In this document: piece after piece, positions 1-64,000 of the stretch
Position numbering within the stretch: the stretch's first letter is position 1
Layout: the number at the start of each line of letters is the position of its first letter
Virus record (IMG/VR): IMGVR_UViG_2711768162_000009
Coordinates: 32,001-96,000 of that record
Length of the DNA: 64,000 bases
Direction: 5' to 3' (one strand)
Origin: a virus
Taxonomy: Duplodnaviria; Caudoviricetes
Notes under the pieces: generated by a model
What the model saw: the letters and a program-made list of their open reading frames with translations, nothing else
The model's database searches: none
Told to the model about the DNA's origin: nothing
Program-made: the position numbers and the translations under genes

Positions 1-125
1 TCGCGAAACGTCTGGAAAATAGCTTGATATTGATGATTACTGCCGCGAACGCATCATTAAAATGAAAATTGTGAGAGACGCGGACAGCATCGCAACTCAC
101 AACACCAACTATCAGGAGAACGATC

Positions 126-980
126 ATGGCTGACGCACAACAGCAACTCACCGAACTGGACAACCTGTTTGACGGCGTGGACGCACTCGATGCCCTCGAC
201 CTGGACTTCGAAACCGAGGAAGTCGAAGCCGCCCCGGACCTGGACGAAAACGAGGCGCTGGAGGCTGCGCAAGCTGAACTGGCTGCCGAAGAAGAGGCCC
301 CGGTCGTAGAAGAAGAGATTGGTGCAGAGCTGGCAGAGCTGCTGGCTGAAGACGAAGAAGAGGCGCCGGCCGCAGAGGTGGAGGAAGAGGATGACCTTGA
401 GGCTATCGAACGCGAGGCTCGATCCGCTGAGCGCAAGAAGCGTCTCGAGGAAGCCACGCTGACCGACGAAGAGATCGAGGCATCCAAGTCCAAAGCTCCC
501 ACAGCAGCCGCGAAACCGAAGGCCAGCACCGAGAGCAAGCCGAAAGCCGTCCGTGACGCGATCGACGTTGGCGCTGTCATCGACGAAAAGGTCAAGCCCA
601 CTACGGATCACTGGGTCTTTCTGGACGGCGCCGACGGAGCTGCTACCCGCGACGAAATCCTGCTCGAATCCATGAGCCTACCCAAGAAGATTCGCGAGAA
701 GGTCGTGAACCTCATGGACTGGCATGTTCGCGGGAGCAAGCTGTCGGTCTACACCCAGATCGGCTTCGAGCTGCTGCTCGAGGAAAAGACGCTCTCCACC
801 ATGTCGCTGCGTAACCGCTACATGAGCAACCCCGGCAAGTCCTACAGCCTGGGCACTGCGAACGCTCAGGCGGGCCAGATCATGAAGCTGTTCCGCACCT
901 TCCGGATCATCAACGCTGCCGGCGACGTCGACCCGGATCACAAGATGCTTCGCACCTTCGAGGCCCACTACGGAGCCTGA
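126..980 (+). CDS. Hypothetical phage protein with very acidic N-terminal half and folded C-terminal (possibly winged-helix-like) domain
   Basis: 284-aa ORF with AGGAG RBS and phage-like codon use; D/E-rich N-terminus. Confidence 0.75.
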   Translation: MADAQQQLTELDNLFDGVDALDALDLDFETEEVEAAPDLDENEALEAAQAELAAEEEAPVVEEEIGAELAELLAEDEEEAPAAEVEEEDDLEAIEREARSAERKKRLEEATLTDEEIEASKSKAPTAAAKPKASTESKPKAVRDAIDVGAVIDEKVKPTTDHWVFLDGADGAATRDEILLESMSLPKKIREKVVNLMDWHVRGSKLSVYTQIGFELLLEEKTLSTMSLRNRYMSNPGKSYSLGTANAQAGQIMKLFRTFRIINAAGDVDPDHKMLRTFEAHYGA

Positions 981-1083
981 CGGAGCTGGGGGCTGCGGCC
1001 CCCGCCTCCCAGCTAGCTCTTCGACGAGGGGCTATCTGAGAGGCTGAGCCTGAACGAATACAGCGTGAGTGGCTGTGTGTGCG

Positions 1084-1111
1084 AGGGGCATCTACGGATG
1101 CCCCCTTTTTT
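1084..1111 (+). terminator. Rho-independent terminator
   Basis: GGGGCATC-TACG-GATGCCCC hairpin followed by T6. Confidence 0.75.
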
Positions 1112-1131
1112 GGCGAGAAGAGGATTTTGCC

Positions 1132-1722
1132 ATGTCGTTGAACTACAGCACCCGCGTCGATATTGACCGTCGCGAGGTGCCGGCTCGATTCGACCACGAG
1201 ACCGAATGCCGTCAAGCGCTCCGATTGGAAACCGGAATGTGGGGCGTGATCGACAAGCACTGGACCAAGGCCCTGGCTCGAGAGATCGGTGATCGTCGGT
1301 GCCTGGAGGTCTTTGCCGGCCGCGGCTGGCTGGCAAAGGCACTAGCGGATCATGGCGTCGAGATCACGGCCACCAGCCGATTCTCCGGACACGACGGCAG
1401 TCATGATGGCCTGGTGTATGACGTGCTCGACATGAGCGCCTTCGAGGCTGTTCAGCAGTTCGACTTTGATGTGCTGGTGATGTGCTGGCCGCCGGCCTCA
1501 AACGAAGCTGTCAGAGCGGTTCTGGCGGCACACGCCCTGGGCAGGACGTTCGACATTGTGTTCGTGGGCGAGCCCCACTCCGAGTTGCCGTATCGCCTTT
1601 CAGGCACAGCGGACGACGAATTCTTCGAGCGGTGCGACGTCGTGGACGAAGTGACCCCGTATCGAGAGACTAGAGGCAGCCAGGGCATCGACGTCTGCCA
1701 GTGGATGCGTCTGAAGCACTAA
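1132..1722 (+). CDS. Class I SAM-dependent methyltransferase-like protein
   Basis: Motif I LEVFAGRGWLA; later LVMCWPP and IVFVGE motifs; ATG at 1132 after GAGGA. Confidence 0.7.
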   Translation: MSLNYSTRVDIDRREVPARFDHETECRQALRLETGMWGVIDKHWTKALAREIGDRRCLEVFAGRGWLAKALADHGVEITATSRFSGHDGSHDGLVYDVLDMSAFEAVQQFDFDVLVMCWPPASNEAVRAVLAAHALGRTFDIVFVGEPHSELPYRLSGTADDEFFERCDVVDEVTPYRETRGSQGIDVCQWMRLKH

Positions 1723-1771
1723 GCCATTTCGTTAAGCACTGCGGAGGAAGGAGGATTGCTGGACTGTTGGG

Positions 1772-1868
1772 AATCGCTCCAGAATCGCGCAGGAGACGAT
1801 TTAACGTATCAGCTATATGCTGACTTATCCTGACAGCGGGAAGCGCTGAGAACGCAGCACAGAGCGCT
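1772..1868 (+). repeat. ~100-bp dispersed non-coding element, family A copy
   Basis: Shares ATCGCTCCAGAA and AAGCGCTGAGAACGCA at identical 68-bp spacing with the copy at 5161-5256. Confidence 0.7.
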
Positions 1869-1879
1869 TCCCGCTCCTA

Positions 1880-2146
1880 TCACTTGGGTTGTGCGACAGC
1901 ACGAACGAGCGACATGCTCCCCTGTTGGATCTGGGTCTTCGCGATAGCGGCCCAGCGCAGCGATTCGCCGGCCTGATCCCGTTCCATTTCGTTCTCGGCG
2001 CCTTGCAGCTTCGCCTTCTGGATCGCCTGGATTCGGCTCACCATCGACAGCAGTTGCTTCTCGGCGGCCTTCACCTCGTTGATCAGGTCGACGGTGCCTT
2101 GGTCGAAATCTCTGTAGCCGTCGATCTTGCGGTGCTGATTGTCCAT
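1880..2146 (-). CDS. acb2: Anti-CBASS cyclic-oligonucleotide sponge, Acb2/T4 Vs.4 family
   Basis: 88 aa: MDNQHRKIDGYRDF...INEVK...RWAAIAKTQIQQGSMSLVRAVAQP, matching the recalled Acb2 signature (Y11, K26, RWxAIxKTxIQxGxMxxxRAxAQP); GAGGG RBS upstream of ATG 2146. Confidence 0.88.
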   Translation of the reverse strand: MDNQHRKIDGYRDFDQGTVDLINEVKAAEKQLLSMVSRIQAIQKAKLQGAENEMERDQAGESLRWAAIAKTQIQQGSMSLVRAVAQPK

Positions 2147-2185
2147 GTTTCCCTCTGGAATTGCGCGTAACGTGACAACGCTGTA

Positions 2186-2203
2186 TAAGTCAGCGCTTAC
2201 TGT
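2186..2203. promoter_or_regulatory. 18-bp palindromic operator-like site between divergent genes
   Basis: TAAGTCA-GCGC-TTACTG, member of the genome-wide motif family. Confidence 0.7.
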
Positions 2204-2227
2204 TACACGCCACACGGAACCCGTCAA

Positions 2228-2626
2228 ATGATCGACCTCGAATACCTCTTCGTCAGGCGCCCTCGGGCCATTCGCGTCATCCCCTTCACTCCGGAGATGG
2301 CTGACAAGGTGGACGACCAGGGCAACAAGCCCATCCACTACATCAAGACCCGTGAGGGGATGCGTCATATCTCCGAAGGGATGCTGATCGCCTTCAAGTC
2401 CGACACTTACCGTCATCCGATGGACCCGGCCGTCTTTCAGCGCGAATACGTCGGCCTGACCTGTTATGACAGCGCCTACGCCCTGGAGCTTCGGGAGCAA
2501 CTGGCCGACCAGCTTCGCGGTGTCATGAAGTCGGATGATCCAATGGCTGATCTCGCTGAGCTGGTGGAGCAGTTGTCCACGCACAGCAAGGTGCCTACTG
2601 ACGAGCACTGCCCCACTGCCCTGTAG
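2228..2626 (+). CDS. Hypothetical protein
   Basis: 132-aa ORF with phage-like codon use, divergent from acb2. Confidence 0.65.
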   Translation: MIDLEYLFVRRPRAIRVIPFTPEMADKVDDQGNKPIHYIKTREGMRHISEGMLIAFKSDTYRHPMDPAVFQREYVGLTCYDSAYALELREQLADQLRGVMKSDDPMADLAELVEQLSTHSKVPTDEHCPTAL

Positions 2627-2677
2627 CGCACCACTTCAGACTGTTCTACCCCTGACGCACTGCTGTAGAATAGAGCG

Positions 2678-2741
2678 CATCAAGAGCTGATGTTTTCTCT
2701 TGATTCAGAGTTTAGCGGCCAGCCAGGCCGCTTTTTTTTTG
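2678..2741 (+). ncRNA. Candidate small RNA (hairpin plus intrinsic terminator)
   Basis: TAGAAT -10-like box at 2666; hairpin ATCAAGAG...CTCTTGAT; then GCGGCC-AGCCA-GGCCGC plus T9. Confidence 0.4.
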
Positions 2742-2821
2742 CCTGCAAGAATCCGGTCGTTGTAAGTAATGACTTACTTCCTATAAGATAGGGCCAACCC
2801 TACTTCCTTGGATCATCCGCC

Positions 2822-3079
2822 ATGTCTGAGCAACTGCCTTCTTTCCGCGTCACCCTGACCGCTACCGTCCCAGCCTCCAACCCGGTTGAGGCTGCTCACG
2901 TCTTCACTCGTCATGCCGGCCAGCCTGGACTGGACAAGTTCTCCGTGGTGGACGCCGCTGGGGAATCGCATGTCGTGGATATGGGCCTGCTGGTCAAGCT
3001 CGGAGTGCTGAAGTTCGAAGAGCCGGCCCCCGAAGAAGCCAGCGAGACTCCGGAGGCCAGCGAAATTACAGCTGCCTAA
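2822..3079 (+). CDS. Hypothetical protein
   Basis: 85-aa ORF preceded by the operator motif (2763) and followed by a terminator. Confidence 0.65.
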   Translation: MSEQLPSFRVTLTATVPASNPVEAAHVFTRHAGQPGLDKFSVVDAAGESHVVDMGLLVKLGVLKFEEPAPEEASETPEASEITAA

Positions 3080-3108
3080 TCCGATTCGTTCATTGCCATT
3101 GGACCGAC

Positions 3109-3132
3109 GCCCCTCACTCGAGGGGCTTTTTT
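3109..3132 (+). terminator. Rho-independent terminator
   Basis: GCCCCTC-ACTC-GAGGGGC plus T6. Confidence 0.8.
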
Positions 3133-3199
3133 GTTGCGTGAGTGCCTAGCTGTCTCGGATGAAGCTAGCGACTCCACACGACAACACGGAGCAACGGAC

Positions 3200-3457
3200 A
3201 TGGCGCAAGCGCACGACTACCTCAAGACCTTCTTCGAAGAGAAGCACGTTCCCGACGAGACTTACACCGTCACCGATCAGCACGGCCAGGCGCACATCAT
3301 GTCGTCCGAAACGGTCATAGAGCTGATTATGCAGGCACCCGACCAGGAGCAGCAGCAGATCGCCGACATTCTGCGCAAGATCGACTTCATGAATGGCAAG
3401 GTGAGCCCCTTCCTACGCCACCTGGCAGAAGGGTTTGTCAGAACGCAGGCAAAATAA
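3200..3457 (+). CDS. Hypothetical phage protein
   Basis: 85 aa from ATG 3200 with GGAG upstream; inverted repeat follows the stop codon. Confidence 0.7.
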   Translation: MAQAHDYLKTFFEEKHVPDETYTVTDQHGQAHIMSSETVIELIMQAPDQEQQQIADILRKIDFMNGKVSPFLRHLAEGFVRTQAK

Positions 3458-3599
3458 AGCCCCGATTGTCATTCGGGGCGTCGTTCAAGCTAAACGGGGA
3501 TTCAGCAGGGAATGTTCATACATTGGAGTAGCGGTCATGGCCACCGCAAAATCACTATACCGCTGATGCCTCGTATAAGTCAACGCTTACTTACACCTG

Positions 3600-4180
3600 T
3601 CGTCCAGAAAAAGCCCGGAGGTAGTGACCAGTTGCCTGAGTCCTTGGCGACGGGTGCTATGCTCCGAGCCGTAAGCACTGAAACGAGGCATCAGCGGTTC
3701 GGGACTGTCTTGCCCCTACTAATCTGAATACGCTCTGCCGCTAGTATAAGAACATTCCGATACAAACCGCAAATTCCAGCTTGAAGCCCTCATGTTGCGC
3801 GTGCAAAAATAAGTCACCGCTTACTGCCTGTATCCAGTAGGCAACCCCACGACCACGCGCTAGTCGGCTCATCCGAGCAGTTACGGAGCGTCCCCTCGAC
3901 GCCGCGCAGAACAGAGGGAGATACAGAAGGCAGCGTGACCGCCACTTGTGACCGGTTGGCAACGATCGGCACGGCCCTTCCAAGGGTGACGATGGGGTGG
4001 TGATGCCCAGGCAACAGGAGTCTGTCGGGGCGTCGATAAACGGGGTGAAGCTGACGCACAAGCGTAGGGTGGTTTGGCCAGCCACAGGTGGAGATAAGCG
4101 CCCACTGAAATCGGTCCCGATAAACGGTCCCGCTGTTGCTACTGACTCCCCTCTTCCGATCCATGAAGAGGTCACATCGC
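3600..4180 (+). ncRNA. Candidate structured RNA(s)
   Basis: No convincing CDS; dense nested hairpins; two blocks, each directly downstream of an operator motif (3576, 3810). Confidence 0.35.
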
Positions 4181-4242
4181 ACAAAGCTCAGATGATAGGT
4201 CAGCAACCCCATCAAAGACCCCCTATACCCAGGAGAAAAGAG

Positions 4243-4479
4243 ATGCCTAGAGGAAAAAGAAAAGCGGATCGAGGCACGCCGGCTCTGAAGAACAGCGTCT
4301 ATGCGGTAAAGGGAGCCAGAAACACTCGATCAGGGATGAAGGCCGTGTTCCGAGGCAACGCCAAACAGACCAAGCAAGCCAAGGACGCAATCGCTCGAGG
4401 CCAGCAGATGGCGAAGATCGAAGCGTATGCCCGAGAGCACAAGATCACCATCGCACAGGCGATGATTCACTTTATGTAA
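4243..4479 (+). CDS. Small basic hypothetical protein
   Basis: AGGAG RBS then ATG 4243; K/R-rich 78 aa. Confidence 0.65.
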   Translation: MPRGKRKADRGTPALKNSVYAVKGARNTRSGMKAVFRGNAKQTKQAKDAIARGQQMAKIEAYAREHKITIAQAMIHFM

Positions 4480-4493
4480 CTCAGAGAACTCGC

Positions 4494-4742
4494 ATGATCA
4501 TCACCATCTTCGGACGACCGAACTGCCCCTACTGCGACAAGGCAAAAGCGCTGCTTGAGCTGCTGAAGAACCAGGGGCGCCTCACCGACGGCTGCTACAT
4601 CGACATGCACGAGCACGGCATCACCAAAGCTGATCTGCAACGCACCCTCGGCAATGTGAACACCGTCCCCCAGGTTCTGATCGACCAAAAGCATATCGGC
4701 GGCTACGAAGAGTTCGCCAAGCACGTCGGTGCGAATCCATGA
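4494..4742 (+). CDS. Glutaredoxin (GrxA/NrdH-like)
   Basis: IFGRPNCPYC active site, TVPQV cis-Pro motif, HIGGY. Confidence 0.92.
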   Translation: MIITIFGRPNCPYCDKAKALLELLKNQGRLTDGCYIDMHEHGITKADLQRTLGNVNTVPQVLIDQKHIGGYEEFAKHVGANP

Positions 4743-4999
4743 ATGGCCTGACTCGCGAAGCTCTGCTTGCCAAGCTGCTCGATGCCATTCACGAGGACAA
4801 CGGAAGGAGCCTGGCTACGGTAGGCGTAGAAGCCTCTGTCGAGAAGGCTATCGAGCAGGTTCGGGAGTATCAGAAGACAGAACGCCTGGCCCGAGCCGTC
4901 GCACGCTCCAAAGGCCGCTACCACTCGCAGCACGCCATCTGTGACCTCATGGATCACTACGGCCTGCCGAACACTCGCCCCGAAACGTCAAAAAAGTGA
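4739..4999 (+). CDS. Hypothetical protein
   Basis: 86 aa, ATGA overlap with the glutaredoxin gene. Confidence 0.65.
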   Translation: MNGLTREALLAKLLDAIHEDNGRSLATVGVEASVEKAIEQVREYQKTERLARAVARSKGRYHSQHAICDLMDHYGLPNTRPETSKK

Positions 5000-5160
5000 C
5001 GTTTGCCAGGCTACGTATAAGAGTTCCAGTGACCCACTTGATCCAGCCGGTCAATCCGCCCTCAAACGCACGGTCACTGGGACTTCCCGCCAGATCACGC
5101 CCCCACCATCCGATCCGTCCATAGCGTCAACGCAACATCACGCAATCCACGCTGAACAGG

Positions 5161-5256
5161 GATCGCTCCAGAAGCTCGCAGAAGACGTTTCCCAGCGTCA
5201 CATAAGTCATCAGTCGCGTCCGAAGAGAAAAGCGCTGAGAACGCAAATCTGAGCGA
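5161..5256 (+). repeat. ~100-bp dispersed non-coding element, family A copy
   Basis: Aligns with 1772-1868 (+) and 17888-17980 (-). Confidence 0.7.
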
Positions 5257-5442
5257 TCCCGACACGCATCCGACCCAGAGACACAATCCAGCATCCGGAC
5301 GACACACGATAGGGGTGCATTCGTCCCATCCGAACACGCTCAGACCAGGAGAGAGCCCGCAGGACCACCGAGCGCTCGATCGATCCAGTCCGAGACAGCC
5401 AGCAGCCACAGGGCCCGGCCCGCTCAGCTTCCGCTGTTTCTC

Positions 5443-5526
5443 TCTACCCCTATTATTCTGTAGTTAGTAATCCTCGGATGAGTTTTATATAGAGGGGATG
5501 AGGCATTTACTACAAAAACTCTGCCT
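5443..5526 (+). repeat. ~85-bp dispersed non-coding element, family B copy 1
   Basis: CCCCTATT.TCTGTA...TCGGATGAG...TAGAGG...AGGCATTTACTACAA.AACT.TGCCT, also at 17708-17793 (-) and 58354-58437 (+). Confidence 0.85.
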
Positions 5527-5739
5527 CGGATCAGCGCTGACCAACACAGACCCTCGGATGAGACGGTCCCCACCCTCGCAGGCTCGGGAGCAGACCTACC
5601 AACGGTTCCCGAAACACTACGAATCCAGCCTCGCTTGTGACCAGGCTCCTACCAGACAGCCAATTTTCCCCGACCACCACGAATCAAGGGTCTTTCTTTC
5701 CCAAGGCTCACCGAGCCCAACCTACCCTCGCCCAGAAAT

Positions 5740-6060
5740 CCCGAAACACCACAAAAACAAGGAGACTTTTTCGCAAGGCTCAGCCAGCCCTCAGAACCAA
5801 ACCGAAACCTCGAGAGAGAACCAAAAGCCAGGAGAGACAACCGGAGAAGACAAATCCAGAGAGAGAACCACAAGAGAACAGACCAGGAGCCTCAGATAGA
5901 CCAATCCAAGAGAGAACCATAGGAGAGAGATGCCTGTAGGTAGGAGCCTACGTCGGTAAGAGACCAACCATAGAGAGAATCCCATAGGTAGAGGTGTAGA
6001 TCGGTAGAGAGAAAGAGAAATGGGAGAGAGGAAAAAGAGAGGGAGTGGGAGGGGAATGGG
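5740..6060. repeat. Low-complexity purine-rich (GAGA/AACCA) tract
   Basis: Recurrent GAGAGAACCA/GGAGAGA units with strong strand skew; overlapping ORFs look spurious. Confidence 0.6.
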
Positions 6061-6123
6061 AGCCGGGTGCCGCCTCTGCCTAAGCCTCTTCCCTCCCACC
6101 GAACCTGCCGCCTGCTCACACAG

Positions 6124-6262
6124 CCTCGGGAAAGGCGCGACCTGGATTTGTATACCGAGCCACGGCATTGACCATGGTCGGCCGGCAGCCTCGGGAAAGG
6201 CCCACGGTGGATTCTTGCCTGAGCACCACGGCATACCGACACCACGGGACAGGGAAAGGCTC
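6124..6262 (+). repeat. Three spaced GGGAAAGGC repeats (cluster 1)
   Basis: GGGAAAGGC at about 6128, 6193 and 6252, roughly 60-bp period, with CACGGCA in the spacers. Confidence 0.6.
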
Positions 6263-6372
6263 GCGGTGCATTTCTGCCGAGCTGCCGTGGCAGTGACCGA
6301 ACCCGCAGCCTCGGTTACATTGGAGGCCGCCTACGGGCACAGCGAGATAACCAAAACATCAAGGGAACGAAC

Positions 6373-6603
6373 ATGCGGGACAAGATCGAAGCGGTGCTGG
6401 AGTCACCGGGGTGGATGCGGCTGTTTTTGGTGGCGTCTGTTCTATGGGCGCTTGGGATGGCGATTTTCGGGGTGGTCATGCTCGCTGACGGAGATCGGAT
6501 AGACAACGCCATTCTGCCTTTCTTGGCAGCGATTGGCGTTCCTGTGGCGATATACATAGCAGGCAGATTGCTTGCCTGGATCATCCGAGGCTTCCTCGAC
6601 TAA
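6373..6603 (+). CDS. Small two-TM membrane protein, tandem paralogue 1
   Basis: 76 aa MRDKIEAVLESPGW...AWIIRGFLD with two hydrophobic segments. Confidence 0.8.
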   Translation: MRDKIEAVLESPGWMRLFLVASVLWALGMAIFGVVMLADGDRIDNAILPFLAAIGVPVAIYIAGRLLAWIIRGFLD

Positions 6604-6719
6604 CCGCGCCGCCGACCATGGCATATCGTCGCCACGGCACAGAGAAACGCTCGCAGTGGATTTCACATTGAGGGCTACGGCAGGCACGACAAGATAACCA
6701 GAACATCAAGGGAGCAAAC

Positions 6720-6950
6720 ATGCGGGACAAGATAGAGGCAATGCTGGAGTCACCGGGGTGGGTGCGGCTGTTCAAGGCCTTTTCCTGCCTATGGGTAGTC
6801 GGCTGGCTTATATTCGGTTTGATAGGAATAGTCTACGGCGAAGGATTGGTTGAGACGCTTATCTATTTTGGTCTGGCTATTGGCGGCCCCGTGGTTGTGT
6901 ATCTAGCTGCCCGCCTCGTCGCTTGGATCATCCGAGGCTTCCTCAACTAA
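6720..6950 (+). CDS. Small two-TM membrane protein, tandem paralogue 2
   Basis: 76 aa MRDKIEAMLESPGW...AWIIRGFLN; upstream leader is duplicated too. Confidence 0.8.
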   Translation: MRDKIEAMLESPGWVRLFKAFSCLWVVGWLIFGLIGIVYGEGLVETLIYFGLAIGGPVVVYLAARLVAWIIRGFLN

Positions 6951-7201
6951 CCGCATCTCACACCACGGCAGTCACCCCGGCTGCCGTATCTCCCTTCTCT
7001 CTCGCCCCTCTCTGCCGTCACCAAGGCTCTTCCCTTCCCCGAGATCATCGGCTAATATCCGGAACCGACCGCTTACTTACACTCGTTAGCCAAAAACTTG
7101 AAACTGTTTTCTCTCTCTGGAACCCTCAGTGGCAGGGCTGAGCCCCTGTCTCGCACGTCGCATACTGCATCCATCGCACAACAGCAGTGGAGGCTACTGT
7201 C

Positions 7202-7543
7202 ATGGGTCTGATCGCGAATTTTCAAAGCTGCGCCTTTGCCTCGGAGACATACGACGACCTTACCGTCGAGCAAATGGCGCGCCGGATGGGCATCAATGCA
7301 AAGGTGCTCCGGAAACAGATGGACAAGCGCCGCGAGGTCTCGCTGAAAGCCTGGGCCAAGCGTGACAACCCGCACGAGCAAACATCCAAAGCGTTTCACC
7401 GCTACGAAGAGGTCTTCTCTCATGAAGGCCGGCAGGTGTTCTACAACGACTGGCACGACGTCTACGCTGTGTTCGGTTTGTCCAATGGCATGAGAGACGT
7501 GAAAACGCTCGATGAGGCGATCAAGCTGGCTTACGAGGGTTGA
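7202..7543 (+). CDS. Hypothetical phage protein
   Basis: GGAGG RBS before ATG 7202; 113 aa. Confidence 0.65.
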   Translation: MGLIANFQSCAFASETYDDLTVEQMARRMGINAKVLRKQMDKRREVSLKAWAKRDNPHEQTSKAFHRYEEVFSHEGRQVFYNDWHDVYAVFGLSNGMRDVKTLDEAIKLAYEG

Positions 7544-7613
7544 GATAGCGTCATCTGACAGACCGGGCTTCGGGCGCTATCCTGCAACAAACCAAGACGT
7601 GGGGGATCTCGGG

Positions 7614-8228
7614 ATGGCGACTGAAAGCACGGTGACACAGAACGAACGACCAGCTTACCTGCTACGCACTAAAGCTGAGTATTATCGCTACATCGGCCAA
7701 TACGAAGAGAATGCAGCGATCCAGGGCTACCACATCATGAGCGGCATCCTGTATGCCGCTTTCGCCTATGAAGCAATGCTGTTTCATTACGCCCAGCACT
7801 ACCGCCCTTCGATCAAGGACTCGATACAGCGCACCGACGTTCAGAAGATCATTCGGACCGAGGGCGGGCTCGATCCGCACTTCTTCACCAACAACGCTCA
7901 TTGCAAGATCATGGAGCAGTGCATCGAGGCACGAGATTCGATCGTTCACGGCAAGCCGGTGACCAGAACCGTCCCCATGCCTATCCCCGAGGGAGCTGAA
8001 GACGCCCAACGCTATCAGCACATGATGGATCGCCCTCTCGCCATCCAGGAGATGTGCACTCTGGAAGCGCTACAAGCCTACCTGATTGCGCTTTGCGAGG
8101 TAGAGAGAGAAATAGAGCACCAAGCCGTTGCCCCAGGAATGATCGGAAGGACCACTCTTGAAGGAGAGCGTTATCAGGTGAGCCTCTGGCCGCTATCCAT
8201 ATGCGGAATGCGCGTTACCCGCGGCTAA
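7614..8228 (+). CDS. Putative HEPN-domain protein
   Basis: Helical protein with AAFAYEAML and RDSIVH (Rx4H) motifs. Confidence 0.5.
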   Translation: MATESTVTQNERPAYLLRTKAEYYRYIGQYEENAAIQGYHIMSGILYAAFAYEAMLFHYAQHYRPSIKDSIQRTDVQKIIRTEGGLDPHFFTNNAHCKIMEQCIEARDSIVHGKPVTRTVPMPIPEGAEDAQRYQHMMDRPLAIQEMCTLEALQAYLIALCEVEREIEHQAVAPGMIGRTTLEGERYQVSLWPLSICGMRVTRG

Positions 8229-8314
8229 GCGTTGAGTATCTTCTACCGTTTTTCGCCTTGATCAGAAAATTCCCCGAGGCAAGAACCAAAAGCCGTCAAG
8301 AAAACCACACCAAC

Positions 8315-8569
8315 TCAGCCTTCGTCGTCGCCCAGGCGCTGAAACCACTCATCGCACGCCTCTGCCAGCTCGGGCTCAAAGCCACGGAACTCTTCCTCGG
8401 TCATCAGGTTGGCGATCGAATCTGGTCGCTCACCACGGCTGAAGATGGCTCTCGCGTCTTCCATCGTCAGGCCCACGGTTTCCCGATAGCCCTGACTCTT
8501 GCGGGTCACCGTCAGAGAGGGCCGCTGCCCTGGACCGCCTTTTACTTGAACAATCAACTGGTCTGACAT
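8315..8569 (-). CDS. Hypothetical protein
   Basis: GAGG RBS before ATG 8569; 84 aa. Confidence 0.55.
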   Translation of the reverse strand: MSDQLIVQVKGGPGQRPSLTVTRKSQGYRETVGLTMEDARAIFSRGERPDSIANLMTEEEFRGFEPELAEACDEWFQRLGDDEG

Positions 8570-8720
8570 ACCAACCTCAACGCACATTAGGGGAACCACA
8601 CAAAATGATGGTCTCGCTTTGCTCAGGCAACTACTCTACAACAGGTCTTCTGCTCGAAGGCTAAGACGGCTTAGGTGGGTTCGCCTATAACATACGCTAT
8701 GAAGGCACGGAGATACCGTC

Positions 8721-9023
8721 ATGGAGCGATCGCTCAAGCAGTTTGTCGACCGTCAGCGCTCGGAGCACGATACCGAGACAGCGATATTCAACGTCGGCGA
8801 CGAGCATAGCCCAGCTTATGCCCTATTCCTCTACGCAAACCACCAACTCTACAAGGTCATTTCAGTCGGCCCTTCACTGAATGAGGCGAGTGAGATAGCC
8901 GATCGCCTAGCTGCAAGGCTCTCAAGTGATGGCCCTGAGAGGTTCACGGAATGGGTAAAGCGCAGCTTCCCAGATGAGTTCTGTGACCTGGATTACAGCC
9001 AAGCCTCACGCCTGCTTGCATAA
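8721..9023 (+). CDS. Hypothetical protein
   Basis: GGAG RBS; 100 aa; TATAAC upstream. Confidence 0.6.
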   Translation: MERSLKQFVDRQRSEHDTETAIFNVGDEHSPAYALFLYANHQLYKVISVGPSLNEASEIADRLAARLSSDGPERFTEWVKRSFPDEFCDLDYSQASRLLA

Positions 9024-9067
9024 TCACCCGAAGCGCCCCGCTGGGCGTTTTCCCTTGGGCGCCTGAG

Positions 9068-9362
9068 ACCATGGCAACAGGGAAAGGCTCTATCTGCATA
9101 CCGCGACACGGAGCCATGGCGGTTCGGGAAAGGCTCTCTCTACATCTGGTTGTATGGGCACCATGGGAATAGGGAAAGGCTCTGCCTACATTTAGCCGCC
9201 TCTCCACCATGGCAGCACGGGGCGCCGCGGCTGCGGGCCTCCCGCATTTGAGGGGCTGCCTTATTTGATCAGGGCGGTTTTTGCGGGCCTCCCTCACCCG
9301 TGGTTTCCCGCAAATGAGGTTCACCCTCACCCGTGGTTTCCCTCAACTGCGGGATACCCTCA
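9068..9362. repeat. Repeat block: three CCATGG-N5/6-GGGAAAGGCTCT units plus two CCCTCACCCGTGGTTTCCC units
   Basis: Direct repeats visible at about 9069, 9114, 9161 and at 9291, 9324. Confidence 0.7.
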
Positions 9363-9732
9363 TCGGCGTGCCTCATGATCGGCAGAGGTCGTCAACACTT
9401 GCCTGCCTATCAGTCATCGCTGACTGATTTTATTTTCCTATGATGCATCGGGACGCTTGACGCCTGCTCGCAGCGTGTTCTATTCGCGTGCGCGCCCCTT
9501 AAAAATAAGTCATCGCTTACTGATATAGGGCCTTTATCAGGGTCTCGGAGACGATAGAAACGTTTGTCTGTTCATGCGTGACTAGTCACGTTAATATGAA
9601 CTCATCGAATGACGCAGCGGACAACGCAACATTCGATACGCTCTTTAAAAACCAAACTAGCATCAACTAAAACTAGCGTATATCGCACTCACATAAAGCG
9701 ATAACGCATTACTCTGAAAAAAGGAAAACATC

Positions 9733-10368
9733 ATGAAAGACCTGATCAAAATCGCCAAAACTGTCGCCGCCAACGCCAACCCGCGTCGCGAGCGCATCTT
9801 TGAAGACGCAGAACAGCAAAAAGCCCGTCTTGACGCACTCAAGACCGAAAGCAAAAACGAAAAGATTCAAGAGGCCAAAATCGCCATCAAAAACGCCGCT
9901 CAACAGCGACTCGAAAATTTCGAGCACAAGCGTCAGCAAGAGGAAATTGACGACCGCGACTTGAGCGTAGAAGTCACCCACGCAAAATACAATGCAAGTT
10001 TGCTTGAACTGGACACACAGACTATGCGCTATGTCCTCAAGCGTGAGATTAACCTTGCGGACGCAGTGAACAAGAGCCGCGAGTATAAAAAGCGCCTTCG
10101 TCACTTCCTGACCGCCTGCGCTCACAAAGACGCAAGCAAACTCGACAAAGCGCTTGCCCTTCTGCAAACGCACATGAAGTCAACCCAGTGCGCTTCTCTG
10201 AGCGTTCCGGAGATTCAGGGCATCATGCAACACGCAACACCGACGCAAGCTAGCTACTTCAAGAATTTTGCGCACGCTATCGGAGTTGTCACCGCGCAGC
10301 GTTCAAACAGCGCACCAATGGAAGTCAACAAAGACAATGAAGTCTACCAAGACTTTGTTTCTCTCTAA
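9733..10368 (+). CDS. Hypothetical early-type protein in a compositionally distinct segment
   Basis: AAGGA RBS, AT-rich leader, 211 aa, lower GC. Confidence 0.8.
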   Translation: MKDLIKIAKTVAANANPRRERIFEDAEQQKARLDALKTESKNEKIQEAKIAIKNAAQQRLENFEHKRQQEEIDDRDLSVEVTHAKYNASLLELDTQTMRYVLKREINLADAVNKSREYKKRLRHFLTACAHKDASKLDKALALLQTHMKSTQCASLSVPEIQGIMQHATPTQASYFKNFAHAIGVVTAQRSNSAPMEVNKDNEVYQDFVSL

Positions 10369-10392
10369 AATAATAAGTCACGGATTACTTAT

Positions 10393-10417
10393 AGCGCACT
10401 CTTCGGAGTGCGCTTTT
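10393..10417 (+). terminator. Rho-independent terminator
   Basis: AGCGCACTC-TTCG-GAGTGCGCT plus T run. Confidence 0.8.
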
Positions 10418-10437
10418 ACTTTAAAGGAATACCGCAA

Positions 10438-10734
10438 ATGACAACTTGCGTTATCAAAGACAACGTTTGGACACTCGCCAATAACGTCGCATTTGTTGAA
10501 GTCTCACATAACAACGTCGCCACTGTCGGATACTTGATGCAAGAGAACGACAAGCGTGAAGCGTCACGCGAAAGAATCGCCACACGAGCCGCGTTTACCG
10601 ATCGCGTCGGAGCGCTGCGCTATGCCGTCGCCTTCCTTGCGCAGTGTGCATTGCTCGCCCGCGACTTCCACGCCCTCGAGGACTACATTCACGCGCAAGC
10701 GTCGATGGACTCCAGCGACAACAGAACAGCATAG
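10438..10734 (+). CDS. Hypothetical protein
   Basis: AAGGA RBS then ATG 10438; 98 aa. Confidence 0.7.
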   Translation: MTTCVIKDNVWTLANNVAFVEVSHNNVATVGYLMQENDKREASRERIATRAAFTDRVGALRYAVAFLAQCALLARDFHALEDYIHAQASMDSSDNRTA

Positions 10735-11159
10735 CGTCATCGCTCCAGAACAGCGCTACAAGCGACGCAAGCGTCTTGTGAGTGTCATCACAGCACTCTA
10801 GCCCTTGCGTCGCTCCTGCGAGCAAATAGAGCGATTCTCAGACGACCAGGGGTAGCAGGAGCCAGTGAGAGGATCGCGCACATGAGAGCCGACCTCAGAT
10901 GCGAAAGCCCTAGAAAATGCCGAGATAGCGCTGGGTATAGCCGCCTATTCGCCTCCACTCCCGGCTCCGTCCCTTATACCACCGGCTCCTACCGACCTTC
11001 GCCCGCCTTATACCACCGCCGCATTACCCGCTCTGATTCAGGTGACGCCTCAGCGCCCTTTGCCCTTATACAACCACAGTTCGCCCGCTGCTTGCCTGTC
11101 GGCAAGCACCTCGCTACCATATGTAAGTCATCGCTTACTTCCATACGAGGAACCCGCAC

Positions 11160-11435
11160 ATGGGCCTGCTCACCAAACGCGACGAATCCAGCCAAGCCAT
11201 GGCCTCTCGCGCACTGATCAACGCCGAGAATGCTCTGACCGACCTGATCAACGCTCAGACCGCAACGGCTGACGCCATTGCTGACGTCGAGGCGCAGGTC
11301 TCTGACCTGCTCCGCCGCAAGACCGAGCTGCTGAACCGTCGCCGCGACCTGGACTTCACCGTCAACACCATGACCAAGGCACTGTTCGCGACCGAAAAAG
11401 AGCGCGCCGAGGCCGAGGAAGAGACCCATGCGTGA
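11160..11435 (+). CDS. Small coiled-coil protein
   Basis: GAGGA RBS, heptad pattern, operator motif upstream at 11124. Confidence 0.7.
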   Translation: MGLLTKRDESSQAMASRALINAENALTDLINAQTATADAIADVEAQVSDLLRRKTELLNRRRDLDFTVNTMTKALFATEKERAEAEEETHA

Positions 11436-11757
11436 GATCGCCAAAGGCGACTCAGCCCGCACCTTCGTTCAGAACCACCCCGAAGGTGCTGTGCTGCTCC
11501 TAACGGCCCGTTGGTGCGGTTCTCCGTGCGATTCACTGGTTCCCGTGCTGGCACTGATCGAAGCCGAGAATCCCTCTGTCAGCGTCGCTGTGGCTGATCT
11601 GGAGACTGCTCGAGACCTGGCCGCTGAACTCGACGTGACAGGCATCCCCGCTGTGCTGGGCTTCGCGAATGGGAAGTGCGTCGCCAAGTCCACCTCCTGG
11701 CGCGACAAGGCATCAATTGAGCAAGGTCTGGAAGAGGTATTGCGCCGTGAAGCGTAG
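11428..11757 (+). CDS. Thioredoxin-like protein with atypical WCGSPC site
   Basis: TARWCGSPC and DVTGIPAVLGFANGK Trx-fold motifs. Confidence 0.8.
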   Translation: MREIAKGDSARTFVQNHPEGAVLLLTARWCGSPCDSLVPVLALIEAENPSVSVAVADLETARDLAAELDVTGIPAVLGFANGKCVAKSTSWRDKASIEQGLEEVLRREA

Positions 11758-11995
11758 CGTTGTGAATCTGCTGGTGGGTCTTACGTTTATTGCCGTTGGC
11801 GTCCTCTGCTTCCTCGCCGTAGCCGCTGTTGCAGTTTGGGGTCAGTTCTTGTTCTTGACCAACACCTACGGCCTCGAGGTGATCTCCTGGGCGTGGTTGA
11901 TCCTCGGTATCCCCGGAATCATGCTGGCTGCTTTCGTTTGCTTGTGGTGCGGGAAAGTGTGCGTTGCACTCGGCGCGCTAGTGCTAAACCGATAA
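11747..11995 (+). CDS. Small membrane protein
   Basis: Two long hydrophobic segments; GTG start overlapping the thioredoxin gene. Confidence 0.6.
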   Translation: MKRSVVNLLVGLTFIAVGVLCFLAVAAVAVWGQFLFLTNTYGLEVISWAWLILGIPGIMLAAFVCLWCGKVCVALGALVLNR

Positions 11996-12058
11996 ACACA
12001 ACAGCAAACGAGAAAAGGGCGCCAAGGCGCCCTGTGTTCATTTTCAGCCCTGCTGCAA

Positions 12059-12358
12059 TCAGTTGTTATCTTGTTTGAGCTTTGAAAGGAGTTTCTTTAC
12101 GTCTGCCGGTTTCATGGGTTTGGCTGAACTCTCGGCACCCTCTCCCTTCCCTGCCTGCTTTCTTTTCTCCGCTTTCTTCTCTTCCACTTTCCACTCCACC
12201 AATTCTTTAATAGCATCATCTGGGAGAGTTTCAATAAGTGCGCACAGAACGTCGCTGTTGGTGAGATTCAGACCAGATGCCACCCGTCGTAATCTTTGAT
12301 GATTCTTCTTTTTGAATGTGGCATTAACAGACTTTTTATCTGGATCGCTTTTATCCAC
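12059..12358 (-). CDS. Small DNA-binding protein, possibly ribbon-helix-helix
   Basis: KSVNATF strand followed by two helices (QRLRRVASGLNLTNSDVLCALI); downstream of the helicase. Confidence 0.5.
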   Translation of the reverse strand: MDKSDPDKKSVNATFKKKNHQRLRRVASGLNLTNSDVLCALIETLPDDAIKELVEWKVEEKKAEKRKQAGKGEGAESSAKPMKPADVKKLLSKLKQDNN

Positions 12359-12368
12359 TGAGTTTCCC

Positions 12369-13967
12369 CTAAGCTGCACTCAGACCGAGTGCTTTGAAAT
12401 CGAAATCGTTAGGGCCGTAGGTAATATTCTCGCCAAATCCAGGTGTGTTTTGGACTATCGCCAAGCGTTCCATGGAATGACGCTTGAGGTGATTATTGGC
12501 GGAATCAATGAAATCAACAATAAGAGCAACGTTTGGAACTCCCTTCTTCGCTCGGAGCCCGCGTCCTATTCTTTGGCGCAATGCTACTTCTGCTTTGCCA
12601 CCCCCTGCTAAGATGACGCAACCTACAGCCGGGACGTCCACACCGACGTCCATAATCGTTGAGCCGATCAGCACTTGAATTTTACCGTCACGCAAATCAT
12701 TCAGCGCCGATTGCCTCGCTTCGCGGTTAGATTCTCCAAAGACAAATTTTGCCTTGATTCCACATAAATTTAAACGCTTCTCAAGTAACTTCCCATGACT
12801 TTTCTGTAAAACTAGTATCATCACCGGCAAACGGAGCCCGGCTGCTCTGACCGCCTCTTGGACGATCAGATTGTTTCTCGGCTGATTGTAGATCACACCC
12901 AGCTTATAAGCACGCTGCCATTGGGTCGAACGGCCTAGACGGGTGCTGGTAATCGCCTTTTCCTTCATCAACTCGATGCCATCCCGGTCAGGCTGGTAGC
13001 CTACGGTGTGGTATCGGAAATAAGGCTTGGCGAGAACCCCTCTTTCGATCAGCATTTTTTCCGTGACACGTATCAGAACAGGCCCCGTGCAGGACAGCAG
13101 CCGCATATTGGACTCCTGGTCATCCCGCATGAACGGAGTAGCCGTTAGGGCCATCCGGTAGCGAGCGTTCTTGCACGCATCCATGATGGCGTAGTAGCTG
13201 TCTCCGCCGACCTCGTGAGCTTCCTCAAGCACAACGAACTCCACCATCGCCAGGTATTTGAGGGTCTGCTCCCGCATCTTGGCCTGCTTGAGCTGATCCG
13301 CCTTCGACTTGCTGCGATCCGGCTCGCGAAGCCTGGCAGCCAGGGTCTGCACCATGCCCACCGTGACACAGCCACGAGGACTCCAGACGCCATCACCGAT
13401 GACGCCAACCTCCCTACCCTTCCAGAAGCGGTCGCCGTTCGCGAGTTGAAAGGCCATCGAACGCTCAAACGCGGTCTTCATCTGATACATCAAGATGCCG
13501 CGAGTCGTGATGAAAAGCGTGGGGCGCCGGATTCTACTAACAGCGATGTTACAAATTCGTGACTTCCCGCCACCAGTGCTGACCTGACAGATCCCCTGTC
13601 CTTCCTTGATTAGCACATCGACCGCCTTCGGCTGGTAGCTGTAAGCGTCCGTATAGCCGAACTCGTCGATGATTGGTCGCTCAGGCCCTCTGGGAGCAGG
13701 AAGCGGCTTCTGAACGATCTGCGGGTGGTAGCCGCGCTTCTTCAGCTCGTCCGCTACGGGCTTGGTAAACCCCGCCGGGAATCGGGCCGGCCCCCAGTCG
13801 AAGAAAGTGCTGGTGCCGTCCCAGTCGCCATTGCGACACGCTTTCGAGTAGTCGGCCCCGGCCACCTGGTAAGAGAGCAGTGATTGCAGGATGCCCTTCA
13901 CCTCCGCGTCGGCATCCACCAACTGCGCGATCCGAGCGTTCCTAGCGATACGGATAACTGAGCCCAT
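12369..13967 (-). CDS. Superfamily 2 (DExH-like) helicase
   Basis: STGGGKS Walker A, LEEAH motif II, LTATP motif III, GVDVP, QRIGRGLR motif VI; GAGGA RBS before ATG 13967. Confidence 0.92.
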   Translation of the reverse strand: MGSVIRIARNARIAQLVDADAEVKGILQSLLSYQVAGADYSKACRNGDWDGTSTFFDWGPARFPAGFTKPVADELKKRGYHPQIVQKPLPAPRGPERPIIDEFGYTDAYSYQPKAVDVLIKEGQGICQVSTGGGKSRICNIAVSRIRRPTLFITTRGILMYQMKTAFERSMAFQLANGDRFWKGREVGVIGDGVWSPRGCVTVGMVQTLAARLREPDRSKSKADQLKQAKMREQTLKYLAMVEFVVLEEAHEVGGDSYYAIMDACKNARYRMALTATPFMRDDQESNMRLLSCTGPVLIRVTEKMLIERGVLAKPYFRYHTVGYQPDRDGIELMKEKAITSTRLGRSTQWQRAYKLGVIYNQPRNNLIVQEAVRAAGLRLPVMILVLQKSHGKLLEKRLNLCGIKAKFVFGESNREARQSALNDLRDGKIQVLIGSTIMDVGVDVPAVGCVILAGGGKAEVALRQRIGRGLRAKKGVPNVALIVDFIDSANNHLKRHSMERLAIVQNTPGFGENITYGPNDFDFKALGLSAA

Positions 13968-14077
13968 AGGTTGTTCCTCTGAGGCTTTTGCCTTATATTT
14001 CGTAAGTAATCGCTTACTTACTTGTTTGCGCAAAAACTGACGTGACGTGTCACGTAATCCTAACGAGATATTAGCAC

Positions 14078-14746
14078 ATGAGCGAGATAGTTCATATCGA
14101 CCCACGACGTCTGAAGCAGAATTCGTGGAACACCAACAAGGTCAGCGCCGAGAACGAAGAAAAGCTCCGTGCTGGTATCCGCCGCCATGGGCTGATCGGA
14201 ACGATCGTCGCCCGCGAACTTGATGATGGCTCGCTCGAGATCATCGGCGGTGCTCACCGGGCTCAGATCGCCGCTGAAGAAGGCATTGAGGCAGTCGCGG
14301 TCCACAACGTCGGCTACATCAGCGACGAGCGGGCCAAGGAACTCATGCTGCTGGACAACGGCCGCTACGGACAGGATGACGCCTTCGAGCTGGCCGCCCT
14401 GCTCGATGAGCTTGCTTCGCAAAGCGACGTGGAACTCGCCTCCTTCATGCCCTTCTCCAGCGAGGACATGGACAAGTTGATGACCACCTCCGACATCGAC
14501 CTCGATGCACTGGACGACGAACTCAACGAGGACGACCTGTCCGACTTGGAAATCTCCAAGGAGAAGCGCGAGGCGCCCGTGCAAACGCACCAGGTTCTTC
14601 GGTTCAAGGTTCCCATGGATGACGTCGAGCGCGTCCAGCGCGTGATCCGGCAGATCATGGATGAGCAAGGGTTCGACGCGGATGACTCAATGACCAATGC
14701 GGGCGATGCCCTGGTCTACCTGGCAGGAGAATACACCGATGACTGA
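14078..14746 (+). CDS. ParB/Srx N-terminal domain protein
   Basis: LKQNSWNTN, EIIGGAHRAQ, LLDN motifs; acidic linker. Confidence 0.85.
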   Translation: MSEIVHIDPRRLKQNSWNTNKVSAENEEKLRAGIRRHGLIGTIVARELDDGSLEIIGGAHRAQIAAEEGIEAVAVHNVGYISDERAKELMLLDNGRYGQDDAFELAALLDELASQSDVELASFMPFSSEDMDKLMTTSDIDLDALDDELNEDDLSDLEISKEKREAPVQTHQVLRFKVPMDDVERVQRVIRQIMDEQGFDADDSMTNAGDALVYLAGEYTDD

Positions 14747-15422
14747 TGCCCAAGAGGTCGTGTATCTCGACCCGCAGAAACTGGTGCCCTACACCAAGAA
14801 CGTCAAGAAGCACCCGCAGAGCCACATCGACACGCTCAAGGCGTTGATCCAGAAATACGGCTTCTCCAAGGGCAACGCCATCCAGGTCGATAAGAACCTG
14901 GTGATCATCGCCGGTCACGGTCGGCGCGAGGCATCCTGTCAGCTTGGGCTCAAGGAAGTGCCTGTCGTTATTCGCCACGACCTGACAGACGATGAGGTCA
15001 AGCGCTGGCGGATCGAAGAGAACAAGTCTGTTGGCCTCGATTATGACGTCGTGATGATGCGCGAAGAGCTGGCCGAGCTGATGGACGTGGACAGCGACCC
15101 GCTGATCGGCTTTGACGCCAAGGAATGGGACGTCCTCACCGAAGACCTGACAGAAGACCTCAATACCGAACAAGTGCTGACCGATCTGGGCGAAGAGATG
15201 GAGCGTTCCCAGCAGCAGCACGACGCCGCCGTCGAGAAGGCCAAGACAGCGCAGATTCCGGTTGGGGAATTGCTGGGCTTTAAGCATGTGCCGGCCGATC
15301 AGCAGCGCAAGTTCGCCGGCTTCATGGCCGAAGTCGAGTTCCGCACCAAGAAGGCCGGACTCGATGCCTTCATGGAATTCATCGACCGCTGCGACATTGA
15401 TCTCGCTTGCCCAACGGAGTAA
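14739..15422 (+). CDS. ParB/Srx N-terminal domain protein
   Basis: LVPYTKNVKKH, IIAGHGRREA, RIEENK motifs. Confidence 0.88.
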   Translation: MTDAQEVVYLDPQKLVPYTKNVKKHPQSHIDTLKALIQKYGFSKGNAIQVDKNLVIIAGHGRREASCQLGLKEVPVVIRHDLTDDEVKRWRIEENKSVGLDYDVVMMREELAELMDVDSDPLIGFDAKEWDVLTEDLTEDLNTEQVLTDLGEEMERSQQQHDAAVEKAKTAQIPVGELLGFKHVPADQQRKFAGFMAEVEFRTKKAGLDAFMEFIDRCDIDLACPTE

Positions 15423-15429
15423 GTCACCA

Positions 15430-16080
15430 ATGACTGATTCAACAACCATCACCGTCGACAAGCGATTCAGCTCGAGAGTCATGCAGACCGAGCGAGTGCT
15501 TGAGGTCGCTGAGGCGTTCGGCCTGGGCCTCGAAGAGCGCGACTTCGTGATCTACGACCACCTGCCGATCGAGGTTCACCAGGGCGACGTGATCTACATC
15601 ACGGGCCAGTCCGGCTCCGGCAAGTCTCTAGTGCTCCGCGAGATCGCCAAGCAACTGGGCGATGCAGGCAGGAAGGTTGCGAACATCGACGCCATCGAGC
15701 TTGAAGACCGTCCGCTGATCGACCAGATCGGCAAGGACACCAACGACGCAGTGCGTCTCCTGTCACTTGCTGGCCTGAATGACGCCTACCTGCTCGTCCG
15801 CAATCCCGGCCAGCTCTCGGATGGTCAGAAGTATCGCTTCCGCTTGGCGAAGGTCATCGAGTCGGGGGCCGACGTATGGGTCGCCGACGAGTTCTGCGCG
15901 GTGCTCGATCGTGCCACTGCCAAGGTGGTGTCGTTCAACGTCCAGCGCGCCGCCCGCAAGGTGGGCGCAACCGTCGTGGTCGCCACCACTCACACCGACC
16001 TGACGGCTGATCTGAAGCCGAGCCTGGTGGTCGAGAAGTATTACAAGGAAAAGGTCAGTCTGGAGCGCCCCGATGAGTGA
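15430..16080 (+). CDS. Soluble ABC-type ATPase
   Basis: GQSGSGKS, LSDGQ signature, WVADEF, ATTH; no permease gene nearby. Confidence 0.88.
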   Translation: MTDSTTITVDKRFSSRVMQTERVLEVAEAFGLGLEERDFVIYDHLPIEVHQGDVIYITGQSGSGKSLVLREIAKQLGDAGRKVANIDAIELEDRPLIDQIGKDTNDAVRLLSLAGLNDAYLLVRNPGQLSDGQKYRFRLAKVIESGADVWVADEFCAVLDRATAKVVSFNVQRAARKVGATVVVATTHTDLTADLKPSLVVEKYYKEKVSLERPDE

Positions 16081-16513
16081 AATCCCGGTAGATATTGACC
16101 GCAAACAAGCCCATCGCAAAGCCAAGCGAGAAGGAGTGCCTGTGCTCAGGATTGAGCCCTGGGGCGCGGAAATCTATCTCTTCAAGGGCGTCGCTTCCTA
16201 TGGGGAGAGGTTCGAGCGAATCTTCGGCCATCCGAGCAGCATGGAGTCATACGAGGAATACGAAGTCGGCGGCTTCTTCGGTGTCGATCGAGCATCCCCT
16301 GCGGCGTCAGTGTGGGTGCTGGTCATCAGCGAGATCGCCCCTGAGTATCCGGAAGAGTTCATCTGGCACGAGGCGCTGCACGCCACCTTCATGATCCTCG
16401 ACAACTACGGTGTCGCGTTCGACGTCGAGAACCACGAGGTCTTCAACTACACCCAGGCGCAGATCGTTAGTGGCGTTCGCGAAAAGCTGTATGGGCTGGA
16501 GGGCTTTCGGTGA
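16073..16513 (+). CDS. HExxH (zincin-like) protein
   Basis: IWHEALHA with downstream E (NHEVFNY). Confidence 0.55.
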   Translation: MSEIPVDIDRKQAHRKAKREGVPVLRIEPWGAEIYLFKGVASYGERFERIFGHPSSMESYEEYEVGGFFGVDRASPAASVWVLVISEIAPEYPEEFIWHEALHATFMILDNYGVAFDVENHEVFNYTQAQIVSGVREKLYGLEGFR

Positions 16514-17415
16514 TGACACCAAACGACGTAATGGTGCGCCGACCTCATCCAGCGGAGTTCCCGGCACAGTTTTCAGACCTGTCGCGCATGATCCTCGAGC
16601 CCGGCACCCGCGAGGATTGGCTGGCCCTGCATGATCTGCACTACAAGACCGAGACCGACAGCTTCGGCCAGACCTATTACCGCTGCACGCTGGACGGGAA
16701 GCTCATCGGTGTAGTGGTGACCGCCTACCCGAAACTGCTCCTGGAGCCGCGGCACCGGATGTTCCCGAAGATCAAGCCAACCGGCGGCAGCAAGCTGACC
16801 AATACCGCTCGAGGCAAGTTCGTGAACGACCTGTTCGCGATCATTAACCGCTCGGTGGTGGACACGATGTATCGCGGTGTCGGCGTGAGCTACCGGATGA
16901 TCAACCTGGCGTCGCGAATGCACCCCCGGCGTGTCATGGAGATTCAGTCGGCCATGTCGAAGTTCAGCCCGTTCGCCATGAAGGCCGGCTTCCAGTTCGC
17001 CAAACCCATCAAGAACAAGCACTACGAGAAAGGCGTGGCGATGGTGGCGCGCTACCTCGACAGTCATCCCTACGACACCGAAGGGCTGATCGCCGAGCTG
17101 GAGAGCATGACGCCGGCGCTGAAGCACCGTGCCCTGCGTGACCTGACGGCCTTCTATTACAAGTGCTCGGCACTGGAAAAGACCGGACGAAATCTGGGTC
17201 GCGGCCTTGATGACTTGGACTACACGCCTCGAGAGCTGATCGCCAAGATTCAGGGCCTGATCTTCACCAGCCCGCTCTACGGCGCCTATCAGAACCCGGA
17301 CTACGGTCGCGTGCTGCCCAGGCAGCTACCGCTGATCGCCTTTGACCTGCAACGAACCGACGAACCCCTGAATTTGGAGCGTCTGTCCGAAGTGACGGGC
17401 GAGAGTTACCAATGA
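16510..17415 (+). CDS. GNAT-fold acyltransferase-like protein (partner of the ABC ATPase)
   Basis: LHY, LIGVVV, RSVVDTMYRGVGVS (acyl-CoA loop), SAMSKFSPFAMKAGF. Confidence 0.7.
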   Translation: MMTPNDVMVRRPHPAEFPAQFSDLSRMILEPGTREDWLALHDLHYKTETDSFGQTYYRCTLDGKLIGVVVTAYPKLLLEPRHRMFPKIKPTGGSKLTNTARGKFVNDLFAIINRSVVDTMYRGVGVSYRMINLASRMHPRRVMEIQSAMSKFSPFAMKAGFQFAKPIKNKHYEKGVAMVARYLDSHPYDTEGLIAELESMTPALKHRALRDLTAFYYKCSALEKTGRNLGRGLDDLDYTPRELIAKIQGLIFTSPLYGAYQNPDYGRVLPRQLPLIAFDLQRTDEPLNLERLSEVTGESYQ

Positions 17416-17699
17416 TGCAGCCGAACAATACTCGTCTGACCGTGAAGCAGATTCAGATTCTGCAAACCATCAACCAGCACTGGCTGACCCACCGTCAAGA
17501 AATCGACGTGGATCAGCTACTTGACGCATTGCCTTATCAAACCACCAAGCAATCCATGCAGTTCAGCATCCGAGCCCTGATCAAGAAGGGAGTCATCCTG
17601 AAGTGCGAGTGCGAGGTTCGGCGCGGCAGGCAGCGCCGCATCCTCAAGATCACTGATCATGGCAAGCGACTGCTTGGTATCCGATCCGAGGTAGCGTGA
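17412..17699 (+). CDS. Winged helix-turn-helix protein
   Basis: LTVKQIQIL...TKQSMQFSIRALIKKGVI...RRILKITDHG MarR-like pattern. Confidence 0.75.
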   Translation: MMQPNNTRLTVKQIQILQTINQHWLTHRQEIDVDQLLDALPYQTTKQSMQFSIRALIKKGVILKCECEVRRGRQRRILKITDHGKRLLGIRSEVA

Positions 17700-17707
17700 A
17701 TCGGATG

Positions 17708-17793
17708 AGGCAGAGTTTTTGTAGTAAATGCCTTACCCCCTCTACTTAATAATCCTCATCCGAACATATACAGAACTACAGAGTAATAGGGGT
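17708..17793 (-). repeat. ~85-bp dispersed non-coding element, family B copy 2 (inverted)
   Basis: Reverse complement carries AGGCATTTACTACAAAAACTCTGCCT, identical to 5501-5526. Confidence 0.85.
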
Positions 17794-17887
17794 CAGTCGA
17801 TACAGAGCTGACCAGGTGGTCCTCGGATACAGCGGATCGGCCGGCCCCGCCCCTCTCCCCACAATTCAATGCTGTGCCTCCTTGCTC

Positions 17888-17980
17888 ACTCAGAAACGCG
17901 CTGTGAGCGCTTTCGCGTGCGAGACGACTCATTACTCGTCTTTCGTCGGGAAACGTCTCTCAGCGCAGCGTGGAGCGATC
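17888..17980 (-). repeat. ~100-bp dispersed non-coding element, family A copy (inverted)
   Basis: Reverse complement reads GATCGCTCCA...GACGTTTCCC...AAAGCGCT...TCTGAG, as in 5161-5256. Confidence 0.7.
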
Positions 17981-17999
17981 TAGGAGCGCATATAGCGTC

Positions 18000-18638
18000 A
18001 TGACAGACGAAACGAAGAAGGAAACAGCGAAGAAGCGCATGACCCCTGCGCAATGGGCAGAAGCCCGTGCGATGTGGGCGTCAGGCGAGTTCACGCTGGA
18101 ACAGCTCGCCGACAAGTTCGGTGTGGCCCGCGAGACCCTTTCGAGGCGCTTCAAGAAGGACGGCGTGAAGAAGGGTCAGGCGGCCATCGACAAGAAGGTT
18201 GAGGCGGAGATTGTCGAGAAGGCCACCCTCGAGGCTGACAAGTGGCGTGAGCGCGCCGAGAAAGCGCGTGAGCAGTTCTTCCGAGCCACCGAAATGCTCA
18301 ATGGCATGAACATCAAGGTGCTTCGGGACGCCCATGCCAATGAGACGATCTTTGCCGCGCAGCCTGACCTGAAGGCGATCCAGATGTGCCTGAAGAATCT
18401 GGAGATGGCAAAGGGCATTCAGTGGTCGATTCTTGGCCTCGATCGCGAAGGCGTGGATGAAGAAGAGATCCCCGAGCTGATGATCCGAGAACTGACGCCG
18501 GATGAATTGCAGCGCATCCAAGCGGCCCAGTCGCAAGTCGGCCAGGAAGATGAGATCGAGATCGGCGATGCCGCCCCTTATCTGGAAGACGACGACCTGG
18601 AGCTTGAAGACGACCTCGTGGTTGAAGGGGACGACTGA
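18000..18638 (+). CDS. Terminase small subunit (HTH)
   Basis: N-terminal HTH (TLEQLADKFGVARETLSRRF), directly upstream of TerL. Confidence 0.8.
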   Translation: MTDETKKETAKKRMTPAQWAEARAMWASGEFTLEQLADKFGVARETLSRRFKKDGVKKGQAAIDKKVEAEIVEKATLEADKWRERAEKAREQFFRATEMLNGMNIKVLRDAHANETIFAAQPDLKAIQMCLKNLEMAKGIQWSILGLDREGVDEEEIPELMIRELTPDELQRIQAAQSQVGQEDEIEIGDAAPYLEDDDLELEDDLVVEGDD

Positions 18639-19882
18639 TGGCCGCGATCGTTGACGTCACCCTGCACAACAAGCAGATGGAAGTCTACGCCTCCAAGCAC
18701 CGCTTCAAGGTGGTGGTCGCCGGTCGTCGTTGGGGTAAGTCGATGCTGTCCAAGTCCATGATGATGCGGGCAGCCAAGAAGCCTCGTGCCAGGGTCTGGT
18801 ATATCGCACCGACCTTCCGCATGGCGAAGCAGATCATGTGGGACGAGGTGCTGGAGTCGGTGCCGAAGCGGTGGATCAAGAAGGTGAACCACTCGACGCT
18901 GACCATCGTGCTCAAGAACCGCACCGAGATCAGCCTGAAAGGCGCCGATCGCCCCGACACCCTTCGCGGTGTGGCCCTGGACTTCGTGGTATTGGACGAG
19001 TTTCAGGACATGAAGGCGGACGTATGGGTCAAGGTCATCCGCCCTACTCTGTCCTCTACCGGCGGCGGTGCGATGATCATCGGCACGCCGAAGGCATTCA
19101 ACTACCTCTACGAGCTGTGGAAGATCGGTCAGCGTCCCGACATGCAGCTTCAGGGGCAGTGGAAGTCCTGGCAGTTCAAAACCGCGACCTCGCCCTTCAT
19201 TCCAGCAGAAGAGATCGAGGCAGCTCGAGCGGACATGGATGCCAAGTCCTTCGAGCAGGAATACGAGGCCAGCTTCAACACAATGTCGGGCCGGGTCTAC
19301 TACCCGTTCGACCGCACCATCCACACCGGTCGCTACGAGTTCAATCCGGAACTGCCGATCTGGGTTGGTCAGGACTTCAACATCGACCCCATGTCGTCGG
19401 TGGTGATGCAGCCTCAGCCAAACGGCGAAATCTGGATCGTTGACGAAATCATCCTACCCTCGTCCAACACCAATGAGGTGTGCGATGCGCTGGAAAAGAA
19501 GTTCTGGCGATGGCAGCACAACGTCACGATCTACCCCGACCCTGCCGGCGGCCAGCGACAGCACGCACGCGGCGAGACCGACATCGACATTTTCCGGACA
19601 CGCGGCTTCAAGAAGGTGAAATACAAGCGAAAGCACCCGCCGGTCGCTGATCGCATCAACTCGGTGAACTCTCAGCTAATGTCTGCCAACGGTGACATTC
19701 GCCTCAAGGTCAACGAGACGTGCCGGGAGACCATCGCCGCCTTCGAGCAGACGCTTTACAAGCCCGGTGGTCGAGACGTCGATAAGGCCGCAGGCGTCGA
19801 GCACCCGGCAGATGCTCTGGGCTACTGCATCGAAATCGAACGGCCACTGCGCAAACGCCGCATCATGGGGGCATCCGTATGA
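18638..19882 (+). CDS. terL: Terminase large subunit
   Basis: AGRRWGKS, LRGVALDFVVLDE, IGTP, nuclease VGQDFN and HPADA. Confidence 0.96.
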   Translation: MAAIVDVTLHNKQMEVYASKHRFKVVVAGRRWGKSMLSKSMMMRAAKKPRARVWYIAPTFRMAKQIMWDEVLESVPKRWIKKVNHSTLTIVLKNRTEISLKGADRPDTLRGVALDFVVLDEFQDMKADVWVKVIRPTLSSTGGGAMIIGTPKAFNYLYELWKIGQRPDMQLQGQWKSWQFKTATSPFIPAEEIEAARADMDAKSFEQEYEASFNTMSGRVYYPFDRTIHTGRYEFNPELPIWVGQDFNIDPMSSVVMQPQPNGEIWIVDEIILPSSNTNEVCDALEKKFWRWQHNVTIYPDPAGGQRQHARGETDIDIFRTRGFKKVKYKRKHPPVADRINSVNSQLMSANGDIRLKVNETCRETIAAFEQTLYKPGGRDVDKAAGVEHPADALGYCIEIERPLRKRRIMGASV

Positions 19883-19948
19883 CCAAAAGAGTAAGTAAGT
19901 GTTTACTTATTACGATGCCTGTGCTTGAATATCCCACTAGGTCATTAG

Positions 19949-21472
19949 GTGAAAGGCATGGAACTTAAAGACGTCATCGAACGCAGGCATCCGGAATATA
20001 ACGGCCTGATTCGCCATTGGAATTTCCTGAGCGCTACCTACGCAGGTGGGCGTGACTGGTTTGACGCCAACATCTTCCGTTATCACAAGGAAGGCGATGG
20101 CGAGTTTTCCAAGCGTCGAGAGCGTGCCTATCGCTTCAATCACACCCGCGAGATCGTGAATCTGGTCAACAAATACGTCTTCCGAGGCCAAGTGAAGCGC
20201 CAGGAAGAGCCGCCCAAGGAACTCGCCGAGTTCTGGAAGCGTGCGACCCGCGACGGTCGCAGTATTGACCAGTTCATGCGTCAAGCGGATGTGAAGGCGT
20301 CCACCTTTGGCCGTGTGTGGATCGTTGTTGATTCCACGCTTGTCGCAGACGCGGCGATCTCGGTCGCTGACCAGAAGGCAAGCGGCGGTCAGGTCTACGC
20401 CTACATTGTTCCCCCGACTCACATGCTCGATATGGGCTATGGAGAGGACGGCGAACTGCTGTGGGCTCTCATCTATGAGCCTGTCCGAGACGACGATGAC
20501 CCCTTCGCCTCATCTGGCAAAACCATCAAGCGTTGGCGTATCTGGACCAAAGAGAAATGGTTCCTGATCGAAGAGCAGCCGAAAGGCAATCAACTGCACT
20601 ACGAGATCGTCAAGCAAGGTGACAATGCCATCGGCGTGGTGCCTATCGTCCCGCTAGATGCTCTGGGAAACCACGAGTCGCAGTATTCGTCCCCCGCCCT
20701 CATCAACGACATTGCTTATCTGGATCGTGCGGTAGCCAACTACCTCTCGAACCTCGACGCCATCATCCAAGATCAAACGTTTTCGCAGCTTGCGATTCCG
20801 GCGCAGAACATCGCACCTGGAGATGACGACTATAAGCAGATGGTCGAGATGGGCACTCGGCGAGTATTTGTCTATGACGGCGAAGGCGGTGCCGGCCCGC
20901 ACTTCCTGTCACCTGACGTCAAGCAGGCCAGCCTCATCATTGATGTGGTAGCCAAGATCATCAACGAAATCTACCACTCCGTCGGCGTAGCTGGTGAGCG
21001 CACCAAGGCTGACAACAGCCAGGGGATCGACAACAGCTCGGGCGTGGCGAAAGCCTACGACTTCGAGCGGGTCAATTCCCTGCTGAGTGCAAAGTCTGCC
21101 GCTCTTCAGAAGGCCGAAAACGAGGTCGCCCGACTAGTCATGCTTTTCTCTGGCTCGGAAGAGGCAGTAAGCGATGACTTATCTGTCGTCCACTATCCGA
21201 AAGACTACGACGTTCGTGGCCTGACGGATGAGTTCGCCATCAGCGAACAGCTTTCTCTGATCGAGGCACCTGACTCGGTTCGCCGTGAGCAGATGCGCGC
21301 CCTGATCGACAAGCTCTTCCCTCACATGAAGGAGGACTTGCGTAGGGAGATCGAGAAGGAACTGAAAGACTTCCCTGCCCAGCCGGAACCCACCCTGCCC
21401 CCGCTCTCTGGCGGACAAGGCCGGGCGGAAGCCGACGAAGAAGGGAATCCCGCTCAGTGGGTTGCCGAGTGA
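19949..21472 (+). CDS. Portal protein
   Basis: 507 aa after TerL; SSGVAKAYDF portal-like motif. Confidence 0.88.
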   Translation: MKGMELKDVIERRHPEYNGLIRHWNFLSATYAGGRDWFDANIFRYHKEGDGEFSKRRERAYRFNHTREIVNLVNKYVFRGQVKRQEEPPKELAEFWKRATRDGRSIDQFMRQADVKASTFGRVWIVVDSTLVADAAISVADQKASGGQVYAYIVPPTHMLDMGYGEDGELLWALIYEPVRDDDDPFASSGKTIKRWRIWTKEKWFLIEEQPKGNQLHYEIVKQGDNAIGVVPIVPLDALGNHESQYSSPALINDIAYLDRAVANYLSNLDAIIQDQTFSQLAIPAQNIAPGDDDYKQMVEMGTRRVFVYDGEGGAGPHFLSPDVKQASLIIDVVAKIINEIYHSVGVAGERTKADNSQGIDNSSGVAKAYDFERVNSLLSAKSAALQKAENEVARLVMLFSGSEEAVSDDLSVVHYPKDYDVRGLTDEFAISEQLSLIEAPDSVRREQMRALIDKLFPHMKEDLRREIEKELKDFPAQPEPTLPPLSGGQGRAEADEEGNPAQWVAE

Positions 21473-21522
21473 CCGGCCCCGCTAAACCGATAGGCCGAGT
21501 GACCGGCCAACAGGAGTAAGAA

Positions 21523-22404
21523 ATGCCTTGGTTCGCAAAATACAACGCTGATCGTCGTCTGTTCGACGCTGTGAAAGGTGAAGGTGAAGCTGCCGGCTCC
21601 GCTGGTTCCCAGGACGCCGCCGACGGCGCCAAGGGTGAAGGTGGTGTCGCGGAAAATGGCGATGCGGCAGACGCCAAAGCCGAAAACAACAAGGGTGAAG
21701 GTGACAAGGGTCAGGAAGGCGCCAAGCCGACCGACCAGGAAGCCAAGCTGCTGAAGGAAGTGATGGCGAAGAAGACTCAGCTCAAGGAGCTGGAAGGTCG
21801 TCTCAATGCCTTTGGTGACGTCACCCCGGAGCGTGTTCAGGAGCTGATTGAAGCGGAATCCGCTCGTCAGGCTGAGCAGGCTGAGCGCGAAAAGCAAGAC
21901 CTCGAGAAGCGCGGCGAGTTTGATCGCCTTCGCGAAATGATGGTGTCAGAGCACGAGAAAGTTCTGAGCACCAAAGACCAAGAGCTTCAGGAGCTTCGCG
22001 AAGCCAATGCTCAACTGCTCGGTCGTCTTGACGACATGACGGTTGGCTCCAGCTTTAGCAACTCCCCCTTCATCTCTGAAGAACTGCTGCTGACCCCGAG
22101 CAAGGCTCGCGTCGTCTACGGCAATCACTTCGAGGTGAAAGATGGTCAGGTCGTCGGATACGACAAGCCGGCCGGTGCAAAAGATCGCACCGTTCTCGTG
22201 GATGGACGCGGTGAGCCCCTGGGCTTCGAAGATGCCATTCGCAAGCTGGTGGAAGCCGACCCTGAGCGCGATTCCCTGATTCGTGCAAAGGCCAAGCCCG
22301 GAGCCGGATCAAACAAACCCGAGGGTGGAAGTCCGCAAACGTCGATCCCGTCAGGTGTCGGTCGCATTGCGGCAGGACTGTCCTCGCTTTCTGCGAAAAA
22401 GTAA
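21523..22404 (+). CDS. Capsid scaffolding protein
   Basis: Low-complexity N-terminus, coiled coil, GAGS near C-terminus; immediately precedes the capsid gene. Confidence 0.8.
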   Translation: MPWFAKYNADRRLFDAVKGEGEAAGSAGSQDAADGAKGEGGVAENGDAADAKAENNKGEGDKGQEGAKPTDQEAKLLKEVMAKKTQLKELEGRLNAFGDVTPERVQELIEAESARQAEQAEREKQDLEKRGEFDRLREMMVSEHEKVLSTKDQELQELREANAQLLGRLDDMTVGSSFSNSPFISEELLLTPSKARVVYGNHFEVKDGQVVGYDKPAGAKDRTVLVDGRGEPLGFEDAIRKLVEADPERDSLIRAKAKPGAGSNKPEGGSPQTSIPSGVGRIAAGLSSLSAKK

Positions 22405-22420
22405 GTAAGAAGTTACTGAT

Positions 22421-23335
22421 ATGCCTTTGCTGGTTCAAGAAGCCGCCAAACTGTCTGAAGCTGATCTTCAGCGCGGCATCATCGAAGAAATCATCGACAA
22501 GGAAGACCTGCTGGCGGTTCTGCCCTTCGTCCGCACCGACGGCAAGTCCTACGACTACGTTCGTGAGAAGACCCTGAGCGAAGCCGAGTTCCTGTCCCCG
22601 TATGACCCGGTGCCGGAAGGCGCGGCCACCTTCGATGAAGTCAGCACCAAGCTGCGCATCCTCGCTGGTGACGTGGACATCGACAAGTTCACTGCCGAGA
22701 CTCAGAGCGACCTGAACGACCAGATCGCCATCCAGCTCCAGGGCAAGGCAAAGGGCATCACCCGCAAGTTCCGCCGCTCTCTGGCGCAGGGCGATTCCTC
22801 CGTCAACGCCAAGGAGTTCGACGGCATTGATCGCCTGGTCTACAACGACCAGGTTATCGTCGGTGGCGGCAACGCCATGTCCTTCACCATGCTCGACGAG
22901 CTGCTGGACGCCGTGCCCAACGGTGCCGACGCTATCTTCATGACCAGCGCCCACATCCGCGCCCTGCGTGCCATGCTGCGCGCTACCGGCGGTCTGGAGC
23001 CGGCACACATCATGATGGAGAACTTCGGTCGCCCGATGCTGACGCACAACGGCGTGCCGATCCTGGTCAACGACTTCCTGAACGTTGCTCAGGATGGTGA
23101 AGGCAAGCGCACCGCGCCGATCTTCGCCGCTCGTCTGAACGAGACCGATGGCCTGCACGGCATCTTCGGCGGCGCCTCTGCCGGTGTCCGCATGGAAGAA
23201 ATCGGCACCGTCCAGAACAAGGACGCCATCCGCTACCGCGTGAAGTGGTATGCCGGCCTGGCCCTGAAGTCCACCAAGTCCCTGGCTAAAGTGGCTGACG
23301 TGGCTATGGGTGAATCCGGCGGCCCGCTGGCATAA
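22421..23335 (+). CDS. Major capsid protein
   Basis: 304 aa with highly biased codons; GDVDIDKF, KEFDGI, YRVKWY; position after scaffold. Confidence 0.9.
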   Translation: MPLLVQEAAKLSEADLQRGIIEEIIDKEDLLAVLPFVRTDGKSYDYVREKTLSEAEFLSPYDPVPEGAATFDEVSTKLRILAGDVDIDKFTAETQSDLNDQIAIQLQGKAKGITRKFRRSLAQGDSSVNAKEFDGIDRLVYNDQVIVGGGNAMSFTMLDELLDAVPNGADAIFMTSAHIRALRAMLRATGGLEPAHIMMENFGRPMLTHNGVPILVNDFLNVAQDGEGKRTAPIFAARLNETDGLHGIFGGASAGVRMEEIGTVQNKDAIRYRVKWYAGLALKSTKSLAKVADVAMGESGGPLA

Positions 23336-23373
23336 TCTTACGGGCGCAGGAGTAAGTCACGACTTACTTATAG

Positions 23374-23404
23374 AGGGGTGGCAGGGATTCCTGCTGCCCC
23401 TTTT
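23374..23404 (+). terminator. Terminator after the capsid gene
   Basis: GGGGTGGCAGG-GATT-CCTGCTGCCCC plus TTTT. Confidence 0.75.
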
Positions 23405-23423
23405 GACGATCAGGAGAAAGAAG

Positions 23424-23852
23424 ATGAAGGTCAAAATCGCTGAACCGGCTCTCGCCAATTACACCGGCATTCTGTATCGCATCCAGTTCCTCAACGGCGA
23501 AAGTCTTCGTGAATTGACACCTGCTGAGGTCAGCATGATTGGCGCCGCCATGCGCGTCACTGATCTGGAAGGCAACCAGGTGGGTGCGGCAGTGAATCAC
23601 GGTCGGCGCAATGCCATGACGGTTTCTAAGGCGACCGAAGTCAATTCCAAGCAAGAGGCCGAGGCTTTGTCCGACGCTTCACCCGCCGGCAAGGCTGCCC
23701 CCGCCACCAAGACCTACACCGCTGATGAGCTAGCCGCCATCGCCGATGAGCAAGGTATTTCTGGGCTGCGCGAGATCGCGGACCCCCTTGGCATCAAGGG
23801 TCGCTCCATCAATGAGTTGATTCGCGAGATCACCGAGTATCAGGGGGCCTAA
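23424..23852 (+). CDS. Hypothetical head-module protein with C-terminal HeH/Rho-N-like segment
   Basis: AGGAG RBS; LREIADPLGIKGRSINELIREI. Confidence 0.7.
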   Translation: MKVKIAEPALANYTGILYRIQFLNGESLRELTPAEVSMIGAAMRVTDLEGNQVGAAVNHGRRNAMTVSKATEVNSKQEAEALSDASPAGKAAPATKTYTADELAAIADEQGISGLREIADPLGIKGRSINELIREITEYQGA

Positions 23853-23854
23853 GT

Positions 23855-24658
23855 ATGAATACCTATGACGCTGGCGAATCGTTCAGCCTCTCCATCGACA
23901 TTTCACAGGCCGGGGCTCCCAGTAGCGCCACCTACAGGGTTGTGGATCACGCTGGCGTCTTGGTGATCGAGAGCACTCCCCTTGAGGTCTACGGCGATGA
24001 CGAATCACTGACGGTTCACCTCGAAGAGAACGCAACTACGCTGGCGGAGGGTCAGCGTCGCAAGCTGCTGACCATTCACCTCGAAGTGACCGACGATGAG
24101 GGCGGCCGGTTCAAGTTCCGGGAAACCGTCATCATCCAGAGCCAGGCCGGGCTTATCGTGCCGGCCGAGTCGTTCCAGTCTGTGAGCGAGGCGCTTCTGG
24201 TCTCCATGGACGTCTTCGAGGTTCCCCACTGGGAGGCGGCAGGCGAAGAGGATCGCCGAAAGGCGCTGATTGAAGCTGCACACCGGATCAATCAGCTCAA
24301 ATTCTCTCGTCTGGAAGACCTCTATTGCGATGACATGGATCGCATCGACGTTCCCGCTGGGTGGTATCCGGACGGCTGCCGGCAGCTACCGATCTCCGAT
24401 CTTCCTGAAGCCGTCTGGGTCGCCCTTCCCTCGATGTTCATCGCGGATCTCAAGGTTGCCCAGGTGATCGAGGCGGACTCAGTGCTCTCGGGCGAGACCG
24501 CAGAGGAAAAGCGCTTGTCGGGCATCTTGTCGGATACCGTCGGGGAGACCTCGCAGATGTTTCGCACGGGCAAGCCAATGGAGCTGCCGGTGTCCAAGCG
24601 AACCATGAGGCGGCTGGCCCGGTGGGTAGACACGACCTGGAGGGTGGGCCGTGGATAA
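23855..24658 (+). CDS. Head-tail adaptor-like protein
   Basis: Position; RRKALIEAAHRINQL and DLKVAQVIEA motifs. Confidence 0.65.
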   Translation: MNTYDAGESFSLSIDISQAGAPSSATYRVVDHAGVLVIESTPLEVYGDDESLTVHLEENATTLAEGQRRKLLTIHLEVTDDEGGRFKFRETVIIQSQAGLIVPAESFQSVSEALLVSMDVFEVPHWEAAGEEDRRKALIEAAHRINQLKFSRLEDLYCDDMDRIDVPAGWYPDGCRQLPISDLPEAVWVALPSMFIADLKVAQVIEADSVLSGETAEEKRLSGILSDTVGETSQMFRTGKPMELPVSKRTMRRLARWVDTTWRVGRG

Positions 24659-25367
24659 TCGCTTCGCTTACCTCGACACATACGCCAAGAAAGCCGTGGA
24701 TGCGGAAAGAGCGTTCCACAGTTCACTGATAGGCTCCAAGGAAGGAGCCATTACATCAGCTCGACGCCGGCCCAACCCTTCAATGGCCCAAATGCTCAAC
24801 GACTCGAGCATGGGCTTTCATACCGCTCTCGATCAGCGCAGCGCCCTGCTCTACGCCGCTTGCAGCTCCGTGGTGGCCCTGTCTCTTACCGAAGCGACCC
24901 GAATCGTCGGCTCGCTTATGGACGACGAAACGACCGAGCTGTCTCGCTACGCGATGGGATTCACCCTGGATCGCCTGCGTCGCGATGCAGAGTCTCGCGT
25001 GACCCAGTTCCAGCTCGACATGAAGCGCATATCCATCCTGTCACGCTCGATGCGCTCGGAACATGCTTGGGATTCCTCCGCAGCGCTCCTACGCGCTCGC
25101 GAGAGCGTCGATAGCAAGTCATCCGTGTCCTTGGACTCCATTGGACGCAGACAGCGCACAGAGCGCTTTACGCGTCTTCTGGTGAGGGGCTTGGGTCTTT
25201 CGGTTCTGGTCGATTCGGTCGTCTCCGCTTCTGATCGGGAGCACTTTGAGGTTGTGACCTTCGAGGGTGAGGTGGTGGATGTGCTTCACGTCGACGACTA
25301 CCAGGATCGCCGAGATGACCTGTTTCACCCTCAAGCACGGCGCTTTTTGCGGCCTACAGGTAAGTAA
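24651..25367 (+). CDS. Hypothetical morphogenesis protein
   Basis: 238-aa ORF coupled within the head-tail operon. Confidence 0.6.
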   Translation: MDNRFAYLDTYAKKAVDAERAFHSSLIGSKEGAITSARRRPNPSMAQMLNDSSMGFHTALDQRSALLYAACSSVVALSLTEATRIVGSLMDDETTELSRYAMGFTLDRLRRDAESRVTQFQLDMKRISILSRSMRSEHAWDSSAALLRARESVDSKSSVSLDSIGRRQRTERFTRLLVRGLGLSVLVDSVVSASDREHFEVVTFEGEVVDVLHVDDYQDRRDDLFHPQARRFLRPTGK

Positions 25368-25401
25368 CTGCTTACTTTTATGACCAACGCAGGTAGAATG
25401 A

Positions 25402-25758
25402 ATGTTTAGACCAAACACCTATTGCTCGGTCAGCAAGCGAGATTCGTTCGACAGGTGGGGGCGCGAGAAATACGGCGACCCTAAGCGAGTGAAGTGCTCT
25501 GTCGTCCGGCTCAAAGCCAGCCGCGAGAAATCTTCGGTTCGAGCCGACAGCTCTGCCTCCAGGGGTCGAGCCAAAGAGATCGAATCAGACTCAGTGCTGC
25601 TGCTGCCTCCAACCTTCCAGATCGAAATCGGAGACAAGGTGGAAATCCTTGGGATGGCTTTGGAGGTCGAGAGTATCGAGCCGCGCCTGAGCATTTCAGG
25701 CCGACACGACCATAACGAAGTGGGTTTGTGCATATGGGTATCGAAGTTCGAGGGGTAG
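25402..25758 (+). CDS. Head closure/stopper-like protein
   Basis: 118-aa beta-rich protein; position. Confidence 0.6.
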   Translation: MFRPNTYCSVSKRDSFDRWGREKYGDPKRVKCSVVRLKASREKSSVRADSSASRGRAKEIESDSVLLLPPTFQIEIGDKVEILGMALEVESIEPRLSISGRHDHNEVGLCIWVSKFEG

Positions 25759-26222
25759 GCACCACCACGCTCCGCCTCAACAACATCGCCAATCGAACCT
25801 CTCGGCAGCTCTATCGGTTGATGGAGCAAGCTGCGCAAGAAACCAAGAAGCGCATCGAGATGCAGACTCACAAAGACACCGGAGCGCTTGAGTCGGCTAT
25901 TCGCGTCAGGCGCCTGTCTCGAGGCGGAATCAACGGACGCACCTCTTTCGAGGTCTTCATTGACCCTGAAAAGCGCAGAAGAGTTCGCACCAGGGGAGGC
26001 GGAATCCGGCGACAGCGGGTTGTCACGTATGCCCGCCGGCTCGAGACCGGCGAATGGGGTAAGACGCTTGGCCCCCGATCTCGTCGCAAAGATGAGCAGA
26101 TGCGTGGACAAGACCCCACGGTCAGGGTCGGAACGGGCTTCATGACCCGCAGTATTCGATTCGTAGAAGCAGTCTATCGCCGCAAAATCGAGCGTGCGAT
26201 AGAGCAATCCATCAGGAGGTAG
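25734..26222 (+). CDS. Tail completion (HK97 gp10-like) protein
   Basis: Arg-rich; DTGALESAI and YARRLE motifs. Confidence 0.65.
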   Translation: MGIEVRGVGTTTLRLNNIANRTSRQLYRLMEQAAQETKKRIEMQTHKDTGALESAIRVRRLSRGGINGRTSFEVFIDPEKRRRVRTRGGGIRRQRVVTYARRLETGEWGKTLGPRSRRKDEQMRGQDPTVRVGTGFMTRSIRFVEAVYRRKIERAIEQSIRR

Positions 26223-26225
26223 CGG

Positions 26226-26609
26226 GTGATTGAGCGTGCAATCATCGAAGCCCTGGAACGCAGCAGACTCGGCTTCGAGACCTATCCCATCTTCTACAAC
26301 ACCATCCCCGAGTCGGTGCCTGTCGCCGTGATGGTGGATACCCCGATTCCGGGCTTCGAGATTGACCCCGAACTGCCCGGCTACTTCAACGACATGATCG
26401 AAATCGTGATCCGACACAACGACCCCGAAGCCGGGATCAGCCTGTGTCGGAAAGTGATGAGAGTTCTCGAGGTGAGGAACCTCCGCATTGGAGGCTATCA
26501 CTTCAACCACATTCGACCCGTCAGCGAGCCCACCGCCTACCCGCTTTCTGCGGCCGGCAATGGAGAGTTCGCCGTCCGGTTCGAATTTAGCTGTTACCGC
26601 GTAGATTAA
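26226..26609 (+). CDS. Tail terminator-like protein
   Basis: 127 aa directly before the tail tube gene. Confidence 0.6.
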   Translation: MIERAIIEALERSRLGFETYPIFYNTIPESVPVAVMVDTPIPGFEIDPELPGYFNDMIEIVIRHNDPEAGISLCRKVMRVLEVRNLRIGGYHFNHIRPVSEPTAYPLSAAGNGEFAVRFEFSCYRVD

Positions 26610-26616
26610 GGAGACC

Positions 26617-27102
26617 ATGATGGCTCGCGAAAACATCAAGCTGGGTGCTTGCAACGGCACCTTCAAAGGCACCCAACTCGGCCTGACCAAAGGCGGTGTT
26701 GAGGTGAGTGTCGAGACCACCACCCACCCCGTCACTGTCGATCAGCACGGCGAGACGGTGATCGAAGAATTCATCACCAAGCGCAGCTTCAAGGTCACTG
26801 TGCCCCTGGCCGAAACTACCATCGAGCTGATGGGCCTTGCCCTGCCCGGCTCCGACGTTCAGGACGGTCAGCTCGTCATCAAGGATGGCGTCGGCACCTC
26901 CCTGCTGGATGGGGCCGGTGAACTGTCCCTGGCCCCCGTGTCTGGCGGCAACGACGAGCCGGTGCGCTTCCCGAAAGCCAACACTGCCGGCAACTTCTCG
27001 TTCGCCTACCGCCACAACGAAGAGCGCGTCTACAACATCGAGTTCACCATCTACCCCGATGACGAGGGTGTGCTTGGCTACTTCGGCACTGCTGCGCCTT
27101 AA
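26617..27102 (+). CDS. Major tail tube protein
   Basis: LGLTKGGVEV...VDQHG...VPLAE; biased codons; position. Confidence 0.8.
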   Translation: MMARENIKLGACNGTFKGTQLGLTKGGVEVSVETTTHPVTVDQHGETVIEEFITKRSFKVTVPLAETTIELMGLALPGSDVQDGQLVIKDGVGTSLLDGAGELSLAPVSGGNDEPVRFPKANTAGNFSFAYRHNEERVYNIEFTIYPDDEGVLGYFGTAAP

Positions 27103-27186
27103 TTGGCGCTGGTAAGTAAGTCACTACTTACTTATCATAGGGGGCTATCAAGCCCCCTTTTCACGTTTGCAACACGAGATCACACC

Positions 27187-27516
27187 ATGTCTGTCGAAAT
27201 GCTCAATCTGGACGACCTCAACCCCGTCATCAAGCAGTTCCAGTTCAAGGGTGTCACCTACGACATTTGCGAGATTCAGCTCGGTGAGTTTATCCGTATG
27301 ACCGCCGAACAGAAGTCGTTCGAGTCCCGCGTCAAGGATGGTTCGGCCACTGAAGAAGACCTGCTCGCCCACTACCGCGTGAACATCAAGCGCATGATTC
27401 CCGCTCTCACGGACGAAGTGTTGGACAGCATGACCTTCCGGCAAGTGCAGGTGCTGATGGACTTCATCAACGCCAGTGCCGTGAACGAGAAAAGCGTCGC
27501 TGAAGCAAAAAAGTAA
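27187..27516 (+). CDS. Tail assembly chaperone (gpG-like)
   Basis: Between tube and tape measure genes; ends in slippery A AAA AAG. Confidence 0.8.
   Translation: MSVEMLNLDDLNPVIKQFQFKGVTYDICEIQLGEFIRMTAEQKSFESRVKDGSATEEDLLAHYRVNIKRMIPALTDEVLDSMTFRQVQVLMDFINASAVNEKSVAEAKK
27507..27513 (+). other. Programmed -1 frameshift site (G/GT)
   Basis: A AAA AAG before TAA; the -1 frame is open into ORF 27549-27866. Confidence 0.8.
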
Positions 27517-27866
27517 CGCGGGCAGATCAGGACGAGAAGCCGAGCGTCGTGAGCATCGACCTCGGCTACTTCATATCCCGCGTCATGCGCTTCTACTCAA
27601 TGAACTACCGGGACGTCCTTGATCTGCCCCTGAAGGCGTTCTGGATGCTCGACCGAAATATCTCCCGCATCAAGGCCGAAGACGACCTGCGCCAAGTTCG
27701 TCTCAGCGCACTTGCCAGCTCCGGCAGCAAGGAAGCGCTCGAGAACTTCATGACCGAACTCAGCGATGAGATCGGCAAGCCGATCCAGCAGGACCAGTCA
27801 GCCATGGAGCCTGGCGCCATGGATCGTCTCAAGTCGCTTATGGGAGCACCGAATGGACAGAGATGA
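27513..27866 (+). CDS. Tail assembly chaperone frameshift extension (gpT-like)
   Basis: -1 frame reads VTRADQDEKPSVVSIDLGYF... Confidence 0.75.
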   Translation, partial: VTRADQDEKPSVVSIDLGYFISRVMRFYSMNYRDVLDLPLKAFWMLDRNISRIKAEDDLRQVRLSALASSGSKEALENFMTELSDEIGKPIQQDQSAMEPGAMDRLKSLMGAPNGQR

Positions 27867-30800
27867 TATTTCGGTAGTGCTGACCCTTGATGATCAGGAG
27901 TTCACGGTCGGCATCAAGAATGCCGGCGCCCTCCTGAAGCAGTTCAAGGGGCAGACGCAGAAGACCGCACAAGGGGTCGAATCACTCGACACCTCTATCG
28001 AAGGGCTAATGGGTAAGACGCGAGACCTGACGGTAATCCTCGCGACTGCCCACGCGGCCCTTCAGACCGTCTACAGCGCTACCCTGGGCTGGCAGAAGGC
28101 CATCATGGACGCCGCGGGCGAAATTGAACGCCTCGAAGTCATGATGCGCGGCATGTCTACGGCCACTACCCAGGCTGAGCGTGACCTGGAGGCAATGGCG
28201 GCCTCCAAGTTCATCACCGACTTTGCCCAGAACGCCCCCTTCCGTATGGAGGCGTTAACCGACACCTTCGTCAAGTTCAAGACTGTCGGTATCGACCCCA
28301 CTCAAGGCAGCATGAAAGCGCTGACCGATGCAGTGGCGGCCTTCGGGGGCAACTCAGAAATTCTGCATCGTGCCTCTATCGCCATCCAGCAGATGGTTGG
28401 TAAGGGCGTAGTGTCGATGGAAGAGCTGCGGCAACAGCTCGGTGAAGCAGTGCCCTCAGCCATGCAGATCATGGCTCGCTCGATGCGAATGTCCGTCTCC
28501 GAGCTGGTTGGTGCAATCGAATCCGGCACCGTCGAGTCCACTTCCGCCATCAACAAGATGCTGGCCGACATGGCCATTTCTTTCGATGGTGCCGGCATCA
28601 GCATGATGACGACCTGGCAAGGCATTCTTCAGTCCCTGGAGACCCGCTGGAAGCTGTTCTTGAAGGAGATCGCCGGCAGCACCGAGCCAGGCGAAAACAG
28701 CTTCTTCAACACAGCCAAAGGCATGGCGGACGAGCTGTCACAGTGGCTCATGAGTTCCGAGGCCAAGCAGGCGGCTCGCGAGTTGAGCGAGGTGTTCTAC
28801 ACGATGGCTGAGGCCATCAAGACAACCTCTATCGCGCTGTTTGAGAACCGCGAAGCCATCATGAGCGTGCTGAAGGTCTTCGCCACCTGGTATGTCCTAT
28901 CGCGGGCTACTCGTCTGGTCGTGAGCCTGACCTCATCACTGAACAACATGGTCACCACCATGGGCGGTGCCAAGCAGGCATTGCAGTCCTACCGGGACAA
29001 CATGGATCGCGCTCGTCAGACCCTGATGCAGTTTGAGGGGCAAGTCGCGTCAGCCACATCACGCAAGCAGGCCAATGCTATGGCTGCTCGCACTCTGGCA
29101 ACGTCCGTAGGTCGAGTCGGGATGGCTTTTGCTGCTCTTGCCGGTCCTATCGGCATGGCGGTATCTGCCCTTCTGACCGTCGGCTCGATCCTGTCTGAGA
29201 TTCGCACGGACACTGACGAGCTGACCGAATCCATTCTCCGCACCAATGGCCTTCTGGCGACCCAGGGCGACCTGGACACCTTGCGGGAGCGCAAGAAAGC
29301 GCTCGAGGGCAACATTGCACGCCAGAACGAGCTGTTGGAAGGCGCCCAGAACGCGACGACCGGCATCTTCGGCATGTCCGAGGAAGACAAGGCTCGAGAC
29401 ATTGCCAAGGCCCGAGCCGGGCTGGAAGCGCAGTTGGCTGAGATCGAGCAAGTCAATGCGGCCATCGAAACAGCGGTCGAAGGTCTGTCTGTCCAGGCTT
29501 CTGAGCGTGCAGCGTCCAGCATTCAGCGAGTCATGACCGAGAGGACTCGCCAGATTTCTTCCGTGTTTCGGCAGACCCAGCAAGAGATCGCTGAAGACCT
29601 CAAAAACGCCAATGGCGATGCCGGCAAAATGCAGGAGATCACGGAGCGCGCCCTGGCCGCGAACGAGCAGGCCCTTCAGTCCAAGCTGGACCTCTTCGGC
29701 GATATGCGTCAGAAGGCCCAGCAGGAGCTGCAAAGCCTGGCCTCTGCCGAAGACGAGCTGAGCGCTCGCCGCCGTGCCGAGCTGGAAACCGAGCTGTCGA
29801 TCATCAGTGACTTCGAGATCAATGCCAGGGAAGCCGCCGAGCGCTATGCGGAAGCCTATACCTCGGTCAATGAGTTCGTGGAGAAGCCCTCCACCTCTAC
29901 CGCCAAGGTGCCGCAGGTCGTCAAAGACTCCCAGCGCGCCCTGGCGCAAATGAGTCGGCTCGTTGACGGCTTCAGCATCAAGCTCGAACAGGCTCGAGGC
30001 AAAGCGTCCGAAACCAACCCGCATCTCGAAGGGCTCATCGAGCGCATTCGTCAACTCCGCGAAACCATCCGGCCGGAAGAAACCAACGCCTTCGACCAGT
30101 TCGCCCAGCAGGCCATCGACAAGGCGGAAGAGCTGTATCAGGTAGAGCAGAAGACCCGCTACGAGAAGCAGGGCCAGCAAGCCCTCATGCAAGTGCTCAG
30201 TCGCACCGCTTCCTCCCTTCAGGACACCGAAGAAGGTCGGCTGATGCGTATGCGCGTCCAGAAGGCCGAGCTTTCCCAGCAAGTCGAGAAGTATCAAGAG
30301 CTGATCGAGAAGATGCGCGAGTTCGGCGTCGAGCAGGCCGAAATCCAGCAGTTCTCAGACGCTCTCGCCCAATACCAGACCGCTGCCATGGACGAGATCG
30401 TCCGCGAGAACGGCTCTGCCTGGGACCAGCTTATCGCCGACATGGATAACACCAGTCAGGAGTGGGTGGGCGTATGGCAGAGCGGCATGGATCAAGCCAT
30501 GGATTCGATGGTCAGCTTCGTGAAGGAAGGGAAGCTGAACTTCTCGGACCTGGTAGACCATGTGCTCGAAGAGATTCTTCGAATGCAGCTCAAGCAGTCC
30601 GTGACCAAACCGCTCAATCAGCTCATGAATACCGGCATCCAAGCCCTATCGACCTACATGGGCGGCGGGGCCGGTGCCACCAGCTACGGCGGGTTGTTCG
30701 GCGGGTCTCTCCAGACGACCGCCAGTGCGAACGGCAACGTCATGACAGAGTTCGGCCCGGCTCAACTCAACCGCTATGCCAATGGCGGCATCGCTCGCAG

Positions 30801-31065
30801 CCCGCAAGTGTCGCTCTTCGGCGAGGGCTCTCGCCCAGAAGCCTACGTGCCGCTGCCTGACGGCCGGACTATCCCCGTCACCATGCAGGGAGGCCAGCAG
30901 GCGCCAAACATCATGTTCAATGTCGTCAACCAATCAGGGCAGGACGTCGAGGCCCAGCAGCAAGGGGGCCGATTCGATGGCGAAACCTACGTGCTGGATG
31001 TGGTGCTCAAGGCCGCCAACCGCCCTGGCAACTTCCGTGATGGACTCAAAGGGGCTCTTGCCTGA
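27853..31065 (+). CDS. Tape measure protein
   Basis: About 1070-aa helical protein; SMEELRQQLGEAVP; C-terminal ANGG...GEGSRPEAYVPL. Confidence 0.93.
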   Translation: MDRDDISVVLTLDDQEFTVGIKNAGALLKQFKGQTQKTAQGVESLDTSIEGLMGKTRDLTVILATAHAALQTVYSATLGWQKAIMDAAGEIERLEVMMRGMSTATTQAERDLEAMAASKFITDFAQNAPFRMEALTDTFVKFKTVGIDPTQGSMKALTDAVAAFGGNSEILHRASIAIQQMVGKGVVSMEELRQQLGEAVPSAMQIMARSMRMSVSELVGAIESGTVESTSAINKMLADMAISFDGAGISMMTTWQGILQSLETRWKLFLKEIAGSTEPGENSFFNTAKGMADELSQWLMSSEAKQAARELSEVFYTMAEAIKTTSIALFENREAIMSVLKVFATWYVLSRATRLVVSLTSSLNNMVTTMGGAKQALQSYRDNMDRARQTLMQFEGQVASATSRKQANAMAARTLATSVGRVGMAFAALAGPIGMAVSALLTVGSILSEIRTDTDELTESILRTNGLLATQGDLDTLRERKKALEGNIARQNELLEGAQNATTGIFGMSEEDKARDIAKARAGLEAQLAEIEQVNAAIETAVEGLSVQASERAASSIQRVMTERTRQISSVFRQTQQEIAEDLKNANGDAGKMQEITERALAANEQALQSKLDLFGDMRQKAQQELQSLASAEDELSARRRAELETELSIISDFEINAREAAERYAEAYTSVNEFVEKPSTSTAKVPQVVKDSQRALAQMSRLVDGFSIKLEQARGKASETNPHLEGLIERIRQLRETIRPEETNAFDQFAQQAIDKAEELYQVEQKTRYEKQGQQALMQVLSRTASSLQDTEEGRLMRMRVQKAELSQQVEKYQELIEKMREFGVEQAEIQQFSDALAQYQTAAMDEIVRENGSAWDQLIADMDNTSQEWVGVWQSGMDQAMDSMVSFVKEGKLNFSDLVDHVLEEILRMQLKQSVTKPLNQLMNTGIQALSTYMGGGAGATSYGGLFGGSLQTTASANGNVMTEFGPAQLNRYANGGIARSPQVSLFGEGSRPEAYVPLPDGRTIPVTMQGGQQAPNIMFNVVNQSGQDVEAQQQGGRFDGETYVLDVVLKAANRPGNFRDGLKGALA

Positions 31066-31445
31066 TGGAATACTTGACCATGCCCAACTTTGGGCTCAAC
31101 GACGCCACCACCAAAGAGGACTCTTCAAAGTTCTCCGAGACCACTGAGAGCAACGCTGTCGAGCAGAAATCCGAAGGCGGGTATTCGATTACCCGCCCCC
31201 GCTTCAAGCAGAGGCGCCGGCGCATCTTTTCGACGGCGTTCACCAACCTCACTGAAGACCAGAAGAACGAGCTGCAAGCCTTCGAAGAGTCGATGGGCGG
31301 CGTCATCAGCCCGTTCTACTACCGGCACCCCCAGACCAATGAGCTTCATCTGGTTCAGTTCAAAGAGCCGCTGAAGTTCACTTACAGGGGAATGGGGCCG
31401 ACCCGTCGGTGGGACGTCGATAGCATCAAGCTGAGGGAGGTCTGA
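31065..31445 (+). CDS. Distal tail protein (lambda gpM-like)
   Basis: Position after the tape measure gene; PFYYRHP. Confidence 0.7.
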   Translation: MEYLTMPNFGLNDATTKEDSSKFSETTESNAVEQKSEGGYSITRPRFKQRRRRIFSTAFTNLTEDQKNELQAFEESMGGVISPFYYRHPQTNELHLVQFKEPLKFTYRGMGPTRRWDVDSIKLREV

Positions 31446-31446
31446 T

Positions 31447-32073
31447 ATGGCGATGCATCACTCGATCGCTACCGTGATCGACTCACACCGGATCGCATCT
31501 CTAAACGCCTTCGTGCCAATGCTGGTCGTGGAAGTTATCGACCACCGCACGGGTGAAGTGGTGGATACGCTGAGGGTCTGCCGAAATGGCAACGAGGACA
31601 TTACTTACCAGGGTCAGCTCTATGCCACCACGGACTTCGACCTCACGGAGACCAATGAGGTGGATCGCCCTTCCGAGGTGACGCTCTCGTTCTTCGACCG
31701 CACTGGTGTCGTGACTCGCTACATGCAGATGTATCGCGGCGGCGTTGGCTTCAAGGTCCGCCTGTTCTTCCTGAACACCGGCAACATGGATCAGCCGCCC
31801 GAGTTCGAGACGACCTACACTGTGCGGACCTCAAGCGCGGACACCAGCTCCTATCGGGTGAGCTTCACCCTGGGTATGGAAAACCCTTTGGCCTTGCGCG
31901 TGCCTCGGAGAACCCAGCGCAAAGACCGTTGCCAGTGGCGTTACAAGGGGCCGGAGTGCCGATACACCGGCAGCCTACGCACCTGTGACTACTCGCTCCA
32001 GGGACCAAATGGCTGCGCCGCTCATCACAACGAAGAGAACTTCGGCGCATTCCCCGGCATTAACCCGGCCTGA
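31447..32073 (+). CDS. Minor tail protein L-like
   Basis: C-terminal CQWRYKGPECRY...C...C...FGAFPG Fe-S motif. Confidence 0.85.
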   Translation: MAMHHSIATVIDSHRIASLNAFVPMLVVEVIDHRTGEVVDTLRVCRNGNEDITYQGQLYATTDFDLTETNEVDRPSEVTLSFFDRTGVVTRYMQMYRGGVGFKVRLFFLNTGNMDQPPEFETTYTVRTSSADTSSYRVSFTLGMENPLALRVPRRTQRKDRCQWRYKGPECRYTGSLRTCDYSLQGPNGCAAHHNEENFGAFPGINPA

Positions 32074-32085
32074 TATACTAAGTAA

Positions 32086-32544
32086 ATGGTTACTTACACT
32101 GATCTATTGAACGCACGCTTCCAATACAACGCTCGTGGCGAGAACAACCGCTACGACTGTTACGGGCTTTGCATGGAAGTGTCCCGGCGAATGGGCAGAG
32201 AGCTACCTGAAATCCTCACACCCCGCGGCTTCCTGAATATGCAGGAGCTGCTGGTAGAGGAAACCGAGAACGGTGTCAGGTGGCGGCCAATCCCGCCCTC
32301 CGAGGGCGAATGGGGAGTGATCCAGGGTCAGCCAAGGGTTGGCCCTCCCCTCGACTACGGCATCAAAGAGGGGGCGATTGCCTACTTCCGCGTCAAGGGT
32401 CTCTTGGCGCATGTCGGCATCGTGGTGGCACCCGACACCTTCATTCACGCCTGGGAGCAGACTGGGGGCGTGTGCGTCGAGAGATTGACCCTGTGGAAAT
32501 CCCGTTTGGTGGGCCTGTATGAGCACAAAGCTGATCCCTGTTGA
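32086..32544 (+). CDS. NlpC/P60 tail assembly protein (gpK-like)
   Basis: YDCYGL, HVGI, FIHA. Confidence 0.85.
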   Translation: MVTYTDLLNARFQYNARGENNRYDCYGLCMEVSRRMGRELPEILTPRGFLNMQELLVEETENGVRWRPIPPSEGEWGVIQGQPRVGPPLDYGIKEGAIAYFRVKGLLAHVGIVVAPDTFIHAWEQTGGVCVERLTLWKSRLVGLYEHKADPC

Positions 32545-35500
32545 GGCGATCGAGGAAGAGAAGTTCGTCAACCTCCTGGTCGTCTACAACGCCCTGAACA
32601 TGACGGATCGCCAAGAGGCGAAGCTGTCGTATCAACGTGGCAAAAGCCTCGAGCAGTTTCTTGAAGGGCTGCCTGAGCCTGAGCTTTGGTCGATCTGCGT
32701 CAACGCCGAACCCTATGCCCCGGATGAGTGGCGTTCGGTCTACCCGCAGCCCAACGACTACATCACTGTCATCCCCATTCCCTACGGGGGCGGCGACAGC
32801 AAAGGCGTCCTTCGTATCGTCGCAATGGTAGCGATCGCCATTGTGGCTCCCTACGCGGGCGGAGCTATGGCTGCTGCTATGGGCGGCACGGCGACCGGAG
32901 CCCTGGCAACCGGTCTGACGGCAGCCTTTACCGTTGTGGGCGGTATGTTGGTCAACTCCATCCTCCCGCCGCCTACCGCGTCGTCCAACAACAAGACCGA
33001 CCTGGCCGAGTCGTCCACCTACGGCATCGACGGCGCCAAGAATACCCAAACCGAAGACACCATCGTTCCGCTGATCTATGGCGAATATCGCTACTTCGGT
33101 AACTACGTGAACGTGAAGAGCGAGAATCGGGGCAACACCCAGATGATCTACGCTCAGTCCGTGGTGTCAGAAGGCCCCATCGAGTCGATCACTGACTTTC
33201 AGATCGAAGAGCAGCCAGCCTCCAACTACGATGACGTCAGCACCGTCGTTCGACTGGGAGACAGCACCCAAGCCCCCACCGGCTGGTTTGCCTCTACTGT
33301 TGAGATGCAGAACAAGGGCATCACCCTCTCCACCAACTGGACCGAGCACACCACTGTTGGCGAGATCGACGGCTTCCGGATGGACTACGTGCTCCCGCAA
33401 GGTCTGAGCAACATTGATGACAAGGATGGCGATCGCGAGCATCGCTCGGTCACCATCGAGATCCAATACCGCAAAGAAGGTGAATCGACCTGGAAGAGCG
33501 TCTTTCCCTCGCAATACCGGGAATTCACTGGCAGTCGGCTACCCGCTGGCTCCACCGCCCTTCGCGTCGAATACAGCCAGAACTTCCGTGGCACTACCCC
33601 ACGCAAGATCACCGGCAAGCTGTATGTGCGCGTTGCCGGCGGCTCGTGGCAGCTCAAGGAGACCATTTCCCGCACCCTGCCCATGTCTAGCGGCTATGGG
33701 CATCTTGGGGGCGTGTCCTATGTCGCCCTCTCCGACACCAGCACCTGGGACTACAAAATTGAGTGGTCAGGCGCGAGCCCAACGGTCACAGCATCCGCTC
33801 GCTACCAGTTGAGCCCGACTATCCGTGAGCGAACCAGTCAGCCCCTTCGCCGCTCCTTCGAGTCAGGCGTGCTGCCAGAAGGTCGCTACTTGATCCGAAC
33901 CCGCCGGACCAACAACGAGGCAAAGTCTGACTACGCCTACGACAAGGTGGTGCTGTCCGATGTGGCGGAGATCATCAGCGAGCGCGTTCGGTATAACTAC
34001 ACGGCGTTCTTCGGAGTGCGGGTCAAGCTGACCGACCAGCTTTCCAACCTCCCGAAGATGAGTGCCAAGATCAAGGGCATCAAGGTGCCTCACTACGACG
34101 TGGCCGGCCGCCTGGTGAAGCGCGCATGGTCAGCCAATCCGGCCTGGATCACTGCCGACCTTCTGACGAACACCCGCTATGGCGCTGGGCTGCCGGCCTC
34201 TCGCCTGGACATGCCAAAGTTCGTGGAGTGGGCCGCGTTCTGTGATCAGAAGAAGTATTACTTCAACGGGGTGCTCGACACGTTCTCCAACGTCTGGGAT
34301 GCCTGCCAGAAAGTGCTTCGCGTCGGTCACGCCCGCTTCACTTCGATTGGCAACATCCTGAGTTTGGCGATCTACAAGCCCGCTCAACCGATGATGATGT
34401 TTGGCACCGGCAACATCCTCGAAGGGTCGCTGTCGCTGAGCTGGCAGTCCATTGAGGACCGATCCAACGAGTTCGAGATTGAGTTCTACGACCGCGAGAA
34501 CGCCAACAAGCAAAGCACCGTGCGGGTAGCCGACGAAGAGGCTTTGGCGCGTGGTGAGGTCCAGCGAATCTCCACCACCCGAATGATCGGTATCGACAAC
34601 CAGAAGCAGGCGCTTCACGAGGCCCACTTCCAGAAGGCGCTGAACCAGGCACTCGTCATGTCGGGTAAGTTCGATGCAAGTATCGAGTCGATTGCCTGTG
34701 GCGTTGGTGACGTAGTGCTGCTTCAGCACGACATGCCTGAGTGGGGTGAGTCTGGTCGTCTGCGTCCTGGGTCCACCCGCTCCGAGGTCATCGTGGATAG
34801 GCCGCTGACTATCGCGAGCGAACCAGAGGCTCATTCGCTCATGGTGATCCACCCGGCCATCAAGCGCGCCGAGGGCACGGTAGGCTCGGTAAACGGGTCC
34901 ACCATCTTCATCAGTGCCGGCGGCACGAGCCACAAGTTCAAGCGAGTGAAGGTGGCCGGCAAAGACATTCGCGTCATCGACGCCTCTCCGTCTGGAGCCT
35001 ATATCGAGACGGTCCTCGAGACGACCGCCGGCATCTCAAGCGGCGATACGATAGAGCTGTGGGACGTCAACGTGATCGAATCGCGTCGCATCAGCGCCTA
35101 CGATTCCGACGCCAGCACGGTGACGCTCGCCGGTCCTCTGTCTGTCGATCCCATGGATTTCGCCAACTACATGATCGGCATCACCGATGCTGAGGCGAAG
35201 CCCGTGACCATCACCGGCATCAACGGCTCCGGTGACTACAAGCGAACCATCAGCTTCGTGGAATACAACGAGACAATCTTCACCCCGGAGAACGTCGAAG
35301 AAACACCCATCTACACCAAGCCGGTGACAGGTGTTCAGCACGTTCGCGACCTGCTCGTGAGAGAAGAGCTGACCATCCGAGGCGGTGGGATCGAAACCGA
35401 CATCCTGGTGGCCTGGACGCCTCCGGCAGATGGTAACTACGCCGGTGCACACGTCTACCTGTCACGCAACAACTCCAGCATGGTCAAGGTCGGTTCGGCA

Positions 35501-36970
35501 TTTGCAGGAGCCACCAGCTATACCACAACGGGCCGTATCGGAGATGACCTCACGTTCAAGGTTGTCGCCTACGACGGCGCAGGGCGCAGTGCCAACTTCG
35601 ATACCGCTCCGACCTGGATGCATCTCGTCGAGGGCGCATCGGCACCGCCCAAGCAAGTGACCAACTTCAAGGTCGAGAAGGGCCTTGGCGGCATCGAGTT
35701 TACCTGGGACCGCTCGACCGAAATCGACGTCACCGGATTCGAGATTCGCGAGGGCGTCAGTTGGGGTGCGGGCGTCGCGATTGTCGAGGACTACTCGGGC
35801 AACCGCTTCTTTACCACCAAGAAGCAAGGCGGTCTCTACACCTACCACATCAAGGCCACGGACGCCCTGGGCAACCAATCCGACGAGGCGGCAACCGCAG
35901 TGCTGATGCTGCCGGCTCCCTCTATCGTCGTCGGGTTCGCGTCGGTGCAGAACGGCGATCAGCTTGTCCTTCAGTGGCGCAAGAACCCTGAGATCGACGT
36001 GGTGGGCTATGAAGTTCGTCAGGGGTCGAGCTGGGCCAACTCGAAGCACGTCGCCTATGTGTCCGGCACGTCCCTGACGATTCCTGCCGGCGCCTCGGCT
36101 ACCGAGTCGTATCTGATCAAGGCATATGACTCCGCAGGGGTGGAATCGGTCGCCGCGGCTCGCGTGGATCAGGCGGTATTCAGGAGCCAGACCTACAACG
36201 CCATCTTCTCGCTGGACGCTACCGATCTGGACTACCCCGGCCACTACATCAATCTGACTCAGGTAGGAGGCCGCCTGGAAGGTGCAGGCTCAGGCGAATT
36301 CTTCGAATACCTCCAGCCCATCGAGATGCCTAAGCGCTTCAATGCGACGCTGACCACTCAAGAGATCGTCGCAATCAAGTCCACGGCATCCCGCACCTGG
36401 AAAGACATGAACTTCCCCTGGTTCTCGTCCCAGGCCAAGACCCCCTGGTTTCCAACCGAGGAAAGTGACGATCTGGTGCTGGATAAGCAATTGACGCTTT
36501 ACACCGGCCCGAGCGCGATCGACCAGTGTGCGTGGACCCTGGAGGACGCAAGCTCATCCCCGGCCTACGGAACTGGCTCTCTAACAGCCAGCAACGTGTC
36601 TCAGAGCGTCGGTCGCTTCGGATATGGGCAACGAGTCACTTCAGGCTCTTCCGTCCTCGAGGCGAGCGTTCAGGGCGAAATTGCATCGTGGTGGGTGAAG
36701 TATGAAGCTGGTGACGAGCTGGGCCGACTGGTGGGTGAGTCAGGAAGTGCCACCATCCGAGTTACTGACGGCGCCCTGCGTCTCGAGTCAGGCCAAACTG
36801 CTCTTCAACCGACAGAACTGACACTGAAGGCCGGCCATCACTACTTCGTCGTCGGCGCGGTCGTGGGAGGCCGAGTCAAGGCGTTCGTGGCCTGCCTTGA
36901 GACCGAAGTGACTGTTGAAGTGGTGCTGGAGCAGGACATTGGCGCCTTGAGCGCTGTAAAACTTGCCTGA
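32519..36970 (+). CDS. Tail tip/central fibre protein (gpI-gpJ-like fusion) with FN3 repeats
   Basis: VPLIYGE, SEGPIE, WSANPAW, GDVVLLQHD; repeated FEIREG/YEVRQG FN3 units. Confidence 0.9.
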   Translation: MSTKLIPVEAIEEEKFVNLLVVYNALNMTDRQEAKLSYQRGKSLEQFLEGLPEPELWSICVNAEPYAPDEWRSVYPQPNDYITVIPIPYGGGDSKGVLRIVAMVAIAIVAPYAGGAMAAAMGGTATGALATGLTAAFTVVGGMLVNSILPPPTASSNNKTDLAESSTYGIDGAKNTQTEDTIVPLIYGEYRYFGNYVNVKSENRGNTQMIYAQSVVSEGPIESITDFQIEEQPASNYDDVSTVVRLGDSTQAPTGWFASTVEMQNKGITLSTNWTEHTTVGEIDGFRMDYVLPQGLSNIDDKDGDREHRSVTIEIQYRKEGESTWKSVFPSQYREFTGSRLPAGSTALRVEYSQNFRGTTPRKITGKLYVRVAGGSWQLKETISRTLPMSSGYGHLGGVSYVALSDTSTWDYKIEWSGASPTVTASARYQLSPTIRERTSQPLRRSFESGVLPEGRYLIRTRRTNNEAKSDYAYDKVVLSDVAEIISERVRYNYTAFFGVRVKLTDQLSNLPKMSAKIKGIKVPHYDVAGRLVKRAWSANPAWITADLLTNTRYGAGLPASRLDMPKFVEWAAFCDQKKYYFNGVLDTFSNVWDACQKVLRVGHARFTSIGNILSLAIYKPAQPMMMFGTGNILEGSLSLSWQSIEDRSNEFEIEFYDRENANKQSTVRVADEEALARGEVQRISTTRMIGIDNQKQALHEAHFQKALNQALVMSGKFDASIESIACGVGDVVLLQHDMPEWGESGRLRPGSTRSEVIVDRPLTIASEPEAHSLMVIHPAIKRAEGTVGSVNGSTIFISAGGTSHKFKRVKVAGKDIRVIDASPSGAYIETVLETTAGISSGDTIELWDVNVIESRRISAYDSDASTVTLAGPLSVDPMDFANYMIGITDAEAKPVTITGINGSGDYKRTISFVEYNETIFTPENVEETPIYTKPVTGVQHVRDLLVREELTIRGGGIETDILVAWTPPADGNYAGAHVYLSRNNSSMVKVGSAFAGATSYTTTGRIGDDLTFKVVAYDGAGRSANFDTAPTWMHLVEGASAPPKQVTNFKVEKGLGGIEFTWDRSTEIDVTGFEIREGVSWGAGVAIVEDYSGNRFFTTKKQGGLYTYHIKATDALGNQSDEAATAVLMLPAPSIVVGFASVQNGDQLVLQWRKNPEIDVVGYEVRQGSSWANSKHVAYVSGTSLTIPAGASATESYLIKAYDSAGVESVAAARVDQAVFRSQTYNAIFSLDATDLDYPGHYINLTQVGGRLEGAGSGEFFEYLQPIEMPKRFNATLTTQEIVAIKSTASRTWKDMNFPWFSSQAKTPWFPTEESDDLVLDKQLTLYTGPSAIDQCAWTLEDASSSPAYGTGSLTASNVSQSVGRFGYGQRVTSGSSVLEASVQGEIASWWVKYEAGDELGRLVGESGSATIRVTDGALRLESGQTALQPTELTLKAGHHYFVVGAVVGGRVKAFVACLETEVTVEVVLEQDIGALSAVKLA

Positions 36971-37003
36971 TATACTAAGTAACCACTTACTTAGGATGCG
37001 GAC

Positions 37004-37465
37004 ATGAACCTGACAGGAGTGATTTCGGACCTGAAGGTCATGACCGGAAGCGCTTTGCCAAGCTCGAACGCTCTTCAAAACATGTTCGAGTCAAGCGCAC
37101 CGCCGGGGTATGACGGGTTTCGGCCCTACATCCCCGGCTACTACGACTTCCAGAAAGCCATTTTCCGCCACGCCGTCCGGGCCAAGACAGGAACGCCAAT
37201 TCTGTCTGGCCTGGAATTCACAGCTGATATGCCGGATGTGGTGGACAGAGGCCAGGCAAGCGTAGAAGCCGGTCAGCTCAAGCAGGTCTATTTCGGCAAG
37301 CGATTCACCGTCCCGCCAGAGATCGGTCACACCGTCATCGCTGCAAACGAGTATTGCACCGTGCGTCTGAACGAGATCAATGAAACGGGATTCATCTTCC
37401 ACATGGTCAATGCCGCCAACGAGAAGGTTGCCGGCACGATCTCTTGGAGCGCTACAGGTTACTAG
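37004..37465 (+). CDS. Tail-associated protein
   Basis: 153 aa; VYFGKRFTVPP...GF...ISWSATGY fibre/lectin-like terminus. Confidence 0.65.
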   Translation: MNLTGVISDLKVMTGSALPSSNALQNMFESSAPPGYDGFRPYIPGYYDFQKAIFRHAVRAKTGTPILSGLEFTADMPDVVDRGQASVEAGQLKQVYFGKRFTVPPEIGHTVIAANEYCTVRLNEINETGFIFHMVNAANEKVAGTISWSATGY

Positions 37466-37468
37466 ACC

Positions 37469-38341
37469 ATGCAAAGATATACGGACATTGATGAAAACAC
37501 GGAGGTCGAGGACAGCCGCCAGCTTCTGCTGGACAACGACATGACCTCGATTACCAACAACTCGGGCGTCTCGTTTCCTGCCTACGCAGAGGCCGGGACG
37601 GCGTGCTATCGACTCGACCACGACCGGCTCTACATCAAGCGGGTCAACGGCGAGTGGCGAATGATTGCAGACGCTGCGCAAACAGCTCTGACGCGGGAGG
37701 AAGCTGACCAGCGCTACTCCGACATTAACCACAACCACGATACGGCCTACGCTCCACGCCAGAGCCCGAATCGACCTGGCATCACGAAGCTGTATCGCAG
37801 TGACGCCGACTCCGGCTACAACGTCCAAACGACCTGGACCGGCACCTACTGGAAGCTCTACGGCTACAACGGCGACTCGGCACATGCCGGGTGCTTGGTC
37901 GACCGGGCTAACTCCGCCAGTTCCGCCGACAACGCCTCGAAGCTGAACGGCCTGTCTGCTGGCAACTACCTGCGCAGTAACACCAACTCGACCTTCACTG
38001 CCTCGCTGACGGTCAACGGCAACTTGACGGTCAAGAGCAGCCTGACGGTTTCTCGCGACATCACCTCATCCTCGGATGCCCGCCTTAAGCGGGACATTGC
38101 CACCCTCGAGGACGCCACGCAGAAAGTGAAACAGCTCCGTGGCGTCAGCTACGTGATGAAAAGCTCAGGCGAGAAAGGCATTGGCTTCGTCGCCCAGGAG
38201 CTTCAAAAGGTAGTCCCCGACGTGGTGCGCATCGGTGAAGACAAAAAGCTCTCCGTTGCCTACGGCAACATCACTGCCCTGCTGACCGAGGCGTTGAAAG
38301 ACGTCATTTCGCGTATCGAGAAGCTGGAGGCTGCGGCATGA
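37469..38341 (+). CDS. Tail fibre with C-terminal peptidase S74 intramolecular chaperone
   Basis: SSDARLKRDI, LRGVSY, GFVAQEL, terminal coiled coil. Confidence 0.9.
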   Translation: MQRYTDIDENTEVEDSRQLLLDNDMTSITNNSGVSFPAYAEAGTACYRLDHDRLYIKRVNGEWRMIADAAQTALTREEADQRYSDINHNHDTAYAPRQSPNRPGITKLYRSDADSGYNVQTTWTGTYWKLYGYNGDSAHAGCLVDRANSASSADNASKLNGLSAGNYLRSNTNSTFTASLTVNGNLTVKSSLTVSRDITSSSDARLKRDIATLEDATQKVKQLRGVSYVMKSSGEKGIGFVAQELQKVVPDVVRIGEDKKLSVAYGNITALLTEALKDVISRIEKLEAAA

Positions 38342-38589
38342 GCTACAAGATCGGCGGCACGACCGTCATCGACAACAACGGCGAGATCGACTGGGGCCGC
38401 CTCAAAAACATCAAGGCGGTGATGGGGTCTTCGAGCAACTACACCAAGACCCATAACTGTGGTGACAAGCTGACAAGCATTAGCGGTCCCAAGCTGGAGC
38501 GAACCGGCAACAACCTTCGCATTCGCTACGACAGGTATTACGGCGACTGCAATTGCAACTGTAACTGCAACTGCCTGTGCCGAGACTGA
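38338..38589 (+). CDS. Small fibre-associated protein with C-terminal CNCNCNCNCLCRD; putative radical SAM substrate
   Basis: 83 aa, ATGA-coupled to the S74 fibre gene, directly upstream of the rSAM cluster. Confidence 0.85.
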   Translation: MSYKIGGTTVIDNNGEIDWGRLKNIKAVMGSSSNYTKTHNCGDKLTSISGPKLERTGNNLRIRYDRYYGDCNCNCNCNCLCRD

Positions 38590-38597
38590 GGTGACGC

Positions 38598-39521
38598 ATG
38601 AAGATCGGATTCTACGGTCCCTACCCGACCAATCACTACCTGCTTCACCTCCACATCGAAGGCTCTCGGCTCTACGCCGGCATCCTCTACCCTGCTGACT
38701 TCTTGACCGATGAGCCCGACACGCGGATGGCCTACGCCGACTACCTAACGTGGTTCAAGAATGCGGAAGTGGACTACAGCTACGCCGGCTACCCCAACAA
38801 CTTCACCAATGGCGTCTTCGTTCGTGGTGTCGCCAATCAGCCGGCAGAGCGGTGGTTCGAAATCAAGGGCAAGATCGCCTTCGATATGCAGTATGCCGCT
38901 GGCGAGGATGAGTTCTGCGACTTCTCGATCATCGACCTGAACATCAAGAACGACGGCACCTTCTACGGCATCCAGAACCGCTTCTCGCGGACTCGTGGCG
39001 ACAAGGTGCTGAAGTCGCATCGTGCACGGGCGGCCATCGACGTCAGCACCGTTCTGACGGTCGTCTTCCCCTTCTGTGCGCAGTCGTTCGAGGATGCGGA
39101 GTTGATCATCGTGCCCTACGGCGAGGGCTTTGAGCCCATTGGGGTTGAACCCGACTTCCGAGTCAGTGCCAAGCCGCCAGGCGAACGCCTGATACGCGAT
39201 CTCTACTCGCCAAAGTTCGAAACTCCGGTGGTCCAGGTAAAGCCTGACGACATGGTTCAGATCCCCTTCAGCACCACTTGGAATGGCGGCAGCGAGTATC
39301 CGCACGAGGAAGGCGAGCCGATTGACCGAGCCATCACTTACGAGGTCGAGCCGACCTCCGGCTACGTCGGTATCCGGCGAGTCACCACGGATGATCAGGG
39401 CAACGGCGTGATTCGGTTCAGAGCGCTCGACATGCTGCCCGGCGAGAAGGCCAAGGTGAAATTGAATCTCGGCCATTTCTCCGCGCTGGGCGCTGTCGAG
39501 ATCGAGGTGGTCGATGCTTAA
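38598..39521 (+). CDS. Unknown protein, paralogue A
   Basis: 307 aa; clearly paralogous to 42479-43399; beta-rich C-terminus. Confidence 0.85.
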   Translation: MKIGFYGPYPTNHYLLHLHIEGSRLYAGILYPADFLTDEPDTRMAYADYLTWFKNAEVDYSYAGYPNNFTNGVFVRGVANQPAERWFEIKGKIAFDMQYAAGEDEFCDFSIIDLNIKNDGTFYGIQNRFSRTRGDKVLKSHRARAAIDVSTVLTVVFPFCAQSFEDAELIIVPYGEGFEPIGVEPDFRVSAKPPGERLIRDLYSPKFETPVVQVKPDDMVQIPFSTTWNGGSEYPHEEGEPIDRAITYEVEPTSGYVGIRRVTTDDQGNGVIRFRALDMLPGEKAKVKLNLGHFSALGAVEIEVVDA

Positions 39522-40512
39522 CGTCTTCCTTGGCTACGCCTGCAACTTCAACTGCGGCTATTGCCTTCAGGAGCCAGAACACGAGCGGGGGCCTAATCGG
39601 GCTCCCCGCCTGGATGCATTCTTCGAGAAGGTCATTCCAGAGATCAAGCGCCAGGGCATTCGCGAGATCGCCTACTGGGGCGGCGAGCCGCTGGTCTACT
39701 GGAACGCCATCATGGAAATCCACGAGCGACTGCTCGACGAAGGCATCAGGTTTGACCTGGTGAAGTTCGTCACCAACGGGAGTCTGCTCAAGGAGCATCA
39801 CGTCAAAGTGCTCAATGCCTGGGGCGCCTACGTGGTCGTGTCCATGCACGAAGGCTTCGGTGAACCCAACTGGGACATGGTGGCTCAGCTCCATAAATCG
39901 AGCCTGTCGTTCCTGTTTCGCAAGGATCGCCTGAGCCCAATGGAGTGGCTTGAGCGCGTCGAAGAACTCGAGGCCCACTACCAGCGACCATTCTTCCCCT
40001 ACATGCACTGGATTCGCTCAACGGACGGTGCGGCGGAGAAATGGTGGCTCGGCCACGAAGACCTTGATGAACACGTCGCAGAGCTATGGGAGCTGGCCCG
40101 GATGCGCATTGAGGGGCATCGCCTGGCACATGGTCTATGGGAGGCTCACCTTCAAGACTGGCGCAGCAAGATGCGACCGGGCCGCGAAGCCGTCCCGATG
40201 TGCTTCGGCAAGCATCAGATCGACATTGACCTAGACGGCAATCTCTACGGCTGCCACCACACCGTCAACGACTCGATGAAGGTCGGCACCCTGGCAGAAG
40301 GCGCCAAGGATATTGTGGTGATGAGCCGCATCCGTCGCTTCGTGGACACCAAAGAGTGTATGGCCTGCCCGATCAAGACCTGGTGCCGGGGCAACTGCCA
40401 CCTCTCCAACACCCACGACGTTGACTGCCGGCTGTCCAAAGAGAAGCACCGCATTCTCCAATGGATCGACGCCAACGAGCGCGGCATCGACGCTATTGCC
40501 ATCGACGTTTGA
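39514..40512 (+). CDS. Radical SAM/SPASM protein 1
   Basis: CNFNCGYC, WGGEPL, TNG; SPASM C...GNLYGCH...CMACPIKTWCRGNC. Confidence 0.93.
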   Translation: MLNVFLGYACNFNCGYCLQEPEHERGPNRAPRLDAFFEKVIPEIKRQGIREIAYWGGEPLVYWNAIMEIHERLLDEGIRFDLVKFVTNGSLLKEHHVKVLNAWGAYVVVSMHEGFGEPNWDMVAQLHKSSLSFLFRKDRLSPMEWLERVEELEAHYQRPFFPYMHWIRSTDGAAEKWWLGHEDLDEHVAELWELARMRIEGHRLAHGLWEAHLQDWRSKMRPGREAVPMCFGKHQIDIDLDGNLYGCHHTVNDSMKVGTLAEGAKDIVVMSRIRRFVDTKECMACPIKTWCRGNCHLSNTHDVDCRLSKEKHRILQWIDANERGIDAIAIDV

Positions 40513-40541
40513 CCAACTTAATCAGTAAGGACTGACTGACC

Positions 40542-41831
40542 ATGTTTACGATTACCCTGCGCCGTCAGAATGGCGAGGAATTCCAGCTCCAATATGATCA
40601 CCGTGCCAATCGCCTGCTGACGATGGAGGGCCTAGACGCCCTGCCGTTCTATCACGAGAAGCGGGAGTGGTCAGTCGCCCGGTCCTTTAGTCCCGACAAC
40701 CCCGTTGGTAAGACCGGCAAGGTCAAGAATCTCAAGATTCAGCTCGGCCTGAAGTGCAACTACTCATGCGCCTACTGCAACCAGGCGGTTCATGTTGGCA
40801 GCGAGGTTCACACCAATCTCGATGACGTGCATGAGTTCATGGCTGGGCTCGATAGCTGGATGGAGACAGCGCCCCAGCGTATCGAGCTGTGGGGTGGCGA
40901 GCCGCTGGTCTACTGGAAGAAGCTCAAGGTGCTGATTCCGGCGTTGCACGAGCGCTTCCCGCAGGCGCAGTTCGTGATGATCACCAACGGCTCTCTACTG
41001 GACGACGAGAAGTTCGCCTTCATCGAGCGATACGATATGGCGATCGCCATGTCCCATGACGGCCCCGGCCAGCATTTGCGAGGCCCTGACCCGTTCGAAC
41101 AGCCCGAGACCGTCCGGATCGTTCGGCGCTTCATCGAAGAGCGCCCCCACCGCTTCTCGATAAACAGCGTAATCACCAAAGCCAACACCGACATCAATGC
41201 CATCGTCGACTGGTTCCGTGAGCGCGTTCACCCCGACGCTCCCGTTAACTTCGAAGGGGTCGTCAATCACTACGACGAAGCCGGTGTAGGGTTCACGGAG
41301 CGCTTCACTGAGCGCGATTACGAGAAACTGGTGTCATCACTCAAGGAGAATCTGAAAGACGCTGAGAAGCGCTCCCAGGGGCTAGAAGCGCGTGTTTACG
41401 ACTTCATCGAATCCATCATGGAAGCTCGCCCACACACGTCGCTGGGTCAGAAGTGCGGAATGGACAGCGAAGACCGGCTGGCGGTCGATCTGAAGGGCAA
41501 CGTCATGACCTGCCAGAACACGGGAGCAACCTCGGAGCACGGCATTGGCTCCGTCTTCGACATGGATAACGTGAAGCTGACCACCTCCTGGCACTGGATG
41601 GAGCGGCCCGACTGTGAGGGCTGTCCCTACCTTCAGCTTTGTGCCGGCGGCTGCATGTTCCTCGAGGACAAGAACTGGGTCGATACCTGCAACAACGAGT
41701 ATCACTACGCCAAGGGTATCTTTGAGGGTGCCTTGCGAATGCTGACCGGCGCTGACGTCGTTGCCTTCGAGGGCCATCACACTCGGCCCAAGGCCCCTTC
41801 CGACAACCTGATTCCGGTGATGGCGGTATGA
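40542..41831 (+). CDS. Radical SAM/SPASM protein 2 with N-terminal extension
   Basis: CNYSCAYC, WGGEPL, ITNG, SHDG; SPASM CG...GNVMTC...CEGCPYLQLCAGGC. Confidence 0.95.
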   Translation: MFTITLRRQNGEEFQLQYDHRANRLLTMEGLDALPFYHEKREWSVARSFSPDNPVGKTGKVKNLKIQLGLKCNYSCAYCNQAVHVGSEVHTNLDDVHEFMAGLDSWMETAPQRIELWGGEPLVYWKKLKVLIPALHERFPQAQFVMITNGSLLDDEKFAFIERYDMAIAMSHDGPGQHLRGPDPFEQPETVRIVRRFIEERPHRFSINSVITKANTDINAIVDWFRERVHPDAPVNFEGVVNHYDEAGVGFTERFTERDYEKLVSSLKENLKDAEKRSQGLEARVYDFIESIMEARPHTSLGQKCGMDSEDRLAVDLKGNVMTCQNTGATSEHGIGSVFDMDNVKLTTSWHWMERPDCEGCPYLQLCAGGCMFLEDKNWVDTCNNEYHYAKGIFEGALRMLTGADVVAFEGHHTRPKAPSDNLIPVMAV

Positions 41832-42421
41832 GCGAATTTACAGGCTTCAATGGGCTTATCGGCATCTACGACATAGACGATTTCACCGCGACGGAATGGG
41901 AGACGGTGGTTGGCCTATGCAACAAGATGGCCCAAAGCGAGGGAGTGGCGCAGCAGCTCACCGCCGGCAACACTCGAGCCGACGTCATTGGCGACACGCC
42001 GGAGCTGCAACGCATCTCAAGCGCTCTCGAAGAGGCCATCGGTCATTACCTGGTGGCGAACTTTCCCGTCGTGCTGCATCCCGACACCGAACTCGATCTC
42101 GCTCGGGTCGGCTCCTGGTTCAGCGTCTACAGGAAGGGTGAAAGTCAGGCGACGCACACCCATGACGCCGACCTGTCTGCGCTGATCTACTTCGACACGG
42201 TAGAGGAAGACCACGGCGGCCTGACAATCTTCACTAACCCGGTAAACCCGCACCTGCCGGTAGGCTCTGGGTTGATGCAAAAAGGACTGCGGGTCCATCT
42301 CCCTGTCGAGGCGGTGAAGGGCCGAATCGTAGTGTTCCCGAGCTATCTCGAGCACGGCTGCTCAACCTATGAAGGACCAGGGCTGAGACGAGTCCTGGCT
42401 GCCGACTTCACGGCTCAATAG
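41828..42421 (+). CDS. Putative 2OG-Fe(II) oxygenase (TIGR02466-like)
   Basis: SWFSVY...HTH...LSALIY...FPSYLEH...R pattern. Confidence 0.82.
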   Translation: MSEFTGFNGLIGIYDIDDFTATEWETVVGLCNKMAQSEGVAQQLTAGNTRADVIGDTPELQRISSALEEAIGHYLVANFPVVLHPDTELDLARVGSWFSVYRKGESQATHTHDADLSALIYFDTVEEDHGGLTIFTNPVNPHLPVGSGLMQKGLRVHLPVEAVKGRIVVFPSYLEHGCSTYEGPGLRRVLAADFTAQ

Positions 42422-42478
42422 GTAAGTCACTGGTTACTTATCTGATATACTGGCCCAACCGCAACAGGAGGCTCTGAC

Positions 42479-43399
42479 ATGAAAGTTGGCTTTTACGGCC
42501 CCTACCCCATACAGGCGCAACAAGTGCATCTCTACATCGAGGAATCCCGCATCTACGTGGGCATCTTGGCGCCGTTCACCTCGAAGCACTACAAGCCCGA
42601 GCACTTCATGACCTACCCGGAATATCTGGAGTGGTTCAAGACTGTCGAGGCTGAGCACGAATACGCCGGATACCCGAACAACAACTACAACCACTACATC
42701 GTGACAGGCGTTCCCGGCCACGACCCGGAAGCGCGCTTTCTCATCCTTGGAAAGCTGGGCTTCGATCTGCGCTACGCCGCTGGCGAGGATGAAGTGACCG
42801 ACTTCACCATCCTCGACGTCAATATCTACAACGACCGAACGCTGGCCGGTATCCAGAACCGCTTTGCGAACACCCGCAATGAGAAGGCCATCAAGTCCCA
42901 TCGCGTCCGTGCGCTGGATAACGTCAGCACCGTTGCGACCATCGTTTTCCCCTACAAGTCAGACACCTTCGAGGATGCCGAGCTGGTAGTGGTGCCCTAC
43001 AACGAGACCGGGCGACCTCTGGGAATGGAGCCGGACGTGTGGTTCGACGCCAAGCCGCCAGGCGAACGGCTGATCGCGGACATGTATTCGCCCAAGTTCG
43101 TTCAGCCGGTGGTCGAGGCCAAAGCCGGTGAGCTGGTCAGGATTCCCTTCAGCACCACCTGGAATGGCGGTGACGAATACGATCACGCCGAAGGTGAGCC
43201 TTTGTCTCGCGCTGTGACCTACAAGGTGGAGGCCACTGCGGGCTATGTGCCAAAGCGTCGGATCGTCACTGACGAGAAAGGTAGCGGCGAGATCCTGTTC
43301 CGGGCCACCGACCTAGAGCCAGGCGACGAAGCCAAGGTGAAGCTGAACATCGGCCACTTCACCGGCATCAGCCACGTCACCGTGAAGATCACTGAGTAA
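42479..43399 (+). CDS. Unknown protein, paralogue B
   Basis: 306 aa; shares MKxGFYGPYP, YAGYPNN, YAAGEDE, GIQNRF, KPPGERLI and PFSTTWNGG with paralogue A. Confidence 0.85.
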   Translation: MKVGFYGPYPIQAQQVHLYIEESRIYVGILAPFTSKHYKPEHFMTYPEYLEWFKTVEAEHEYAGYPNNNYNHYIVTGVPGHDPEARFLILGKLGFDLRYAAGEDEVTDFTILDVNIYNDRTLAGIQNRFANTRNEKAIKSHRVRALDNVSTVATIVFPYKSDTFEDAELVVVPYNETGRPLGMEPDVWFDAKPPGERLIADMYSPKFVQPVVEAKAGELVRIPFSTTWNGGDEYDHAEGEPLSRAVTYKVEATAGYVPKRRIVTDEKGSGEILFRATDLEPGDEAKVKLNIGHFTGISHVTVKITE

Positions 43400-43442
43400 C
43401 CCCAGGGCACCCTAGCGGTGCCCTCTTCTCTTCGAGACTCCC

Positions 43443-44177
43443 ATGAACATCAAGTCCCACACCCAGATTCAGACCATCTTCCCCTCCTTCGTGATGCACA
43501 AGCGCTGGGAGATGCCGCCGGGGTTTAACGAGCGACTGCACGAACTCGCGTGCGAAGACGCCATCAGGAACCGGATCACGAAAGCAGACAACCCCACCAA
43601 TATCGGTGACACCTCGAATCACCTCGGGCACCTTCGTCACAACTTCCTGGTCGAGTGCCAGGAGCCTGAAGTGAAGACTCTGACCCAGATGGCTGACCTG
43701 GCCGTGAGGGAGTATCTGGCCTCGGTTTACGGCTATCAGCACGAAGGCGAGGTTCGCATGATGAGCGACACCTTTTGGCAGCGCCGAAGTCATGGCGAAA
43801 ACGTCGGCATCAACAGTCACACCCACATCAAGGCTGATCTGGTGGTGACCTACTACCCTCGCGTAGACGTGGAGCCGGGGGAAACTAGCTCGCTACGCAA
43901 GGGAGCATGTCGCTTCTACGACCCGGCCAACGTCGGCAAGCGCTTCTGGCCCTGCAACAACGACGCCTTCTTCGTCGGAGGCTGGTATCAGTTGGAGCCG
44001 CAGGAGGGCTCAATGACAGTGTTCGAGGGCTACGTCCCTCACGACAGCACGTTCTTCTCCGGTGAAGAGCGAATGTGCATCCCGATCCTCGTGGACGTCG
44101 ATACACCCAAGAAGCACTGCAAAGCTGCGGTGAGCGACATTCTCGGCTACAAGCCCTGGGAGAAAGGCCATGAGTGA
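43443..44177 (+). CDS. Putative 2OG-Fe(II) oxygenase (TIGR02466-like)
   Basis: IFPS, HTH...LVVTYY...FYDP...FEGYVPH...ERMCI. Confidence 0.8.
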   Translation: MNIKSHTQIQTIFPSFVMHKRWEMPPGFNERLHELACEDAIRNRITKADNPTNIGDTSNHLGHLRHNFLVECQEPEVKTLTQMADLAVREYLASVYGYQHEGEVRMMSDTFWQRRSHGENVGINSHTHIKADLVVTYYPRVDVEPGETSSLRKGACRFYDPANVGKRFWPCNNDAFFVGGWYQLEPQEGSMTVFEGYVPHDSTFFSGEERMCIPILVDVDTPKKHCKAAVSDILGYKPWEKGHE

Positions 44178-44787
44178 GCTGCCAGGTTTCAGTGATCTAG
44201 TGATGGCCGTTCAGATTCGCGACTTCACAGAAGCCGAATGGAGTGCGTTAGAGCACATCGCAGAGAGCCACACCAGGCAGGTCTCGCGACGCAACGACCC
44301 AAAGAGCCCTGGTGCGGAGCCGCTTACCACCGCGGATTACGACGACCTTATCGGTAGTATTCCTGCACTAGAGCGCATCGGAAAGGCACTTGATGAGGTG
44401 GCGGAGCTGTATCTCTCCACTCAGCACCCTGGGGCGCCGGTCCTTGGCTATGGGCTGAAGCGAACCGGCTCTTGGATGAGCGTCTACAAGACCGGCCAGG
44501 CACGCGAAACCCATACTCACGACTCGGACGTCAGCGTGGTGTTGTTTGTCGATGACGTGCCCGAAGAGGACGGCGGAGTGCTGGGCTTTCTCAACCCCAC
44601 GAATCGCCATGTGATCGGCGGCACAGGGCTACTTCAGACGACGTTCCGAAAGCAATTCACCCTTACGCCGCAGAGGTGCGTCGCCGTTGCCTTCCCAGGC
44701 TACCTCGAGCACTTCGCCACCGAATACCAGGGACTAGACACCCGCCGGATCATCGCTGCTGATTTTGCTGCATTTGATAGTAAGTAA
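44170..44787 (+). CDS. Putative 2OG-Fe(II) oxygenase, paralogue of 41828-42421
   Basis: GSWMSVY...THTHD...FPGYLEH...RRIIAADF. Confidence 0.82.
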   Translation: MSELPGFSDLVMAVQIRDFTEAEWSALEHIAESHTRQVSRRNDPKSPGAEPLTTADYDDLIGSIPALERIGKALDEVAELYLSTQHPGAPVLGYGLKRTGSWMSVYKTGQARETHTHDSDVSVVLFVDDVPEEDGGVLGFLNPTNRHVIGGTGLLQTTFRKQFTLTPQRCVAVAFPGYLEHFATEYQGLDTRRIIAADFAAFDSK

Positions 44788-44845
44788 TCGCTGACTTACT
44801 ATGGTATATTGCCCCTTGGACTTGACTTTCTACAGGGGCAATTAG

Positions 44846-45193
44846 GTGAACGAGCACATCTCCGTTCCGCAGCCCGATCACTCACCCGCCGCCGGCGCTC
44901 TCGAGCAAACGTCGGTCAATTGGGCAGACAAAAGCCTCTGGGTAGTGGTTGGGCTGATCCTCCTGGGCCACATGGCCCGCAATCTCGTCTCCGACGAGCC
45001 GTTCAACCTCAAGAAGTTCATTGGCGAGATGCTGCTGGCCGGCATCGGCGCTGTCGTCATCTACCTCTTCGGCATTCTTCAGGGCTTGCCGGAGATTCAA
45101 ATCATCCTGATCGGAAGTCTGACCAGTCTTGGCGGCATTCGCGCGCTCGAATGGGCCGCAAAGATTTACCGCCTTTCCAAGAAACTGCACTAA
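44846..45193 (+). CDS. Holin
   Basis: Three hydrophobic segments and a basic C-terminus, directly before the endolysin gene. Confidence 0.75.
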   Translation: MNEHISVPQPDHSPAAGALEQTSVNWADKSLWVVVGLILLGHMARNLVSDEPFNLKKFIGEMLLAGIGAVVIYLFGILQGLPEIQIILIGSLTSLGGIRALEWAAKIYRLSKKLH

Positions 45194-45203
45194 GGAGGCT
45201 GCA

Positions 45204-45677
45204 ATGAGCTTTGCACCCAACTTCCCCCAGCATGAGTTCGAGGCGTCCCAGACCGCAGCTCGCAAGGGCATCGACAACTCGCTCCCGGCTGACAAGCTGG
45301 ATGACATGGTGAAGGTGTCCTGGTGGCTTCAGGAGCTTCGCAACAAGATCAACCGCATCCACCGCACCGAGTCTCGCGCCCGCGAGCTGCCGGTGATCAT
45401 CACCAGCGGATACCGCTGCCCCGAGCTGAACACTGCCATCGGCGGCTCCAGCACCTCTCAGCACATGCGCGCTCAAGCCGTGGACATTCATGTCCCCGGC
45501 ATGACCGCTCGCCAACTTGTCGATTTCATCGCCGAGCACATGACCGGATACGACCAGATGATCGAAGAGTTTGGTCGCTGGGTGCATGTAAGCGTGTGCG
45601 ACAGCCCTCGCGGTGAAGTGCTGGTGGCTCGCAAGTCTGGCAAGGGCGTGCGCTACGCACCTCTGAAAGCGGACTGA
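45204..45677 (+). CDS. Endolysin, peptidase M15A family
   Basis: ITSGYRCPELN, SQH...AVDI, WVHVS. Confidence 0.9.
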   Translation: MSFAPNFPQHEFEASQTAARKGIDNSLPADKLDDMVKVSWWLQELRNKINRIHRTESRARELPVIITSGYRCPELNTAIGGSSTSQHMRAQAVDIHVPGMTARQLVDFIAEHMTGYDQMIEEFGRWVHVSVCDSPRGEVLVARKSGKGVRYAPLKAD

Positions 45678-45687
45678 GGGCGACACC

Positions 45688-46071
45688 ATGGCGGCCGGAA
45701 TCTACACCATCGTCTGTGAGAAGCGAGCCAGCTTCCGACTGGACATTACTCACACCAATAACGACGGCACTCCGATTCACCTGGGCGGCTTTCACGCCCA
45801 GATGGACGTGCGCCGTAGTCGAACCACCAACAGCAAGCTGATCACCAGCCTGTCCACCGACAACGGTCGTATCCAGATTCCGGCGCCTGAGACTGGCGAG
45901 ATTCTTCTCGCCATGGCCCCCGAGGATACCGCCGAGCTGCCACCAGGCGACTACTTCTACGACGTCGTGATCTACCGCACCACCACTCATCCCGACGGCT
46001 CGACGGGCAAAGAGGTGGTGCGCTTGCTGGAGGGGAACTTTGTGATCCGACAAGGGGTGACAGACGTATGA
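45688..46071 (+). CDS. Virion/fibre-anchoring protein (BppU-like beta sandwich)
   Basis: AQMDVR...YFYDV...RLLEGNF pattern. Confidence 0.6.
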   Translation: MAAGIYTIVCEKRASFRLDITHTNNDGTPIHLGGFHAQMDVRRSRTTNSKLITSLSTDNGRIQIPAPETGEILLAMAPEDTAELPPGDYFYDVVIYRTTTHPDGSTGKEVVRLLEGNFVIRQGVTDV

Positions 46072-46316
46072 GCAGAACCAGCATCAAGGTCGTGGTGACA
46101 CCTGATAACCAGGTGTTCGAGAAGGACGACAACAAGATTCGCGTAGCGAGTGTCGGCGTTCAGGGTGTGCCTGGCCCACACATCATCGAGGGCGCAGTCG
46201 ATACCGACCTCGAGACCAAGCAAGAAGGCGCTGTGATGGCCTTCAGCGAAGACTCGCAGAAGTGGGAATCCACCAACGAGCTTCGCAACATCAAGATCAA
46301 CTGTGGGAGTTTCTAA
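46068..46316 (+). CDS. Small fibre-module protein
   Basis: GVQGVPG; C-terminal INCGSF resembling the DGGxF terminus. Confidence 0.6.
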   Translation: MSRTSIKVVVTPDNQVFEKDDNKIRVASVGVQGVPGPHIIEGAVDTDLETKQEGAVMAFSEDSQKWESTNELRNIKINCGSF

Positions 46317-46319
46317 ACC

Positions 46320-47612
46320 ATGAGCAACATCATTCAGATCAAGCGTTCGCACACCACGAACGCTCCGGCCAACCTGGGTGACGGCGAACTGGCCATGTCC
46401 CATCTGTCCCGCATCCTGTATGTGGGCGATGGCAGCAGTGTTCGTGCGATCGGTGGCGAAGGTGCCTTCATCCGTAAGGGTGGCGACACCATTACCGGCG
46501 ACCTCGTGATTCAGGGCAACCTGGTGGTCAAAGGTGCTCAGTCCACCGTCGAGTCCAACACCGTCGCAATCGGCGATGCCGTCATTGAGCTGAACCAGGA
46601 CATTGCCGCTGACGCTACACCCTCCGAGAACGCCGGCTTCGCCATCAAGCGTGGTGCTGAGGCGGACGTGTTCTGGATTTGGGACGAAGCCAACGACGTC
46701 TTCACCGGCAAGGTGGGTGACGCTCCTGCCTCAATCGCGGGCATGGAAAACATCGCGCTGTCTGGCACGCTGAGCGCGTTTGACGCCGCGTTGGATACCA
46801 CGCTCAACGTCGGCACCGATCTCACCGTAGGCGGCAACTCCGTCGTGTCTGGCACAGGTCGCTACAACGGCCGTCTGACCACCACCGCCGGCATCACCAA
46901 CACCGGGGCTTCGAGCTTCAACGGCACCTTCACCCAGACCGGCGGCGTGTTCAGCACTCGCGGTATCCGTGATGGGGCTACCACCAAGCAGATCGACGTC
47001 ACCAACTCGCTGACTCAGGTGAACAATGACGTCAACGTGTCTGGTGCGATCACTGTCGGGGAAGAGTTCTCGTTCCTGTCGGGCGGTTCTGTCGCTGGAG
47101 CGGCCACCTTCGAGTCCACCGTTGACGTGATGAACCTGCGTCTGGACGGCAACACCGTCAGCTCCACCAACGACAACGGTGACATTTCGCTGACCCCGAA
47201 CGGCACTGGCCGGGTCATCGTCGGCAACCTGGACGCCAACGGCGGCACCATCGACGGCACCGTGATTGGCGCAGCCTCCCCGGCCGCCATCACCGGCACC
47301 AAGATCACCGCTACCGACATCTTCGCCACTCGCGGTATCACCGATAACGCCACCGCGAAGAAGCTGGTGATCAACGACGCCACCACCACCATCAACAACG
47401 ACCTGTCTGTTGGTGGCTCCAGCTCCGTGACCGGCGCGCTGTCCGTGGGTGAAGACGTCACCTTCAGCAAGAGCCTGTCTGTGGGTATGACCCTCTCGGT
47501 AGACGCTGCTTCCACCCTCACCGGCCGCGTGACCCTGGGTGAAAACCTCGTCGGTGCCGGCACCTCCAGCTCCGCTATCCAGGGCTTCACCATCGACGGC
47601 GGCACGTTCTGA
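46320..47612 (+). CDS. Tail fibre protein
   Basis: IIQIKRS...LGDGELA N-terminus, G/T/V-rich beta repeats, DGGTF terminus. Confidence 0.8.
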   Translation: MSNIIQIKRSHTTNAPANLGDGELAMSHLSRILYVGDGSSVRAIGGEGAFIRKGGDTITGDLVIQGNLVVKGAQSTVESNTVAIGDAVIELNQDIAADATPSENAGFAIKRGAEADVFWIWDEANDVFTGKVGDAPASIAGMENIALSGTLSAFDAALDTTLNVGTDLTVGGNSVVSGTGRYNGRLTTTAGITNTGASSFNGTFTQTGGVFSTRGIRDGATTKQIDVTNSLTQVNNDVNVSGAITVGEEFSFLSGGSVAGAATFESTVDVMNLRLDGNTVSSTNDNGDISLTPNGTGRVIVGNLDANGGTIDGTVIGAASPAAITGTKITATDIFATRGITDNATAKKLVINDATTTINNDLSVGGSSSVTGALSVGEDVTFSKSLSVGMTLSVDAASTLTGRVTLGENLVGAGTSSSAIQGFTIDGGTF

Positions 47613-47662
47613 TCAATACGGGTTCAAGGGGGCTTCGGCCCCCTACTGCATAGGGTTTACGC

Positions 47663-49771
47663 ATGAACAAAATCGTCTTGAAGAACTCGTCGGTGCCGGG
47701 CGCAATCCCTACGCCGGATGATCTCGTGCTTGGCGAGGTGGCGATCAATATCGCCGACGGGCGACTCTATACTCGTCGCGGGGATCAGGTGGTCAGCCTC
47801 GCTCAGTCAGTGGATCTCCGAGCCTTCGGTCGAATCACTGGCGACGTGGGCTACATTGAGCCCGAAAACCCGCAGGAGCCGATGACGCTCAAAGGTGGCA
47901 GTGGTCTGAAGGTCACGGCCATGCACGCCACGAAGGACATTCGCATCGACCTCGACAATGCGGATGCGGCCACACTGGGCGGCCACGCAGCGAGTTACTT
48001 CGCTACTGCCGATCACCTCCACGACGACCGCTACGTCCTGAAAAGCGAGAGCGGTGGCGACTATTACACCCAGGCCCAGGTTGACGCGAACATCCAGCAG
48101 GCGATCGACGACCTGATCAACGGCGCCGGATCAGCCTACGACACCCTGAAGGAGCTGGAAGCGGCACTGCTCGACAACGACAGCGACATTGCCGCGATCA
48201 ACTCTGCCATTGCGACCAAGCTCGATGCGTCGGCCTACACCGCCGAGGACGTGCTTGCGAAGCTGAAGACCGTCACCGGGGATGGCTCTGGTCTGGATGC
48301 GGATACGCTCAACGGCAACAACGGCAGCTTTTACCGCAACGCCTCAAACCTGAATGCGGGCACTGTCCCGGTGGCTCGACTGTCCGGCATCTATGACGTG
48401 GGTATCTCGGGCAACGCCGCCACCGCCTCGAAGTTCGCCAGCGCTATTACGCTGACGCTTTCCGGCGATGCTTCTGGCTCTGTCAGTCTGGACGGTTCAG
48501 GTGACGTCACGCTCAACGCCACTGTCAAGAATGACAGCCACACGCACGACACCCGGTATTACACCAAGACCCAAAGCGATGAGCGCTTCTTCCTGCTCGA
48601 TGATGTGGCAACGCAAGAAGAGGTCTTGTCCGAAAGCTCATCGAACGTGGTGAACGTCGACGGCCTGTGGGCAGCGATTCGCAAGTATGGTCTGGGCGGT
48701 AGCGGTCGAAAGGTGTCTACCAACCATGATGTTTTCGACGCTGATCTCATCACCGACTCTGGCTTCTACGGCCTATTCGGTTCGGCTGTAAATACGTTCC
48801 CTGGACAGCAGTCTGGCGACACGATGATTCACACCCGCTGGGGCACGGACCATCAGTCACAGATCGGCATCGGACAGAGCAACCAGATGTTCTTCCGCTA
48901 CCAGAACGACGGTGTGTGGCGGAGCTGGAATAAGGTCTGGCACGACAACAACATGGGTGCCGACTCTGGTCTGGATGCTGACAAGCTGGATGGCCTACAG
49001 GCAACGTCGTTTGTCCGGACAGATGCTGACTCCACCATCAACGCCGGAGCCGACACCACCCTCAGCATTCGGGCAAGTGACAGCGGCAACGCCACTCTGG
49101 CAATTCATGGTGACAACCAGGGAACTGGTCGTGTGTATGTCGGCCAGGACGGGCTTTATGGCGGCGGCCTCGAATACAACGGCGACGGAACTCCGGAAAC
49201 CACTGGTGCGGGTGTCGATTGCCTGACCCTTTGGCGCCGGGCGAACGGGGCGGATCACTGGACGGCCCGCAACAAATACAGCTCTGACGTGTGGGAGTTC
49301 AAAGTCGCACCGACGGTTGGCGAGTATCCGGTTTGGCACGCAGGCAATCAAGGTGCTGACTCTGGACTCGATGCCGACACGGTTGATGGCCTTCAGGCCA
49401 GTCAGCTTGCTCGCGTCGACCAGGAAACTGTCTTTCAGGCGTCCATCGGGGTCGGCGGCTCTGCCCCAGGAAAGGACTTCGACAACGGCAAGGCCATCGC
49501 ACTTAACGACGACGACTCCGGCATCCGTGGGAACGGCGACGGCACCATCGAGATTTGGGCCAACAACCAGGAGATCGTGCAGCACACTTCCCAACGGGCC
49601 ACGTTCCGGAAAGACCTGGTTGCTGAGCAGGACGTCACGGTGAGCGGCACCGTCAGCACTGATGGCGACGTCAAGGCAGATGGTGTGTTTGAAGTGGGTG
49701 GCGCGTCCGGCTTCCAAATGGCTTTCGACTCCACCACCCAGTCCCTCAACTTCAACTTCATGGGAGCGTGA
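47663..49771 (+). CDS. Long tail fibre protein
   Basis: LGEVAINIADG N-terminus, repeated SGLDADxLDG, HxHDxRY, knob-like domain. Confidence 0.85.
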   Translation: MNKIVLKNSSVPGAIPTPDDLVLGEVAINIADGRLYTRRGDQVVSLAQSVDLRAFGRITGDVGYIEPENPQEPMTLKGGSGLKVTAMHATKDIRIDLDNADAATLGGHAASYFATADHLHDDRYVLKSESGGDYYTQAQVDANIQQAIDDLINGAGSAYDTLKELEAALLDNDSDIAAINSAIATKLDASAYTAEDVLAKLKTVTGDGSGLDADTLNGNNGSFYRNASNLNAGTVPVARLSGIYDVGISGNAATASKFASAITLTLSGDASGSVSLDGSGDVTLNATVKNDSHTHDTRYYTKTQSDERFFLLDDVATQEEVLSESSSNVVNVDGLWAAIRKYGLGGSGRKVSTNHDVFDADLITDSGFYGLFGSAVNTFPGQQSGDTMIHTRWGTDHQSQIGIGQSNQMFFRYQNDGVWRSWNKVWHDNNMGADSGLDADKLDGLQATSFVRTDADSTINAGADTTLSIRASDSGNATLAIHGDNQGTGRVYVGQDGLYGGGLEYNGDGTPETTGAGVDCLTLWRRANGADHWTARNKYSSDVWEFKVAPTVGEYPVWHAGNQGADSGLDADTVDGLQASQLARVDQETVFQASIGVGGSAPGKDFDNGKAIALNDDDSGIRGNGDGTIEIWANNQEIVQHTSQRATFRKDLVAEQDVTVSGTVSTDGDVKADGVFEVGGASGFQMAFDSTTQSLNFNFMGA

Positions 49772-49772
49772 T

Positions 49773-52520
49773 ATGGCCCTGGTTGCACACTACCGCTTTG
49801 ACGGCGACGCCAAGGATGCACTCAAGGGTAACGACCTGTCGTTCGGCTTGAGCGGAAGTTGGGTTCGAGGGAAGTTCGGGCAGGCGTTCAGCATTGCCGG
49901 AACAGGAGGCGGCGCCCAGGTGGCGCCCTCTTCCTTTGGCCTGAACCCGAACACCAACCGCTGGACGGTCTGTGGCTGGGTCATTCCCAACCGGACAAGC
50001 TGGGAAACCGATAACGGCAGCGGGCTCAACCGCCACAACGTCTTCGAGATGGGCGACTACTACATCGAGGGTGAGACCAGCATCACCTTCGGACGCCACA
50101 GCACCGGCAACACCAGCCGCGCCCTGTTCTTCTCGATCTACCAGAACCAGACGGGCTGTGAGACGCCCCCGGCGCACAACTTCACCGTGGACGAGCTGGA
50201 CGACTGGATTTTCTTCGCCGTCACCTGCAACGGGAGCGAGCTGGCCTTCCATAGCTTTGCAGAGGCAACTGGAAACTGGCAGCGAACTGGGGCGGCCGTT
50301 AGCTGGGACGTTACTCAGGCTCCCATCCGAGACAACCTGCACATCGGCGGATACGGCTGGGTTAGCGGAAGCTGGCGGGGTGTCCTCGAGGACTTCCGGG
50401 TCTACGATCATGCCCTGTCGCTTCGTGAAATCTACGACCTGAGCCTTGGGGTCATTGCCGACTATCGCTGTCCTGCCTATCAGGAAGCGCTTGTGGCCGG
50501 TTTTCTGCCCGACGCCAGCGGCCAGGATAACCATGCCGCAATCGAGCCTTCTGAAGCCCCTACGTGGACGTCAGCGGGGTATCGCTTCGATGGGGCTCAG
50601 TGCATCAATGCCGGGTCTGTCATCACGATGGAAGGCAGGAGCCGCTGCACCATCGAATGCGAGTTCGAGCTGGACGACACTCAGGATCAACAGGCCCTGG
50701 TCGCGAAGTGGAATACCTACGGTGTGGGTCGTCAGTTCCTGCTGGACGTCTATCAGGGAAAGGTCCGCGCCACGTTCGGCAAGGAAGTGGTTGATGATCA
50801 GGTTCTCATCACGCACCCGATCCAGGCCGGCACCCGCTATCACGTCCTCGCGGTCAAAACTCCCACCGAGCAGAAGCTGTTCGTGAACGGCGCACTAGTG
50901 GCCTCGGCCGGCAACCCCGCTACGTTCCTCGGCAACAGCGAGCCTCTGGTGCTGGGTGGCAAGTCCGACGACGGAGTTGTTTCGGCCAAGATGCAGGGGC
51001 TGCTGGTTCGCGCTCGCATCTTGAGCGTCGCTGTGTCCGACGAGATGGCACAAGTCCTCTACCGGAACCGCGCCTCTCTCGATGCCATCGGCAACTTCAC
51101 GACTCGGGAGGTGACTGAGCTTGGTCAATCTACCAAGCCGATCATCGACTACAGCGTCTGGAAGGCGGGTCAAACCGCGAGTGTTGGGGATTTCTCGCGC
51201 AACGGCGCCTCCAACAAGAACTCACGGGTGAATGCCATTGGCCCGCACGGCAAGGAGATAGTGGTCTGGCAGTGCGACAACACTGACGCCGAGTCCGCAT
51301 CGGACGGCGGCTGGAACTACACGCCGTTTCCCATCGACAACACCAAGCGGTATCGCTTCTCGGTCTGGGTTCGCAGAACATCGCCCGGCAATGGATCGGC
51401 CTACCTGGGCACACGAGGCTACGGTGCAGCAGATGGTGTCGAATTGATGGGCGGAGGCACCAATACCAACCCCTACTTTTGGTCAGGCGGCATTGACCAT
51501 ACCGACTGGTTCCTGATCGTGGGCCATGTCCACCCTGCCGGCTACTCCGGCGGCGTTCATCCAGACACCGCACGCTACCTGCCGAGTGGTCGCGTGGATG
51601 ACGCCACGGACTTCATTTGGCGGCCGGAGACCGAAACCGCCACACACCGGGCATACCTCTACTACTCGACTGACCTGAGCACCCGGCAACAGTTCGCCTA
51701 CCCTCGCGTCGATGTGTGCGATGGAACCGAGCCGACCGTTCAGCAGCTCTTGGATGGGTTTGACGAGCGACTGATAGAGAGTGACTTCAAAGGTCAGGTC
51801 TCGTTGGTTCGCCAAGCGACTGTCAGCGAGGTCGGTGTAGGCCGAGGTCTTGTGGCCTGGTATCCCCTTTGCGGCGACACAATGAACTACGCCTCGTCTG
51901 ATCACGGCACTGCCGTAGGTGCCCTTCCGTCAGACTGGGGCTATGAGTTCTCTGGAGTGGATCAACACATCGCCTGCGGCAAGCCGGCCGAGCTTTCGGA
52001 GATCACCGACGAGCTGAGCATCAGCTACTGGTGTCGCTTCGAGGACGCTGGCGACCAGGACCATCCTGTCGTGGCCTGTAACGAGTCCGACACCTGGCTT
52101 CCCGGTAATGGATTTGTCATCGGCCACGGCTGGGGTGACACCTTCTACTTCGGAATCGGCGGTAACGTGAGGCAAAACCTCCCCACCCCGCTGAGTCAGG
52201 ACGGTCAAATGCACCACGTCTGCCTGACCTACAGCAGTGCCAAGGGCGCACGCCTCTACATTGATGGCGTGCAGGCTTTCGAAGATGCGAGCTGGACTGG
52301 CCCCGTTGGGCAAAACAGCGAAGACCTCTTCATCGGCAAGGCGAACTACCGTGGCGGTAGCTTCAAGGGGCGGCTCGCTGACGTTCGCATCTACAGCAAA
52401 CGCCTCGAGGTCGACGAGGTAGGCGCTCTCGCCAAACTGAGCCCTGCCGGAAAGACCAAGGTGCAGCTATCTGCCGACGGACTGCTCGTCCACGGTCAAC
52501 TGAAAGAAACCACCATCTAA
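49773..52520 (+). CDS. Multi-LamG (concanavalin-like) domain virion protein
   Basis: Three LamG-like units (LVAHYRFDG...DFRVYDHALS; KLFVNG; LYIDG...DVRIYSK). Confidence 0.8.
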   Translation: MALVAHYRFDGDAKDALKGNDLSFGLSGSWVRGKFGQAFSIAGTGGGAQVAPSSFGLNPNTNRWTVCGWVIPNRTSWETDNGSGLNRHNVFEMGDYYIEGETSITFGRHSTGNTSRALFFSIYQNQTGCETPPAHNFTVDELDDWIFFAVTCNGSELAFHSFAEATGNWQRTGAAVSWDVTQAPIRDNLHIGGYGWVSGSWRGVLEDFRVYDHALSLREIYDLSLGVIADYRCPAYQEALVAGFLPDASGQDNHAAIEPSEAPTWTSAGYRFDGAQCINAGSVITMEGRSRCTIECEFELDDTQDQQALVAKWNTYGVGRQFLLDVYQGKVRATFGKEVVDDQVLITHPIQAGTRYHVLAVKTPTEQKLFVNGALVASAGNPATFLGNSEPLVLGGKSDDGVVSAKMQGLLVRARILSVAVSDEMAQVLYRNRASLDAIGNFTTREVTELGQSTKPIIDYSVWKAGQTASVGDFSRNGASNKNSRVNAIGPHGKEIVVWQCDNTDAESASDGGWNYTPFPIDNTKRYRFSVWVRRTSPGNGSAYLGTRGYGAADGVELMGGGTNTNPYFWSGGIDHTDWFLIVGHVHPAGYSGGVHPDTARYLPSGRVDDATDFIWRPETETATHRAYLYYSTDLSTRQQFAYPRVDVCDGTEPTVQQLLDGFDERLIESDFKGQVSLVRQATVSEVGVGRGLVAWYPLCGDTMNYASSDHGTAVGALPSDWGYEFSGVDQHIACGKPAELSEITDELSISYWCRFEDAGDQDHPVVACNESDTWLPGNGFVIGHGWGDTFYFGIGGNVRQNLPTPLSQDGQMHHVCLTYSSAKGARLYIDGVQAFEDASWTGPVGQNSEDLFIGKANYRGGSFKGRLADVRIYSKRLEVDEVGALAKLSPAGKTKVQLSADGLLVHGQLKETTI

Positions 52521-52603
52521 GCGCCCCCCAGGGTGATACCGCCTGGCATCACTCTGGGGTATTATGTAAGTCATCGCTTACTGATCTTCTAAGAGGAAGG
52601 ACA

Positions 52604-53569
52604 ATGGCTGATCTAGCCTCAACCAGAGTGTTCGGCACGCTGGTTGTTAAGCACAGAGCATGGGTTGATGGAGGCGAGGTTTGGCACTCCAAGAATGCCC
52701 CATACCTTCAAACCAACGGTTGGGGTGGTGTTCGACATACCACCAGCGACGGCTATATCGACCTTGGCCCGGCCAATGCCGATCACGCTCACATCTACAC
52801 AGACAGGCCGGATTTCTACTTCAACAGAGACTTGATGGTCAGCGGGAACAAAGTCTGGCACGCCGGAAACACAGGCGAATACACGATCAACGGCCAAGAC
52901 TTCAGGGGTCGTGGCAAACGCTGCATCGTGGCGAGCACATCTGCCATGTTTCTTAACTACGCAGGAGACTTCACCAACGTCACGATTCAAAGCGATGCAG
53001 TGATCAGCGGCATCCTGACAGCGAATGATCACCTTCGCTCGGGTGCGATGAATTTCAGCACCTACAAAGAGTGGGATACAGGCGAGTTCAACGCTCTCGG
53101 CGGAGGCGCAGCTATTGTCAACGACAGCACTGGTCACAAGGGGCTCATGATCCTCGGCAACCGCTCAGCCGGTGGCAACCGCATCGTTAAGGTATGGGAT
53201 GAGCTTCAGTGCATGGGTGACGTTAAGGCATACGCCTCGGACGCCAGGCTCAAGACCAACGTGCAGACCATCAGCGGCGCCCTCGACAAGCTGAGCCAAA
53301 TCCGGGGCGTGACCTATGACTGGATCGAGGACTGCGAAGACCTCGGTTTCTGCCCGGCCAACCCACATGAGCATGGCGTTATTGCTCAAGAGATAGAGTC
53401 GGTAATCCCTGATGCCGTGTCCTCTGCCCCGTTCAACGAGGACTATCTGACTGTCCGCTACGACCGGATCGTGCCACTGCTCATTGAGGCACTGAAGGAA
53501 GAGGCGGCATTGAGAGAGCAGCTTCAGCGGCGGGTCCAGACGCTCGAGAGCGGTCAGGAGGTGGCCTGA
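52604..53569 (+). CDS. Tail fibre with C-terminal peptidase S74 chaperone
   Basis: ASDARLKTN, IRGVTYDW, GVIAQEI, YDRIVPLLIEA. Confidence 0.9.
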   Translation: MADLASTRVFGTLVVKHRAWVDGGEVWHSKNAPYLQTNGWGGVRHTTSDGYIDLGPANADHAHIYTDRPDFYFNRDLMVSGNKVWHAGNTGEYTINGQDFRGRGKRCIVASTSAMFLNYAGDFTNVTIQSDAVISGILTANDHLRSGAMNFSTYKEWDTGEFNALGGGAAIVNDSTGHKGLMILGNRSAGGNRIVKVWDELQCMGDVKAYASDARLKTNVQTISGALDKLSQIRGVTYDWIEDCEDLGFCPANPHEHGVIAQEIESVIPDAVSSAPFNEDYLTVRYDRIVPLLIEALKEEAALREQLQRRVQTLESGQEVA

Positions 53570-54111
53570 TGGCAACGAGGCTCACCACCTGGACATACAC
53601 CACCTCATGGTCGGCAACCACGAGCTGGACGACTAGTTACTCTGCCACCACCAGTCGCTCGACAACCACGAGCTGGACAACAAGCTGGACGACCAATTGG
53701 ACGACAAACTGGTCGCAGAACACGAACAGGTCTACGTCCACACGCATCGGCGGCCCACTGCCGGCCACAGGTGAGATAAGTCTGAAGGCTGCGGGTGACG
53801 CTCTCGGCATGACAGGGGTGATCTCCCTTGGCGCAATGCGTGGAAAGGGAACGCCTACACTGCCGGCGTCCGGCGAGATCAGGATGGATCAGCTACACGG
53901 TCTCGAGAACTACCGGAATACGACCACCACCTGGTCGACTAGCTACTCGAGATCAACCTCGCGATCAACGTCCAAGACCACTTCCAAATCGACGACGACA
54001 AGGTGGTCGACCTCCAAGTCGAAGTCCACGTCGAGGTCTACAACGAAAAGCAAAAGCACCTCCACCAGCGGGTGGACTCACTACAACTGCAACTGTCTCT
54101 GCCGAGACTGA
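53569..54111 (+). CDS. Thr/Ser/Trp-repeat fibre-tip-like protein ending in NCNCLCRD
   Basis: TTSW repeats flanking a LPATGEISL...LPASGEIRM domain; coupled to the S74 fibre gene. Confidence 0.85.
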   Translation: MATRLTTWTYTTSWSATTSWTTSYSATTSRSTTTSWTTSWTTNWTTNWSQNTNRSTSTRIGGPLPATGEISLKAAGDALGMTGVISLGAMRGKGTPTLPASGEIRMDQLHGLENYRNTTTTWSTSYSRSTSRSTSKTTSKSTTTRWSTSKSKSTSRSTTKSKSTSTSGWTHYNCNCLCRD

Positions 54112-54146
54112 GTAAGGGCGGCCTGGCCGCCCTGTAGGAGCACAAC

Positions 54147-54320
54147 ATGAACGACCAGAAGACTGCTGAGCGCCTTGGGCAATTGAGCGAAGTGCTGCTC
54201 GAGCACCTGACCAGCTTCGATCAGAAGATGAACGAGGCAATTGAGGCGCTGGACGAGCGCATCGAAGAGCTAGTCGAGCAACGCATCAACGAACGGCTCA
54301 AGGAGCTTGGGTGTGAGTGA
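54147..54320 (+). CDS. Small coiled-coil protein (57 aa, absent from the ORF track)
   Basis: AGGAG RBS; MNDQKTAERLGQLSEVLLEHL...KELGCE; overlaps the next start codon. Confidence 0.7.
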   Translation: MNDQKTAERLGQLSEVLLEHLTSFDQKMNEAIEALDERIEELVEQRINERLKELGCE

Positions 54321-55140
54321 CTTCGATCAAGACCGCATTGACGACGCCTACACCATCCTGTCCAAGATCGGGAACATCTCACGGTCCCCGGCGTTGAGCA
54401 GCCTGGAGGGCATGGCGCCCCATGTCTACGACGCCTTCGATGGCGAGGTGCTGTTCGACATTTACTACGACGGCGGCCGGGACTTCAAAAGCATCACTTT
54501 CACTGAAATCTTCAGTCACGGCTTACTGATCAGCCCTTGTAACGATGCCATGCGCTACGACATGGCTCTGCACGCCCTGAACGACGAAGACCCATCAGTG
54601 CCGGCAGAACGAATCCTCGGATGGGGGCGGATCGACAAATACCAGCTCAGAAAGCGCTTGAGTCGTAAGCCAGTGCCGGCAGCGGTCTTTCTTCCTGGCA
54701 CCAACCTACTCAGCGACAAAGTGAACTGGGCTCAGGTGCAAGCCGCGGTCGATGCAGGCGCCTTGGTCAAGATGCACCCCATCACCAGCGCAGGCTGGGA
54801 GAGACGCTTGAAGCAGGAGTTTGGATCTCGGCTGGTGAGTAAGGGGGAAAGCGGATTTGACCTCCTGGCCGCCGCTGAGCGCGTATACACCACCTCCAAC
54901 AGTGAGATGGGCCTGCTCGGCATTCTTATGGACAAGCCCGTCGATCTGGTCGAAGGGGGCGTCACCAGCAAGCGCCCGATCTACCGTCAGCTCTATGAAG
55001 CTGTGCTGCCTCAAGACAATCCAAAGGCCGCGCTGGAGAAACTGCTTGGTAGCCGTCACGCAGGATTCTACTGGCCCTGGCACGACTCCAGCCGCCCTCT
55101 CGAAATCGTCAATGCAATGAGAACCTTCGCCCATGCTTAG
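54313..55140 (+). CDS. Putative glycosyltransferase-like protein (KpsC/KpsS-like C-terminal motifs)
   Basis: LVKMHP and LLAAAERVYTTSNSEMGLLGILMDKPV. Confidence 0.5.
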   Translation: MSDFDQDRIDDAYTILSKIGNISRSPALSSLEGMAPHVYDAFDGEVLFDIYYDGGRDFKSITFTEIFSHGLLISPCNDAMRYDMALHALNDEDPSVPAERILGWGRIDKYQLRKRLSRKPVPAAVFLPGTNLLSDKVNWAQVQAAVDAGALVKMHPITSAGWERRLKQEFGSRLVSKGESGFDLLAAAERVYTTSNSEMGLLGILMDKPVDLVEGGVTSKRPIYRQLYEAVLPQDNPKAALEKLLGSRHAGFYWPWHDSSRPLEIVNAMRTFAHA

Positions 55141-56029
55141 CGCCTACTGCTGCCCCACCAACGACAACCTTCCGCAACTGATCGTCGCGGTATCCAGCTT
55201 CATGCGCCAAAACCCTGGCGTCCCGGTGGTGGCCTACTTCAACAAAGGAACCGACGTCGAAGCCCTCGAGGCTATGGGTGTTGAGGCTGTCTGCGTCATC
55301 GGCTCACATCTCATGATCTCGGGTCTCGATGACCTGATGCTACGCCGCCCCGACATCACCCGAGCGGTCCACATTGGGGCGACCACCCTCACGCAAGACA
55401 GCTTGTCGGATATGGCAGGAGTTCCAATGGACGGTCTGCCGATTGGCGCGGCAAGCGTCTACATGTTCCCTCACGACGAGGTGGGGCCTGATTGCTACCG
55501 CCAAGCCGACCCGGAGCTGTTCAGCTCTCGGCAGCAGGTCAATGAGCGGTATTTCGACACCGATTTCCTGCTGTTCAACCTCGAACAGTGTCGCCGACAG
55601 CAGGATCGCAGCATCGCCTTGAGGTATTGCATGAGCCGGGCGAGGACTGAACAGGAATTTTTGAACCAGGTGTTTGGCGAGTCCGACTTCCTGAACATGC
55701 CGGGCAACTTGAATGTCGCACCAGAGCACACCATTCACCTCGATCTGAACCCCTTCAAGTTGGCAAGGCATCGGCTCGAGCTGGAAAACGCGAGAGTGAT
55801 TCGCTTCCCTGGTGATGTGGTGCCCTGGAGGCCCATCAAGAATGTCGATAGGGCGTCCATTCAGTTGCCCATGAAGCAATATTTGGCTGCCGCTGAGTGT
55901 GTGGTTTCGCTCCTGCCGCCGGAATTTGTGAAGACCATCGAGGCCAACTCCAAGTTGCTCAACGACTACATCGGGCCGGTGGCAGACGTTCTTGCTGAAG
56001 CGCACTCTATCGCCATGAGAAACGCCTAA
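55133..56029 (+). CDS. Glycosyltransferase family 8-like protein (degenerate motifs)
   Basis: YFDTDFLLFNLE (cf. YFNSGVLLINL), EQEFLN (cf. DQDxLN), VIRFPGDVVPW (cf. IHFxGxxKPW); DxD replaced by GAT. Confidence 0.65.
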   Translation: MLSAYCCPTNDNLPQLIVAVSSFMRQNPGVPVVAYFNKGTDVEALEAMGVEAVCVIGSHLMISGLDDLMLRRPDITRAVHIGATTLTQDSLSDMAGVPMDGLPIGAASVYMFPHDEVGPDCYRQADPELFSSRQQVNERYFDTDFLLFNLEQCRRQQDRSIALRYCMSRARTEQEFLNQVFGESDFLNMPGNLNVAPEHTIHLDLNPFKLARHRLELENARVIRFPGDVVPWRPIKNVDRASIQLPMKQYLAAAECVVSLLPPEFVKTIEANSKLLNDYIGPVADVLAEAHSIAMRNA

Positions 56030-56096
56030 TCCTTATATGGTTCTTTATCTCTTCGCCTGATATAGTAAGTCAGCACTTACTTATGAGGGTAAGCGA

Positions 56097-56267
56097 ATGG
56101 CACAGATCGCCCTGGCTTTACTGGTTGGCACACTGAAGACCTTTCTCACTCAGAAGTTCATCACCAAGGTGGTGATCCTTCTGGCGGAGTTTCTGGCCTC
56201 CAAGACCACCAGCAAGTTCGACGACAAATTGGTCAGCGCCATGAAAGAGGCCGCTGGCGAAAAGTAA
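56097..56267 (+). CDS. Small amphipathic protein (56 aa, absent from the ORF track)
   Basis: GAGG RBS, operator motif upstream; MAQIALALLVGTLKTFLTQKF...SKTTSKFDDKLV. Confidence 0.65.
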   Translation: MAQIALALLVGTLKTFLTQKFITKVVILLAEFLASKTTSKFDDKLVSAMKEAAGEK

Positions 56268-56319
56268 TCTCCAGGCGGCCGAGTGCCGCCTGACTTCTTC
56301 GTAAGACAGGAACCTGCCC

Positions 56320-57132
56320 ATGCCTCGTAATACACGGAAGCAGCAGAAGCGAAAAGAGCGCCGCGCCGAGAAGCGCAATCGCTACCAGGAGCAACAGTCG
56401 ATGCATCCTCGCGTGCAGGCTGGCGACGCATCCATGAACGAACTGCTGCGGTTTGTGGCCGATGCCAAGACCAAGGCCATCCGAGAGCCCATCGAAGCTC
56501 AGTCTGAGGCTCAGGGTCACTACCTGATCTCTATCGAGCAGAACGATGTGACCTTCGGGACTGGCCCTGCCGGCACCGGCAAGACCTTCATTTCCACGGC
56601 GATGGCCGTCGAGGCATTCCTGAACGGTGAAGTTGGCAAGATCGTCGTCACCCGCCCTGTCATCGAGGCGGATGGTGACCAGATGGGCTTCCTGCCCGGC
56701 GAGATCGCCGACAAGTTTGCGCCCTACTTCTACCCGGTGCGGGAAGTGCTGGAAGAGCGACTTGGCGCTGCCTTCACCAAGAAGCTCATCGAGGAAGGCA
56801 AGATCGAGATTGCTCCGTTTGCCTACATGCGCGGTCGGACCTTCAAGAACGCCTTCGTGATTCTCGATGAGGCACAGAACACCACGCCCAAGCAGATGAA
56901 GCTGTTCCTGACTCGGCTTGGCGAAAACGTGAGGGTCGTCATCAACGGCGACAGCTCACAACAAGACATTCGTGCCGCACGCAATGGCCTGGATGACGCG
57001 CATCAACGGTTCAGCCGCACCCCTGGCTTTGGGGCTGTCGCATTCGAGACTGGTGACGTCCGTCGTTCACCGCTCGCGAAGCGCATTGTCGAGAACTACG
57101 AGCGCGATCCCGACTATCCAGCGTGTGCATGA
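56320..57132 (+). CDS. phoH: PhoH family protein
   Basis: GPAGTGKT, MGFLPG, AYMRGRTF, ILDEAQN, LTRLG, GDSSQQD. Confidence 0.95.
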   Translation: MPRNTRKQQKRKERRAEKRNRYQEQQSMHPRVQAGDASMNELLRFVADAKTKAIREPIEAQSEAQGHYLISIEQNDVTFGTGPAGTGKTFISTAMAVEAFLNGEVGKIVVTRPVIEADGDQMGFLPGEIADKFAPYFYPVREVLEERLGAAFTKKLIEEGKIEIAPFAYMRGRTFKNAFVILDEAQNTTPKQMKLFLTRLGENVRVVINGDSSQQDIRAARNGLDDAHQRFSRTPGFGAVAFETGDVRRSPLAKRIVENYERDPDYPACA

Positions 57133-57263
57133 TGTGAAAGCGCGTCCATAGATAGCGCTAAATCGTCCGGAGAGCTTCCCTGAGCGCGTTCGTCCTCGAC
57201 AGCTATACGATGACACTCGGAGCGATGGAACGGAGCTGACAAGCGAATTCTGAGCGATACCCC

Positions 57264-57290
57264 AAACCCCAGCCTATGCGCTGGGGTTTT
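57264..57290. terminator. Bidirectional terminator between convergent genes
   Basis: AAACCCCAGC-CTATGC-GCTGGGGTTTT. Confidence 0.65.
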
Positions 57291-58080
57291 CTTCACTAGG
57301 CTGTTGCGGAAGTTTGTCCAGCCACCCTTTTAACGTGCGTATATCAGAGAGTCTCAAACTTATCCATTGCGACTTCACAGTGCTATCCATGCTACCGATC
57401 TCTACAAGCCTATCTAATTCATCCACCATAGCCCGCTCAATACTATCGACTTCATAGTAAAGTGCGGTAGTTAAATTCAATCCTAGCACACAGTCTTTTA
57501 TTTTGCGGGCCACCTCGTTAACAGAAAATTCAATCATTTCTGACATTTCGCCCAGAAGCCCTTCTTTCTCCAGGGTTCGAAAGAGACCTGATAACTCCGT
57601 TACGCGTGAATAATATCTGTAATCACCTCTTGACTCCATCTCTAGCTCGGCACACGTAGCTTTAACCTCGCTTCCCAATTGAAGCCTATAAAGATTCTTT
57701 AGGCTATTCTCCATCTTTTCTATCACATCTTCGCTTCTTGACACCGCGTCATTCAACTCAACCACATAGTTACCGACAGAAATCACCTTTACGCGAGGGT
57801 ATAAAAAATAGGCAGATGCCCCCACCACCCCGATGGTGAAAAGGGATACGGCAGCCCCTCCATCAAAATCGTTCCGTAACAAAAGCAAGAGACTTAACAG
57901 GCCCGTCAAGATAACCATAGCGACTGACTCGGCAAATCTGACGGGTCTATGAAACTCAGTTGCCGAGCTTTCAATCAACGACTTTATTGGTGCAATAGAG
58001 CATCTGATAACGCCATGAAAAGCGCTTGTCCAAAACTTCTTCCAATCTTTATTCAGCCACCTCATGCGCGGGTCTCTCAT
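57274..58080 (-). CDS. Low-GC membrane-anchored hypothetical protein (moron-like; start uncertain)
   Basis: 268-aa ORF on the opposite strand, AT-rich, two TM segments then a helical domain. Confidence 0.65.
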   Translation of the reverse strand: MRDPRMRWLNKDWKKFWTSAFHGVIRCSIAPIKSLIESSATEFHRPVRFAESVAMVILTGLLSLLLLLRNDFDGGAAVSLFTIGVVGASAYFLYPRVKVISVGNYVVELNDAVSRSEDVIEKMENSLKNLYRLQLGSEVKATCAELEMESRGDYRYYSRVTELSGLFRTLEKEGLLGEMSEMIEFSVNEVARKIKDCVLGLNLTTALYYEVDSIERAMVDELDRLVEIGSMDSTVKSQWISLRLSDIRTLKGWLDKLPQQPSEENPSA

Positions 58081-58353
58081 TTATCAGGTTTTGTATATCT
58101 ACCGCAGACGATATTCGATCACGGCTATGCTCTGATCCGCAAACCCTACCTTGGCCTCAAAACAACAAACCCCCAGCCGAAGCCGAGGGTCGTCGCGATA
58201 CAGTGTCATAGGCATCCGTGCCTACGTTTGGAGGCCGGCAAGGATATGCGCGATGACCGATCCGGTCTGTAAGCGATCTCCTACAACGGCTGTAGGAAAT
58301 CGGCTACTCAAGGCGCCGCGCTCCGCTGCATCCGAGGCTCACCTGTCAGTCTG

Positions 58354-58437
58354 TCTACCCCTATTGTTCTGTATTACTAGTTCTTCGGATGAGATATAGA
58401 TAGAGGAAGTGAGGCATTTACTACAAGAACTTTGCCT
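58354..58437 (+). repeat. ~85-bp dispersed non-coding element, family B copy 3
   Basis: TCTACCCCTATTGTTCTGTA...TCGGATGAG...GAGGCATTTACTACAAGAACTTTGCCT. Confidence 0.85.
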
Positions 58438-58601
58438 TATGCTTCAGGCAGATACCTCGGATGAGAAGGGCCGCCCTCGCCTCCGGCTCGTCGCCCCCAG
58501 GCACCCTCACGATGCCAGAATTTTCCGCTTCCTCTACCAATCCGTTTTCCGTTAGTCTAAGATTCTCGAATGTAAGTCACAGCTTACTTACGGATAACGA
58601 C

Positions 58602-59429
58602 ATGGCCTCTCCCAAGAAAGCACCTAAGCCCCCAGTCCACGACCTGGACTCTCGGCCCATCAAGCATGTGCCCATGCTCGATCTGCCCGAGAACCTGATC
58701 GAGCGCTACCGCAGTCGTCGCGGGATCGAACTCTATCTGGAGATTCCCACCGAACAGCTCGACAGCGCTGCCATCGACGCCATCCCCCGCGATCTGCTGG
58801 TGAAGGAAGCTGATCTCATGGGCGCCAAGTGGTTCGACTACCGCACACTGCACCCCTGGCAGGCCACTGCCCTGTTCCTCGAAGCCTACCGCTCGGAACA
58901 CGCCTGGGTAATGCGAAAGCGCGAGGACGTCACCAACTTCTGGTTCCACAAGGGCATCAAGTGCTCAAAGCTGCACAACGCTGGCAAGCATCAGATGGTA
59001 GCGATCTGGAAGGCCCGTCAGGCTGCCGATACGGTGGGCTGCCCATACGACTTCTACTGCCGGGAACTGCTCGATTGGGCCGAACAGCGCTGCTGGACGA
59101 ACCTGCCCCGGATGAATCAGCTCTACAGCGACGACCACCTCCAGGTCATGACCGAGAAGTGGGAGACCTCCAAGCGGGTCAAGCTCCGCACTGCCACCGA
59201 CCCCTGCTACATGCGAGATGCCGGTGACGAGCCGCATCAGCAAGCCTATCGCGAATTTCTCGTAGCCCAGGCCAGGCGTCGATTCTCCCCGGAATACGCG
59301 CTTGCCAACTTGGTCTACGACAAGCAGCACCTCAATGAAGACGACGTGATTGAGCACTTCGGCCCGGACACCCTGCGCGCCTGCAAGCGTGTCGCGGTCG
59401 ATCTGTATCCCGACTCGCCTCTCATTTGA
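58602..59429 (+). CDS. Hypothetical protein heading the replication module
   Basis: 275 aa from ATG 58602, operator motif upstream, precedes hfq-like and dnaB genes. Confidence 0.75.
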   Translation: MASPKKAPKPPVHDLDSRPIKHVPMLDLPENLIERYRSRRGIELYLEIPTEQLDSAAIDAIPRDLLVKEADLMGAKWFDYRTLHPWQATALFLEAYRSEHAWVMRKREDVTNFWFHKGIKCSKLHNAGKHQMVAIWKARQAADTVGCPYDFYCRELLDWAEQRCWTNLPRMNQLYSDDHLQVMTEKWETSKRVKLRTATDPCYMRDAGDEPHQQAYREFLVAQARRRFSPEYALANLVYDKQHLNEDDVIEHFGPDTLRACKRVAVDLYPDSPLI

Positions 59430-59492
59430 GCTAAACACCCACTAAGCGCTTACTTATTATTGATACGCGCATCATCCATGAAGGAAAACGAA

Positions 59493-59807
59493 ATGCCACA
59501 CGCTACTACTCGTCCCGTTCTGTCCGTCTCTAGCCGTCGTCGCATTGAGGCCAGCAAACAGAAGCCGGGACAGAAGCCAAAGAAGGAAGACGGCTCCAAC
59601 CGTCGCAAGCTCGAGCAGCATGAGGCAGCCCTGATCCCGAGCATCCGTGCCGGCCGTCCGATCACCATCGTTCTGATTGATGGCGACCGCCTCATCGACG
59701 TGACCCCGATTGGCTTCGACCGCTACACCATTGGCGTCGAGTATGACGGGTTCCGAGAGACCGTCTTCAAGTCCGCCATCGCCCGCATCATCTTCTCCGA
59801 AGAGTAA
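59493..59807 (+). CDS. Hfq/Sm-like RNA-binding protein
   Basis: PITIVLIDG...IGFDRYTI...VFKSAIARI parallels Hfq Sm1/Sm2 (PVSIYLVNG...ESFDQFVI...VYKHAISTV); basic N-terminal extension. Confidence 0.72.
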   Translation: MPHATTRPVLSVSSRRRIEASKQKPGQKPKKEDGSNRRKLEQHEAALIPSIRAGRPITIVLIDGDRLIDVTPIGFDRYTIGVEYDGFRETVFKSAIARIIFSEE

Positions 59808-59813
59808 CCGGCA

Positions 59814-61205
59814 ATGAGTGCAAGTGCTGTCATCGCAAGCCTGGGAGCCGCCGCTGTAGCGGCTCCTTCCAGTGGCCCCTCTCCTTTCGAGCCCGAGTTC
59901 GAGACGAAGATTGTGGCGCACGTCTTGCGCGATGCGACCTTCATGCAGCAATGCGAAGAGCTTGTCGCACCGGACTTCTTCAGCGAGCAGAGCGCTCGCT
60001 ATCTGGTGTCCATCGCCAAGAAGCACTACCGCAAGTATGAAAGCGTGCCGTCCTCTCGGACCCTGGTGAAATACGTCAAGGACGCCATCAAGACCGGCCG
60101 TATCAAGAAAGCGATGGTGCCGGACATTCAAGCGCTGCTGAAAGAGGCGTTTGAAGAACCGCTGTCAGACGGCAAGTTTGTCACCGAAGAGGTATCCACC
60201 TTCGCACGTCATCGCGCCCTCCAGAAAATGATGGAGAAGGTGATCGACGACATGGAGAAGGCTGAGACAACCGGCGTTGCTCTCGACTATGGCGAAATCG
60301 AGAAGCACATGAAGGACGTCGTAATGATCGGGGCGAATGACGCTTCGAACGGCTACGACTTCTTCGGCAACATTGCTGAACGGACTGAGGTTCGAGAAGA
60401 GATCGCCAGCGGCAAGATCAAGCCCGGCGAACGCTCTATCTCGACCGGCTACCCCGCTTTCGACTCTCTTCTCTACCACAAGGGCTGGGGTCGCAAGGAA
60501 ATGGTGGTGTTCATGGGGCCGCCCAAATCGGGCAAGTCCACCGCCCTGGGACAGTTCGCCATCAATGCTGCTGTCGCCGGCTACGACACGCTCTACATCA
60601 CACTTGAGGTAAGCGATCAGGTTATGTCTGACCGGATGGATGCCTCTATGTCGGGCACTCCGATGGCCGAGTTGACCGATCGCTCAAGTTTGGTTAGAGA
60701 AGAGATCGAGAAGCTGGCGGCAAGTAGTGGCAAACTGATTCTGCATCAGTATCCTACGGGGTCGTTCACCCCGAATCAGCTTGTCCGGCTCATTGAGCAC
60801 TACAAGGCAAGGGGCACTGTGTTCGATATGGTGGTCGTCGACTATGGTGACATCATGGCGCCGAATCATCGAACTACAGACCCCATCGAGAACTCGAAAA
60901 GCATCTACGTTGACCTGCGGGCGGCTGCAATGGCCTATGACGTAGCACTATTGACCGCCACTCAGACCAATCGCGACGGTGCAAAGGCTGCCGTAGCGAC
61001 GATGACAGAGGTTGCGGAAGACTTTAACAAGATTCGCATTGCTGACCTTGTGATTTCGATCAACAAGAGTGAGGAAGAGAAAGCGAACCAGGAAGCACGC
61101 CTATATTTCGCGGCGTCTCGAAATCAGAAAAGTGACATTTGCATCCGGGTCAAGCAAGACCTCGAGCGAATGCAGTTCCTGAAAAAGATAATCGACGTGA
61201 CCTGA
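59814..61205 (+). CDS. dnaB: Replicative DnaB-like helicase
   Basis: ISTGY, GPPKSGKS, YITLE, VVVDY, TATQTNR, IADLVI. Confidence 0.93.
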   Translation: MSASAVIASLGAAAVAAPSSGPSPFEPEFETKIVAHVLRDATFMQQCEELVAPDFFSEQSARYLVSIAKKHYRKYESVPSSRTLVKYVKDAIKTGRIKKAMVPDIQALLKEAFEEPLSDGKFVTEEVSTFARHRALQKMMEKVIDDMEKAETTGVALDYGEIEKHMKDVVMIGANDASNGYDFFGNIAERTEVREEIASGKIKPGERSISTGYPAFDSLLYHKGWGRKEMVVFMGPPKSGKSTALGQFAINAAVAGYDTLYITLEVSDQVMSDRMDASMSGTPMAELTDRSSLVREEIEKLAASSGKLILHQYPTGSFTPNQLVRLIEHYKARGTVFDMVVVDYGDIMAPNHRTTDPIENSKSIYVDLRAAAMAYDVALLTATQTNRDGAKAAVATMTEVAEDFNKIRIADLVISINKSEEEKANQEARLYFAASRNQKSDICIRVKQDLERMQFLKKIIDVT

Positions 61206-61238
61206 CTGGTAACGTCCTAAAGATGGGCAGAGGACGAT

Positions 61239-61463
61239 ATGACAGACGATGCTGAGAAGCAGAGATTGCGGCGCCTAGCTGCCGAGCGCGCACGCAGAGC
61301 CAGAGCCGGTAAAGTGCAGGTGTCTTTCGCCACTTCACCTGAGATACGCGATACGCTCCGTCAAATGGCGAAGGATCACGGCTACGTCAACCAGGCTGGC
61401 GAGCCTGTTCTGAAGGACTTTCTTGAGGGTCTGGCAAAAGGCTATCAAGGGATCAACGAGTAG
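61239..61463 (+). CDS. Small DNA-binding protein (CopG/RHH-like)
   Basis: GAGGA RBS; RARRARAGKVQVSF...IRDTLRQMAKDHG. Confidence 0.55.
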   Translation: MTDDAEKQRLRRLAAERARRARAGKVQVSFATSPEIRDTLRQMAKDHGYVNQAGEPVLKDFLEGLAKGYQGINE

Positions 61464-61472
61464 CTGCCAATG

Positions 61473-61492
61473 AGGGGCTTCGGCCCCTTTTT
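61473..61492 (+). terminator. Rho-independent terminator
   Basis: AGGGGC-TTCG-GCCCCT plus T run. Confidence 0.85.
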
Positions 61493-61524
61493 CTTCCACC
61501 TAAACAGTAAGTAATGAGTGACTT

Positions 61525-62100
61525 ATGAAAGCCCACCCTTTGTTATCCGCAGCCGCGGGCACAGTCTTGATGCTCTCAGCCACCATGGCTCCGGTAGAAC
61601 ATGCAGAAGCCAAGTTCACCTCTATGAGTTCTGCCCGCAGCATGAGCGTCAGCCGCCCTTCTCTTCGTTCGACGCCCACGCGGACAGCCAGACCAACTAC
61701 GAGCACCAGGACGTCACGTTCGTCAGCACCCCGCCGGCCAACACACCACTCATCCACTACCACTTCGGCCACCACTGGGGCGGTGACAGGAGCCGCCACG
61801 GCTATCATTGCCGCAGAGCTGATTGACGAACTTGGGGATCTGGCTGCACCAGATTTCCCAGAGGCGGCTACACCCGTCGCAGTATCAGATGGAAAACAGC
61901 CCGGTGTGATCCGCTGCGAGCGACTGGAGCCAACCGGCTGCTCGATGCCAAAGGGGCTGTTCGATCGCCGCGTGGTGCCCTTCGTGGACTACGTGGAAGA
62001 CAAGACAGGCTTTGAAGGCGTCAGGGTCGTCAGCCTGCAAGCCTACCCCCATGCAGACAGTAAGCAGCTCATGTCCGGCTTCATCTACTTCGAACACTGA
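61525..62100 (+). CDS. Exported protein with S/T/R-rich linker
   Basis: Signal-peptide-like N-terminus ending in AEA; low-complexity segment. Confidence 0.65.
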   Translation: MKAHPLLSAAAGTVLMLSATMAPVEHAEAKFTSMSSARSMSVSRPSLRSTPTRTARPTTSTRTSRSSAPRRPTHHSSTTTSATTGAVTGAATAIIAAELIDELGDLAAPDFPEAATPVAVSDGKQPGVIRCERLEPTGCSMPKGLFDRRVVPFVDYVEDKTGFEGVRVVSLQAYPHADSKQLMSGFIYFEH

Positions 62101-62161
62101 CTGCCTCGAACATCACTGCGATAGTGCTTGTCACGCACACGACGCAGCAAAGGAAGCGATC

Positions 62162-62521
62162 ATGGCCACCAATACCCTATTCAGGCTCAAACGACCCTGT
62201 GCCAACTGCCCGTTTCGCGCTGACGACCAGGCCATTGACCTAGCGCCTGGACGTATCGAAAGCATTGCCGAAGAGATCACCAGTGGAGACGGCCTGCTCT
62301 TCTACTGCCACAAGACGCTCAGTGGCGACCGCGATCACGACGACGAAGATGGCTACGAGCCAGGCGCAAGCGATTCCGTCTGCGCGGGCTCACTGATCTT
62401 CCAGATGAAAGCCGGCCGCGTGCCCATCCCCGCCCGGTTTGCCTTCATGACTGATCGCGAATTCCCCAACAGGCTCTCAAGTCAGTTCGACAGCGTGATC
62501 GACCCGGAGGACGTGCTATGA
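62162..62521 (+). CDS. Cys/His metal-binding hypothetical protein
   Basis: PCANCPFR...FYCHK...CAG; AAGGA RBS. Confidence 0.7.
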   Translation: MATNTLFRLKRPCANCPFRADDQAIDLAPGRIESIAEEITSGDGLLFYCHKTLSGDRDHDDEDGYEPGASDSVCAGSLIFQMKAGRVPIPARFAFMTDREFPNRLSSQFDSVIDPEDVL

Positions 62522-62811
62522 GCAAGCGCGAGGTGGGCCGTTACTGGCTCAAGATGGATGACGAGTGGACGATTGGGTTCTGGGACGGCCACTGCTGGGA
62601 TGATGGCGAGCACTTCGGCCTCTCTGACAGTGACTACGAACAAGTTGGCCCACCCCCGCTCACGCCTGATGACCTGCAAGGCCATAACCTGGAACAGCGG
62701 AAGATAGGTGCTGCTGATTTCCGAGCAGAGGTCTCGGCGTCACTCAACATCGTCCTGCGGCCTCACATCGAGGGCGTGTTTCAAGCCTGGCTCCGTCGGC
62801 AGGACAGCTAA
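62518..62811 (+). CDS. Hypothetical protein
   Basis: 97 aa, ATGA overlap; Trp-rich N-terminus. Confidence 0.6.
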   Translation: MSKREVGRYWLKMDDEWTIGFWDGHCWDDGEHFGLSDSDYEQVGPPPLTPDDLQGHNLEQRKIGAADFRAEVSASLNIVLRPHIEGVFQAWLRRQDS

Positions 62812-62881
62812 CGCACTGTCTCACCATCACTCAGCGCAGCATACTTGCGTCTGAAAAAGTAAGTAACGAGTGACTGCACAC

Positions 62882-63961
62882 ATGGCAAATCTCAAAAAGC
62901 TGCTCGAAGACCTGGACATGAGGGACTATCTCGACACCCAGGGCATCACTTACAAAACCTCTCGCTCTCGGAAAGGGCTACAGCTCATTGTGAAAGAGTG
63001 CCCCGTCTGTGGCAGTGACAAGTGGAAGGTCTACCTCAACGAGCGCACCGGGCTAGGGAACTGTTTTGATGGCGACCATCCCCCTGGCGAGAACTTCAAC
63101 AAGTGGTCGTTCGTAAAAGCCAACATCGGTGCTACCAGCGGCAAGCAAGTCGCAGAGCACCTTGAGCAATACATGGAAGACCTGGGCTTTGTCATTGAGC
63201 GTGACCGCCGTGAGGTGAGCTACGAGGCCATCACCGACCTGCCAGAGCCATCGACCCCGATGCCCGATAGGGAGGGTCGTATCGCGACCTACCTGTGGGA
63301 GCGAAACGTGACGGCCAGGGCCTGCGAATACTTCAAGCTGAGGTTCTGTTCTGAAGGCAGGTTCCGCTTCAAGCAAGACGGGCGCGAGGGCTACCAGGAC
63401 TTCTCCATGCGCGTAATCATCCCGGTGTTCGACATTACCGGCGACTACCGCACATTCCAGGGACGGGACATTACCGGCACCGCAGACGACAAGTATCGCT
63501 TCGCGATGGGAATGCCAGCTTCGGGTGCCTATCTCTACAACGGGCATAACGCTCTTGGCAAAGCACACGTCATCGTCAGCGAAGGCGCTTTCGACGTGTG
63601 GTCGATCCAGCAGTTTCTGTGGGATCAGGGCATGACCGACGTCGAAGCCATTGGGACGTTCGGCAAGCACCTCTCTCAGACAAGCGATAACGAGGAAGAC
63701 CAGCTTTCGGCTTTCCTCATGCTGCGTGACGCCGGCCTCAAGTCGGTGACGTTCATGTGGGATGCCGAACCCGCTGCCATACGCGACGCCCTAGCTGCTT
63801 GTGACCTGCTTGAGTCACACGGCATCAAGTGTCGCTTTGCGCAGCTCCCACCGGGCCTCGACCCCAACGAGGCCACCCCTGCGGAGATCGGTGCCGCTAT
63901 CGCCAGCGCAAAGCCTTACTCGAAGGCCCTTCGAAACCGGCTGCGCTTAAAAATGCTGTGA
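62882..63961 (+). CDS. DNA primase (Zn finger plus TOPRIM)
   Basis: ECPVCG...GNCF, RVIIP, FQGRDI, VSEGAFD, MWDAE, DPNE. Confidence 0.92.
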   Translation: MANLKKLLEDLDMRDYLDTQGITYKTSRSRKGLQLIVKECPVCGSDKWKVYLNERTGLGNCFDGDHPPGENFNKWSFVKANIGATSGKQVAEHLEQYMEDLGFVIERDRREVSYEAITDLPEPSTPMPDREGRIATYLWERNVTARACEYFKLRFCSEGRFRFKQDGREGYQDFSMRVIIPVFDITGDYRTFQGRDITGTADDKYRFAMGMPASGAYLYNGHNALGKAHVIVSEGAFDVWSIQQFLWDQGMTDVEAIGTFGKHLSQTSDNEEDQLSAFLMLRDAGLKSVTFMWDAEPAAIRDALAACDLLESHGIKCRFAQLPPGLDPNEATPAEIGAAIASAKPYSKALRNRLRLKML

Positions 63962-64000
63962 CAACCAGCATTCTTATACATAGAATAGTAAGTAACGAGT

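What the first reader, a model, noticed from the sequence alone, without database searches (positions are those of the whole stretch)
37469..56029. Phage-encoded RiPP-like system that appears to modify tail-fibre tip proteins carrying a shared NCNCLCRD tag
Seen: two S74-chaperone tail fibre genes about 15 kb apart (37469, 52604) are each translationally coupled to a small gene. The two small proteins are otherwise unrelated but end identically in NCNCLCRD (38338: DCNCNCNCNCLCRD; 53569: HYNCNCLCRD). Their DNA differs at synonymous sites (TGC CTG vs TGT CTC), so the peptide is what is conserved. The first is followed by two rSAM/SPASM enzymes, three 2OG-Fe(II) oxygenase-like genes and a duplicated unknown; the second by two glycosyltransferase-like genes. 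Known: SPASM rSAM enzymes mature Cys-rich peptides (sactipeptide/ranthipeptide thioethers), and small genes after S74 fibres can encode tip adhesins (T2 gp38 after gp37). Inference: the motif is a portable core or recognition tag, and the phage chemically tailors its receptor-binding tips (cross-links, Asn hydroxylation, a metal-binding tip) rather than making a free peptide. I know of no characterised system like this, but cannot check the literature.
Basis: partly seen in the sequence, partly recalled or inferred. Interest (0 to 1): 0.93.

Follow-up and report, generated by a model that had tools for sequence, protein, structure and literature searches.

The report
Radical-SAM-matured cysteine-ladder phage fibre tails
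A prophage gives two unrelated tail-fibre-linked proteins the same cysteine-rich end and encodes two iron-sulfur "radical SAM" enzymes that almost always sit beside such ends in other phages, so it probably cross-links parts of its host-binding fibres chemically.

Summary
Two small genes, each overlapping the stop codon of an S74-chaperone fibre gene, end in NCNCLCRD. The first is followed by two rSAM/SPASM genes, three 2OG-oxygenase genes and a duplicated unknown.

The pairing recurs widely. Among 70 viral loci with a C-terminal (Asn-Cys)4 run, 50 carry a homologue of the 429-aa rSAM downstream on the same strand, against 1 of 49 control loci. Among 60 viral loci chosen by rSAM homology, 57 have a Cys ladder.

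New here: the tag looks bipartite. The second, 332-aa rSAM occurs only in the order ladder protein, 307-aa protein, rSAM332, rSAM429. In those loci 18 of 21 distinct tails end Cys-x-Asp/Glu, against 4 of 107 elsewhere. Both window tails end Cys-Arg-Asp.

Best reading: both proteins are substrates of both enzymes, which install thioether-type cross-links on fibre proteins and do not make a free peptide. The chemistry is untested. It remains unshown that the window's two small proteins are virion or tip proteins. Only one downstream gene looks like a glycosyltransferase.

This scan has already noted the ladder-rSAM module on other genomes. My six literature searches found no paper describing it.

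The parts
37004..37465 (+). 153-aa conserved fibre-module protein that precedes the fibre gene
   Evidence: phmmer hits at E 1e-17 to 3e-24 just upstream of ladder-ended fibres in 23 ORFs of the loci, and to JWF gp027. No Pfam or PHROG family.
37469..38341 (+). fib1: tail fibre with a C-terminal S74 intramolecular chaperone
   Evidence: PF13884 at E 4.6e-16, plus tail-fibre PHROGs. Its N-terminal 95 aa are 42% identical (E 8e-21) to the N-terminus of a ladder-ended fibre in the two-rSAM locus L288.
38338..38589 (+). nc83: 83-aa protein ending DCNCNCNCNCLCRD; proposed substrate 1
   Evidence: Homologues P0001 and P0002 keep the tail exactly. It shares its N-terminal motif and its NC tail with small ladder proteins of L038, L112 and L108.
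38563..38586 (+). Tag copy 1 (NCNCLCRD)
38598..39521 (+). unk307: conserved accessory protein with an N-terminal beta domain and a C-terminal Ig/Big-like domain
   Evidence: AF2 model with pLDDT 95. C-terminal domain matches intimin/invasin at Z 9.1-9.8. N-terminal domain best matches SPP1 gp22 at Z 5.4. 62 representative clusters in 1.84e9 proteins. Present in 38 of 51 rSAM-positive loci and 23 of 23 two-rSAM loci.
39514..40512 (+). rSAM332: short radical SAM/SPASM enzyme with no N-terminal extension
   Evidence: PF04055 and TIGR04085. C10, C14 and C17 plus 7 SPASM Cys are conserved in alignment A6. Closest solved structure is CteB 5wgg, E 1.1e-19. Always found between the unk307-like gene and rSAM429.
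40542..41831 (+). rSAM429: radical SAM/SPASM enzyme with a conserved ~55-aa N-terminal extension; the universal partner of Cys-ladder tails
   Evidence: C72, C76 and C79 are invariant, as are SPASM C305, C324, C358, C361, C367 and C371; C383 is nearly invariant.
41828..42421 (+). og197: 2OG-FeII_Oxy_5 oxygenase
   Evidence: PF13759 at 35.1 bits (cut-off 27); phrog_81. H110 and H176 are invariant in 38 family members.
42479..43399 (+). unk306: paralogue of unk307
   Evidence: 56% identity. Hits the same loci as unk307.
43443..44177 (+). og244: 2OG-FeII_Oxy_5-like oxygenase
   Evidence: PF13759 at 25.5 bits, just under the cut-off of 27; phrog_81. Orthologues at E 3e-106 and 5e-105 in L112 and L038, next to their ladder gene.
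44170..44787 (+). og205: 2OG-FeII_Oxy_5 oxygenase
   Evidence: PF13759 at 32.9 bits; phrog_81.
52604..53569 (+). fib2: second S74-chaperone tail fibre
   Evidence: PF13884 at E 1.2e-17, plus tail-fibre PHROGs.
53569..54111 (+). nc180: Thr/Ser/Trp-rich 180-aa protein ending HYNCNCLCRD; proposed substrate 2, about 12 kb from the enzymes
   Evidence: Its relatives end in other Cys ladders or in a ladder followed by a Hint domain.
54085..54108 (+). Tag copy 2 (NCNCLCRD)
54307..55140 (+). 277-aa phage protein of unknown function (phrog_26179); only a weak Capsule_synth lead
   Evidence: It may belong to a separate tailoring unit for nc180; this is inference.
55133..56029 (+). 298-aa GT8-like putative glycosyltransferase
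   Evidence: No Pfam hit. ESM Atlas feature score 0.96 and TM 0.67-0.74 to Glyco_transf_8 clusters. Its link to nc180 is inference.

Best explanation
This provirus carries an expanded copy of a widespread phage module.

In that module the mature C-terminus of a tail-fibre-module protein is a ladder of alternating Cys residues. The in-between residues are mostly Asn, then Ala and Asp. A dedicated radical SAM/SPASM enzyme of the rSAM429 family is encoded just downstream.

I propose that nc83 and nc180 are both substrates, recognised through their shared tail. The tail has two parts:
- The (Asn-Cys)n ladder is the target of rSAM429.
- The terminal Cys-Arg-Asp is the target of the second enzyme, rSAM332.

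The most likely chemistry is ranthipeptide-type thioether cross-linking. That means Cys sulfur joined to a side-chain carbon of Asn (as NxxcB does) or of Asp (as PapB does). It would give a reduction-proof, protease-proof staple within a chain or between the chains of the fibre.

The three 2OG oxygenases and the two unk307 paralogues are common but dispensable accessories. The oxygenases would hydroxylate. The unk307 proteins have an Ig-like domain, resemble virion proteins, and may be a partner or scaffold.

Shown: the gene content, the motifs, the co-occurrence statistics, and the link between tail ending and the second rSAM. Inferred: substrate status, the cross-link chemistry, the division of labour between the enzymes, and virion location.
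For: 1. Forward test. A scan of viral contigs for (NC)4 DNA gave 119 loci. In 70 of them the run lies within 25 aa of the stop of an ORF of at least 60 aa. Of these 70, 50 carry an rSAM429 homologue (E<1e-20). All 50 are downstream on the same strand, 3 to 7034 bp away. Among the other 49 loci, 1 carries one.

2. Reverse test. Of 60 viral loci picked by rSAM429 homology with at least 3 kb upstream, 47 have an upstream same-strand ORF ending in xCxCxC. Another 10 have an internal ladder and 3 have none. Opposite-strand ORFs gave 1 terminal and 4 internal ladders. In bacterial genomes, 50 of 65 such loci have a terminal ladder.

3. Where the ladder is internal, a self-cleaving domain often follows it. 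Examples are Hint in JWF gp028, L173 and L030, and S74 in L118, L191 and L132. The ladder would then become the mature C-terminus.

4. All 23 close rSAM332 loci have the order ladder protein, unk307-like, rSAM332, rSAM429. Tails end C-x-[D/E] plus 0-2 residues in 18 of 21 distinct tails of two-rSAM loci, against 4 of 107 in one-rSAM loci. Both window tails end CRD.

5. Both enzymes keep the CX3CX2C motif and a full 7-Cys SPASM motif. Their nearest named families and solved structures are thioether maturases (PapB, CcpM, SCIFF/CteB, QhpD) and anSME.

6. Published chemistry fits:
- NxxcB links Cys to the beta-carbon of Asn in NxxC motifs and tolerates Ala, Gln and Asp as acceptors (PMC9389541, passages). 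N-C-N-C is itself an NxxC motif. Ladder x positions are N 68%, A 12.6% and D 11.3%.
- PapB links Cys-Xn-Asp/Glu with n = 0-6, and also links Cys to a C-terminal residue (PMC9413430 and PMC12373016, abstracts).
- CrpC installs thioethers on a whole protein (PMC13692751, abstract).

7. The tail is under selection. P0002 is 69% identical overall but identical across the 14-residue tail.
Against:
- 14 of 65 prophage loci with rSAM429 homologues show no ladder within 7 kb, mainly Variovorax, Ramlibacter and Polaromonas; one of the 14, L239, does carry a Cys-rich tail that my pattern missed. 3 of 60 viral loci also show none.
- Every NCBIfam match lies far below its family cut-off, for example PapB at 70.3 bits against 340. 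No known chemistry can therefore be assigned by homology.
- anSME is about as close as the thioether enzymes.
- The link between tail ending and rSAM332 may partly reflect shared descent of the two-rSAM loci. I did not correct for phylogeny.
- nc180 has no enzyme gene next to it, and I could not see the context of its relatives.
- The tag DNA, 22 of 24 bases identical with CGA shared, is also compatible with a recent copy between the two genes.
Confidence: 0.6

Rival explanations
1. The Cys ladder is a structural metal-binding or Fe-S-binding motif of a trimeric fibre, comparable to the His-x-His metal sites of T4 fibre tips (recalled). It is not covalently modified. The rSAM enzymes act on something else, or only help load metal.
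For: Alternate residues of a beta strand face the same side, so an xCxCxC run would line one face with thiols (inference). The ladder sits at the mature C-terminus of fibres. Some rSAM homologues occur with no ladder nearby.
Against: It does not explain why one specific SPASM rSAM family lies downstream of the ladder in 50 of 70 loci against 1 of 49 controls. It does not explain why a second rSAM family tracks the Cys-x-Asp ending. SPASM enzymes of the nearest families act on Cys-containing peptides and proteins.
Confidence: 0.15
2. The rSAM enzymes modify the ladder without cross-linking it. Examples would be oxidation of Cys to formylglycine, as anSME does, or epimerisation.
For: anSME (4k36) aligns over nearly the whole rSAM429 profile at E 2e-15 and the rSAM332 profile at E 2e-14. 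TIGR03942 is among the NCBIfam hits.
Against: Scores are far below the anSME cut-off (39.8 and 50.2 bits against 349). The tails lack the sulfatase C/S-x-P/A-x-R motif (motif recalled; tails). The acceptor-like residues N, A and D in the ladder and the terminal Asp fit thioether systems better.
Confidence: 0.1
3. nc83 is a classical RiPP precursor. Its tail would be cut off and released as a free Cys-rich peptide such as a bacteriocin or signal, and the fibre context would be incidental.
For: It has the small size, Cys-rich C-terminal 'core' and adjacent SPASM rSAM genes typical of RiPP clusters.
Against: Between 37004 and 56029 no gene has a peptidase or transporter family match, apart from the S74 chaperone domains of the two fibres and the lysis genes, a holin-like gene and an M15 endolysin. 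In relatives the same ladder ends fibres of 113 to 730 aa that share fib1's N-terminal domain. The ladder can precede S74 or Hint autoprocessing domains. nc180 carries the tag on a 180-aa Ser/Thr-rich protein.
Confidence: 0.04
4. The identity of the two tags is a recent recombination or gene-conversion patch with no joint function. Only nc83 would be a substrate.
For: 22 of 24 bases are identical and both copies use the minor CGA codon, with a chance of about 0.02.
Against: nc180's relatives also end in Cys ladders or in a ladder followed by Hint, so a ladder tail is native to that family. Codon bias alone predicts 4.46 of 8 identical codons. DNA similarity ends exactly at the tag. The CRD ending matches the presence of rSAM332.
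Confidence: 0.08

Closest known systems
NxxcB/NxxcA (streptococcal radical-SAM RiPP)
   Same: A SPASM-type rSAM acts on repeated Asn/Cys motifs. It links Cys sulfur to the beta-carbon of Asn in NxxC and tolerates Ala, Gln and Asp as acceptors (PMC9389541, passages). N-C-N-C is an NxxC motif. Ladder x positions are N, A and D in 92% of cases.
   Different: NxxcA is a short leader-core peptide of a quorum-regulated operon. Here the carriers are phage fibre-module proteins of 83 to 730 aa, and the Cys alternate with period 2. I did not test enzyme homology to NxxcB.
PapB/PapA (freyrasin ranthipeptide)
   Same: PapB is the best or second-best NCBIfam match of both enzymes. It makes Cys-Xn-Asp/Glu thioethers with n = 0-6 and can use a C-terminal residue (abstracts). 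The window tails end Cys-Arg-Asp at the C-terminus.
   Different: Scores of 70.3 and 55 bits are far below the 340-bit cut-off. The substrate is a free peptide. No RRE domain was identified here.
CrpC/CrpA of Methanococcus voltae and QhpD/QhpC
   Same: SPASM rSAM enzymes that install thioethers on whole proteins and not on released peptides (PMC13692751, abstract). QhpD appears as TIGR03906 among the hits; its function is recalled.
   Different: These are cellular proteins of archaea and bacteria, not virion proteins. They have no alternating Cys ladder. Homology to them is only at the superfamily level.
CteB (SCIFF maturase, PDB 5wgg) and anSME (PDB 4k36)
   Same: These are the closest solved structures by profile: 5wgg at E 1.1e-19 for rSAM332, and 4k36 at E 2e-15 for rSAM429. 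They share the same three-cluster SPASM architecture.
   Different: rSAM332 has no N-terminal domain at all. rSAM429 has its own conserved ~55-aa extension. The substrates are unrelated.
His-x-His metal ladders of T4-type fibre tips (recalled, not checked here)
   Same: A period-2 ligand ladder at the distal end of a trimeric fibre.
   Different: Cys replaces His, and dedicated modifying enzymes are encoded alongside.

Membership tests
Radical SAM superfamily with SPASM domain (PF04055, TIGR04085) | CX3CX2C cluster motif, plus the 7-Cys SPASM motif (CX9-15GX4C, then CX2CX5CX3C, then C) | tested here: met
   PF04055 and TIGR04085 score above their cut-offs for both enzymes. In rSAM429, C72, C76, C79, C305, C324, C358, C361, C367 and C371 are invariant and C383 nearly so. 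In rSAM332, C10, C14, C17, C230, C247, C282, C285, C291, C295 and C305 are conserved.
PapB-family ranthipeptide maturase (NF047865) | Score above the curated cut-off of 340 bits | tested here: not met
   70.3 bits for rSAM429 and 55 bits for rSAM332.
PapB-family ranthipeptide maturase (NF047865) | Substrate carries Cys-Xn-Asp/Glu motifs | tested here: met
   Both tails end Cys-Arg-Asp. 18 of 21 distinct tails in two-rSAM loci end C-x-D/E.
NxxcB/NxxcA | Substrate carries repeated Asn-x-x-Cys motifs | tested here: met
   NCNC contains N-x-x-C. nc83 has four overlapping copies and nc180 has one.
NxxcB/NxxcA | Enzyme is orthologous to NxxcB | not tested
   No NxxcB model appeared among the 25 best NCBIfam rows shown for each enzyme. 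No direct comparison was made.
Anaerobic sulfatase maturase (TIGR03942) | Score above the cut-off of 349.45 bits, and a sulfatase-type substrate motif | tested here: not met
   50.2 and 39.8 bits. The tails lack C/S-x-P/A-x-R (motif recalled; tails).
Classical RiPP cluster | A leader peptidase and/or exporter, and release of a small core peptide | tested here: not met
   No gene between 37004 and 56029 has a peptidase or transporter family match, apart from the fibres' own S74 domains and the holin-like and M15 lysis genes. Release itself cannot be tested with these tools.
S74 intramolecular-chaperone tail fibres (PF13884) | C-terminal Peptidase_S74 domain | tested here: met
   fib1 at 59.3 bits and fib2 at 64.4 bits, cut-off 22. 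An SDARLK motif is visible in both.
2OG-FeII_Oxy_5 (PF13759) | Score above the 27-bit cut-off and conserved His ligands | tested here: met
   og197 at 35.1 bits and og205 at 32.9 bits. og244 at 25.5 bits is just below the cut-off. Two His are invariant in 38 members.
Glycosyltransferase family 8 (PF01501), for 55133..56029 | Pfam match and GT-A fold | tested here: inconclusive
   No Pfam hit at E<=0.01. Atlas feature score 0.96 with 176-181 shared features, and TM 0.67-0.74 to GT8 clusters.
T2 gp38-type tip adhesin | Sequence relation to known adhesin or fibre-assembly families | tested here: inconclusive
   nc83 has no PHROG or Pfam family. nc180 hits only phrog_30374, of unknown function.

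The most novel reading that the evidence does not exclude
Phages use a two-enzyme radical-SAM 'stapling code' on their host-recognition fibres. One SPASM enzyme zips the (Asn-Cys)n ladder with Cys-to-Asn thioethers, possibly between the three chains of the fibre. A second enzyme closes the very end through a Cys-x-Asp link. Any protein given the short portable tail, such as nc83 and nc180 here, then becomes a covalently locked virion part that resists reduction and proteases. This would be the first enzymatic radical cross-linking of a virus structural protein.
Probability: 0.35. Interest if true: 0.9.

Novelty: new variant of a known kind. Interest (0 to 1): 0.8.

Why it matters
If the reading holds, RiPP-type radical chemistry extends from secreted peptides to virion proteins, at the part of the phage that meets the host.

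It would explain the unexplained 'radical SAM cassettes' reported in host-recognition clusters of marine phages (PMC7029224, passages).

It would also offer a short transferable tag with matching enzymes for making thioether-stapled proteins.

The rule that the tail ending predicts a second enzyme gives a direct experiment to assign substrates to each enzyme.

Tried and rejected
- An exact NCNCLCRD-stop DNA pattern in viral contigs gave 0 hits. The full tag is specific to this lineage.
- tblastn of nc83 against named phage records gave nothing below E = 3.
Alignment A5 was too poorly conserved to search with.
I therefore have no test of enzyme-substrate binding, unk307-substrate binding or trimer formation.
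- unk307 has no sequence match to a solved structure (best E 0.46). Foldseek on the whole model gave only Ig-domain rows at TM of about 0.2. Foldseek on the N-domain gave nothing at E<=0.001. VIA-align gave at best SPP1 gp22 at Z 5.4 (rmsd 4.1, 107 aligned), followed by other phage receptor-binding proteins at Z 2.6-3.4. All of this is below the level that shows kinship.
- I rejected the idea that unk307 is an enzyme or an RRE for lack of any support. A virion or scaffold role is only a lead.
- og197 has no solved relative by sequence. The 277-aa and 298-aa proteins have none either.
- nc83 compared with the C-terminus of a ladder-ended fibre (L079) shows 14 of 37 identities, which BLASTP does not find significant. 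I dropped the idea that nc83 is a split-off fibre end.
- The promoter and terminator scan gave fewer sites than shuffled sequence. It was not used.
- Literature searches:
  - 'radical SAM + tail fiber + phage + thioether'.
  - 'SPASM + tail fiber + phage'.
  - 'radical SAM + tail fiber': 32 papers hold both terms; I read the 30 listed titles and abstract starts, and passages of 3 of them.
  - 'NCNCNC' matched anywhere in a word.
  - None describes this system.

Full report
**What is there**

The window is bases 32001-96000 of a 105,962-bp IMG/VR provirus record. It has a siphovirus-like late region: a tape measure gene at 27766..31065 and a J-like central fibre gene at 32519..36970.

After a conserved 153-aa gene comes fib1 (37469..38341), which carries a Peptidase_S74 chaperone domain. 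Then, in order:
- nc83 (38338..38589), overlapping fib1 by ATGA.
- unk307.
- rSAM332.
- rSAM429.
- og197.
- unk306.
- og244.
- og205.
- A holin-like gene and an M15 endolysin gene.

Three more fibre-type genes follow. Then comes fib2 (52604..53569, S74 domain) and nc180 (53569..54111), overlapping by TGATG. After that lie a 57-aa ORF, a 277-aa ORF and a 298-aa ORF.

nc83 ends DCNCNCNCNCLCRD and nc180 ends HYNCNCLCRD. These are the only two sites for the back-translated tag in the whole record, and the reversed control pattern has none.

**Is the identity meaningful?**

The two proteins are otherwise unrelated, and DNA similarity is confined to the tag. The DNA argument alone is weak. The copies share 22 of 24 bases and 6 of 8 codons, where codon bias predicts 4.46. 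Both use CGA, which makes up 14% of Arg codons.

Comparison with relatives is stronger:
- A homologue of nc83 that is 69% identical overall keeps the 14-residue tail exactly.
- Relatives of nc180 end in other Cys ladders (…NCACRTCNACGNT, …ACACCNACGNT), or in a ladder followed directly by a Hint domain. A Cys-ladder tail is therefore native to both families. In this phage both tails have the same sequence.

**The module is widespread and tightly linked to one rSAM family**

- In 70 loci the run lies within 25 aa of the stop of an ORF of at least 60 aa. Of these, 50 have a homologue of rSAM429 at E<1e-20. All 50 are downstream on the same strand, 3 to 7034 bp away.
- Of the 20 without one, 17 have less than 3 kb of downstream DNA.
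- Among the other 49 loci, where the motif is not at an ORF end, 1 has the enzyme.

The reverse test agrees. Of the 80 best viral loci found by rSAM429 homology, 60 have at least 3 kb upstream. Of these 60:
- 47 have an upstream same-strand ORF of at least 75 aa ending in an xCxCxC ladder.
- 10 have an internal ladder, several followed by Hint, S74 or another C-terminal domain.
- 3 have none.
- Opposite-strand ORFs serve as a control and give 1 terminal and 4 internal ladders.

In representative bacterial genomes the family has 226 relatives. The best are in Rhodobacterales, followed by Bradyrhizobium, Variovorax, Ramlibacter and Limnohabitans. Of 65 loci with at least 3 kb upstream, 50 have a terminal ladder, 1 an internal ladder and 14 none. 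Inspection shows that one of the 14, L239, has a Cys-rich tail my pattern missed. The others show nothing within 7 kb. This is a real exception. The window itself, however, shows that a tagged gene can lie 12 kb from the enzymes.

**The ladder is the end of a fibre**

In Achromobacter phage JWF the annotated tail fibre gp028 reads …NCNCDCNCNCSC and then continues straight into a Hint domain. One gene further on is the rSAM. In other loci an S74-type chaperone sequence follows the ladder (L118, L191, L132).

In two-rSAM relatives the ladder ends proteins of 113 to 730 aa. Several of these share fib1's N-terminal domain: L288 is 42% identical over 96 aligned positions, E 8e-21.

Some phages instead encode one to three small ladder proteins of 75-115 aa after an S74 fibre, as in L093, L081 and L055. 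These have a shared N-terminal motif like that of nc83.

None of this shows that nc83 or nc180 sits at a tip. I found no support for the gp38 analogy.

**Accessory genes**

Iterated profiles were run on the 51 rSAM-positive loci of the first set. They find an unk307-like gene in 38, a 2OG-FeII_Oxy_5-like gene in 27, and both in 17. The usual order is ladder protein(s), unk307-like, 2OG, rSAM. Pfam detected PF13759 in three of the four ~215-aa ORFs tested from other loci, in L116 and L081 at or above the 27-bit cut-off and in L093 below it (19.3 bits).

unk307 belongs to a small family, with 62 representative clusters in 1.84 billion proteins. Its AF2 model is confident at pLDDT 95.
- The C-terminal 110 residues form an Ig/Big-like domain, with intimin and invasin matches at Z 9.1-9.8.
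- The N-terminal domain has no clear relative. The best match is SPP1 gp22 at Z 5.4, followed by phage receptor-binding proteins at Z 2.6-3.4.
- It looks more like a virion or scaffold protein than an enzyme, but that is only a lead.

**New point: a bipartite tail and a second enzyme**

rSAM332 belongs to its own family, with 78 clusters at E<=1e-10. In all 23 close viral relatives the order is ladder protein, unk307-like, rSAM332, rSAM429. That count is 22 of 23 for the ladder protein, because one locus is cut upstream. A 2OG gene is present in 5 of them.

- Two-rSAM loci have 21 distinct terminal tails. Of these, 18 end Cys-x-Asp/Glu followed by 0-2 residues (CRD, CGDA, CGDG, CND, CSD).
- One-rSAM loci have 107 distinct tails, of which 4 end that way.

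Both window tails end CRD. I did not correct for shared descent. However, the carrier proteins differ widely in length and the endings differ in sequence. More distant two-rSAM loci carry period-3 Cys tails instead (HCTYCTHC…).

**Likely mechanism**

Both enzymes keep the radical SAM triad and the full seven-Cys SPASM motif. Their nearest named families are PapB, CcpM, nif11, QhpD, SCIFF and anSME. All matches lie far below the family cut-offs. The nearest solved structures are 8vpo, anSME and CteB.

Published chemistry offers two fitting precedents:
- NxxcB joins Cys to the beta-carbon of Asn in NxxC motifs and accepts Ala, Gln and Asp in place of Asn (PMC9389541, passages). NCNC is an NxxC motif. 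The residues between ladder cysteines are N 68%, A 12.6% and D 11.3%.
- PapB joins Cys-Xn-Asp/Glu with n = 0-6 and can use the C-terminal residue (PMC9413430 and PMC12373016, abstracts).

CrpC shows that such enzymes can act on whole proteins (PMC13692751, abstract).

I therefore propose that rSAM429 cross-links the ladder and rSAM332 closes the terminal Cys-x-Asp. The oxygenases would add hydroxyl groups. This is inference. Formylglycine formation and simple metal binding remain open.

**The second locus**

The 298-aa protein is GT8-like in the ESM Atlas only. The 277-aa protein is unexplained. nc180 has Thr/Ser-rich arms, so O-glycosylation by these genes is plausible, but I did not test it.

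**Prior knowledge**

My searches found no paper that links radical SAM enzymes to phage fibre proteins.
- A pelagimyophage study noted radical-SAM cassettes in the host-recognition cluster without interpreting them (PMC7029224).
- A cyanophage study read such a gene as 'antibiotic synthesis' (PMC12801897).

Earlier agents of this scan reported the ladder-rSAM module in at least eight other genomes. I repeated the core tests independently. I add the reciprocal counts, the two-rSAM architecture and the tail-ending rule.

**Verdict**

The system is a new variant of protein- and peptide-maturing SPASM systems, in a new biological setting.

Noticed in passing
window 36976, 40522, 42423, 44781, 52567, 54512, 56066 and 21 further sites: An 18-bp palindrome, TMAGTMA-N4-TKACTKA, occurs 28 times in the window with at most 1 mismatch. 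Shuffled sequence gives a mean of 0.06. Most sites lie at gene junctions. Within the module they separate rSAM332 from rSAM429, og197 from unk306, and og205 from the lysis genes. The lead came from earlier notes.
   Followed up: partly
L281, L282, L283, L293, L296 against the other two-rSAM loci: Among the 22 close two-rSAM loci with a visible tail, the 5 whose tail ends CRD are exactly the 5 that also carry a 2OG oxygenase gene. The 17 ending CGDA, CGDG, CND, CSD and the like have none. The window also has CRD together with three oxygenases. The sample is small and the loci are related.
   Followed up: no
L304-L322, L325: Distant two-rSAM phage loci carry two or three tandem proteins with period-3 Cys repeats (HCTYCTHCGHCTHCS) in place of the period-2 ladder.
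   Followed up: no
L165, L166, L170, L188, L190, L195: A variant in which the ladder protein lies downstream of the rSAM. The ladder (…NCNCACNC) is followed by a conserved ~170-aa domain beginning SKIICxKL. This may be another self-processing or anchoring domain.
   Followed up: no
L132 492..1230: A (Cys-Lys)n ladder of more than 12 repeats, followed directly by an S74-type sequence (WSDEKLKTDIEG), upstream of an rSAM429 homologue.
   Followed up: no
L215, L225, L227, L229-L234, L238, L246, L277: rSAM429 homologues in prophage-like regions of Variovorax, Ramlibacter, Polaromonas and others, with no Cys ladder within 7 kb. Either the substrate is distant or it is of a different kind.
   Followed up: partly
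window 53569..56029: nc180 has Thr/Ser/Trp-rich arms around a repeated LPxSGxI motif. It is followed by a GT8-like gene. It is a candidate glycosylated virion protein.
   Followed up: partly
window 40542..40710: The rSAM429 family has a conserved ~55-aa N-terminal extension (M-x-x-F … Y-D-N-x-x-S-x-L) that rSAM332 lacks. It may be a substrate-docking element.
   Followed up: no
window 38455..38460 (nc83 residues 40-41): An internal Asn-Cys pair is invariant in the 7 aligned nc83-type proteins. It could be a cross-link partner for the tail.
   Followed up: no
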